A stretch of DNA of 32,000 nt. Origin: Geotalea uraniireducens Rf4 (GTDB taxonomy: Bacteria; Desulfobacterota; Desulfuromonadia; Geobacterales; Geobacteraceae). Below are positions 1 through 32,000 of this stretch, piece by piece. The stretch covers positions 1,140,001 through 1,172,000 of the forward strand of contig NC_009483.1 of the NCBI RefSeq assembly GCF_000016745.1. The letters run 5' to 3'. Numbering within the stretch: position 1 is the stretch's first letter; every line of letters starts with the position of its first letter. Made by a program: the position numbers and the translations under genes. The notes under the pieces were generated by a model that did no database searches, had not been told where the DNA came from, and saw nothing but the letters and a program-made list of their open reading frames with translations.

Positions 1-104
1 AAGCCTTCTGGGGGGGCGCCACCGCCGATATTTTCAGACACGATGAAATATCCAGGGCGGATACCAAAGGCAGGCATACATTTGCGAAGAAAATCAAGAC
101 AGAT

Positions 105-1244
105 GTGGGGGATTACGTATTTGTACTGAAAAGAGGCGATCTCCCATTCTCCGAAACCGAAAAAAAGTTCGGTGAGGAGTTGGCCGGAGCATTTCAGGTC
201 CTCTTCAACGGGTTCAAAAAGGACGAATACGCAGCGCATTATCGAACAGCCCTCCTTGCCTCCCTCATGGACGTAACCATAGCTCAATACCTGCGCCATG
301 AACATCGTCGGGCTTTCTGGTCCATCCAGAGGCTGATCCAGCTTTTGAAAAACCTCTCTTATCAACGTTACGAGGGTACTCCCGTCACAACGGGCTTCAT
401 CATATATCGGCATCAGTTGCAAAAATTTCGGGCAGCATGTAACTCTCTGGATTGCACCTGGAAAGATTTCAAGCCAAATGTGAGCATTTCCCCGGGGTTT
501 TTCAAAAGTCCGTTGACCTATCGCCTTATCGATGGTCTGGGAACGTATTTCATGAGCAATATCAACATGCGGGTAACAGGAATGGTTAAATTCGGTAATT
601 ACGGACAACATGATGCCGTTGACCGGCTCACCAATCGCGATACCTTTTCCCTGTTGAAAAAGGCCGGCAGCGGAGCATTTGCAGTCGATATTAACATCAG
701 TTCCGAATTGGAGATCAAGACCTGTCCCGACAAGATATTTATCTGGCGGAAAGGGAGCTGGAGTCTATTCGATCCGAATGTATTCAGAAGCTTTCTTGCA
801 GGGCATCTGGATGCAAAAGAAGCGGAATTGTTGATACTGACTGTATATTCCCTTTCAAAGATTCGTCACGGAACCATTGTGCTCATTTGCGACACGGAGA
901 CACAGGATCTGGACAAACTCAAAAAAGGTTCTGTGGGAGGCAACGATTCCCTCAGCCGACTGCTTATCGATCAGGTGAAAGATCTGAAAATCAGCAGATT
1001 GAAGGAGTCCGGGCAGTTGATAAGGATTCTGTCTTCTGACGGTATGACCGTGTTCAACAATAACGGCGAACTGGTTGACACGGGATTTATTATCGACACA
1101 TCGAAAACCCCCGATCTGGTTGCGGGGGGAGGACGGACTACTGCGGCAAGCGCTGCGTCGTTGTGCGGCAAGGTGATAAAGGTATCGGAGGACGGCCCCA
1201 TAGAGCTGTACGAAAAAGGGAGAGTGATCTATACCTTTGGCTGA
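105..1244 (+). CDS. hypothetical protein; the C-terminal ~130 aa resemble a divergent DisA_N / diadenylate-cyclase (DAC) fold
   Basis: 379-aa ORF with a GTG start at 105 and no obvious SD. The same frame stays open back to position 3, so the true 5' end may lie left of the window. Residues ~250-370 read LSKIRHGTIVLI ... SSDGMTVF ... GGGRTTAASAAS ... KVIKVSEDGPIELYEKG, colinear with the DAC layout. The gene is visibly less G+C-rich than its neighbours. Confidence 0.6.
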   Translation: MGDYVFVLKRGDLPFSETEKKFGEELAGAFQVLFNGFKKDEYAAHYRTALLASLMDVTIAQYLRHEHRRAFWSIQRLIQLLKNLSYQRYEGTPVTTGFIIYRHQLQKFRAACNSLDCTWKDFKPNVSISPGFFKSPLTYRLIDGLGTYFMSNINMRVTGMVKFGNYGQHDAVDRLTNRDTFSLLKKAGSGAFAVDINISSELEIKTCPDKIFIWRKGSWSLFDPNVFRSFLAGHLDAKEAELLILTVYSLSKIRHGTIVLICDTETQDLDKLKKGSVGGNDSLSRLLIDQVKDLKISRLKESGQLIRILSSDGMTVFNNNGELVDTGFIIDTSKTPDLVAGGGRTTAASAASLCGKVIKVSEDGPIELYEKGRVIYTFG

Positions 1245-1287
1245 CGGGCGGGCAGATCAAGGCCGACACGTGGCGGTAGCTTGCCTT

Positions 1288-1887
1288 TTACCGCCAGATA
1301 TCCACCACGGGTATGGTTTTTTCCTGCACTTCGATCGCCTGCTGCCAGCAGTCACGATCCCTTTGTGCCAGCCGTGTGCTCCGGTTCCGGGCGATTTTCC
1401 GCATGTATACCGAAAAATCACCGTTAGAGAAATGGATGACCCGTCCGTGCTGTTTCCCCAGATCTTCGGCAACCAGAGGAATCCCTTCATTACTGAGAAA
1501 TTCACGGATAAATCTACAGTTGACATCGCTGACGCAGACAAAATTTCCCGCCGATTCCCGGTTCATGATGATAGTTGCCCCGCCGAACACCTTTGCCTTC
1601 AGGAAACGCCGGTCGGCGCCCTTGTCCAGCATCTCGTTGATGAGTAATTCCATGGCATGAATGCCGTAGCGACCGGCCTCAGAGGCGTAAATCGGCAAGT
1701 CCCTGGAGTAGCGACGGTTGCTGAGCAGGAAATGGTTCATGCCGATGATCTTGTTGGTCTGGTCATAGAGGCATGCTGCGATGCAGGAGCCGAGCAGGGT
1801 GGAAATGACGGTTGCATCTGTGGCGGCATGATATTCGCCGGGACTGAGTATTACGCGCTTGAATCTGCCGATGGTCTCGATTCTCAT
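1288..1887 (-). CDS. cheD: chemoreceptor glutamine deamidase CheD
   Basis: The ORF spans 1288..1917. I prefer the internal ATG at 1887 (MRIETIGRF...) because the upstream codons fall inside the 1904..1924 repeat arm. Hallmarks are TLLGSCIAACLYD (catalytic Cys) and GMNHFLL. There is a ~40-aa basic C-terminal tail beyond the usual core. No other che genes are in the window. Confidence 0.85.
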   Translation of the reverse strand: MRIETIGRFKRVILSPGEYHAATDATVISTLLGSCIAACLYDQTNKIIGMNHFLLSNRRYSRDLPIYASEAGRYGIHAMELLINEMLDKGADRRFLKAKVFGGATIIMNRESAGNFVCVSDVNCRFIREFLSNEGIPLVAEDLGKQHGRVIHFSNGDFSVYMRKIARNRSTRLAQRDRDCWQQAIEVQEKTIPVVDIWR

Positions 1888-1903
1888 GGTATGTCCGTGT
1901 AGT

Positions 1904-2030
1904 AATTCCAATTCCAAATCAAGGCGCTATCTTCGTTGGCTCGTCTTCGGCTCCTCAACGTACTATCTGTACGCCTTCGTCGCCTCACTCTTCGCCGCCT
2001 TGATTTCATCCTTGATTTGGAAATTGGAAT
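1904..2030. repeat. inverted repeat with 21-nt arms around an 85-nt pyrimidine-rich spacer, just upstream of cheD
   Basis: AATTCCAATTCCAAATCAAGG (1904..1924) pairs with CCTTGATTTGGAAATTGGAAT (2010..2030) and is complementary except for one extra A. The spacer carries repeated CTTCG motifs. Confidence 0.85.
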
Positions 2031-2480
2031 AAGAGATTCCCGCCGGCCCGAGTCCTGTAACGGTTGCAGCTAGAAGTTCATTGACCCATTTTGTTAAAGT
2101 AACATGCTTTAACCCTTGTCTCAAAATACTATTTGCTCGGACAGGTCAGGAACTTGGGTGGAGCGGGTTGATTTTGGGGTTTTATTGGGTGTTGTTAATA
2201 TATCGGTTGTGCATTTATCAGGCGAAGCGATAGTGTGGGAGACAGGATGGACTGGAAGCAGGCAGAGTGTGATTCAGCATGGGGGATTTGCTGGCCGACG
2301 GCTTGGGCGCCGCTACCGGGGCTATTGCCGCCGAGTTGATAAACGGTCAGTTGTGGGTGTCGGCATCCGGCAGGCAGATACGCTTGATAGGGCGATGGTG
2401 ATGCGGGTATAGGTCTGTTGCCGATTCAACCTTGATAGCTGATTTGGATAAATCCAACGGCATAACGCAAAACCTGGCAC

Positions 2481-2603
2481 TCAGTTATATTTGCGCCATT
2501 GCTTTTCACGCTCCTTATAGATCCTCCAGTAACGATCATTGTTGACGATTATAAGAGCCACTATAGCGACGACCCACATGATCACGATTCCGATAAGTCC
2601 CAT
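2481..2603 (-). CDS. small (40 aa) single-pass membrane protein, hypothetical
   Basis: The internal ATG at 2603 of ORF 2481..2684 is preceded by GGGAGG (complement of 2610..2615). The product MGLIGIVIMWVVAIVALIIVNNDRYWRIYKEREKQWRKYN has one TM helix plus a basic tail. It has the same orientation as the hydrolase/PRTase genes. Confidence 0.4.
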   Translation of the reverse strand: MGLIGIVIMWVVAIVALIIVNNDRYWRIYKEREKQWRKYN

Positions 2604-2813
2604 GGCAACCTCCCTTAGACCAGGTTGTTCCAGCGTGCTGCACCAATGCTTTTCAATTATATCAGCAGCAGTGTCGAAAACCACGGTTGCATGAAATTTT
2701 TTAAATAAATGGAGCGCAAGCGTCTGGACGGGCCGGCAATGAAACAGGGGGCAGGTTCCTCATCCGAAAGGAGCCTGCCCCTGTCATGCCGGTTTAAAAA
2801 GGTGGGGCATAGA

Positions 2814-3443
2814 CTAGCCCAGATGGCGGCTGAACCAGTTTTGCGCCAGTTTCGCCGCCTGTTCCAGGGTGCCGGGCTCCTCAAAAAGGTGTGTTGCGCC
2901 GGGAACCACGGCCAGTTCCTTTTCTCCGGCCAGCTTGGCGAACGCCTGCCGGTTCAGCTGCAGCACCTCCACATCGAGCTCTCCGACAATGAGCAGGGTC
3001 GGTGCAAGGACCTTCGGCAGGTACGGCATCGCCAGGTCCGGCCGTCCCCCGCGTGAAACCACCGCACTGATGGCGCTCCCCAACTGGGCCGCTCCCTGGA
3101 GAGCTGCCGCAGCGCCGGTACTGGCGCCGAAATAACCGAGCGCCATGCCCTTCAGCTCCGGGCGTGCAGCAAGCCACTGGGTGGCCCCCGCCAGCCGCCG
3201 GGCCAACAGGCCGATATCAAAGCGCTGTTCGTAAATGCGGTCCTCCTCGCTGGTGAGCAGGTCGAAGAGAAGTGTGCCGATCCCCGCCCCCTGCAAGAGC
3301 CGGGCAACGTAAGTGTTTCTGGGACTCAAGCGGCTTGAACCGCTGCCGTGGGCAAAGATCACCACCCCTTTTGCCTGTTCCGGCAGTCCCAACACTCCCT
3401 CAAGGGTAACCGCTTCGATCTCGATCCTTACCGGTTTTTCCAT
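2814..3443 (-). CDS. dienelactone hydrolase-family alpha/beta hydrolase
   Basis: 209 aa. VVIFAHGSGSS, nucleophile elbow GASTG and C-terminal GATHLFEEPG are typical of the DLH family. SD GGAAAGG lies upstream of the ATG. Confidence 0.85.
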   Translation of the reverse strand: MEKPVRIEIEAVTLEGVLGLPEQAKGVVIFAHGSGSSRLSPRNTYVARLLQGAGIGTLLFDLLTSEEDRIYEQRFDIGLLARRLAGATQWLAARPELKGMALGYFGASTGAAAALQGAAQLGSAISAVVSRGGRPDLAMPYLPKVLAPTLLIVGELDVEVLQLNRQAFAKLAGEKELAVVPGATHLFEEPGTLEQAAKLAQNWFSRHLG

Positions 3444-3464
3444 GACGTCACCTTTCCTGTCAGT

Positions 3465-4091
3465 TCATTTGAGCATTGCCACTACGTCCTCATCTTCCAC
3501 CTGGGTAAAGTCGTAGTAATAATTGCCGACCGCCATAAATCCAGCCGGTGTCTGCAGGCAGACCCACTCATCCACCGTAGGCGCTATCTCCCCTTCCGCT
3601 TCCTGCGAGGCAACCGGCAGGGCGACCACAAGTTTTGCAATCTTCTCCTGCTTCAAGGTGGAGATGGCCGCCTTGGCGGTCGCGCCGGTGGCGACCCCGT
3701 CGTCCACCAGGATAACAGTCTTGCCGGCCAGATGAGGAACTCCTTTTCCCCCGCGGTAGAGGGTTATTCGCCGGGCAATCTCCTCCTTCTGCCGGGCGGT
3801 TTCACGGTCGAGATAGGCTTTGCTCACCCCGTATGCGGCCACAATATCCTCATTGAGCACCACGGTGCCGGTCTCGGAAACGGCTCCGGCGGCCAGTTCC
3901 GGATTGCCGGGAAAGCCGATTTTCCTGACGATGAGGATGTCGAGCGGGCAATTTAGTGCCCTGGCAATTTCGTAGGCGACCGTCACCCCGCCCCGCGGCA
4001 GCCCCAGAACGATCAGGTCCGCCTTGTCCCGGTAATGGGCCAGTTTCTCTGCCAGTTGTTTCCCGGCGTCCTTTCTATCCTTGAAGATCAT
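3465..4091 (-). CDS. phosphoribosyltransferase-family protein
   Basis: 208 aa with PRPP-binding loop VILVDDGVATGAT and N-terminal LGLPRGGV. SD AAGGAG lies upstream of ATG 4091. PRTase followed by DLH is a commonly seen gene pair. Confidence 0.85.
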   Translation of the reverse strand: MIFKDRKDAGKQLAEKLAHYRDKADLIVLGLPRGGVTVAYEIARALNCPLDILIVRKIGFPGNPELAAGAVSETGTVVLNEDIVAAYGVSKAYLDRETARQKEEIARRITLYRGGKGVPHLAGKTVILVDDGVATGATAKAAISTLKQEKIAKLVVALPVASQEAEGEIAPTVDEWVCLQTPAGFMAVGNYYYDFTQVEDEDVVAMLK

Positions 4092-4231
4092 GGTCGCTCC
4101 TTTCCGGGTGCTGCATGAAAGTATTATAATTATATCCGATCCGCGCGCATTTTCTGCAATAGATTTTTTTCGGTTCGTTCGTAACGAGGTTGAATCTTTG
4201 CAAACCCTATTGAATCAAACCCTGATCCATA

Positions 4232-4311
4232 ACGCAAAGACGCAGAGCCGCAGAGAAAAAAGCTCTAAAAAACGAGCCATTGATCTTCTTTGCGGCTCTG
4301 CGCCTCTGTGT
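4232..4311. repeat. period-8 hairpin array
   Basis: The left arm is ACGCAAAG ACGCAGAG CCGCAGAG (4232..4255). The right arm is CTTTGCGG CTCTGCGC CTCTGTGT (4288..4311). In register, 20 of 24 positions are complementary, and the loop is 32 nt and A-rich. Confidence 0.85.
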
Positions 4312-4372
4312 AAATTTATGTTTTCCGCACTATCGAATACAGTTGCAGGTTTTCATCCGGAGTTTTTAAACG

Positions 4373-4550
4373 GTCGACAGGCTCCCTGGAGCCTGTCGGA
4401 CTTAGGGGATCGTAACGAGAGAATGGCAAATCGAGGACAGATTTTCGGAAATTTGAGAGCGAATAGTGGACCTATTTGTCGAAAATTTCCGGTAATATGG
4501 ACCGATTTTCCGTTCTCGCAGTAGATTCATTCCTAAGTCCGACAGGCTCC
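4373..4550. repeat. MITE-like long palindromic element bounded by a perfect 19-nt inverted repeat
   Basis: GGAGCCTGTCGGACTTAGG (4388..4406) and CCTAAGTCCGACAGGCTCC (4532..4550) are exact reverse complements. The 125 nt between them is itself an imperfect palindrome (for example TTTTCGGAAATTT / AAAATTTCCGG). An extra short forward copy GTCGACAGGCTCC (4373..4385) forms a mini-hairpin with the left arm. The right arm abuts the TAG stop (4550..4552, minus strand) of the 976-aa gene. Confidence 0.8.
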
Positions 4551-7480
4551 TAAAGATTGGCGTAGATTGTGAAGTAAATCCGGTCCTCTCCCCCCTGGTT
4601 AAATCCGTGGGCATAGCCGACCGCCGGGGTGATCTTCAGCCAGTAACCGAGGGTCATGTCGAAGCGTCCCTCCACTCCTGCCCCTACCTTGAGCCGGTCC
4701 AGCTTGAACGAACGCTGGTCGTCCCAGACTTCCCCCACATCGGTAAAGACGGCTCCGTGCAGCCTGTCGAAAAAGAACGGCTTGGTACCGAAACCACGCA
4801 GCAGATACCAGAGCGGAGCCCGGTACTCGACGGTGCCGGTGGCGACATACTTGCCGGTCTCGAAGCGGGCCGGGTAACCGCGCAGGGGGAACTGGACGAG
4901 GTTGCCCGGCTCGCCTCCCAGCTGGAAAGCCTGCTGCACGGTGCGTTCGCCGGTGGCCACGCCGCCGTTCAGGCTGTAGGTGAGCACATGATGCCGCAGA
5001 GGCTGTGAGGGGAGATGGAGGTACTCGGTGTAGGCGGCCAGGTACTCCTCCCCGTCCAGGTCTGAGCCCCGCTGCCGGGAGTAGTTCCGGTAGGTGAAGG
5101 AGATGGTGCGCCCTTCCTCGTGGCTGATTGAGTAAGGGTATTTCAGGTTGTCGGCGAACTCGATGCCGGCGAAGATGTTGTCGCGGCGACCCTGGAAGAC
5201 CGGCAGACCGTTGAAACGGTCGTTCTGCAGCCTGCTTAAGGCCGACTGGTCCTGGAGGTGGTAGCCGAAGAAGAGGCGGTAGGATGATTCGAGGAAATTG
5301 AGCGGCACGCTCGTTTCGAGGATCAGGCTCCGGTTCTGCTCGTAATAGTCACCCCGCTGCAGCAGGTCGGAATAAAAGACCGGCTGGGCGTAGCTCTGAA
5401 GGAGAAACGACGGGTAGAGGTAATCGTTCCGGTAGGCGAGGTTGTAATAGACCTTGTGATGCCCGGTGCCGTAGGTTAATTCTGCGAGATAGCTGTTGTA
5501 GCCGAGCACGTCCTGGCCAGCGGTAAAAGCACCGAAAGCGTTATGGTCCTGGTCCTCGCTGTAGATCCGCGGCAGCCAGAAACGTGGGTAAAGAGTCTCC
5601 CAGGGAGAGTAAGGGGCCGGTTTGCCGATGGCCGGATTGTCGCCGGGCAGGCTACGTTCTGCTGCTGCCGGCCCGGCATCCTGCCAGTATGGGGTGATGG
5701 ACGGTCCCCGCTGTAATGTCCAGCTGTTCCGGTCGAGGGTGAGGGACGCGATGTTGAACCCCCTCGCGGTATAACTGCTGAAGACCAGGGTGTCGTCGTC
5801 CGGGGCTGCGTCGGGCTGCATGGCTCCGCCGAGAAGGTGGCTGACCTGGTAACTTTTCTCCTCCTTCAGGTCGTAGGCAAACAGGTTGTAGACCCCGGTT
5901 TCGTCGGACACGTAGTAGATGATCCTCCCGTCCCGGGACCAGCTGGGGTAGGCGGCGTTGTAGCTGACCGTCAAGAGCGGTCTGTCCTGGCCGCTCTTGA
6001 CATCATAGAGGCGGAGTGAGGTCTTGCCCCGGTTGTCGGTCACCGCATAGGCGATGGTCCTGGAATCGGGGGCCCATCGGGGGGTGGCAACCCTTTCCTG
6101 CCGGTAAGCGGTAACCAGGCGTGGCTTCAGGTTGTTGCGGCCGTCGAGTGTCTCACGGGCATCCAGCAGGGCCAGGTTCTGACTTCCCCGGTCGTTTACC
6201 GCCAGCGCAAAGTATTTTCCGTCGGGGGAGATCTCCGGGTCCTTGATGCGCAGGCCGCTGGTCAGCCGCTGCACCCGGTCGCGGCGGAGGTCGTAGGCGT
6301 AGAGGTCCTGGTAAATGTCGAAGCCCCGCACCACCTCGGCTTGGGCAAAGTAGAGCCGGTTGCCGTCGGGGGACCAGGAGAGTCCCTGGTCCGAGAACTG
6401 GCGGCGGAATTCCGCCTGGATGGTTGCCCCGTCCCGGCTGGTGATGACGGTCTTGCTGTGGCCGTGGGGGTCGTTGACGTTGAAGGCGAGCCTGCCTCCG
6501 TCCGGGGAAAAGCGCGGATTGGTGAGGTTCTCGCCGACGGTGCTTAAGACCTTAAGCGGGGTGAACGGGGCTTTTTCCAGTGTGGCGATGCGGCTCTGCT
6601 CTTCCTTTTTCAGGTCGTCAAGCATGTCCCGGTAGAGTTCGGCGTAATCCTTGCCGTTACAGAATTCTTCCGGAGGCGTGCCGATGGCGTAGGGAACCCG
6701 GCCGGCCTGGGCCAGGCTCAGCTTTCCCAGGGTTTCCTTGCCGTACTTGTCGGCGATGAACTTGGACAGGCGCAGGCCGAAGATGTAAGGGAGATGGCCG
6801 TTGGGCCAGTAGGGAACCTCGCCGTTCACCTTGTCGATGGAGGGGAGGCTGTTCGCGGCCACTGCCGAGCGGAGGATCATCTCGTAGGTGGCGCTCCGGC
6901 CGCGTCCCACGCCGGTGAACTCGGTCTCGCTCCAGGTCGCCATCCCCTCGTGCCACCAATGGGGCATGAACACATTTGGGGGGGCGGTGAAAATGAAAAT
7001 GGCGAGGCTGATAATGTCACCTGGAATAATGGGCTTGCCGAAGATGGAGCGGGTGATGCGGGAATAGCCCCGGGCCGTATCAGAGGTGACGATGTGGGCG
7101 TATTCGTGGAAGATGATCTCCTTCAGCCAGTCATCGTATTCCCCCAGCGTCGAATCGATGGAGGGGGGGACCACCTGGATGAAGACGGTATTATAGGGGA
7201 GTGGGGTGGCGAAGCCGTTGGTAAAGTCGGTATTGTCGATGAGCACCAGCTGGGTCTTTTCCCGCGGTTTCCAGTCGAACTGGGCGGTCAGCTTGCCGTG
7301 GGCGTCCTCGGCAAGCACAGCGGCCCGTTGGGCAATCTCTTCCAGTCCCTGGTGAAAATGGATGGAAAAGTGGTCGGTTTCAATGGTCGAAAAGGAGAAC
7401 GAGGTGTCCAGTCTTGCGGCGGCTGCAGGGGAGACAAATGCGGCAAGGAGGATGACGAGAAGCAGGAGGATTTTATTCAT
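4550..7480 (-). CDS. outer-membrane protein: signal peptide + gluzincin-like peptidase domain + PD40/TolB-type beta-propeller + Omp85-type beta-barrel
   Basis: 976 aa. Signal peptide MNKILLLLVILLAAFVSPAAAA. FHEYAHIV (HExxH) is followed by WWHEGMATWSE. Repeated SPDGGRLAF / SPDGNRLYF / SPDGKYFAL / APDSRTIAY / SRDGRIIYY motifs are present. The C-terminus (RGYP...EYRAPL...GAVFTDVG...VGAGVEGRF) looks like a bacterial surface-antigen barrel. Confidence 0.85.
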   Translation of the reverse strand: MNKILLLLVILLAAFVSPAAAARLDTSFSFSTIETDHFSIHFHQGLEEIAQRAAVLAEDAHGKLTAQFDWKPREKTQLVLIDNTDFTNGFATPLPYNTVFIQVVPPSIDSTLGEYDDWLKEIIFHEYAHIVTSDTARGYSRITRSIFGKPIIPGDIISLAIFIFTAPPNVFMPHWWHEGMATWSETEFTGVGRGRSATYEMILRSAVAANSLPSIDKVNGEVPYWPNGHLPYIFGLRLSKFIADKYGKETLGKLSLAQAGRVPYAIGTPPEEFCNGKDYAELYRDMLDDLKKEEQSRIATLEKAPFTPLKVLSTVGENLTNPRFSPDGGRLAFNVNDPHGHSKTVITSRDGATIQAEFRRQFSDQGLSWSPDGNRLYFAQAEVVRGFDIYQDLYAYDLRRDRVQRLTSGLRIKDPEISPDGKYFALAVNDRGSQNLALLDARETLDGRNNLKPRLVTAYRQERVATPRWAPDSRTIAYAVTDNRGKTSLRLYDVKSGQDRPLLTVSYNAAYPSWSRDGRIIYYVSDETGVYNLFAYDLKEEKSYQVSHLLGGAMQPDAAPDDDTLVFSSYTARGFNIASLTLDRNSWTLQRGPSITPYWQDAGPAAAERSLPGDNPAIGKPAPYSPWETLYPRFWLPRIYSEDQDHNAFGAFTAGQDVLGYNSYLAELTYGTGHHKVYYNLAYRNDYLYPSFLLQSYAQPVFYSDLLQRGDYYEQNRSLILETSVPLNFLESSYRLFFGYHLQDQSALSRLQNDRFNGLPVFQGRRDNIFAGIEFADNLKYPYSISHEEGRTISFTYRNYSRQRGSDLDGEEYLAAYTEYLHLPSQPLRHHVLTYSLNGGVATGERTVQQAFQLGGEPGNLVQFPLRGYPARFETGKYVATGTVEYRAPLWYLLRGFGTKPFFFDRLHGAVFTDVGEVWDDQRSFKLDRLKVGAGVEGRFDMTLGYWLKITPAVGYAHGFNQGGEDRIYFTIYANL

Positions 7481-7768
7481 GGTCTACCTTCCGGTGCTGG
7501 AGTAAGTCAGGCTGGGCGGATTGTAACCCGACATCCCCGGATAGTAAACATGAATAATGAGACGTTTCTCTTCTGCTTGGCGGCGGGGAGGGGCAACACA
7601 TAGTTGTGGCTCCCCGCCGGTGCCAAGGCCCGCCATAAAAGGAGATGGGGTAAAACGTAACCCCGTGCCGATATCGGCTATGGCGGACCTGTCTCGCCGG
7701 TGCCGGCAATGAAATCATCGAACCTGTTGGCATCGATTTATGTAATATATCGGCTTTAAATTTGATTT

Positions 7769-8728
7769 CTAAAGTGCAAAATGACCCAGCGCCCCCCACC
7801 AGGCCGCTATCACCACAACGGCTCCGGCCAGCGCCAGCAGGGCGTTGATCCGCCGCCCGGGCCGCCCGTACTTCCCTGCCAGGTATTCCGTAACCAGGCC
7901 AAGACCTATGCCGAAGACAAAGCCGAACAGGTGTGCACCCAGATCTGTGTGTTCACCTTCTGTGCCCAACAATGCGAGCAGGGCCATGGCAGCAGCAACG
8001 GGGAGTAGCCGGCGCTTTTGCAGGTGGTGCCGGTAGTGCACCATGTTGAGGGCGGCGAGTATGCCGACGGCGCCGAAGACGAGGGTGGAGGCGCCGATCG
8101 AGCTATGGTCCGGCAGCTGCAAGCAGGCGTTGGCCAGGTTGCCGAGGATGCCGGCGCCGAGGAGCATGCTCCAGGCCAGCCCCGAGCCGAGCTCGCGGCA
8201 GAGGATGATGATGAAGACCCCGCCGATTGCCAGGTTGCCGAGAAGGTGCTGCCAGTTGGAGTGGAGGGTGAGGGCGGTGATCGGCCGCCACCATTGGCCG
8301 GCCAGTATCTTGGCGGCGTGTGCGTTGCCGAGGGCGATCCAGTTGATCGGGTGATGGCCGGGCAGAGAAATGTCGAGCAGGGTAAGGTTGTGGAAGGTGG
8401 CCAGGAGAATCAGGACCGACATGGTTGCCAGGGTGTTCTCCGTCAGGGTTCTTGCCGGAGGCAGGGGCGGGGGCCAGTTGCGGTTTTCCTTTTCAAAGAG
8501 GCGCAACTCGTCCCGGGCCGCATTGAGGTAGCCCACCGGCACCAGCAGTTGCCAGCCCGTAGCGCTCCGCTCGGTGCGGAAGGGCACGCCGCGTGCATCC
8601 AGGACCAGGGTCCAGAGGCGTACCTGCCGCTCGGAAAGTGTGCCGCTGTCTTTCCAGACTCCCAACTCCGGCGGGATTGCCAGCCACTCCTCTTCGCATG
8701 CCTCGATGTTATCTCTCTCCGGATCCAT
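7769..8728 (-). CDS. rhomboid-family intramembrane serine protease
   Basis: 319 aa. A ~100-aa soluble N-terminus is followed by TM helices with WQHLLGNL (HxxxN) and the catalytic GASTLVFG (GxSxxxF) motif. Confidence 0.85.
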   Translation of the reverse strand: MDPERDNIEACEEEWLAIPPELGVWKDSGTLSERQVRLWTLVLDARGVPFRTERSATGWQLLVPVGYLNAARDELRLFEKENRNWPPPLPPARTLTENTLATMSVLILLATFHNLTLLDISLPGHHPINWIALGNAHAAKILAGQWWRPITALTLHSNWQHLLGNLAIGGVFIIILCRELGSGLAWSMLLGAGILGNLANACLQLPDHSSIGASTLVFGAVGILAALNMVHYRHHLQKRRLLPVAAAMALLALLGTEGEHTDLGAHLFGFVFGIGLGLVTEYLAGKYGRPGRRINALLALAGAVVVIAAWWGALGHFAL

Positions 8729-8761
8729 AACAGATAGTATCGCAGATACTCAGCAGCTTAA

Positions 8762-9412
8762 CTAGAGAAAATGTCGGCCGGGAGGTGGCGACTTTATCAG
8801 GTAACGCCGGGTAAAGAGAGTCACGAGCAGACCTGCATAGGCACCCGCAATCACGTCGCTCAGAAAATGGTAATCCGTGGCGATTAACGCCGCTCCGAGG
8901 AGAAAGAGCAGGCCGGCGGCCAATGGGCGGTAACGGGGGTAAAAGCACCAGACAGCAGCAAAGAAGGCGGTGAAGACCATCATGTGACCGGAGGGAAAAG
9001 CGCCGCGCTCACCTGTGCCGTGAAAAAACTGAAAATCGATAGGTCCGCCGCCTGCCAGCCATGCCCGGGTATTGATGCGTCCGAAGATGAATTTGAGAAA
9101 GGATTTCAGCAGGAAGGCAAAGGGGGTGGCAGTGGCTGCGAGACGGAGGAACAGCGTCTGTTCGTTATGCCCTCTCCTGCGGATCAGGAAAAAGTAGGCT
9201 GTCCACATGACGGCGGTGCCGATGCAGACCAGCAGGAAAAGAAGATCGGGCATGTTTGCGGTGGTACGGTGCAGAATGGAACTTGACCGGAGTAGCTGCA
9301 TTACACCCAGGGCAATCCCTCTGTCAAGGAACGCGATGCTGAAGAGAACGGCAGCAAAGACCAGCAGCGAGATCCCCGCAAGGTTTTTTGGCTTGAAATA
9401 ATTATCGTTCAT
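8762..9412 (-). CDS. PAP2-family (acid/lipid) phosphatase, membrane
   Basis: 216 aa and polytopic. PAP2 motifs FPSGH and TDYHFLSDVIAG are present. It lies 33 nt upstream of the rhomboid gene on the same strand. Confidence 0.8.
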   Translation of the reverse strand: MNDNYFKPKNLAGISLLVFAAVLFSIAFLDRGIALGVMQLLRSSSILHRTTANMPDLLFLLVCIGTAVMWTAYFFLIRRRGHNEQTLFLRLAATATPFAFLLKSFLKFIFGRINTRAWLAGGGPIDFQFFHGTGERGAFPSGHMMVFTAFFAAVWCFYPRYRPLAAGLLFLLGAALIATDYHFLSDVIAGAYAGLLVTLFTRRYLIKSPPPGRHFL

Positions 9413-9670
9413 ATAAATAGCGTTATAGCCTGTTTACGAGGAGATACCCAAATCGGATACCTGATGACGTCAGTCTCTTTTCGCTGAGCAATATTCATTG
9501 CATGGTATCACGCTTCGTCGTTAATTTTACGAATTTTTGCTTTATTATAACAAATAAATGAGAGTGTGCCTTCACCTGCGGAAGATAGTGGGGGAAGATT
9601 GCCTAATCAGCTATTAGACAGTTTATGGACCATATGGTAGTATCGTTAATGCCATTCGGTTAGGACAGGC

Positions 9671-10159
9671 ATGATGGAAATGTCGATCTCCACTCCGAGG
9701 TCGGAAGGCACGACCTTCGCAATTTACCTCCCATCTGTCGGAGAGAAATCCATAGCGCAGAGCACATACAAGGAGACAATGGTGACAGGCAAACAAAAGA
9801 ACGGTTACATACTTGTGATGGATGACGAGGCGTTTATTCGGGACCTTAGCATTGAAATGCTCGGATTTCTGGGCTATCGGGTAAAGACCTGCATCGACGG
9901 CAAAGAGGCCGTTGATCTCTATAAAGCAGCAAAAGTTGAGGGTAACCCGTTTTCTTCGGTTATCATGGACCTTACCATACCGGGCGGGATGGGGGGCAAA
10001 GAAGCCGCGCAGCTCATTCTCGCCTTTGATCCTGCCGCCCGCCTGATTGTTTCAAGCGGTTATTCAGCTGACCCTGCCATGGACGATTACGAAAGCCATG
10101 GATTCTGCGCCGCCGTCGTCAAACCATACAAGGTTGAAGAACTCGCGAAGGTTTTGTGA
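9671..10159 (+). CDS. receiver-domain protein carrying the vestigial C-terminal tail of a histidine-kinase ATPase domain (5'-truncated hybrid kinase)
   Basis: 162 aa. The N-terminus SEGTTFAIYLP is the last strand of an HATPase_c domain. An intact REC follows (VMDDE, phospho-acceptor MDLTIPG, SSGYS, KP). The frame closes at TAA 9647..9649, and only AT-rich non-coding DNA lies upstream. Confidence 0.7.
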   Translation: MMEMSISTPRSEGTTFAIYLPSVGEKSIAQSTYKETMVTGKQKNGYILVMDDEAFIRDLSIEMLGFLGYRVKTCIDGKEAVDLYKAAKVEGNPFSSVIMDLTIPGGMGGKEAAQLILAFDPAARLIVSSGYSADPAMDDYESHGFCAAVVKPYKVEELAKVL

Positions 10160-10166
10160 TCCGTCT

Positions 10167-12254
10167 TTATGGCGGGCCATCCTCTTCCAACAGGGCCAGA
10201 GCTCGCCGGCAAATGTTTTCCACGGTGAAGCCGCATTCAGCCGGAACGACGTCACCCGGAGCTGAAGCGCCAAAACACTCTACTCCGAGGACATTTCCGT
10301 CCGAGCCGACGTAGCGGTGCCATCCTTGCGGCGCCCCTGCCTCAACTGCCAGTCGCCTGCTGACCTGCGGCGGGAGGACAGAGTCGCAGTACTCTTGCGG
10401 CTGCAGATCGAAGAGCTCCCAGCTTGGCAGTGAGACGACCCGGGTCAGGATGTTCCTTTCCAGGAGCTTCTTACGCGCTGCAAGCACGAGAGCCACTTCC
10501 GAGCCGGTAGCAATGAGGATCAGTGCAGGGAGCTTGCCTTCGGCATCAGCAAGGATATAACCGCCGCGACGGAGTCCGTCGGCTGTAGCGTAGCGGCTCC
10601 GGTCAATGATTGGGAGATCTTGCCGCGAGAGGAGAAGCGCCACCGGCCGGTCCGCTGTCTCCAGCGCCACCTGCCAGGCGACTGCTGTCTCATTGGCGTC
10701 CGCGGGACGGATCACCACCAGGTTCGGGATGGCCCTGAGTGTTGCCAGATGCGCTACCGGCTGGTGGGTGAAGCCGTCTTCCCCCATACCGATGCTGTCA
10801 TGGGTGAAGACGTGGATTACGTGCAGTCCCATCAATGCTGCAAGACGCAAGGATGGGCGGAGATAGTCGGAGAACTTGAGAACGGTGGCGCCGAAGGGAA
10901 TAAGCCCGCCGTGAGCTGCCATGCCGTTCAGAACCGCTCCCATGGCATGTTCGCGTACTCCGAAATGTATGTTGCGGCCGCCGTATCCCCTTTCCTCGCC
11001 GATCGCCCCTGGCCGGTCGACGGGGGGGAGGCCGGGGTTCCCGAAATCCCCCAGACCTTTCAAGGAAGTGTGGGGTGAAGGGTCCGGATCTGCCGATCCG
11101 CCGAGAAACGATGTGAGCCGGGGGGCGATGGCATTCATCACCATGCCCGAGGCGACCCTGGTTGCCATACCCTTAGAGTCTGCCTGGAAATCGGGAATAT
11201 CCATGTCCCAGCCGGGGGGGAGCTTTCCCGCCATTGCCAGGCGGAGTTCCTTGGCGAGCTCAGGGTATGCTTCTTCATAGGCGGCAAACCGGGCATTCCA
11301 TTCCGCTTCCCGTTTCTTCCCCTGTTTCAATGCCAGATGAAAGTAGCGGAGCGCTTTTTTGGGGATATAAAATAGCGGATCCAACGGCCAGCCGAGGTTT
11401 TCCTTGGTCAGCTTCACCTCTTCCGCGCCAAGAGGCAAGCCGTTGACTTCGAAGCTGTCCGGTTTGTCGGGCGAGCCGTGGCCGATGTGGGTGCGGATGA
11501 GAATGATGGACGGCCGCGACGTCTCGTTCCGGGCTTTGGTGATGGCCCTTCCGATAGTCGCCAGGTCATTGCCTTCCGCCACTGTTTGCACGTGCCAGCC
11601 GTACGCAGCGAATCTCCCGGCTCTGACTTCAGTGAATGCGAGATCTGTCGAGGCCGTCGGCGAGAGCCGGTTGTCGTCGTAGAGGCAGATGAGCTTTCCC
11701 AGCCCCAGGTGGCCGGCCAGTGAGGCTGCTTCTGCCGCCACTCCTTCCATGAGATCGCCGTCGCCGGCAAGGCAGTATGTGTAGTGGTCGATTATCTTGA
11801 AACGGGGCCGGTTGAAGCGGACGGCGAGGTGCGATTCGGCGATTGCCATGCCGACGGCGTTGCCGAATCCCTGGCCGAGGGGGCCGGTGGTTGTCTCTAT
11901 TCCCGGTGCAACCCATCGATCGGTATGGCCGGGGCGGCTCCTCCATTGGCGGAATCGCTCAATCTCTTCCAGGGGGAGGTCGTAGCCGGTGAGATGGAGC
12001 AGGCTGTAGAGGAGCATGGAACCGTGGCCTGAAGAAAGGACGCATCGGTCGTGGTCGAGCCATCCGGGATTGGCCGGATTGTGCCGCAGGAATCGTGTCC
12101 AGAGGACAAACGCCATGGGCGCCGCTCCCAAAGGCATTCCCGGATGGCCGCTGTTCGCCTTCTGTACGGCATCGACCGACAGGAAGCGAATGGTGTTGAT
12201 GCAGAGCGTATGTACATCAGCCGGGATGGAAGTGGACGATAGGTCGTTCTTCAT
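10167..12254 (-). CDS. tkt: transketolase
   Basis: ORF 10167..12413. I prefer ATG 12254 (MKNDLSS...; AAGGAA upstream). Motifs are [45 protein letters not shown] and [16 protein letters not shown]. Confidence 0.9.
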
Positions 12255-12316
12255 GACACTATTCCTTGTTTTGCCTGGAGTGGCAAGGGACTTGGTAATT
12301 ATCAATATACCACGTA

Positions 12317-12403
12317 GGGGCGATAGCACGGCTTCATCGTGCTTCGCCCTTGTTCGCAACGCCACCAAAGGCGGGCGAAGCAGATAAAGCGTTTGCTTCG
12401 CCC
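12317..12403. repeat. two adjacent hairpins built from the same stem sequence (GGGCGAAGCA / TGCTTCGCCC) in the tkt-truD divergent intergenic region
   Basis: Hairpin 1 pairs GGGGCGATAGCAC (12317..12329) with GTGCTTCGCCC (12339..12349), with one bulged T. Hairpin 2 pairs GGGCGAAGCA (12373..12382) with TGCTTCGCCC (12394..12403), a perfect 10-bp stem. Confidence 0.8.
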
Positions 12404-12743
12404 CTCCAATCAAAAAGGTATATCAGTAAATTCTATGTCCCTAACCCCGATGAACGGGATAAGTCCCTTCACGAAAAATTCTTCGCAAAAAACATGCAAA
12501 TAATTTTTCTAAGGGACAAACGTTTCTCCGTGTTGTTTTCCGACCGGGACCGTCTGTCACATTTACTTATACATGAAAACATTCTAATGCATTGTTGGAA
12601 TTGTGCAAATTTTTATAGAGTCCAGGGAGGACACCCGCCACGTTACAAGGGTGACGCCCTGCGTAATCTTGTTGAAAGATGGCGTATCAGCGGGTATGAT
12701 GTGGCCGCACAGTACGGAACCATCACTGTCTGTGCGAGGAGGC

Positions 12744-13943
12744 ATGTTGAAAACCTATCTGACAGCCGATCTGCCCGGCACGGGCGGGACGATCAAGGAG
12801 ACGCCCGAGGACTTTCTCGTGGCGGAGATTCCGCTCTACCTACCCTGCGGCGAAGGGGAGCATACTTTTGCCGAGATCGAGAAACGGGGCATTACGACCC
12901 TTGAAGCTCTCCGGCGCCTGGCGAAGGCGCTCGGCATCGCCGAACGGGACATGGGGTATGCGGGCATGAAGGATGCGCGAGGGGTAACCCGGCAGACCTT
13001 CTCGATTCCGCGGGTGGCCCCGGATCGCGTGCTCGGGCTGGAGGTGCAGGGGATCAGGGTGCTCTCCGCGTCTCTGCACAGGAACAAGCTGAAGCTCGGC
13101 CACCTGCGGGGGAACCGTTTCCGGCTCCGGGTCCGCGGGGTGACAGCCGATGCCGTGCCGAGCGCATCTGCGGTGTTGTCGGTGCTGGCGAAGCGGGGTG
13201 TGCCGAATTATTTCGGCGAACAGCGCTATGGAACCCAGGGAAATTCCCACCTCATCGGCGCGGCGCTCCTGCGAGGCGATTACCGGGGGGCGGTGGACGC
13301 ACTCATCGGCGATGCGGCAAAGGTGACTGACGAACGCTGGCGGGCTGCCATCGAGGCATACCGGCGCGGTGATCCGGACGAGAGCCTGCGTGCCTTTCCC
13401 GGCCATTGCCGTACGGAACGGGACCTGCTCCAGCGCCTGGTGAAACAGCCGGATGACTGGGAGAAGGCGTTCCGCGCGGTGCATCCACGATTGAAGAAGC
13501 TGTACCTGTCCGCCTTTCAGTCGTTTCTCTTTGACCGGCTGCTCGACGGGCGGCTCGACCGGCTTGATGAGGTGGTAGACGGCGACGTGGCCTACAAGCA
13601 TGACAACGGTGCCTGTTTCCTCGTTACCGATGCGGCTGCCGAAGCGGTAAGGGCTGAGGCGTTCGAGATATCCCCCACCGGCCCCCTGTTCGGCTGCAAG
13701 ATGAAGGAGCCGGAAGGAAAGGTGCTGGAGCTGGAGCGACAGGTACTGGATATGGAAGGGCTCAGCCTGGAAAGTTTCAACCTGACCGGCGGCCTGCGCA
13801 TGGAAGGTGAGCGCCGTCCGCTCCGGGTGCCGCTTATGGAGCCGACTGCGGAGTGGGACGGGGAGGGGCTCGTGCTGGAGTTCGGCTTGCCGCGCGGCTC
13901 TTATGCTACCGCAGTGCTGCGGGAAGTGATGAAATCGGCCTGA
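12744..13943 (+). CDS. truD: tRNA pseudouridine(13) synthase TruD
   Basis: ORF 12603..13943. I prefer ATG 12744, preceded by GAGGAGG. ETPEDFLVAEI, the catalytic GMKDARGVTRQ and NYFGEQRYG are typical TruD motifs. Confidence 0.9.
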   Translation: MLKTYLTADLPGTGGTIKETPEDFLVAEIPLYLPCGEGEHTFAEIEKRGITTLEALRRLAKALGIAERDMGYAGMKDARGVTRQTFSIPRVAPDRVLGLEVQGIRVLSASLHRNKLKLGHLRGNRFRLRVRGVTADAVPSASAVLSVLAKRGVPNYFGEQRYGTQGNSHLIGAALLRGDYRGAVDALIGDAAKVTDERWRAAIEAYRRGDPDESLRAFPGHCRTERDLLQRLVKQPDDWEKAFRAVHPRLKKLYLSAFQSFLFDRLLDGRLDRLDEVVDGDVAYKHDNGACFLVTDAAAEAVRAEAFEISPTGPLFGCKMKEPEGKVLELERQVLDMEGLSLESFNLTGGLRMEGERRPLRVPLMEPTAEWDGEGLVLEFGLPRGSYATAVLREVMKSA

Positions 13944-14001
13944 GATGGACATGGGACGCTTTCCTGATAGAATTTCAGGGCAATGATCGAGGAGGTCAGC
14001 C

Positions 14002-14325
14002 ATGAACGGCTCACAAGACCGCTATAACGTCAATTTCTTTAAACCCAAAAAAGGCTACATGCGGGATGAGGTCAGGATCATCCTGCTGATCCTGTTCGGC
14101 TGGGTGGTGGCGACCTTCGGCTTCCAGTTCCTGCTCTGGCTGCTTGCCGATACGAAGGGTGAAAGCTTTCTGACCCTGCGCACGTTTTTTACCCTTCCGT
14201 TCCATTTCTGGTTCACCGGCCAGTTTCTTCCCCTCTGGTTCATAATCCTCTGCGTGATCTTCAATATCTACACCGATCGTCTTACGGAAAGCCACAGCCG
14301 CAGGAGAGACAGATCCTATGACTAA
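14002..14325 (+). CDS. DUF4212-type small membrane subunit of a sodium:solute symporter
   Basis: 107 aa with two TM helices, SD GAGGAGG, and an overlap with the next gene's start (ATGACTAA). This is the typical partner of VC_2705-type symporters. Confidence 0.85.
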   Translation: MNGSQDRYNVNFFKPKKGYMRDEVRIILLILFGWVVATFGFQFLLWLLADTKGESFLTLRTFFTLPFHFWFTGQFLPLWFIILCVIFNIYTDRLTESHSRRRDRSYD

Positions 14326-15847
14326 AGATCCCGTTTCCATCTGGCCGCTCGTCATTGTCGTCGGTGTCCTGATCGCCTTTGTCATGGCCGGACTGCGTGC
14401 CAAGGCCAGGGAAAGCTCCGACTACGGCTTCGGCGGACGCTATATCGGCCGTATCGGCGGCGGTGCGGCAATCGCCAGCAACTGGATGAGCGCCGCCAGT
14501 TTTCTCGGCATGGCCGGACTTCTCTATCTCCACGGCTATTTCGCCTTCGCCTACATCATCGGCTGGACCGGAGGATACGTGCTTCTGCTCGTACTGATGG
14601 CCGGCCAGATACGGCGTTTCGGCAAGTACACCACCCCCGATTTTGTCGGCGACCGCTATGCATCGCCTGCGGCCAGGCTCATCGCAGCGGTCATTTCCAT
14701 AACCATTTCCATCATCTACTGCATAGCCCAGTTCAAGGGGATCGGCATGGTCTTCGCCTGGCTCCTGGGGAGCGACTACACGAACGGCCTGATGGTTGGC
14801 GGGGGGGCGGCGGTTTCCTACGTGGTGATCTGCGGCATGCTCGGCGTGGCGAGAAACCAGCAGATGCAGTACTTTGTCCTCATCGTCTCGTTCATCGTCC
14901 CGCTCATGTTCCTTGCCTACAAGCTCGGTTATTTCTGGATTCTTCCCCAGTTCGGTTACGGGCAGGGGGTTCAGGATCTGGCGGGGGAGTTCCGAATCGA
15001 TTTTGCGTCACCATTTGCCGCCGGTTCACTCTTTCAGTGGTGCGCCCTCTGCTTTACCCTCATGGTCGGCACTGCCGGACTTCCCCATGTCCTCTCCCGC
15101 TTCTACGTGGTTCCCAATATTCGCGACGCACGCTGGAGCCTGGTCTGGGGTCTCTTTTTCATCGCACTCATCTACTGGTCCGCCCCGGCTTATGCGGTTT
15201 TTGCCCGGCTTTTCGAAGCTCGCAGCGGGGCGATCCCTGATCCTGCTGTTGCCGCAAAGATGGCGGACATTGTCGTGTTGAAGGCGGCGGTAATGGGAGG
15301 GCTCCCTGACTGGCTGGTCGGCATCCTGGCCGCAGGCGCGGTCAGTGCGGCGTTCTTTACGGTAGCTGGGCTCCTTATGACAGGCGCTTCATCCTTTTCC
15401 CATGACATTTACTATCGGCTCATCAATCCGCAGGCTTCGGAGGCCCGTAAAATGGCCATTGCCAAGGGGAGCTCCCTGGCCCTGGCCGGCATCGTCTTCC
15501 TCCTGGCCCTGAAACCGCCGGCGCTGATAGCCGAAATAACTGCGGTAGCCTTTGCCCTGGCCGGAAACACCATTTTTCCCGTATTCCTCATAGGTATCTG
15601 GTGGGGACGGGCCAATCACCAGGGGGCCATTGCCGGGATGTTGACGGGGATCGTGATAACCTTCTCATCGCCGCTGTTCGGCGGCGTGGTCCCTTTCATT
15701 TCAACAGTTTTCCCTGTTACTGCTTCGGCACTGTGCGGTGCGCCGCTGGTGATTGCCGTGATGATAGCGGTTTCGCTTCTGACGCCTCCTCCTCCCGAGG
15801 AGATGCGGCGCTTTCTTGCCGAGCAGGTGCACGGGCATTTGGATTAG
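14318..15847 (+). CDS. sodium:solute symporter family permease (VC_2705 / ActP-like, probable monocarboxylate/acetate uptake)
   Basis: 509 aa and polytopic, with SSF-like sequence throughout (GGRYIG, NWMSAASFLGMAG, GLPHVLSRFY). It is translationally coupled to the DUF4212 gene. Confidence 0.9.
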   Translation: MTKDPVSIWPLVIVVGVLIAFVMAGLRAKARESSDYGFGGRYIGRIGGGAAIASNWMSAASFLGMAGLLYLHGYFAFAYIIGWTGGYVLLLVLMAGQIRRFGKYTTPDFVGDRYASPAARLIAAVISITISIIYCIAQFKGIGMVFAWLLGSDYTNGLMVGGGAAVSYVVICGMLGVARNQQMQYFVLIVSFIVPLMFLAYKLGYFWILPQFGYGQGVQDLAGEFRIDFASPFAAGSLFQWCALCFTLMVGTAGLPHVLSRFYVVPNIRDARWSLVWGLFFIALIYWSAPAYAVFARLFEARSGAIPDPAVAAKMADIVVLKAAVMGGLPDWLVGILAAGAVSAAFFTVAGLLMTGASSFSHDIYYRLINPQASEARKMAIAKGSSLALAGIVFLLALKPPALIAEITAVAFALAGNTIFPVFLIGIWWGRANHQGAIAGMLTGIVITFSSPLFGGVVPFISTVFPVTASALCGAPLVIAVMIAVSLLTPPPPEEMRRFLAEQVHGHLD

Positions 15848-15852
15848 AAGCA

Positions 15853-15985
15853 GTCGGCGGTCGGCGGTCGGCGGTCGGCAGTCGGCAGTCGGCAGTCGGC
15901 AGTCGGCGGTCGGCGGTCGGCGGTCGATGGTCGATGGTCGATGGTCGATGGTTGATGTTGGTTCCAACCGCCGACCGCCGACCGC
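15853..15985. repeat. tandem heptanucleotide array (15 units) with a short inverted tail
   Basis: 3x GTCGGCG, 4x GTCGGCA, 3x GTCGGCG, 4x GTCGATG and 1x GTTGATG span 15853..15957. A GTTGG-TT-CCAAC tip follows, then CGCCGAC CGCCGAC CGC (15969..15985), which is complementary to the GTCGGCG units. Confidence 0.9.
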
Positions 15986-16002
15986 ATTTACAGGAGTTTC
16001 CT

Positions 16003-17244
16003 ATGGCGATTTTTCTTGGGGCAAAGGGTGGCGATATTCTGGCGACCCGGAGCGTCACCGACTTGATGGCCGGGTTGAAGGGAAAATTGGATGAGAAAAT
16101 GGCCTATCTTCTTTCCGGCGAGGATGAAGACCTCCTGCTGGGTTTCAAGAGACGGCTTGAAGAGGAGCTGGTTTTTGAAGAGGACGTTTCCGCCCGCTTT
16201 GCCGACTGCATGGCGGAGCTGGAACGTGTGGAATATGTGGACCAGCTTCCTGACTTGCTTGAACGGTTCAATCGGACGGCAACCGATCATTTCGCCCGTC
16301 GTGGTTCGGTGGTGGCGCTTCATGAGTTATGCACCGCCTGTTACGATGTCGTAATGCGCAAGGCCCTGGAACTGGCTGTGGCCGGCATGGAACTGGACTC
16401 AAAGGAGAGCCCGGCTGTCCCCTATTGTTTTCTGGCCGGGGGGAGTGCGGGGCGCATGGAACAGACCCTCGGCGACGGGGCCGAATACTTCCTTGTTCAC
16501 GAAGATTACTGTGGCGACTTTTCTGCATATTTCGAAGAGTTTGCCTACAGGTTCATCGCCATTCTGAAGTTGTGCGGGTTTGCAAGTGCCGGCAAACGTC
16601 CCCTTTCAGGCGCAGGGGTGTGGCACGGCGCCGGAGACGGGTGGCGGAGTTGGGCCCGAAACCAGCTGCATCATGGCTGGGATGGGCTGAGCGCCGGGCT
16701 GGCGAGTCTCGCCGACCTGCGCGGGATTTGCGGCGACGAGACGATGATTGCCGACCTGACGAGGTTTGCACGCAACGTGCTCATGGAGGAACAGCAGTCG
16801 GAAACATTTACGCCGGCAATGAGGAAGTTATCTTCCATGCCGGTGGCGCTCGGCATGTTCGGCGGTTTCAGGGTTTCAAGGAGCGGTGAGCATCGGGGAG
16901 AGTTCGATCTGGAGGCATTCGCCCTGAATCCGTTGGTCATGAATGTCCGTATCCTGGCAATACGCCATGGCCTGGCGGAGACCGGCACTGTCGGCCGGAT
17001 CAAGGCTCTCCTCGACGGTGGACACCTGGGGGTGGAGCTGGCCGAAAGGCTGTTAAATGCTTACCATATCGTTACCCGGCAGAAGATCATCATGGAAATA
17101 GTTCATGGCGCCGTGATGACGGAGGGCTTTTTCCTCAATCCCGAAGACCTGTCGGCGGAAGAAGCGCATCGTCTGAAAATCGGCCTGGAAGCGGTGCTCA
17201 GCCTGCAGCGGATCGTTTATCAATCTTTCGCGGAGCAAGGTTAG
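16003..17244 (+). CDS. DUF294-like putative nucleotidyltransferase / substrate-binding protein lacking cNMP and CBS sensor modules
   Basis: I prefer ATG 16003 (AGGAG at 15992..15996) over the 15601 ORF start, which reads through the repeat. The product is 413 aa. The GGSAGRMEQTLGD segment and a helical C-terminal half resemble DUF294 + DUF294_C, a family often found next to DUF4212/SSF pairs. Confidence 0.7.
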   Translation: MAIFLGAKGGDILATRSVTDLMAGLKGKLDEKMAYLLSGEDEDLLLGFKRRLEEELVFEEDVSARFADCMAELERVEYVDQLPDLLERFNRTATDHFARRGSVVALHELCTACYDVVMRKALELAVAGMELDSKESPAVPYCFLAGGSAGRMEQTLGDGAEYFLVHEDYCGDFSAYFEEFAYRFIAILKLCGFASAGKRPLSGAGVWHGAGDGWRSWARNQLHHGWDGLSAGLASLADLRGICGDETMIADLTRFARNVLMEEQQSETFTPAMRKLSSMPVALGMFGGFRVSRSGEHRGEFDLEAFALNPLVMNVRILAIRHGLAETGTVGRIKALLDGGHLGVELAERLLNAYHIVTRQKIIMEIVHGAVMTEGFFLNPEDLSAEEAHRLKIGLEAVLSLQRIVYQSFAEQG

Positions 17245-17252
17245 GGACGACC

Positions 17253-18062
17253 ATGCAGATTTCCCTCTCCACAGGAACTCTCTTTACCTTTCCCCTTGAG
17301 AAAGTATTCCGTATCGCCAAATTGGCGGGTTTTGACGGCGTTGAGCTGATTGTCAACCAGGAGTTCCAGAAGGTGAACAGTCGCCGGCTTGTGAAGGAAC
17401 TTGCCGAAACCGTGCCGGTCTTTTCCATTCATGCCCCCTTTATGCCGCTGGACGGTTGGGGGAGCCCGATGGATTCATTGAAGAGATCCGTTGAAATTGC
17501 TGCAGACTGCTGCGTGCCTCTGGTCAACTTCCATCCACCCTCATGGCTTGGGGGGGAATTCAGGTACTGGCGCTGGTTGTACCGGATCATGGATTTTCAG
17601 GAGGAGGTGGGCCAAGGGGGGGTTATTGTTACCCTGGAAAACATGCCTTGGGTCGGAAGATTCAATATTAACCCCCATATCCTCTCGAACACGGAGAAAA
17701 TGATCGAGTTCCTCCAGGAAAGGAACCTTTATCTCACCTTTGATTGTACCCATATGGGGTCAGGCAGGGCCAATTTCATCAACGACTTTTACCTGTTTTA
17801 CAATACCGGCCGCATCAAAAATATTCATTTTTCCGATTACGGCCATGGCCGCGAACATCTCCTGCCGGGGCGCGGCATCCTTCCTCTTACCCGTTTTTTG
17901 AACCATCTGCGCAGTACCGATTACAGCCAGACTTTGACGCTGGAGCTGTCGCCCCACGAATTTCCCCGCGACGAGGGCATCATCATCGAGAGCCTCAAGG
18001 AGATCAAAAGCTATCTTGAGCGGGAGACGATGAAGAACTCTGAACATGAAAACCCCAGTTGA
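17253..18062 (+). CDS. sugar-phosphate isomerase/epimerase (xylose isomerase-like TIM barrel)
   Basis: 269 aa. MQISLSTGTL...GFDGVELI, a FSIHAPF motif and LENMP resemble the AP_endonuc_2 / TIM-barrel family. It starts 9 nt after the upstream stop. Confidence 0.8.
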   Translation: MQISLSTGTLFTFPLEKVFRIAKLAGFDGVELIVNQEFQKVNSRRLVKELAETVPVFSIHAPFMPLDGWGSPMDSLKRSVEIAADCCVPLVNFHPPSWLGGEFRYWRWLYRIMDFQEEVGQGGVIVTLENMPWVGRFNINPHILSNTEKMIEFLQERNLYLTFDCTHMGSGRANFINDFYLFYNTGRIKNIHFSDYGHGREHLLPGRGILPLTRFLNHLRSTDYSQTLTLELSPHEFPRDEGIIIESLKEIKSYLERETMKNSEHENPS

Positions 18063-18160
18063 TCTGTGTCTCGGATGCTTTAATTAATTTGTTTCCCGCA
18101 GGGAGTTTTTTGCTATAAAATACCCTCCAGCTAAAACTATTTCCGGAGGTTATTGTATTC

Positions 18161-18985
18161 ATGAAGTCCCGTCTGCTCCTTTTCACCCTGCTGTTTTCCC
18201 TTGTCTGCGCCGTTTCCGCCAATGCCGCACAACCCGAGCTAAAGAAGAATACGCCGGTCTTAAGCCAGGCTGTGAACGTCCCCATTCTCCTCTATCACCG
18301 CTTCGGTCCTACCGTGGCCGATGGCATGACCATTACCACGTCGGTGTTCGAGTCCCACCTCAAATATCTCCGGGATAACGGCTACAAAGTCATCCCCCTG
18401 CGCCAATTGGTTGATTACTACCAGAAGAAGGGGCCGGCGCCTGCGCCGAAATCAGTGGTCATCGTCGAGGATGACGCCCATAAGACCGTTTACAGCGACA
18501 TGCTGCCGCTGGCAAAGAAGTATAACGTGCCGGTGACGGTCTTCGTCTACCCATCGGCCATATCCAACGCCAAATACGCCATGACCTGGGACCAGCTCCG
18601 CGCATTGAAGAAAACCGGGCTGTTCGAAGTCCAGTCCCACACCTACTGGCACCCGAATTTCAAGCGGGACAAAAAGAAAATGAAACCGGCCGAGTTCGAG
18701 AAGTCGGTGGACGTGCAGCTGCGGAAATCCAAGGCAAAGCTGGAAAAGGAGCTGGGAATATCGGTGGACATGCTCGCCTGGCCGTTCGGCATCTATGACG
18801 ATTATCTGCTGAAAAAGGCGGCCGAAGCGGGATACAAGGTCACCTTCACCATAGAGCGCCACCATGCCGGTGCTACTGATTCGGTCATGAAACTCCCCCG
18901 TTATCTGCTCATAAATGCCGACCAGGGTAAGGCGTTCGCCCAGATCCTGGCGGGAACTGCGCCCAAGCGGAATATCGCCTATTGA
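18161..18985 (+). CDS. secreted polysaccharide deacetylase (NodB-homology) family protein
   Basis: 274 aa. Signal peptide MKSRLLLFTLLFSLVCAVSANA. ILLYHRF, VVIVEDDAHK, FEVQSHTYWH and LAWPFG are present. SD GGAGG. Confidence 0.8.
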   Translation: MKSRLLLFTLLFSLVCAVSANAAQPELKKNTPVLSQAVNVPILLYHRFGPTVADGMTITTSVFESHLKYLRDNGYKVIPLRQLVDYYQKKGPAPAPKSVVIVEDDAHKTVYSDMLPLAKKYNVPVTVFVYPSAISNAKYAMTWDQLRALKKTGLFEVQSHTYWHPNFKRDKKKMKPAEFEKSVDVQLRKSKAKLEKELGISVDMLAWPFGIYDDYLLKKAAEAGYKVTFTIERHHAGATDSVMKLPRYLLINADQGKAFAQILAGTAPKRNIAY

Positions 18986-18988
18986 TGC

Positions 18989-19142
18989 GAGGAAAGAGGA
19001 GCGAGGTTCTAGGAACGAGGAGTGAGGAACGAGGCCGAACAGGTTCTCCTCGAACCTCAAACCTCTAACCTCTAACCTCTAACCTCTAACCTCTAACCTC
19101 TAACCTCTAACCTCTAACCTCTAACCTCGTTCCTCTTTCCTG
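18989..19142. repeat. period-7 palindromic array (GAGGNNN arm / NNNCCTC arm with 9x TAACCTC)
   Basis: The left arm is GAGGAAA GAGGAGC GAGGTTC TAGGAAC GAGGAGT GAGGAAC GAGGCCG. A central hairpin pairs AGGTTC with GAACCT (19041..19057). The right arm is GAACCTC AAACCTC, 9x TAACCTC (19066..19128), GTTCCTC TTTCCTG. The outer 17 nt (18990..19006 versus 19125..19141) are complementary at 16 of 17 positions. Confidence 0.9.
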
Positions 19143-19149
19143 GAATCTT

Positions 19150-19332
19150 ATGCAGTCTGAAGATAAAAACCCCAAAAAACATCCCTGCCCGGATTGCACC
19201 TTCTGTCAGTGGTGCTCCGATGATCGTTGCCGCATGTGCCTCGGGCAGGAGGAGTGCGGCAGGCAAAAGCTTTCCTTGGCCGAGCAGATAGAGTTGTTTG
19301 AATCAATGCAACGGGGTCGGAAGGACCGCTGA
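19150..19332 (+). CDS. small cysteine-rich protein (60 aa), hypothetical
   Basis: MQSEDKNPKKHPCPDCTFCQWCSDDRCRMCLGQEECGRQK... has seven Cys in 24 residues (C-x2-C-x2-C-x2-C-x4-C-x2-C-x5-C). G+C-rich third positions resemble the neighbouring genes. The SD is weak (GGAA). Confidence 0.5.
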   Translation: MQSEDKNPKKHPCPDCTFCQWCSDDRCRMCLGQEECGRQKLSLAEQIELFESMQRGRKDR

Positions 19333-19394
19333 TTGCCTCGTGTCGGCATGTCGTTGGTTTTCAAATATTTGGCGACGGCGGTGGAGAGCTGATT

Positions 19395-19410
19395 TGGCCT
19401 GGATTATGCA
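19395..19410 (+). promoter_or_regulatory. candidate sigma54 (-24/-12) promoter
   Basis: TGGCCTGGATTATGCA has the GG and GC dinucleotides at the canonical 12-nt offset and lies ~58 nt upstream of ATG 19468. This is a motif match only. Confidence 0.3.
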
Positions 19411-19467
19411 GGGCTTAGAGTAAATGCATTTGATCTCCCTATGCTTGATAACTGTACTGGAGCATCG

Positions 19468-20310
19468 ATGAAAAATCGGAAGAGGCTGGGTGAAATCTTT
19501 GTGGCAAGCGGCCTGATTACGGAGAAAACCCTGGAAAGGGCGCTGGCCCGGTCGAAACGTCAGAATAAAAAGGTCGGCATGGTGCTCGAGGAGATCGAGA
19601 TGGTAACCGGTGAGGAACTAGCGTCGGCCCTGGCCGTGCAATACGGTCACCGGGTGGTCAGCAACTTTGCCCGTTATGCGTTTCCGCCGGAACTGTTCAA
19701 GCTGATCCCGGAAGATGTGGCGATGCAGCACCTCCTCTTCCCGCTGAAAATTGAAAACAATAAGCTGGCTGTGGCAATGGCGGATCCTACTGAAACGAAG
19801 ATCGTTTCCAACATTGCCGCCAACAACGACCTGACACTCGTCCCATTTATCGCCACGCGGAGGGATATTTTCGCCGCCATTGCCAGGCATTATCTGGGGC
19901 GGGACTTGTCCGCTTCCCAGGAGAAATCGGTACTGGTGGCGGAGGACAACAAGCTCGTCTACACAATGCTCAGCAACGTCCTGAGCAAAGAGGGATACCG
20001 GGTTATCCTGGCACTGGACGGGATGGATGCCTACAAGTCGGCGATCGCTGAATCCCCACACGTCATCATCACCGACAAGGAGATGCCGAAGCTGGGCGGC
20101 TACGGCCTGTTTGACGCTTTGCGCGGATTGCCGGAAACGAGGCATATCCCGATCATACTCCTGACGGGCGATTCATCGGCTGAGGAAGAGTCACGGGCAT
20201 TCGAGAAGGGGTTTTTCGATTTCATCACCAAGCCGGTCAAAGAGGTCACCCTGGTGACGCGGGTGAAGCGGGCTTTTCAGTCGGTTGAGCGGGAGTTCAT
20301 CAATCCCTAA
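19468..20310 (+). CDS. response regulator with N-terminal MshEN / T2SSE_N-type (putative c-di-GMP-binding) domain and C-terminal receiver domain
   Basis: I prefer ATG 19468 (GGAG 5 nt upstream) over 19441. RLGEIFVASGLITEKTLERALARS and KVGMVLEEIEMVTGEELASALAVQ match the tandem MshEN motifs. The REC domain has AEDN, ITDKEMPKLGG, LLTG and KP. Confidence 0.85.
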   Translation: MKNRKRLGEIFVASGLITEKTLERALARSKRQNKKVGMVLEEIEMVTGEELASALAVQYGHRVVSNFARYAFPPELFKLIPEDVAMQHLLFPLKIENNKLAVAMADPTETKIVSNIAANNDLTLVPFIATRRDIFAAIARHYLGRDLSASQEKSVLVAEDNKLVYTMLSNVLSKEGYRVILALDGMDAYKSAIAESPHVIITDKEMPKLGGYGLFDALRGLPETRHIPIILLTGDSSAEEESRAFEKGFFDFITKPVKEVTLVTRVKRAFQSVEREFINP

Positions 20311-20324
20311 GTCCGACAGGCTCC
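20306..20324 (+). repeat. solo copy of the 19-nt arm CCTAAGTCCGACAGGCTCC (same as 4532..4550)
   Basis: This is an exact 19-mer match, 20 nt if the following T is included. The TAA stop of the MshEN-REC gene (20308..20310) lies inside it. Confidence 0.85.
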
Positions 20325-20348
20325 TGACGGCGAAGGTTCTGGCGATAC

Positions 20349-20390
20349 AACGAAAGAAGGCGGGGATGTGCATCCCCGCCTTCTTTCGTT
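20349..20390. terminator. bidirectional rho-independent terminator between convergent genes
   Basis: AACGAAAGAAGGCGGGGA - TGTGCA - TCCCCGCCTTCTTTCGTT is a perfect 18-bp stem. The outer A/T-rich stem ends give U-rich tracts on both strands. It sits between the MshEN-REC stop and the proC stop. Confidence 0.75.
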
Positions 20391-20418
20391 TCAAGGTCCT
20401 GACATTATCCATGCGTTA

Positions 20419-21231
20419 TCATTTCTTGCCGAGTTCCATGGAACGAGCGGTCGCGGCATCCACGCCGTTGATGACGGCGCTGCGGAACCCGTCCTTTTCC
20501 AGGGCGTGCATGCCGGCAATGGTTGTGCCTCCGGGGGAAGTCACCTTGTCGCGGAGCACGGCGGGGTGTTCACGGGTTTCGAGCAGGAGCCTGGCTGTGC
20601 CGAATACCGTTTGCGCGGCAAGGCCGGTGGCGATGTCGCGGGAAAGGCCGTTTTTGACCCCGGCATCGGAGAGCGCCTCGATAAAGGTGAGGACGTAGGC
20701 CGGGCCGCTGCCTGAAAGGCCGGTGACCGCATCCAGCAACTTTTCTTCCACTACCCAGGCCTTGCCCACCAGTTCGAAGATATGGCGGGTAAGGGAGATG
20801 TCGTCGCCGGTGGCGTGGGCGCCTTTGCTGATGGCGGAGGCGCCTTCCATCACCAGTGCCGGTGTATTGGGCATGACCCGCACAATCCGCGGTGTCCCCG
20901 ACAACATGGCCTCGATGGCGGTTGTAGTTATACCGGCCAGGATGGATATGATGGGCTTGTCGGGACTGATTGAGCCCTTTATGCCGTCCAGTACCTCGCT
21001 GCAGACCTGCGGCTTGACGGAGAGTATTATCACGTCACAGTCGGCTGCAACGGCATTGTTGTCATTGGAGACATTAACGCCGTAGCGCTCCCGGAGAAAT
21101 TCCCGACGCCCTGCTGCCGGCTCAGCCACCGCAAGTTCCTTTGCCGGCATGCCTCCTGCCAGGAGCCCCTTGATAAGGGCCTCTGCCATGTTACCTCCGC
21201 CAATGAAACCGATTTTCTTGTCCTTCAGCAT
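20419..21231 (-). CDS. proC: pyrroline-5-carboxylate reductase
   Basis: ORF 20419..21300. I prefer ATG 21231 (AAGGAG upstream; MLKDKKIGFIGGGNMAEA Rossmann start). The C-terminal VTSPGGTTIAG motif is present. Confidence 0.9.
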   Translation of the reverse strand: MLKDKKIGFIGGGNMAEALIKGLLAGGMPAKELAVAEPAAGRREFLRERYGVNVSNDNNAVAADCDVIILSVKPQVCSEVLDGIKGSISPDKPIISILAGITTTAIEAMLSGTPRIVRVMPNTPALVMEGASAISKGAHATGDDISLTRHIFELVGKAWVVEEKLLDAVTGLSGSGPAYVLTFIEALSDAGVKNGLSRDIATGLAAQTVFGTARLLLETREHPAVLRDKVTSPGGTTIAGMHALEKDGFRSAVINGVDAATARSMELGKK

Positions 21232-21483
21232 GGAGTATTCTCCTTTTTCCTCTGTTCTTGGGTTGTAACGCCATTTGATAGGTAATAAATCCGTGTTCAA
21301 AAGTCAATAAATTTGGATTAAGGCAAGATTCCCCACCGTTTTTTATTCCCTGCCGGTGCTTATTTTCTGTTGAAAAATGTAAAAACGGAATGCGCATATT
21401 TGCGAAAAATCAGCATTTTAATGTTTCTGCTGCGATGCGGTTTCGGTTGTTTATAAAAAATATTTTTGATGACAAAAAAAGGT

Positions 21484-21512
21484 TTGACATGCTAATTTAT
21501 ATATATTATAAA
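21484..21512 (+). promoter_or_regulatory. sigma70-type promoter for the polyamine regulator/operon
   Basis: TTGACA (21484..21489), a 17-nt spacer, then TATAAA (21507..21512), in an AT-rich intergenic region. The predicted start site is near 21519. Confidence 0.5.
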
Positions 21513-21541
21513 CCACTGCCTGCGAGTCGAAGTTAAACATA

Positions 21542-21664
21542 AAGTTTACAAATGCTAAACTTGGCGTTAGACAGAATGTTTAGAATCGCTAAACTTGTTA
21601 TTAGACAGAAAGTTTACTGTAGGTAAACTTTTCATAATACAAAATGTTTACGATTACTAAACTT
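21542..21664 (+). promoter_or_regulatory. array of four palindromic sites AAGTTTA-N7-TAAACTT spaced exactly 34 bp apart (candidate operators of the XRE-cupin regulator)
   Basis: Sites start at 21542, 21576, 21610 and 21644: AAGTTTAcaaatgcTAAACTT, ATGTTTAgaatcgcTAAACTT, AAGTTTActgtaggTAAACTT, ATGTTTAcgattacTAAACTT. The last ends 1 nt before SD GGGAGG (21665..21670) of the TTG-initiated regulator gene. Confidence 0.55.
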
Positions 21665-21675
21665 GGGAGGTTTGC

Positions 21676-22221
21676 TTGAAGATTGGCGAGAGGTTAAAGC
21701 GGCTCAGAATGATCAACTCCCTGACCCAGGAAGAGTTGGCCAGCCGCGCTGACCTTACCAAGGGTTACATTTCCCAGCTGGAAAATGATGCTACCTCGCC
21801 TTCTATTGCAACGCTGAAGGACATCATCGATGTCTTCGGCGTCAGCATGCAGGAGTTCTTCAGCGAAGTTACCGACGAGGATATCGTTTTCGGCAAGGAT
21901 GCACGGGTTCAGGCCACTGACGACGACGACAAGATCAAGGTCGAACTGCTGGTGCCCGGTGCCCAGAATCGGGAAATGGACCCGGTTCTCGTCACCCTCG
22001 ACCCCGGCGAGGAGATGGATGAGCAGCCTTTTCACGAGGGGGAGGAGTTCGGTTACGTGCTTCTCGGCAAGGTACAGTTGAAGCTGGACGACAAGCTTTA
22101 CACCGTCAAGAAGGACGAGTGCTTCTATTTTACCTCCGACAAGCGGCACACGGTGAAGAACGCCGGCAAGACCCCGGCGAAGATTTTATGGGTGGTGACG
22201 CCACCCACGTTTTATTATTGA
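21676..22221 (+). CDS. XRE-family HTH + cupin-domain transcriptional regulator (PuuR-like architecture)
   Basis: 181 aa with a TTG start after GGGAGG. The N-terminal HTH_3 is LKRLRMINSLTQEELASRADLTKGYISQLEN. The C-terminal cupin includes HEGEEFGYVLLGKV...FYFTSDKRHTVKN. Confidence 0.85.
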   Translation: MKIGERLKRLRMINSLTQEELASRADLTKGYISQLENDATSPSIATLKDIIDVFGVSMQEFFSEVTDEDIVFGKDARVQATDDDDKIKVELLVPGAQNREMDPVLVTLDPGEEMDEQPFHEGEEFGYVLLGKVQLKLDDKLYTVKKDECFYFTSDKRHTVKNAGKTPAKILWVVTPPTFYY

Positions 22222-22223
22222 TC

Positions 22224-22304
22224 GTGCTGCGTGCTGCGTTCAGCGTGCTGCGCAATGATGGTTCCGCTGCGCGGAACAAAAGTACGCTGAACGCTGAACG
22301 CACA
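22224..22304. repeat. period-7 hairpin array (GTGCTGC/GTTCAGC arm versus ACGCTGA arm)
   Basis: GTGCTGC GTGCTGC GTTCAGC GTGCTGC spans 22224..22251. An inner hairpin is GTTCCGC-tgc-GCGGAAC (22261..22277). ACGCTGA ACGCTGA ACGCACA spans 22284..22304. TGCGTTCAGCGT (22235..22246) is perfectly complementary to 22291..22302. Confidence 0.9.
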
Positions 22305-22320
22305 AGAAGGAGGCATATAT

Positions 22321-23517
22321 ATGAGCAAAGTATTGATAATCGGAGCAGGTGGAGTCGGCGGGGTCGTCACGCACAAGTGCGCCCAGGCGAAAGACGTAAT
22401 CACCGGTATCACCCTGGCTTCCCGTACGGAGTCGAAATGCAAGGCCATAGCGGCCCAGATCGACTTTCCCGTGAAGACCGCCCAGGTCAATGCCGACAAT
22501 GTGCCCGAGCTGGCGGAGCTCATCAGGAAGGAGCAGCCAAAGCTTGTTATCAACGTTGCCCTCCCGTATCAAGACCTGACCATTATGGATGCCTGTCTGG
22601 CAACGGGGGTCGATTACCTGGACACAGCCAACTACGAGCCGCTCGACACTGCAAAATTCGAGTACAGCTGGCAATGGGCGTACCAGGACCGGTTTCGCGA
22701 AAAGGGGCTCATGGCGCTTCTGGGAAGCGGTTTCGATCCGGGGGTGACAAACGTCTATACGGCCCTGGCTGCGAAAAAATACCTGGACGAGGTGCAGGAG
22801 ATCGACATCATCGATGCCAACGCCGGCAGCCACGGCCAGCCTTTTGCCACCAATTTCAATCCGGAGATCAACATTCGCGAGGTCACCGCAACCTGCCGCC
22901 ACTGGGAAAACGGCCAGTTCGTTGAGTCGCCACCGCTCTCCACCAAGCATGTCTTCGATTTCCCCGAGGGGATCGGCCCGATGAACATCTACCGTCTCTA
23001 CCACGAAGAGATGGAGTCGCTGGTCAAGCACATACCGACCATCAAGAAGGCCCAGTTCTGGATGACCTTCTCCGACAACTACCTGAAGCACCTGGAGGTG
23101 CTGCAGAACGTGGGTATGACCCGCATCGACGAGGTGGAGTTCAACGGTCAGAAAATCGTGCCGATCCAGTTCCTGAAAGCCCTGCTCCCCGATCCCGGCT
23201 CCCTGGGGCCGCTCACCAAGGGGAAGACCTGCATCGGTGTCATCGCACGCGGCATCAAGGACGGGAAGCGCAAGCAGGTCTACATCTACAACATCTGCGA
23301 CCACGAGGCGTGCTACCGGGAAGTCAAGTCCCAGGCCATCAGCTACACCACCGGCGTGCCGGCTGTGGTTGGGGCGATCATGATGCTCACCGGTAAATGG
23401 CACAAACCGGGTGTCTGGAATATGGAGCAGTTCGATCCGGAGCTGTTCCTGGAAACGCTCGGCCCCATGGGGCTGCCGACGGTTGTCGTCGACGGGGGCG
23501 AGTGGCCGGAACTGTAA
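22321..23517 (+). CDS. carboxy(nor)spermidine dehydrogenase (saccharopine dehydrogenase family)
   Basis: 398 aa. MSKVLIIGAGGVGGVVTHKCAQ Rossmann start, SD AAGGAGG, length and sequence typical of CASDH/CANSDH, and adjacency to nspC. Confidence 0.9.
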   Translation: MSKVLIIGAGGVGGVVTHKCAQAKDVITGITLASRTESKCKAIAAQIDFPVKTAQVNADNVPELAELIRKEQPKLVINVALPYQDLTIMDACLATGVDYLDTANYEPLDTAKFEYSWQWAYQDRFREKGLMALLGSGFDPGVTNVYTALAAKKYLDEVQEIDIIDANAGSHGQPFATNFNPEINIREVTATCRHWENGQFVESPPLSTKHVFDFPEGIGPMNIYRLYHEEMESLVKHIPTIKKAQFWMTFSDNYLKHLEVLQNVGMTRIDEVEFNGQKIVPIQFLKALLPDPGSLGPLTKGKTCIGVIARGIKDGKRKQVYIYNICDHEACYREVKSQAISYTTGVPAVVGAIMMLTGKWHKPGVWNMEQFDPELFLETLGPMGLPTVVVDGGEWPEL

Positions 23518-23523
23518 CGAAAA

Positions 23524-23597
23524 TGTAGGGGCGGGGTTTCCCCGCCCCATGCCTGTTAATCATTGATCATGTCGGGCGGGGGTACCCCGCCCCTACA
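23524..23597. repeat. G/C-run palindromic element (inverted TGTAGGGGCGGGG copies, each with its own GC hairpin)
   Basis: TGTAGGGGCGGGG (23524..23536) and CCCCGCCCCTACA (23585..23597) are reverse complements. Local hairpins are GGGGCGGGG-ttt-CCCCGCCCC (23528..23548) and GGGCGGGG-gta-CCCCGCCC (23574..23592). Confidence 0.85.
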
Positions 23598-23609
23598 GAA
23601 GGTTGAAAA

Positions 23610-24764
23610 TTGACCGGAATCGATATCGACAAAATCCTTGAGCTCGCCCCATCCCCTGCCTACGTGGTGGACCTGGGACGCCTCCGCCACAATCTCGCCA
23701 TCCTGGACGAAGTCCAAAAGCGGAGCGGCGCCAAGATCCTGCTTGCCCTCAAGGCGTTCTCCATGTGGAGCGTTTTCCCCATCATCAGGGAGACCCTGCA
23801 AGGGGTCTGCGCCAGCAGCCCATGGGAGGCACGCCTCGGCCGGGAGGAGTTCGGCCGCGAGGTGCACAGCTTTTCCGCCGCCTTCAAGGAGAGCGACGTG
23901 GTTGATCTCCTCGAAACCTCGAACCATCTCGTCTTCAACTCCTTCGCCCAATTGGAACGCTTCCGTCCGCTCTGGGAAAAAGAGCATGGGCGGGTGTCGG
24001 TGGGCTTAAGGGTCAACCCGGAGCATGCGGAAGGGCACACCGCCATCTACGACCCCTGCGCGCCGAAATCGCGCCTCGGCATCCGCCGCGCCGAATTCGA
24101 AGGCCGTTCCCTGAGCGGAGTCGACGGGCTTCACTTCCACACCCTCTGCGAGCAGCTCTTCGAACCACTGGAGCGGACGGCCCGTGTCTTCGAAGAGAAA
24201 TTCGGTGAATTCCTCCACGGCATGCGGTGGCTGAACTTGGGGGGCGGGCATCACATCACCCGCGAAGGTTACGACATCGACGCCCTCGTGGATCTGGTGC
24301 GCTATTTCCGCGAGAAGTATGACATCGAGGTGTATCTGGAGCCGGGTGAGGCCATCGCCATCGGCACCGGCATTCTCGTCGCCGAGGTCCTTGACGTAGT
24401 GCACAACGAGATGGAGATCGCCATTCTGGATGTCTCGGCCACCTGCCACATGCCCGACATACTGGAGATGCCATATCGGCCGGAAATCGAGGGCGGTTTC
24501 GCTGCCGGCGAGAAGGCCTGCACCTACCGCCTCGGCGGCCCTTCGTGCCTGGCGGGGGACGTCATCGGCGACTGGTCTTTCGAGGCGCCGCTGAAGGCCG
24601 GTGACCGGCTGGCCTTTCTCGACATGGCACACTACACCATGGTCAAGACCACGACCTTCAACGGCATCCATCACCCCCACATCTGCACCTTCGAACCGCA
24701 AACGGGGGAGCTGCGAATTGTCCGAAGTTTTACCTACGAGGATTTCAGGAACCGTTTGTCATAG
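23610..24764 (+). CDS. nspC: carboxy(nor)spermidine decarboxylase
   Basis: 384 aa with a TTG start. PSPAYVVDL...SGAKILLALKAFSMWSVFP and a PLP-dependent decarboxylase-fold sequence typical of NspC/CASDC. Confidence 0.9.
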   Translation: MTGIDIDKILELAPSPAYVVDLGRLRHNLAILDEVQKRSGAKILLALKAFSMWSVFPIIRETLQGVCASSPWEARLGREEFGREVHSFSAAFKESDVVDLLETSNHLVFNSFAQLERFRPLWEKEHGRVSVGLRVNPEHAEGHTAIYDPCAPKSRLGIRRAEFEGRSLSGVDGLHFHTLCEQLFEPLERTARVFEEKFGEFLHGMRWLNLGGGHHITREGYDIDALVDLVRYFREKYDIEVYLEPGEAIAIGTGILVAEVLDVVHNEMEIAILDVSATCHMPDILEMPYRPEIEGGFAAGEKACTYRLGGPSCLAGDVIGDWSFEAPLKAGDRLAFLDMAHYTMVKTTTFNGIHHPHICTFEPQTGELRIVRSFTYEDFRNRLS

Positions 24765-24773
24765 ATTTTTCTT

Positions 24774-24850
24774 CCCCCTTTGGGAAAGGGGGATCGAGGG
24801 GGATTTGCCGAAGTTGAAATCCCCCCTTACCCCCCTTTGTTAAAGGGGGG
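24774..24850. repeat. three consecutive C5/G5 hairpins
   Basis: CCCCCTTT-ggg-AAAGGGGG (24774..24792); GGGGGATTT-10 nt-AAATCCCCC (24798..24825); CCCCCCTTT-gtt-AAAGGGGGG (24830..24850). They lie between nspC and speA. Confidence 0.85.
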
Positions 24851-24876
24851 ATTCGCATTTGTAAAGGTGGTTATTA

Positions 24877-26784
24877 ATGGAACGCTGGTCAATCAACGAC
24901 TCCGCAAAGATTTACAACCTCAACAACTGGGGCGCCGATCTTTTTTCTATCAACAAAAAAGGGAACGTTTGCGTCCACCCTTCGTCCAATTCGAAGCACT
25001 CCATCGACCTTCGGGCTCTGGTTGACGATCTGATCAAGCGGAAGATCAAGCCCCCCATTCTCCTCCGCTTCATGGACGTTCTGCAGGGGCGGATCGCCTC
25101 CATCAATCGCGTTTTCAAGAATGCCATCCAGGAGAACAATTACCCTGCCAAATACCAGACGTTCTACCCCATCAAGGTGAACCAGCAACGGCAGGTGGTG
25201 GAGGCGATCGCCAACTTCGGCAAGCGCTACAACATCGGCCTGGAGGTCGGTTCCAAGCCGGAACTGGTGGCCGGGATTTCCTTCGCAACCGGGAACAACC
25301 TCCCCATCATCTGTAACGGCTACAAGGATACCGAATACATCGAGATGGTCCTTTCCGCCACCAAGATCGGCTACGACATAACCCTTGTCGTCGAGAAGCT
25401 GTTCGAGCTGGAAAAGATCATCGAACTGGTCAAGAAGACGGGTGTTCAGCCGAAACTGGGGATCCGGGTGAAGCTCTCTTCCAAGGGGATCGGGAAATGG
25501 GCCACTTCCGGTGGCGAAGACGCCAAGTTCGGCCTGCGGATGTCGGAAATCATCGCCGCCATCGAGATGCTGGAAAAGCACGATCTCATCAAATGCGTGA
25601 AGCTACTCCATTTTCATATCGGCAGCCAGATCACGAAAATCGACAAGATCAAGACCGCCCTTATCGAAGGGGCCCGGATCTACGCCGAGATGAGGAAACT
25701 GGGGGTCGGCATCGAATATCTGGATATCGGCGGCGGCCTGGGGGTCGATTACGACGGCTCCAAATCCAGCAATTTCTCCAGCGTCAACTATTCCATCGAA
25801 GAATACGCCAACGACGTCATCTATCAGATCAAGAACATCTGTGAAGACGCCGGGGTGGAGTGCCCCAACATCATCTCCGAATCGGGGCGGGCCACGGTCG
25901 CCCACTACTCGGTGCTGGTGACCAACGTGCTCAACACCAACACACAGAACATCATGCCCGATTTCGAGGCGACCCTGAACGAGGCGGAAAAACTGGCCCC
26001 CACCGTCAAGAAGTTGGAGGACATCTACAAAAGCATCGACCGCTATTCGCTGCGGGAGGACTATCACGACACCCTCCAGCTGATTCAAGAAGCGGTCAGC
26101 CTCTTCAACCTGGGCTATCTGACGCTGAACGACCGGGCCATGGCCGAATGGCTCTACGGGAAGATCATTCGCAAGATCAACAGCATCGTGGAGAAGATCA
26201 AGCCGATTCCCGAAGAGTTGCAGAACTTTCAACTCTCGTTGCGGCAGACCTACTTTGCCAACTTTTCGCTGTTCCAGTCGGTTCCCGACTCCTGGGCCAT
26301 TGACCAGCTCTTCCCCATCGTCCCGATCCAGCGCCTGAACCAGAAGCCGGACGTGATCGCCTCCATCGCCGACATCACCTGCGATTCCGACGGAGAGATC
26401 ACCAGTTTCGTGGGGGAAAACGGCAGGACCAAATTCCTCCCGCTGCACAAGATCCGCAAAGACGAGGCTTACTACATCGGTTTCTTCCTGATCGGCGCTT
26501 ACCAGGAGATACTCGGTGACATGCACAACCTGTTCGGAGACACCAACGCCGTGCACATCACCTTCAACAAGAAGACCGGCTACATAATCGATACGGTCAT
26601 CAACGGCGACGCCACCTGGGAAAGCCTGAAATACGTCCAGTACAAGGGGCCGGAGATTCTGAAGCGGGTCCGCGACAACCTGGAAAAGGATGTGGCGCTA
26701 CGCAAGATCTCCATCGAAGAGAGCAGCCATTTCCTGGAGCTTTTGGACAGAACGCTATTGGGGTACACCTATCTGGGAGAGTGA
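24877..26784 (+). CDS. speA: biosynthetic arginine decarboxylase
   Basis: 635 aa. The N-terminus MERWSINDSAKIYNLNNWG..., the FYPIKVNQQ PLP-lysine motif and the overall length are typical of SpeA. Confidence 0.95.
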   Translation: MERWSINDSAKIYNLNNWGADLFSINKKGNVCVHPSSNSKHSIDLRALVDDLIKRKIKPPILLRFMDVLQGRIASINRVFKNAIQENNYPAKYQTFYPIKVNQQRQVVEAIANFGKRYNIGLEVGSKPELVAGISFATGNNLPIICNGYKDTEYIEMVLSATKIGYDITLVVEKLFELEKIIELVKKTGVQPKLGIRVKLSSKGIGKWATSGGEDAKFGLRMSEIIAAIEMLEKHDLIKCVKLLHFHIGSQITKIDKIKTALIEGARIYAEMRKLGVGIEYLDIGGGLGVDYDGSKSSNFSSVNYSIEEYANDVIYQIKNICEDAGVECPNIISESGRATVAHYSVLVTNVLNTNTQNIMPDFEATLNEAEKLAPTVKKLEDIYKSIDRYSLREDYHDTLQLIQEAVSLFNLGYLTLNDRAMAEWLYGKIIRKINSIVEKIKPIPEELQNFQLSLRQTYFANFSLFQSVPDSWAIDQLFPIVPIQRLNQKPDVIASIADITCDSDGEITSFVGENGRTKFLPLHKIRKDEAYYIGFFLIGAYQEILGDMHNLFGDTNAVHITFNKKTGYIIDTVINGDATWESLKYVQYKGPEILKRVRDNLEKDVALRKISIEESSHFLELLDRTLLGYTYLGE

Positions 26785-26791
26785 AAAGACT

Positions 26792-26875
26792 GTTCAACGT
26801 TCGAGGTTCGAGGTTCGACGTTGAAAACCACGTAGAACATAGAACGTCGAACATCGAACATCGAACATCGAACAT
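26792..26875. repeat. period-7 hairpin array (GTTCGAG arm versus CGAACAT arm)
   Basis: GTTCAAC GTTCGAG GTTCGAG GTTCGAC spans 26792..26819. AGAACAT AGAACGT then 4x CGAACAT span 26834..26875. GTTCGACGTT (26813..26822) is perfectly complementary to AACGTCGAAC (26843..26852), and flanking units match at 6 of 7 positions. Confidence 0.9.
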
Positions 26876-26880
26876 AAAAA

Positions 26881-26912
26881 AAGCGCGGACATTCATTGCC
26901 CGCGCTTTTTTT
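26881..26912 (+). terminator. rho-independent terminator after speA
   Basis: AAGCGCGG - 11-nt loop - CCGCGCTT followed by a T-run reaching 26912, with an A-tract upstream. It abuts the first ATG of the MFS ORF. Confidence 0.7.
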
Positions 26913-28127
26913 ATGGGTAAACTTGCGGAATCACGGGTTGAAACGGAGAAGCTATTGTTCAGCGGTATTACAGGCAATGTGTTGATACTGGGGATGGTAA
27001 GCTTTCTTACCGATGTTTCCAGCGAAATGATCTACCCGCTCCTGCCGCTCTTCCTGACCACGGTCCTCGGCGCCGGCCCCGCCTTTCTCGGCGTGATCGA
27101 GGGGGTGGCCGAATCGACCGCTTCGCTGTTGAAACTTTTTTCCGGGATAGCCTCCGACAGGGTAAGTGACCGCCAGAAGCTGGTGCTTTTCGGTTATACC
27201 GTTTCCGCATGTGCCCGGCCGCTCATAGCCCTGGCCGCGACACCTGCTTTCGTGCTGTTCGTCCGTTTCTTCGACCGGGTGGGGAAGGGGATACGGACCT
27301 CGCCGCGCGATGCCCTGATTGCCGATTCGGTCGACAGTTCCCTGCGGGGCAAGGCATTTGGTTTTCACCGCTCCATGGACCATGCGGGGGCCATTGTCGG
27401 TCCGCTGATTGCCACGCTCCTCCTCACTTTTTTCATCAAGGACATCCGGACCATTTTCTGGCTTGCCGCAATTCCCGGCTTGCTGGCCGTGTTGCTGATA
27501 ATTCTACGGGTTAGGGATGTTTCGCGGAAAAGAGGAGAAAACGGCGCTTTCATGCGCATGGTTCCCCGTGGAAAACTGAGAGCCTATCTCATTATTCTCT
27601 TTCTCTTCACCCTCGGCAATTCATCGGATGCGTTCCTTCTGCTCAAAGCGGGGCAACTCGGCGTTACTCCGGCCCGGATCCCGCTTCTCTGGATGTTCTT
27701 TCATCTGGTCAAAATGTTTTCCTCAATGCCTTTCGGCGCACTTTCAGACAGGATCGGCAGGCGCAGTATCATTGTCAGCGGCTGGTGCGTCTATGCGCTG
27801 GCGTACGCCGGTTTTTCCCTGGCTGCGACCGAGCTGCATGTCTGGCTTCTCTTCGCTTTCTACGGGCTGTTTTACGGGTTGACCGAAGGGGTGGAAAAAG
27901 CCTTGCTGGTCGATATCGCAGATCCCGGCGAGCGGGGCGGAGCGTTCGGCTGGTACAATTTTGCCATCGGGGCCGGCGCACTTCCCGCCAGTCTGATCTT
28001 CGGCATTATCTGGCAAAAAGCCGGATCGCAGGCAGCCTTTGCCTTTGGCGCTTTCCTTGCTATATTGGCCGCAATTTTATTGGCGTTCCTGATAAATACT
28101 AAAGAAAACCCTGGCAAACGCCGATAA
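26913..28127 (+). CDS. MFS transporter
   Basis: Polytopic, with MFS loop motifs (SDRVSDRQKL, GKGIRTSPRDALIAD, SDRIGRRS). The ORF-track start 26781 reads through the repeat and terminator and is rejected. ATG 26913 touches the terminator T-run, so TTG 26955 (GGAG 6 nt upstream) is an equally plausible start. Confidence 0.8.
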   Translation: MGKLAESRVETEKLLFSGITGNVLILGMVSFLTDVSSEMIYPLLPLFLTTVLGAGPAFLGVIEGVAESTASLLKLFSGIASDRVSDRQKLVLFGYTVSACARPLIALAATPAFVLFVRFFDRVGKGIRTSPRDALIADSVDSSLRGKAFGFHRSMDHAGAIVGPLIATLLLTFFIKDIRTIFWLAAIPGLLAVLLIILRVRDVSRKRGENGAFMRMVPRGKLRAYLIILFLFTLGNSSDAFLLLKAGQLGVTPARIPLLWMFFHLVKMFSSMPFGALSDRIGRRSIIVSGWCVYALAYAGFSLAATELHVWLLFAFYGLFYGLTEGVEKALLVDIADPGERGGAFGWYNFAIGAGALPASLIFGIIWQKAGSQAAFAFGAFLAILAAILLAFLINTKENPGKRR

Positions 28128-28157
28128 ATAAAACATTCAGGCCGCCGGAGGGAAAAC

Positions 28158-28583
28158 TTGACAGATCGATTAACAGAAAAAGCAGAAGAGAAGATCATGA
28201 CGGACTGTTGCCCATCAACCATCCTTGACCAGGCAGCGCTGGACAACATTCGTTCGTTGAACAACGACGCAGAGCCCGATGTATTGGGCAAGGTCGTGTG
28301 CATTTATCTGCGCAATTCACCACAACTCCTGCGTAGTCTCAGTGAAGCTGTAGCAAAATGCGATGCGCCGGTCATCGAACAAGCAGCGCATAGTTTGAAA
28401 TCAAGCAGCGCAATGCTCGGCGCAATGAAACTGGCGAACCTTCTCACGGAGCTTGAGGAGGTTGGCCACAATCATTCCGATGTAAATTCCTGCGAACTCG
28501 TGTCGGCCATAGAAGCGGAATTCATCCAGGTGTGCAAAGCGTTGAAGGCTGAATTGCAGGCTGCGTGTAGCGATGTTGAGTAG
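28158..28583 (+). CDS. histidine phosphotransfer (HPt) domain protein
   Basis: 141 aa with a TTG start 5 nt after GGAGGG (28147..28152). The HPt signature is AAHSLKSSSAMLGA. Confidence 0.8.
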   Translation: MTDRLTEKAEEKIMTDCCPSTILDQAALDNIRSLNNDAEPDVLGKVVCIYLRNSPQLLRSLSEAVAKCDAPVIEQAAHSLKSSSAMLGAMKLANLLTELEEVGHNHSDVNSCELVSAIEAEFIQVCKALKAELQAACSDVE

Positions 28584-28741
28584 TTCCGATCCGATTCTCC
28601 CCGCCTGGTTTTCCACCATTATCCTTCCGCAAAACTATAACTTTTCCTTAATCGTTGTTAAAAATTTAAACTTTTGTGGCAGTAATGTGGTCTTCTCGAA
28701 ATATTCGTTCAAGTTTTATTTTGTTATGTCGAAAAAGTATA

Positions 28742-28768
28742 AAAGTGAACAGTTTGAGTGTTCACTTT
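28742..28768. promoter_or_regulatory. perfect 10-bp inverted repeat AAAGTGAACA-N7-TGTTCACTTT (candidate operator)
   Basis: Read directly from the sequence. It lies in the AT-rich island upstream of the TetR / porin-cytochrome genes. The function is unassigned. Confidence 0.3.
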
Positions 28769-28802
28769 GTCAGTAATCATTGTGGCAGCAGATATATTGC
28801 AG

Positions 28803-28834
28803 GAGTCAATAAGCTGACGTCACCTAATTGACTC
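28803..28834. promoter_or_regulatory. nested palindrome GAGTCAAT-N16-ATTGACTC enclosing TGACGTCA
   Basis: Arms at 28803..28810 and 28827..28834 are exact complements. The centre holds the 8-bp palindrome TGACGTCA (28815..28822). Confidence 0.3.
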
Positions 28835-28978
28835 TGTGACAATTTTGAGTAAGCTCCGTTTATTCTTATAGTGCATTAAATAAATTAAACATTGCGTAAT
28901 CCGTTGTTTATATAGATGAATAATAAAAATAAACATATTTAATAAGTAAATATTCACACAATAATACATGTTTTCGAT

Positions 28979-28995
28979 TGGCAGGGATTGTGCTT
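28979..28995 (+). promoter_or_regulatory. candidate sigma54 (-24/-12) promoter upstream of the TetR gene
   Basis: TGGCAGGGATTGTGCTT has GG and GC at the canonical 12-nt offset and resembles the 19395 candidate (TGGC..GGATT.TGC). It is ~105 nt upstream of ATG 29102. Confidence 0.3.
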
Positions 28996-29101
28996 AAGTA
29001 ATAACGAATTAATTTTTTTTGTCATTCTTCAGTAAGTAAGCGCTTACCATAAATACAGCAGACGACACATTTGGCACATATATGCGGAGTTTTGGATCAA
29101 C

Positions 29102-29695
29102 ATGGATAAAGTCTCTTCCACGAACGACAATATTATTAAAGCTGCCTTGAAGCTCTTTTCCGAAAAGGGTTATCTCGGAGCAACAACAAGAGAAATTTCA
29201 AGGGAAGCAGGTGTTTCCGAAGTGACACTGTTTCGGCATTTCCCGGCAAAAGAAAAACTGTTGGAAGAGGTTATCGGCAAATATTCGTTCCTGCCTGCAT
29301 TGAAGGACCTCCTGTCTGAAATTCACGATCTGTCATACAGGGACGCATTGACCCTCATTGCTCAGCGGTTGCTTGACTTCCTCGTCATGCGAAAAGACTG
29401 GATACGCATCATGCATGCGGAGGTGCAAAGGTCACCTGAAAGCAAATTGCACGGTATTTTCCATGGACTCATGGAAGAGTTTTTCAATACGCTGGCTGTT
29501 TACTTCAGGACGATGCAGGAAAAAGGCGTGTTGACGGATTTTGACCCCACCTACGGAGCACGGGCATTCCACGGTATATTTTTCTGCTATTTCAATATGG
29601 AAGATGTGCTGAGACGCGATCGGTACAGAATTGCAGACCGGAACAAGGCGATCAGTGAGTTTGTGACCATTTTCGTTAAGGGAACAGAAAGGTGA
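29102..29695 (+). CDS. TetR/AcrR-family transcriptional regulator (OrfR-like position)
   Basis: 197 aa. The N-terminal HTH is FSEKGYLGATTREISREAGVSEVTLFRHFPAKEKL. It sits directly upstream of the porin-cytochrome genes. Confidence 0.9.
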   Translation: MDKVSSTNDNIIKAALKLFSEKGYLGATTREISREAGVSEVTLFRHFPAKEKLLEEVIGKYSFLPALKDLLSEIHDLSYRDALTLIAQRLLDFLVMRKDWIRIMHAEVQRSPESKLHGIFHGLMEEFFNTLAVYFRTMQEKGVLTDFDPTYGARAFHGIFFCYFNMEDVLRRDRYRIADRNKAISEFVTIFVKGTER

Positions 29696-29844
29696 CGATG
29701 TTAATCTTTGCAAATCCTGGGAAAGGAGAAAAATGCAGTCCTGAAACGGGCAAAATTGTGTTGGAGGAGGTGAAATCCTGATTACGAACGACTGTTGAAT
29801 TTTGATTGTGGTTGCATTTAATGTTTGGAAAGGAGGTTCATTTA

Positions 29845-31059
29845 ATGGGGATCAAAGGGTTATTACGATTGCTTCTGTTCATCTCCATGCTGACCGCTAC
29901 AACTAGCTGGGCGGCAGAGATACATGGCAGAAGTTCCACCCAGTTTCTCTCATTCAGCAATGAGTTGCTGGATGACAAGCGACAGATAGAATTAGCCGAA
30001 TATCTGCGCTTCTCCGTCACTAACATCGATAAGGCCGGGAAATTCTCCATCTACGGTTATGGCAGGGGGGCGCAGGACTTCACCAACGGTGAAGGGCTGA
30101 ATGGTCGCCTCTATTACCTTTATGGCGACTATCGCGATCTGTTCGACAAGGTCGACCTGAAAATAGGTCGCCAGTTTGTCAACCTCGCAGCAGGAAGCGC
30201 CATTATCGACGGCGCCCAGGTTGACCTGAAAAATATCGGCCCGGTAGCATTCACCGTATTGGGCGGCCGGGATGTCGTTTTCGGGCTGAACGGCGAGATC
30301 GGCGACGCCACCAACACGATTCTCGGCCTTGGCGCCTATCTGACCGGCTTCTCGAAGACCGATGCAGAAGTGAGCTGGTTCCGCAAATGGGACGGAGGCG
30401 ATGTGGCACGTGACATCATCGGGCTTGCGGCCAAGCAGTACCTGTTGAACAACGTCAAGGTCTACGGCAATGCCAGGTATGACATTACCGCGGAAACATT
30501 CAACGAGGTTCAGGGCGGGTTGAAATACTATCCGACATCGAACCTGATCTTTACCGGAGAGTACTACCAGAGCTACGCAACCTTCGACACCACGTCCATA
30601 TACTCTGTTTTTGCCGTCAACAAGTATAGTGAAGGGGTGTTCCGGGCCGATTACATCTTCAACGACATGGTGTCGGTCAATGCCGGCTACAATCGGCAGG
30701 GTTACGGAGAAGGTGCAGCTGCAAACGTTTATCACGCAGGAATCGGTGTTCGTCCCATCGAGCCCATCAAGCTGAATGTGGAATACGACAACCGAACCGG
30801 CTACTACGGCAGCACAAGCGGCGTATTGGCTGACGTGGCCTACGACATCAACAAGGCATCCCAGGTCGCAGGCGGCATCACCTATGACGTTTACCAGCGT
30901 GACGCGCTCACCGGCGACGAGATTGCTCGCAGATACTGGTTGGGCGGCAAATACAAGCTGGCCAGCAATATGGCAGTGTCCGGCCGCATCCAGGACGACG
31001 TCAATGCGCGTTTCAGCCGTAACGTCTCCGGGCGCGTGACGTTCGATTACGATTTCTAG
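29845..31059 (+). CDS. porin-like outer-membrane beta-barrel protein (OmbB-like)
   Basis: I prefer ATG 29845 (AAGGAGG at 29829..29835). Signal peptide MGIKGLLRLLLFISMLTATTSWA. Alternating aromatic/Gly-rich beta-strand pattern, with C-terminal ...VTFDYDF. Confidence 0.8.
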   Translation: MGIKGLLRLLLFISMLTATTSWAAEIHGRSSTQFLSFSNELLDDKRQIELAEYLRFSVTNIDKAGKFSIYGYGRGAQDFTNGEGLNGRLYYLYGDYRDLFDKVDLKIGRQFVNLAAGSAIIDGAQVDLKNIGPVAFTVLGGRDVVFGLNGEIGDATNTILGLGAYLTGFSKTDAEVSWFRKWDGGDVARDIIGLAAKQYLLNNVKVYGNARYDITAETFNEVQGGLKYYPTSNLIFTGEYYQSYATFDTTSIYSVFAVNKYSEGVFRADYIFNDMVSVNAGYNRQGYGEGAAANVYHAGIGVRPIEPIKLNVEYDNRTGYYGSTSGVLADVAYDINKASQVAGGITYDVYQRDALTGDEIARRYWLGGKYKLASNMAVSGRIQDDVNARFSRNVSGRVTFDYDF

Positions 31060-31074
31060 AAAGGGGGTGCTACT

Positions 31075-31776
31075 GTGAAGAAATTGTTGTTTGTTTGTAT
31101 GCTTCTGTTGATGTCTGCCTTGTATGTCACGCAGGCTACGGCTCAGAAACAGCCACACAAGGAATACGCCGAATCGAAGCTTTCCGAGTGCAACAGCTGC
31201 CACAAGGCTGAAGGTATAGCGCCCAACCATGACAGTGACTGGGTTCGCAGCCACCGTTCCTTGGCAAGCAAGGCGGGTAACAACTGCGCCGAGTGCCATA
31301 ATCAGTCCTTCTGTCTCGATTGTCACAAGGGGGGCGGAATAAATGCCGATCTTTCCACGGCCACCTTCGGGCGGGACTATATTCCCAAAAGCCACCGGAG
31401 CGATTTTGTCACCATCCATCCGATCAAGGCCCTGGACAATCCGCAGACCTGTTACCGTTGCCATGACCAGAAATACTGCACCGCGTGCCATGACCGTTTC
31501 CCGAAAGGAAAGCTGCGGATCAAGTCGCACCTGATGAGCGGTCCTGATCACCAGGTATACAGGTTTGCCGTAAACGAGCATGCAACCGAGGCGCGGAGGA
31601 ACCTGCAATCCTGCCAGACCTGCCATCCGGACGGGGATGTCTGCATCCAGTGCCATAGCGCAAAGACAAGCGGCGCCAATCCGCATCCGCGCAACTGGAA
31701 AGACATCAGCGGCAATTACAAGGATAAGGCGGGTACCAGGATTTGTCTTAAATGCCACCTGCCCGGAACTATTTAA
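31075..31776 (+). CDS. periplasmic octahaem c-type cytochrome (OmaB-like)
   Basis: 233 aa with a GTG start after AAGGGGG and a signal peptide. Eight CxxCH motifs: CNSCH, CAECH, CLDCH, CYRCH, CTACH, CQTCH, CIQCH, CLKCH. Confidence 0.9.
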   Translation: MKKLLFVCMLLLMSALYVTQATAQKQPHKEYAESKLSECNSCHKAEGIAPNHDSDWVRSHRSLASKAGNNCAECHNQSFCLDCHKGGGINADLSTATFGRDYIPKSHRSDFVTIHPIKALDNPQTCYRCHDQKYCTACHDRFPKGKLRIKSHLMSGPDHQVYRFAVNEHATEARRNLQSCQTCHPDGDVCIQCHSAKTSGANPHPRNWKDISGNYKDKAGTRICLKCHLPGTI

Positions 31777-31808
31777 TTGAGTCAACTACCAACGAAGGAG
31801 GATTCAGC

Positions 31809-32000
31809 ATGAGTAGAAAAGTATTCAAGTATTCAGCAGTGATTGCTTCGCTTCTGTTAACGGCAGTCTTCGCCGGCTGCGGCACCAGCAACAAGGAGGG
31901 GAGCGACCCATCAGCAGTGGCTGATGTGCCCAAGGTCTCCGAGTCCGCCTGTGCCCAGTGCCATGGGGCTTCCGTCGATCATGTGACAGGCGACAATATT
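31809..32000 (+). CDS. lipoprotein c-type cytochrome, N-terminal fragment (OmcB-like), runs off the window
   Basis: ATG 31809 follows GAAGGAGG. My translation is MSRKVFKYSAVIASLLLTAVFAGCGTSNKEG...SACAQCHGAS. It has the lipobox FAGC and a first CxxCH motif. It is absent from the ORF track because there is no stop in the window. Confidence 0.75.
   Translation, partial: MSRKVFKYSAVIASLLLTAVFAGCGTSNKEGSDPSAVADVPKVSESACAQCHGASVDHVTGDNI

Follow-up and report, generated by a model that had tools for sequence, protein, structure and literature searches.

Heptanucleotide repeats in Geobacteraceae and other bacteria

In many bacteria, no unit length is commoner among long simple-sequence repeats than 7 nt. 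In heterocystous cyanobacteria, STRR heptamers of several unit types lie in intergenic regions near start and stop codons and vary in copy number. The heptamer-array class considered here is already catalogued for the genus (Aklujkar 2009, 2010). More than 100 intergenic heptanucleotide arrays (Gbem_R7001-R7111) are listed for G. bemidjiensis (Aklujkar et al. 2010, PMC2996986, Table S6), where three units, [CAATTGA]n, [AACGTTG]n, and [GGGGCTR]n, occupy ∼110 sites. The 65 regions of this catalogue lie mostly between co-directional genes (54, against 10 convergent and 1 divergent); 64 of them adjoin the 3′ end of one or more genes, and 29 hold at least two arrays. As in the window, that is, the whole 32,000-nt stretch of Geotalea uraniireducens Rf4 (Geobacteraceae) DNA analyzed here, tandem 7-nt units fill the spacers; most lie within operons, behind one gene and ahead of another, and G. 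bemidjiensis spacers often hold two to four arrays. The two main G. bemidjiensis units consist of a palindromic hexamer plus one base, so that the array is self-complementary, whereas each of the four heptamer loci in the window has its own nonpalindromic unit and a separate complementary arm. Palindromic units were rejected as an explanation of the window arrays: the window units score 2-4/7, as random heptamers do, compared with 6/7 for the family units of G. bemidjiensis and G. metallireducens (null expectation, 10%).

In G. metallireducens, the class 3 “predicted global regulator binding sites” (Gmet_I301-308) consist of five MTYCTGA heptamers in opposite-strand pairs, 75 to 115 nt apart and intergenic, for example, at proB/proA (Aklujkar et al. 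2009, PMC2700814). The window likewise has two opposite-strand arrays within ∼100 nt; the class 3 sites differ in using one conserved unit in eight places, read as protein-binding sites. The MTYCTGA consensus matched none of the window units (GTCGGCG, CCTCTAA, GTGCTGC/ACGCTGA, and GTTCGAG/CGAACAT), and the sole match was found in a relative (L011, 11894-11988), between two genes of the polyamine operon.

Outside this family, the GGGAATC heptamers of Xanthomonas are intergenic and comprise 2 to 26 units, with 70 to 75 of ∼185 sites forming convergent inverted pairs capable of a stem-loop (Rehm et al. 2015, PMC4692102). Array length varies among species while the pair type is kept, and polymerase slippage was proposed (PMC4692102). 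These inverted pairs resemble those of the window, but they share a single G-rich, quadruplex-forming unit and belong to a different phylum. Slippage was also proposed for the over-representation of heptamers among long simple-sequence repeats, as the work is cited in two later papers (Mrazek et al. 2007, cited in PMC4679880 and PMC4692102). Tandem, intergenic TAACTGA heptamers occur in Beggiatoaceae (PMC4679880); these and the STRR repeats differ from the window arrays in being mostly direct arrays without a complementary arm, with other units and in other phyla. A likeness in shape is hmw1A of Haemophilus influenzae, where (ATCTTTC)n forms one arm of a 5′-UTR hairpin that is cleaved by RNase III and controls expression (PMC12721329). 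There, too, one side of a long imperfect hairpin is a transcribed heptamer array of variable copy number, and the two sides are unequal; the partner arm, unlike in the window, is a G-rich region and not an array, and the setting is the 5′ UTR of a phase-variable adhesin gene. Cleavage and expression effects at hmw1A are experimental, whereas the Geobacter hairpins are predicted from folding and their co-transcription from gene order.

Array pairs in the window

TRF, an inverted-repeat search, and folding confirmed period-7 array pairs at four loci (15853, 18988, 22223, and 26791) and a period-8 pair at one (4232). The arms pair at all five, with 73 to 100% complementarity and 20 to 92 nt between them in the inverted-repeat search, and all five loci fold into long imperfect RNA hairpins (z = −8.85, −3.70, −4.42, −6.14, and −8.81/−7.72 against dinucleotide shuffles). 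The heptamer arrays comprise 10.6, 11.6, 6.7, 5.9, 5.1, 4.3, and 3.4 copies, with 67 to 97% matches by TRF. Units are uniform inside an arm (97% for both CCTCTAA and GTCGGCG), and the dominant units of opposing arms are merely 4-6/7 complementary. The claim in the earlier note that the four heptamer loci, all of which lie between co-directional plus-strand genes, share one architecture with a different unit at each, and are not copies of one element, is borne out by comparison of the window sequences: no sequence is common to the four, and, orthologous sites excepted, neither the 32 kb of the window nor ∼0.43 Mb from other Geobacteraceae holds a further copy of any unit. A search of ∼1.3 Mb of fetched loci also found the window units only at orthologous sites. 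The apparent rule of one unit per locus is drawn from four loci in 32 kb of genome; the unit CAGCAAC was seen at two loci in L011.

The first heptamer locus follows an SSF symporter gene (14318-15847, plus strand; stop TAG at 15845-47). Its left arm (15853-15957), recognized by TRF, sequence, and fold, starts 5 nt past the TAG and reads (GTCGGCG)3 (GTCGGCA)5 (GTCGGCG)3 (GTCGATG)4 GTTGATG, which TRF divides into two period-7 arrays, GTCGGCG × 10.6 with 97% matches (15853-15926) and GGTCGAT × 5.1 (15922-15957). The right arm, (ACCGCCG) × 2.7 at 15964-15985 (TRF, 15967-15985), complements GTCGGCG and stops 6 nt short of the AGGAG of a DUF294 gene (start, 16003). The two arms are able to pair in many registers, and in the plus-strand RNA the left array also pairs with itself through G.U, with a minimum free energy of −96.6 for the plus strand versus −60.6 for the minus strand; both variants of the unit, GTCGGC and GTCGAT, retain G.U pairs, but solely on the sense strand. 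The second locus follows a polysaccharide deacetylase gene (18161-18985, plus strand; TGA at 18983-85). Here the left arm is degenerate, (NNNGAGG) × 6.7 at 18988-19034 (TRF unit CGAGGAA, 67% matches), and begins 2 nt past the TGA, and the right arm, (CCTCTAA) × 11.6 plus CCTCGTTCCTCTTTCC at 19048-19147 (TRF, 19048-19128, 97% matches), finishes 2 nt ahead of the ATG (19150) of a 60-amino-acid Cys-rich open reading frame (ORF). The predicted hairpin consists of 4-bp helices alone, with 3 × 3 loops between them. Arms unequal by whole units, as described earlier, are thus evident at both loci (∼16 versus 2.7 units and 6.7 versus ∼14 units).

The other two pairs flank genes of polyamine metabolism. 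Downstream of an HTH-cupin regulator gene (21676-22221, plus strand; TGA at 22219-21), the left arm GTGCTGC GTGCTGC GTTCAGC GTGCTGC (22223-22252; TRF, ×4.3) begins 1 nt past the stop; a small core hairpin, GTTCCGC-TGC-GCGGAAC (22261-22277), lies in the loop; and the right arm ACGCTGA ACGCTGA ACGCA (22281-22302; TRF, 22284-22301, ×2.6) stops ∼5 nt short of the AAGGAGG that belongs to the carboxynorspermidine dehydrogenase (CANSDH) gene (22321-23517). Downstream of the arginine decarboxylase gene speA (24877-26784, plus strand; TGA at 26782-84), the left arm GTTCAAC GTTCGAG GTTCGAG GTTCGAC GTT (26791-26822; TRF, 26799-26822, ×3.4) begins 6 nt past the stop and pairs, with one G.A mismatch in each heptad, with the right arm AGAACAT AGAACGT (CGAACAT) × 4 (26835-26875; TRF, ×5.9). 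Thus, the stop and array coordinates agree with the earlier statement that the four heptamer arrays start shortly after a plus-strand stop codon, and three of the hairpins do end close to the next Shine-Dalgarno (SD) sequence or start codon, 6, 2, and ∼5 nt before AGGAG, ATG, and AAGGAGG. The 26791 pair is followed not by an SD sequence but by a separate hairpin, A7-stem-T7, at 26873-26915 (−24 kcal/mol; z = −7.1), a bidirectional intrinsic terminator that closes the polyamine operon and lies outside the repeat grammar. It alone has a GC-rich stem-loop with a U-tract directly behind it. The bases that follow the four heptamer hairpins are ATTTACAGG, GGAATCTTATG, ACAAGAAGG, and ATAAAAAAAG, with a U-tract at none of the four, and a terminator scan lists none of them. 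Partial intrinsic termination, one of the roles suggested previously, is therefore unlikely.

The octamer element (4232-4311, minus strand), recognized by TRF (period 8 at 4232-4256, ×3.1), inverted repeat, and fold, stands apart. Its arms are ACGCAAAG ACGCAGAG CCGCAGAG (4232-4257) and the complement TTCTTTGCG GCTCTGCG CCTCTGTG (4286-4311) around a 28-nt core, with positions 4288-4311 reading TCTTTGCG GCTCTGCG CCTCTGTG and the inverted copy at 4232-4255. It lies between minus-strand genes at 3465-4091 and 4550-7480, 239 nt downstream of the latter and not beside a stop codon. The G. bemidjiensis catalogue contains an entry “Octanucleotide repeats YTT[TCTTTGCG]3TGAGG” (Aklujkar et al. 2010, PMC2996986), and the 4232 arms consist of three octamers of this TCTTTGCG type; the class 1/2 paired sites of G. 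metallireducens are a further likeness. The TGAGG flank of the G. bemidjiensis consensus is missing after the third unit of the 4232 copy, where TAAAT stands instead, and is carried by a copy in L014; the family covers the octamer locus alone. L011, L014, L016, and L021 have arms of the same type, which likewise form inverted pairs, with cores that vary. Judged by these arms, the element belongs to a dispersed family whose arms are conserved and which resembles a MITE or REPIN. It had been taken as an unrelated fifth case: its architecture stands, but its independent origin does not, given a dispersed, conserved-sequence family in at least four relatives and G. bemidjiensis.

Nonheptameric hairpins are present in three further spacers of the window (1903-2031, 23524-23597, and 24774-24849), and the first of these has a second copy, seen where L214 ends, ∼3 kb to the right of the window. 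The octamer and 1903-2031 elements show the dispersed copies typical of REP, REPIN, and MITE elements; the heptamer loci do not.

Variation among relatives and sister strains

Among arrays of at least three copies in the Geobacteraceae DNA examined, 7 is the most frequent period (17 of 35 arrays; 11 of 27 when the window is left out), whereas 0.89 Mb of DNA from other phyla has this period in 10 of 65 arrays. Of 20 Geobacteraceae period-7/8 arrays, 10 have a complementary array no more than 250 nt away, compared with 0 of 20 in a reversed-sequence control and 2 of 14 in other phyla. The sister strain L081 has two fewer CGAACAT units in the right arm at the 26835 site, a left arm reading GTTCGAG GTTCGAC GTTCCAT at the 26791 site, and ∼5 ACCGCCG-type units in the right arm at 15964, compared with 2.7 in the window.

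More generally, alleles of the sister strains (ERZ27247098, SRR29904084, and SRR9436595/6) differ by whole units, by loss of an arm, and by deletion of the hairpin center, beside identical flanking proteins. At the 22223 locus, the left arm is missing in L081 and L085 despite an identical regulator protein; L081 keeps the right arm only (ACGCTGA ACGCAGC ACGCACA). The presence or absence of left arm plus loop corresponds to a length difference of 62 nt, and the junction is no clean deletion. In L083, also with an identical HTH-cupin protein, a center-deleted remnant, CGTGCAGCACG, is found.

Among relatives, the orthologous gaps range from 0-4 nt to ∼390 nt, with unrelated hairpin inserts inside. 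The CANSDH→CANSDC gap is 0 to 4 nt in seven relatives and 45 to 234 nt, with unrelated hairpin inserts, in most others; the HTH-cupin→CANSDH spacer is 20 to 37 nt; and the gap between the polysaccharide deacetylase and the Cys-rich ORF is only 9 nt in L006. In L008 this last gap holds a single (GTGAGGA) × 10.9 array, which the degenerate GAGG arm of the window matches. Single arrays without a complementary arm occur in L008, L021, and L081; a hairpin is not obligatory. Broader searches recovered no further alleles: a metagenome scan with TATATATGAGCAAAGTA gave 120 matches, all random, with the locus in none; exact-protein look-up of the SSF, DUF4212, PRT, polysaccharide deacetylase, and speA products returned the same strain only; and the 60-amino-acid ORF, DUF294 (queried from an incorrect start at 16024), and a 379-amino-acid ORF were not on record.

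Origin and possible roles of the arrays

Several known classes of elements were rejected as descriptions of the heptamer loci. CRISPR is excluded by a 7-nt period that leaves no room for spacers, coding repeats by the position of the arrays outside genes and by a period that is not a multiple of 3, intrinsic terminators by the lack of U-tracts, and known RNA families by the lack of any match in the window to Rfam at gathering score.

The reading that we lean toward is that the window arrays are driven by slippage, gained an inverted copy, and then evolved arm by arm in originally tiny spacers. A heptamer array would arise in a very short spacer and grow by replication slippage. An inverted partial copy would then appear nearby, most likely through a replication error (strand switch or fold-back) or through correction templated by the hairpin, a step that we infer rather than observe. 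Each arm would independently gain, lose, and homogenize whole units, which would yield unequal arms and a mismatch pattern repeating every 7 nt, and long palindromes would be trimmed by deletion of the center or loss of an arm. That arrays begin right behind a stop codon and end at the next ribosome-binding site (RBS) would follow from the spacer alone tolerating expansion. Any function would be secondary and not locus specific: as a transcribed, structured spacer of variable length, an array could modulate the processing or stability of adjacent cistrons. Slippage had been proposed before as a generating mechanism, and the whole-unit differences between sister strains back it. The positions can be explained without the accompanying idea that one design was reached independently several times. 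Where a comparison exists, orthologous spacers in relatives measure 9 to 37 nt, and the neighboring CANSDH→CANSDC gap is 0 to 4 nt in seven; expansion confined to so small a spacer would have to start just past the stop and end at the SD sequence. Hairpin-type inserts at the same operon junctions across species nevertheless hint, from sequence comparison, at selection or a transcription-linked origin as opposed to pure neutrality, and the same hint comes from the near absence of arrays in divergent promoter regions of G. bemidjiensis (1 of 65).

Selection on RNA would make the hairpins intercistronic elements, either RNase III substrates or barriers to 3′ exonucleases that set cistron ratios, with unit number as a rheostat, a serious but unlikely alternative. 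It would fit the span of all four heptamer loci from stop codon to RBS between co-directional genes, the G. bemidjiensis regions (64 of 65 3′ of at least one gene and 1 divergent), the presence in several relatives of hairpin inserts that differ in sequence but share operon junctions, the 15853 variants that keep G.U pairing on the sense strand only, and the RNase III cleavage of the hmw1A (ATCTTTC)n hairpin (PMC12721329). However, the hairpin is dispensable, because seven relatives have 0 to 4 nt at CANSDH→CANSDC and sister strains lack it; some arrays have no complementary arm, the 18988 hairpin is merely a series of 4-bp helices split by 3 × 3 loops, and Rfam offers no match. Sense-strand G.U bias was rejected as proof of RNA-level selection, since folding makes the sense strand more stable at three of the five loci, which is no consistent advantage. 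An extended version, which we consider doubtful and which leans on the hmw analogy, would turn inverted arrays into genome-wide evolvable intercistronic rheostats, with a hairpin cut or bound by an RNase III-like factor and a length tuned by slippage that transcription and the hairpin would themselves promote, as reported at the single H. influenzae hmw locus (PMC12721329). If true, it would apply at dozens to hundreds of Geobacteraceae housekeeping operon junctions.

Insertion of nonautonomous mobile elements (MITE, REPIN, or REP-like) in the spacers could explain why hairpins are present or absent in orthologous gaps, and the octamer family is indeed dispersed and the 1903-2031 element has a second copy. 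For the heptamer hairpins this origin is improbable: they share no sequence among the four loci or, orthologous sites apart, with ∼0.43 Mb of Geobacteraceae DNA, they have neither conserved termini nor target-site duplications, and their alleles differ by whole units and palindrome-type deletions, not by clean excisions. The arrays could instead be DNA lattices bound by a nucleoid protein or global regulator (IHF or HU, for instance), as Aklujkar et al. proposed for G. metallireducens and its paired sites of octa-, nona-, and heptamers. Opposite-strand tandem pairs at variable distance bear the annotation of predicted global-regulator sites there, and the insertions of IS elements keep a fixed distance to class 1 sites (PMC2700814). 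A sequence-specific binder would suit the octamer arms, which are conserved between the 4232 element and relatives; as an account of the heptamer loci it is very improbable, because their units differ locus by locus and one sequence-specific protein cannot read them all. In addition, their copy number is unstable across strains and a 7-bp period is off the helical repeat; by contrast, an operator-like 34-bp array in the window (21533-21665) keeps a constant copy number across strains. Short-read unitigs do break within long arrays, as Logan unitigs L087 and L082 do within the 19048 right arm, and exact copy numbers could for that reason be wrong. Yet the chance that the pattern itself is fortuitous or an assembly artifact is negligible. 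TRF scores reach 148, none of the dinucleotide shuffles matched the native folds at the five loci, and all five sit in the intergenic ∼13% of the window. The same array sequences were recovered in Logan unitigs from three independent SRA runs, with breaks only inside the longest arrays, and a diverged allele was recovered from an ENA assembly; the array sequences are not assembly artifacts.

On the slippage reading, the window and its sister strains would provide a small-scale picture of appearance in tiny spacers, acquisition of an inverted partner, arm-by-arm slippage, and collapse by palindrome deletion. Geobacteraceae carry heptamer repeats at many operon junctions, and if the arrays modulate mRNA processing, they would amount to a widespread, quickly mutable layer of control over relative output within operons. 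In practice, such arrays lead to broken short-read assemblies, spurious ORFs, and wrong start-codon calls. In the window, two spurious ORFs, of 547 amino acids (15601-17244) and 448 amino acids (26781-28127), run through arrays.

Array pairs and hairpins in the window

Tandem repeat arrays were delineated with TRF at five loci, all of which fall in the intergenic ~4.1 kb (13% of the window on our own gene map). The four heptamer loci separate plus-strand genes, identified by Pfam where a domain is named. Between an SSF symporter and a DUF294 nucleotidyltransferase lie GTCGGCG x10.6 (15853-15926), GGTCGAT x5.1 (15922-15957) and ACCGCCG x2.7 (15967-15985); between a polysaccharide deacetylase and a 60-aa Cys-rich ORF lie CGAGGAA x6.7 (18988-19034, 67% matches) and CCTCTAA x11.6 (19048-19128, 97%). 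Period-7 arrays also occupy 22223-22252 and 22284-22301, between an HTH-cupin regulator and carboxynorspermidine dehydrogenase (CANSDH; closest relatives Geobacteraceae, 82-92% identity), and 26799-26822 and 26835-26875 (locus 26791), followed by a terminator, between arginine decarboxylase and an MFS transporter. The fifth locus has period 8 (4232-4256).

An inverted-repeat search paired opposite arms at 5/5 loci, and folding gave one long imperfect hairpin per region (z of -3.7 to -8.9 against dinucleotide-preserving shuffles, equalled by no shuffle). The arrays are real sequence, because unitigs of three independent sequencing runs reproduce them, with breaks inside the longest arrays only; an artefact is very unlikely. 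Direct reading of the sequence bore out the units, the unequal arms and the spacing to stop codons and ribosome-binding sites described in the earlier note. The DUF294 start is corrected to 16003, which puts the end of the 15853 hairpin 6 nt before the AGGAG of that gene; the octamer locus at 4232 is not adjacent to a stop codon. Two ORFs, 15601-17244 (547 aa) and 26781-28127 (448 aa), traverse arrays because the repeat units lack stop codons, and independent gene calls place the true starts at 16003 and 26955. Heptamer-type arrays can mislead start-codon calling.

A known repeat kind and its frequency in Geobacteraceae

The heptamer loci belong to a known, poorly understood repeat kind which, contrary to an earlier suggestion that it might be uncatalogued, has been described for this genus (Aklujkar et al. 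2009, 2010). In G. metallireducens, paired opposite-strand sites at variable distance consist of four octamers, three octa-/nonamers or five heptamers, the last with the unit MTYCTGA and present as eight pairs, of which one lies in the proB-proA spacer (PMC2700814). For G. bemidjiensis, 65 intergenic regions with heptanucleotide repeats are listed, the types being [CAATTGA]n, [AACGTTG]n and [GGGGCTR]n; octanucleotide repeats YTT[TCTTTGCG]3TGAGG and related nonamers are listed as well (PMC2996986). By our own count from Table S6 of that paper, co-directional genes flank 54 of the 65 regions, convergent genes 10 and divergent genes 1; two or more arrays are present in 29/65. Intergenic heptamer arrays likewise form inverted pairs outside the genus: in Xanthomonas, GGGAATC arrays are convergent inverted pairs at 70-75 of ~185 sites, with species-specific lengths (PMC4692102). 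The excess of long heptamer SSRs in general is attributed to polymerase slippage (Mrazek et al. 2007, as cited in PMC4679880 and PMC4692102). The one experimentally characterised case is hmw1A of H. influenzae, where an (ATCTTTC)n array supplies the left arm of an RNase III-cleaved hairpin in the 5'-UTR, and repeat changes need both transcription and the hairpin (PMC12721329).

Both period 7 and complementary partners are enriched in Geobacteraceae. Among arrays with at least three copies in 0.41 Mb (the window plus relatives' loci L001-L021), the most frequent period is 7 (17/35; 11/27 excluding the window), compared with 10/65 in 0.89 Mb of DNA from other phyla. Of the 20 Geobacteraceae period-7/8 arrays, 10 have a complementary array no more than 250 nt away, against 0/20 in a reversed-sequence control and 2/14 in other phyla. 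One relative's locus, L011, matches the window in array richness: for example, GCTGGTT x3.7 opposes CAGCAAC x13.4 across a terminator-like core, TACAGAA opposes ATTCTGA, and heptamer arrays are nested within octamer arms. Partnerless arrays are present in L008 (GTGAGGA x10.9) and L021 (CGCTACT x5.4). The L008 array (2706-2781) begins 1 nt past a stop codon, upstream of a small Cys-rich ORF, and each unit joins an SD-like GAGGA to GTG, producing a row of potential ribosome-binding/start sites.

The 4232 element shows the octanucleotide-repeat architecture of G. bemidjiensis and, judged by sequence, is a member of a dispersed family, because inverted pairs with its outer ends (AACGCRRAG RCGCWGAG...) recur in L011, L014, L016 (twice) and L021. 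Within 14 kb of a Methylophaga contig (L026), three octamer-type arms ACCACAGAG GCACAGAG (4425-4440, 6544-6559, 6894-6909) resemble the Geobacter CTCTGYG-type arms, so that this arm type may be more widespread.

Spacer alleles and the origin of the arrays

Relatives vary widely in the orthologous spacers of their polyamine operons. The gap between CANSDH and the decarboxylase gene (CANSDC) is 0-4 nt in seven relatives; the others have 45-234 nt with unrelated hairpin inserts, or in one case 824 nt with extra ORFs. Among strains sharing an identical HTH-cupin protein, spacer 22222-22320 has three alleles: the full 99-nt hairpin (the window and three runs); 37 nt with one arm lost, leaving the right arm ACGCTGA ACGCAGC ACGCACA (sister-strain loci L081 and L085); and 32 nt, TCGTGCAGCACGCACAAG, retaining the stem base only (L083), which is the outcome expected of central palindrome deletion. 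Since the window's left-arm units GTGCTGC and GTTCAGC are perfectly complementary to the two right-arm units seen in L081, both arms would appear to descend from one mixed array. Whole-unit polymorphism is seen at 26791, where L081 has two fewer CGAACAT units and partly substituted left-arm units, and at position 15964, with ~five units in L081 versus 2.7 in the window. The degenerate GAGG-type arm at 18988 has its counterpart in L008, whose orthologous gap holds a single (GTGAGGA)n array (in L006 this gap is 9 nt), and the complementary CCTCTAA arm is recent, being 97% uniform. Arms are more uniform internally than complementary to their partners, whose dominant unit matches at 4-6 of 7 positions only; the pattern speaks for slippage acting separately in each arm and against inter-arm templating or selection for perfect pairing.

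We lean slightly towards a mutational origin, with function at most secondary. Slippage would grow a heptamer array inside a short spacer, a strand-switch event would then add an inverted copy, and the two arms would afterwards evolve separately, with palindrome instability trimming them; we infer this order, the strand-switch step and co-transcription. Slippage, proposed in the earlier note as a generating mechanism, is supported by the whole-unit differences between strains and the uniform arms. Convergent design is superfluous, because a small ancestral spacer (9-37 nt in relatives at array junctions, where comparable, and 0-4 nt in seven of them at the neighbouring CANSDH-CANSDC gap) suffices for the positional regularity.

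A selected RNA role of the hairpins is less likely, although they recur at identical junctions and arrays are nearly absent from divergent regions in G. bemidjiensis (1/65; P of at most one ~3e-4, on our assumption that ~15% of intergenic regions are divergent): the hairpins are dispensable in close relatives, the sense strand has no consistent folding advantage, and the helices at 18988 are weak, of 4 bp. IHF/HU binding has been proposed for the G. metallireducens paired sites (PMC2700814), but DNA-level protein lattices are less likely still here, as is mobility of the heptamer loci.

Other inserts and repeats

Most window spacers longer than ~60 nt are hairpin-forming inserts, with heptamer pairs as one subclass, because three further co-directional spacers also hold hairpins, of other types (inverted-repeat search and folding). 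Between the dehydrogenase and decarboxylase genes is a REP-like palindrome GTAGGGGCG, reading TGTAGGGGCGGGG...CCCCGCCCCTACA (23524-23597); related GTAGGGGCG...CGCCCCTAC palindromes occupy other polyamine-operon spacers in L006, L008, L081 and L083. The hairpin upstream of speA (24877-26784) has arms of 9-10-nt repeats GGGGGATCGAGGGGGAT / CCCCCCTTACCCCCCTT (24774-24849). In its place, L081 (13028-13224), L001 and L008 carry a GGCGTAGCAGCGCTACGTC-centred element that closely resembles GRCGTAGCGCTGCTACGCC, a palindrome listed for G. metallireducens upstream of genes of lysine/arginine metabolism. The third, at 1903-2031, is a 129-nt MITE-like dispersed element of this genome, with AATTCC arms and 22-nt inverted ends AATTCCAATTCCAAATCAAGG...; another copy begins directly after a terminator ~3 kb past the window's right end (L214, 13840-13870), and unitigs break within both copies. 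A perfect 19-nt inverted repeat GGAGCCTGTCGGACTTAGG (4388-4406 / 4532-4550) flanks 125 nt and directly adjoins the stop codon of a PD40-repeat peptidase gene; it may be another inserted element.

Between a TTGACA-17-TATTAT promoter-like site, which it directly follows, and the HTH-cupin regulator gene, a 34-bp unit is repeated 3.9 times (21533-21665), with inverted half-sites AGTTTAC...TAAACTT in every unit. Unlike the heptamer arrays, this repeat is stable, and because its copy number is identical in L081, L083 and L085, it probably represents four tandem operators, candidate sites for the polyamine-operon regulator. In L081, the spacer upstream of the Cys-rich ORF is wholly unlike that of the window, and a ~4 kb insert (3454-7732; Bro-N, DUF1016 and hypothetical genes) separates this ORF from the response-regulator gene.

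Follow-up and report, generated by a model that had tools for sequence, protein, structure and literature searches.

Why should the control region of one small operon hold four copies of the same palindrome at an interval that does not vary by a single base pair? In the window, by which we mean the whole 32-kb stretch of DNA analysed here, palindromes of the form A(A/T)GTTTA-N7-TAAACTT can be read from 21542, 21576, 21610 and 21644, a period of exactly 34 bp; they occupy the space between a TTGACA-17-TATAAA promoter and the Shine-Dalgarno sequence and TTG start codon of a gene whose product joins an HTH_3 to a cupin domain. A preliminary description of the locus had proposed that this XRE-cupin protein represses its own operon cooperatively from these sites, with four weak RNA hairpins as the alternative. 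Having compared the region with its counterparts in the Desulfuromonadales and in Clostridia, we consider it likely, on the pattern of conservation, that dimers of the adjacent PuuR-family XRE-cupin protein autorepress a spermidine-synthesis operon through multiple operators.

Four palindromes at a fixed period

The four palindromes, to which no strand applies, are O1 (21542..21562, AAGTTTA-caaatgc-TAAACTT), O2 (21576..21596, ATGTTTA-gaatcgc-TAAACTT), O3 (21610..21630, AAGTTTA-ctgtagg-TAAACTT) and O4 (21644..21664, ATGTTTA-cgattac-TAAACTT). In a weight matrix built from orthologous sites they score 31.5, 28.0, 20.3 and 27.9 bits, respectively; the sites orthologous to O1 are conserved, and O3, the weakest match of the four, has a G in place of the conserved C that precedes TAAAC. 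As had been noted, the last palindrome stands directly before the Shine-Dalgarno sequence: O4 ends at 21664 and GGGAGG begins at 21665.

Tandem Repeats Finder reports a single array here (21533-21665, period 34, 3.9 copies, 72% matches, score 119), and the motif AGTTTA-N7-TAAACT with up to two mismatches is matched four times in the 32 kb against 0.49 expected, a number that none of 100 shuffled sequences reached. The exact 34-bp period thus holds in the sequence, in the repeat finder, in the shuffles and in the weight matrix, which at a low threshold of 10 bits found no further site in the window. What evolution has kept is narrower than the full 7+7 palindrome: the constrained core is GTTTA-N6-CTAAAC, and of 117 distinct sites only about half have complementary bases at the outer A/T pair. 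An extra half-site, TTAAAC (21533..21538, forward strand), lies 5 nt upstream of the GTTTA of O1 and 22 bp upstream of its TAAAC; the sequence to which it belongs, TTAAACA(T/G)AAAGTTTA, is kept in most Geobacteraceae loci.

A PuuR-like regulator heads a polyamine operon

The gene behind the array (21676..22221, forward strand) encodes a protein of 181 amino acids, PuuR-like, with the Pfam domains HTH_3 (residues 7-61, E 5e-14) and Cupin_2 (residues 105-174, E 2e-19). Its start region, 21665..21678 on the same strand, consists of the Shine-Dalgarno sequence GGGAGG (21665-21670) and a TTG start codon (21676-21678); in all 80 orthologues described below, the start codon is TTG or GTG. The best NCBIfam match is PuuR, at 94.1 bits and below the 211-bit cut-off of the equivalog NF007408, and identity to E. 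coli PuuR is 30% over the full length (E 2e-29); because of this score and this identity we regard the protein as a relative of PuuR and not as its orthologue. Its sequence is otherwise of Geobacteraceae type. The cupin motif H-(E/Q)-G-E-E-x-G is common to PuuR, the window's regulator and the Clostridial proteins discussed below.

An AF2 model of the regulator made from a 54-sequence alignment (pLDDT 82; a model from a shallow alignment, pLDDT 57, was discarded) has a helix-turn-helix domain of five helices with pLDDT around 90. The best fold matches of this predicted structure in Foldseek, both at about 20-23% identity, are 1Y9Q, an HTH_3-cupin regulator of Vibrio cholerae that came top (E 2e-14), and HppE, an enzyme that combines HTH and cupin domains (E 4e-12); a further match is 6B8W, a cupin domain from an XRE regulator, and 1Y9Q is the best PDB match by sequence too. 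None of the best sequence and fold matches is an XRE-cupin regulator solved with DNA, so these structures give no guide to the geometry of the protein on its operators.

Three genes follow the regulator on the same strand: one for a carboxy(nor)spermidine dehydrogenase-like protein with a saccharopine dehydrogenase fold (22321..23517, by Pfam; the best NCBIfam match is carboxynorspermidine synthase, below its cut-off), nspC for carboxynorspermidine/carboxyspermidine decarboxylase (23610..24764; TIGR01047, 497 bits against a 409-bit cut-off) and speA for biosynthetic arginine decarboxylase (24877..26784; TIGR01273, 879 bits against a 624-bit cut-off). A gene for an MFS transporter comes after speA; it is kept in Geotalea only, and we therefore do not count it as a conserved member of the operon. 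Upstream of the operon, proC is divergent. Terminator-like hairpins at 22161-22207 were not taken as functional, lying as they do inside the conserved C-terminal coding sequence of the regulator, and a leader peptide was set aside as well, the only ORFs on offer being unconvincing ones of 21-24 aa built of repeat sequence.

Sites and spacing are conserved in the Desulfuromonadales

We gathered 80 orthologous loci by a profile-guided scan, one genome per species. Their regulators are 72-93% identical to that of the window, and wherever the contig extends far enough, regulator, dehydrogenase, decarboxylase and speA follow one another in the same order. Palindromes stand upstream of the regulator gene, the usual starting points being 98, 64 and 30 nt ahead of the start codon. 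In a set of 152 distinct sites, each position of the core GTTTA...CTAAAC holds 1.6-2.0 bits of information, and the centre favours A.T. The right half, CTAAAC, is invariant among the 117 distinct sites and the left half drifts. The search for sites took in about 12 kb around each orthologue, and the resulting ~895 kb of flanking DNA holds no site elsewhere with one mismatch or fewer. The hunt for additional sites that the preliminary description had suggested, run on the window and on these loci, hence found none elsewhere.

Of the 75 pairs of adjacent operators, 66 have a spacing of 34 bp, eight a spacing of 33 or 35 bp and a single pair one of 32 bp; loci that have lost the middle site, in Geomonas and its relatives, have their outer operators 66-69 bp apart. 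The 15-nt linkers, of which there are 61 distinct versions, have a mean pairwise identity of 59%. At least one strong operator (18 bits or more in the weight matrix) is present in 72 loci, and in 48 of these the last operator starts 29-31 nt ahead of the start codon; several loci have a gap between last operator and start codon that is longer by about one unit (about 35 nt). The distance from the upstream promoter, P1, to O1 differs among loci by a few bases.

There are three strong sites in 30 loci, two in 28, one in 13 and none in nine. Four were found only in the window and in a near-identical metagenomic relative, L193, and a clade that contains Geomobilimonas has three strong sites and what seems, by eye, to be a decayed fourth unit (below 10 bits in the matrix scan). 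Of the number and regularity of sites, both of which had been called unusual, the regularity deserves the word, since the spacing is conserved, whereas the presence of four sites is a peculiarity of this lineage, three being typical. L193 has a regulator 100% identical to that of the window and keeps the same four sites; the two arrays differ by six substitutions, all of them in the N7 spacers and none in arms or linkers, a distribution with a chance probability of about 1e-4.

Before every Geobacteraceae operator, four bases upstream, stands a nearly invariant ACA that has no mirror on the other side; this asymmetry is unexplained by a symmetric dimer.

Clostridial relatives keep the spacing upstream of potABCD

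A scan of metagenomes for operator pairs with spacing fixed at 33-35 bp returned at least 120 loci. Among the matches listed, about half are the Geobacteraceae locus; most of the others listed have a regulator 43-54% identical to that of the window adjoining the operator pair, and a handful have no recognisable regulator. The Clostridial regulators, annotated merely as cupin-domain proteins of Clostridia or Clostridiales, have a helix-turn-helix and the cupin motif H-E-G-E-E-F-G in common with the window's regulator, and a PotA/PotB/PotC/PotD-type ABC transporter lies downstream of them.

Because the spacing had been fixed in that scan, we drew an independent Clostridial sample of 12 loci from a profile search, picked by protein similarity and long contigs, regardless of operators. 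A potABCD-type transporter follows the regulator in all 12, which strengthens the regulator's link to polyamines; at least two operators (two or three) are present in 10 of the 12, and the spacing of neighbours is 35 bp in 10 of the 11 pairs and 34 bp in the other. Here a single TTGACA-17-TGgTTTAAT promoter comes first, with a GTTTA half-site contained in its -10 element; O1 follows 22-23 bp downstream of the promoter, and O2 another 35 bp on. The spacing has thus outlasted a complete change of linker and of promoter arrangement, which argues that the constraint is set by the protein.

This record bears on two other accounts of the array. Neutral tandem duplication by replication slippage, which would leave the repeats functionless, fits a copy number that, with the threshold at 18 bits, ranges between lineages from zero to four strong sites, and the resemblance of units 1 and 2 of the window to a recent duplicate; yet the half-sites and their spacing have been conserved throughout the order and in a second phylum too, whereas spacers and linkers have diverged, a pattern that effectively refutes such an origin, and we give it next to no weight. 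The palindromes might, on the other hand, be bound by an unlinked or global transcription factor, the XRE-cupin protein having other targets, and the site scans did cover just about 12 kb around each orthologue. However, the motif accompanies regulators of this family in both phyla and at two different target operons, and its place is always immediately before the regulator gene; neither the 32-kb window nor the ~895 kb of related loci has sites elsewhere; and the helix-turn-helix is almost invariant across orthologues, paralleling the invariant half-sites, while L35V/A39T/S41C in the DNA-binding domain is found in the clades whose left half has changed to GATTAG. We hold binding by an unlinked factor to be quite improbable, and regard the palindromes as very probably the operators of the adjacent XRE-cupin protein. 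The autorepression by this protein that had first been suggested gains support from the co-occurrence of motif, gene and gene order in 80 loci and from the presence of the half-sites in Clostridia as well.

The operators are interlaced with promoter-like hexamers

The near-consensus promoter at 21484..21512 (forward strand), which we call P1, is present as described, with TTGACA at 21484-21489, a 17-nt spacer and TATAAA at 21507-21512, and it is conserved: 41 of 80 loci (loci with at least 200 nt of upstream sequence) have TTGAC(A/T/C)-17-TATA.. ahead of all their operators. Its predicted start site is near 21519. P1 is absent from the list produced by our consensus scan because the scan demands T at the last -10 position. 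Just upstream of its -35 element, at 21474..21480 on the same strand, is an A-tract that may act like an UP element, and in many of the orthologous loci the homologous TTGACA likewise comes after an A-rich stretch.

The consensus scan did list two promoter-like units inside the array, both on the forward strand: P2a (21568..21595), in which TAGACA (21568-21573) is followed after a 16-nt spacer by TAAACT (21590-21595), the right half of O2, and P2b (21602..21629), with TAGACA at 21602-21607, again a 16-nt spacer and TAAACT at 21624-21629, the right half of O3. P2b is probably a duplicate of P2a, and the duplicated layout is found in L193 too. Taken alone the scan is at chance level, with two internal promoters found against 1.4 expected; the argument for internal promoters comes instead from positional homology with relatives. 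Between the first and second operators, starting about 73 nt before the start codon, lies a conserved TTGACA that is commoner than P1. Its -10 element, 16 nt farther downstream, coincides with the TAAACT half of the operator that follows in 32 loci, among them the window; 33 loci that lack the middle operator have an ordinary TAnnnT in the same -10 place (TTGACA-16/17-TAnnnT), usually as the sole recognisable promoter. The P1 and P2 promoter classes are found together in 26 loci.

These relatives also revise the reading of the tail shared by units 1 and 2. Both units do have the derived tail TTAGACAGA (21567-21575 and 21601-21609) in common, as had been seen, but judged by their position the tails are weakened, duplicated copies (TAGACA) of the order-wide TTGACA -35 box. 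Since that TTGACA takes the TAAACT of the next palindrome as its -10 element, the operators flank and overlap one or more putative internal promoters, and the hexamer matches in question, which are sequence matches only, are conserved in position among loci. The placement of the array in a transcribed leader consequently stands in part: it lies downstream of the conserved P1, but it also holds internal promoter-like units.

With an operator next to an internal -35 element, a dual switch can be imagined, in which the adjacent regulator stimulates the internal promoter from the abutting operator and represses, at higher protein or ligand levels, through occupancy farther downstream; the model is lambda cI, which at OR2 stimulates PRM. 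The operator that abuts a -35 element is O1 in the relatives, and O1 and O2 in the window. In its favour, most loci have an operator whose end lies 5-6 bp upstream of the conserved TTGACA, both promoter classes occur in the 26 loci just mentioned, and the sites within an array are of graded strength. The Clostridial operators, however, are both downstream of a single promoter, where only repression is plausible; there is no sign of an activation surface; and all the characterised XRE-cupin factors are inhibitors in those parts of Trouillon et al. 2021 (PMC7901475) on which we draw. We think activation of this kind unlikely, and continue with repression by the adjacent regulator.

Constraint on the core points to duplex DNA

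If P1 is used, the array is transcribed, and four A/U-rich hairpins in the P1 leader could modulate stability, termination or translation. The 171-nt leader does fold better than shuffles (-41.8 kcal/mol, z = -2.9), a result that counts for little because any array of repeated palindromes gives one like it. Against a role for such hairpins, single ones are weak (-0.7, -3.2, -4.2 and -8.4 kcal/mol), an Rfam scan of 21200-21800 was empty (best E 1.9, with every score falling well short of the gathering threshold) and the Shine-Dalgarno sequence lies outside the last hairpin; in many clades part of the array is upstream of the sole recognisable promoter.

The pattern of substitution is equally unlike that of a paired RNA. 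Five core pairs essentially never vary in the 117 distinct sites, and the rare changes that occur (GTATA, GATTA and GCTTA) are one-sided, break a pair and are never compensated; flanking positions, outer and inner, pair in merely 17-68% of these sites, and the next inner pair, a G/C opposite the invariant C, is complementary in just 51%. Core pairs that are near-invariant, with rare changes left uncompensated, imply sequence-specific recognition of duplex DNA by a protein. The hairpin alternative of the preliminary description is rejected for these reasons (weak hairpins, no Rfam family, no compensatory changes), and we regard it as very improbable.

A predicted mechanism of repression

From sequence comparison we infer binding of the regulator to these sites, its cooperativity, its ligand and the direction of the ligand's effect. 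In the autorepression that we favour, regulator dimers would occupy O1-O4 and turn the operon off, the regulator's own gene included. Situated at about +33, +67, +101 and +135 of P1, O1-O4 would serve as roadblocks; O2 and O3 would in addition cover the spacer and the -10 element (TAAACT) of the two internal TAGACA-16-TAAACT units; and O4, abutting the ribosome-binding site, would provide a third route to shut-off.

The 34-bp centre-to-centre distance would be set by the protein and not by the promoter, because 34 bp in the Desulfuromonadales and 35 bp in Clostridia persist in spite of differing linkers and promoter layouts. From this conserved spacing we take it as most likely that neighbouring dimers interact, cooperatively or as a higher-order assembly. 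They would not do so from nearly the same face of the helix, as had been supposed: in B-DNA 34 bp is 3.24 turns, which leaves about 86 degrees between neighbours. At 10.5 bp per turn the range of 34-35 bp corresponds to 3.24-3.33 turns and to offsets of 86-120 degrees. Such an offset is awkward for simple side-by-side contacts between dimers. Dimers in register would need a helical repeat of ~11.3-11.7 bp per turn; in vivo looping studies have reportedly put the repeat at about 11.1 bp per turn. The DNA between dimers may be twisted or wrapped, or the dimers may make no contact.

The cupin domain would sense a polyamine or a close precursor. We propose this as the probable ligand, by analogy, because of the homology to PuuR and the acidic cupin motif, and because the targets are polyamine synthesis and import. 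Whether by synthesis, as in one phylum, or by uptake, as in the other, the targets supply polyamines, so co-repression by the end product is the most economical logic; we nevertheless put the chances that a polyamine is a co-repressor at about even, because the known XRE-cupin factors, as far as they are treated in the part of PMC7901475 used here, are released by their ligands.

More tentatively, and as a possibility that we would not yet favour, these proteins may form a hitherto undescribed family, spanning two phyla, of sensors for intracellular polyamines, in which a polyamine co-represses supply genes, the assembly fixes the 34-35 bp and the number of units tunes the response. Were this so, the polarity would be opposite to that of PuuR: in the Desulfuromonadales the repressed function would be synthesis, and in the Clostridia of gut and rumen it would be uptake by potABCD, with up to four units setting the strength and steepness of the response.

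Significance

Beyond the catabolic PuuR/PauR systems, little is understood of how bacteria sense their intracellular polyamine pool and control it through transcription. In a full-text literature search we found no published description of this regulator or its operator, and no described regulator of carboxyspermidine-pathway or Clostridial pot operons. The XRE-cupin class to which the regulator belongs is already known; what appear to be new are the pathways targeted, the sharp definition of the operator and a cross-phylum 34-35-bp spacing interlaced with promoter-like hexamers. The locus offers a testable candidate, a small PuuR-like protein with the predicted operator GTTTA-N6-CTAAAC, in two contexts: the spermidine-synthesis operons of metal-reducing Desulfuromonadales and the polyamine importers of gut and rumen Clostridia. 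A spacing kept across phyla despite rebuilt promoters makes it a natural system for spacing-dependent repression, and it may be a source of parts for polyamine biosensors. For annotation, the analysis supplies the control region and the probable tandem promoters of the Geobacter polyamine operon.

Comparison with known systems

Repeated operators that overlap promoter elements and vary in copy number are familiar from lambda cI at OR1-OR3 and from MetJ on tandem met boxes; cI autoregulates, and MetJ uses a metabolite, SAM, as its co-repressor. The lambda sites are ~23-24 bp apart, centre to centre, and the met boxes are contiguous 8-mers. Like these, the array described here has at least two copies of one operator; its spacing is conserved between lineages, the Desulfuromonadales and Clostridia. 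It differs from them in its period, since 34-35 bp would leave ~15 bp of free linker between bound dimers; MetJ also has a different fold, and, unlike for cI and MetJ, cooperativity in the window's array is something that we infer.

Close parallels are PuuR of E. coli and PauR of P. aeruginosa, repressors of putrescine catabolism. With them the window's regulator has in common the two-domain XRE-cupin architecture (and, with PuuR, homology over the full length), a link to polyamines, several sites in one control region and a position in or next to the regulated cluster. Unlike PuuR, it would act on synthesis (on uptake in Clostridia) and not on catabolism, and its sites are palindromic and locked at 34-35 bp. 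A 15-mer consensus for PuuR was reportedly given by Nemoto et al. in 2012; that 15-mer has three matches in the puuA-puuD spacer of E. coli, at irregular intervals of 95 and 77 bp. The ligand, too, may act in the opposite direction: PuuR leaves DNA upon binding putrescine (cited in PMC7901475), and ligands release PuuR, PauR and PsdR in the passages of that paper on characterised XRE-cupin regulators.

The XRE-cupin family of Pseudomonas (PsdR, ErfA, PA0535 and others) offers a further comparison. In the sections of Trouillon et al. 2021 (PMC7901475) that we draw on, these factors control the metabolism or uptake of small molecules, and their dimers are local inhibitors that bind palindromes in the intergenic region beside their own gene; the motif of the window is likewise palindromic, intergenic and next to the gene of its presumed regulator. 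The same sections give the Pseudomonas factors mostly one or two target regions and describe no fixed-period arrays, whereas the locus analysed here has two to four identical predicted operators at a spacing that extends across phyla, intertwined with promoter-like hexamers.

Translation initiation and hairpins in the regulator gene

All 80 Desulfuromonadales orthologues of the PuuR-like regulator, together with the regulator of the window itself (start codon at 21676), begin with TTG or GTG and never with ATG; this complete absence of ATG starts suggests that translation initiation of the repressor is kept deliberately weak. Among the Clostridial relatives of the regulator, the start codon is ATG, TTG or GTG.

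The 3'-terminal part of the regulator gene contains two terminator-like hairpins with T-rich tails (22161-22207, forward strand), which fall within the codons for the protein's invariant C-terminus, WVVTPPTFYY; these hairpins could reduce read-through into the biosynthetic genes, or else their presence may be coincidence. The leaders of two orthologous loci, L005 and L011, carry an insertion made up of a GC-rich hairpin and then a T-run (for example, CCCGCGGCCGGCGCGGG-ATTTTTTT) in the interval between the last operator and the Shine–Dalgarno sequence, approximately 60 to 20 nt upstream of the start codon. This insertion resembles a terminator or attenuator; the window lacks it.

Genes downstream of the operons

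An MFS transporter gene (Pfam MFS_1; ~26880-28127) lies 3' of speA on the same, forward strand. Because among the orthologous loci only two, the Geotalea loci L013 and L020, have an MFS gene in this position, it may be a lineage-specific addition; its product is possibly a polyamine transporter. In the Clostridial loci L144 and L205, a gene whose product combines PG_binding_1 and NAGPA (phosphodiester glycosidase) domains comes after the pot-type transporter operon (5921-7483 in L144; from 9600 in L205).

Heptanucleotide arrays

Tandem heptanucleotide arrays occupy intergenic positions at 15853-15957, 18988-19034 and 19048-19128, 22223-22252 and 22284-22301, and 26799-26875, frequently two per site, partly complementary and face to face. 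At 18988-19034 and 19048-19128, 6.7 copies of CGAGGAA stand opposite 11.6 copies of CCTCTAA; directly after this long CCTCTAA array is a cysteine-rich ORF of 60 aa (CPDCTFCQWCSDDRCRMC...; 19150-19332, forward strand), for which a Pfam search returned no match. The pair at 22223-22252 and 22284-22301, with four copies of CGTGCTG/GTTCAGC opposite 2.6 of GCTGAAC, sits within the polyamine operon, flanked by the regulator gene on one side and the dehydrogenase gene on the other. In G. metallireducens, paired families of hepta- and octanucleotide repeats have been described as putative global regulatory elements (PMC2700814).
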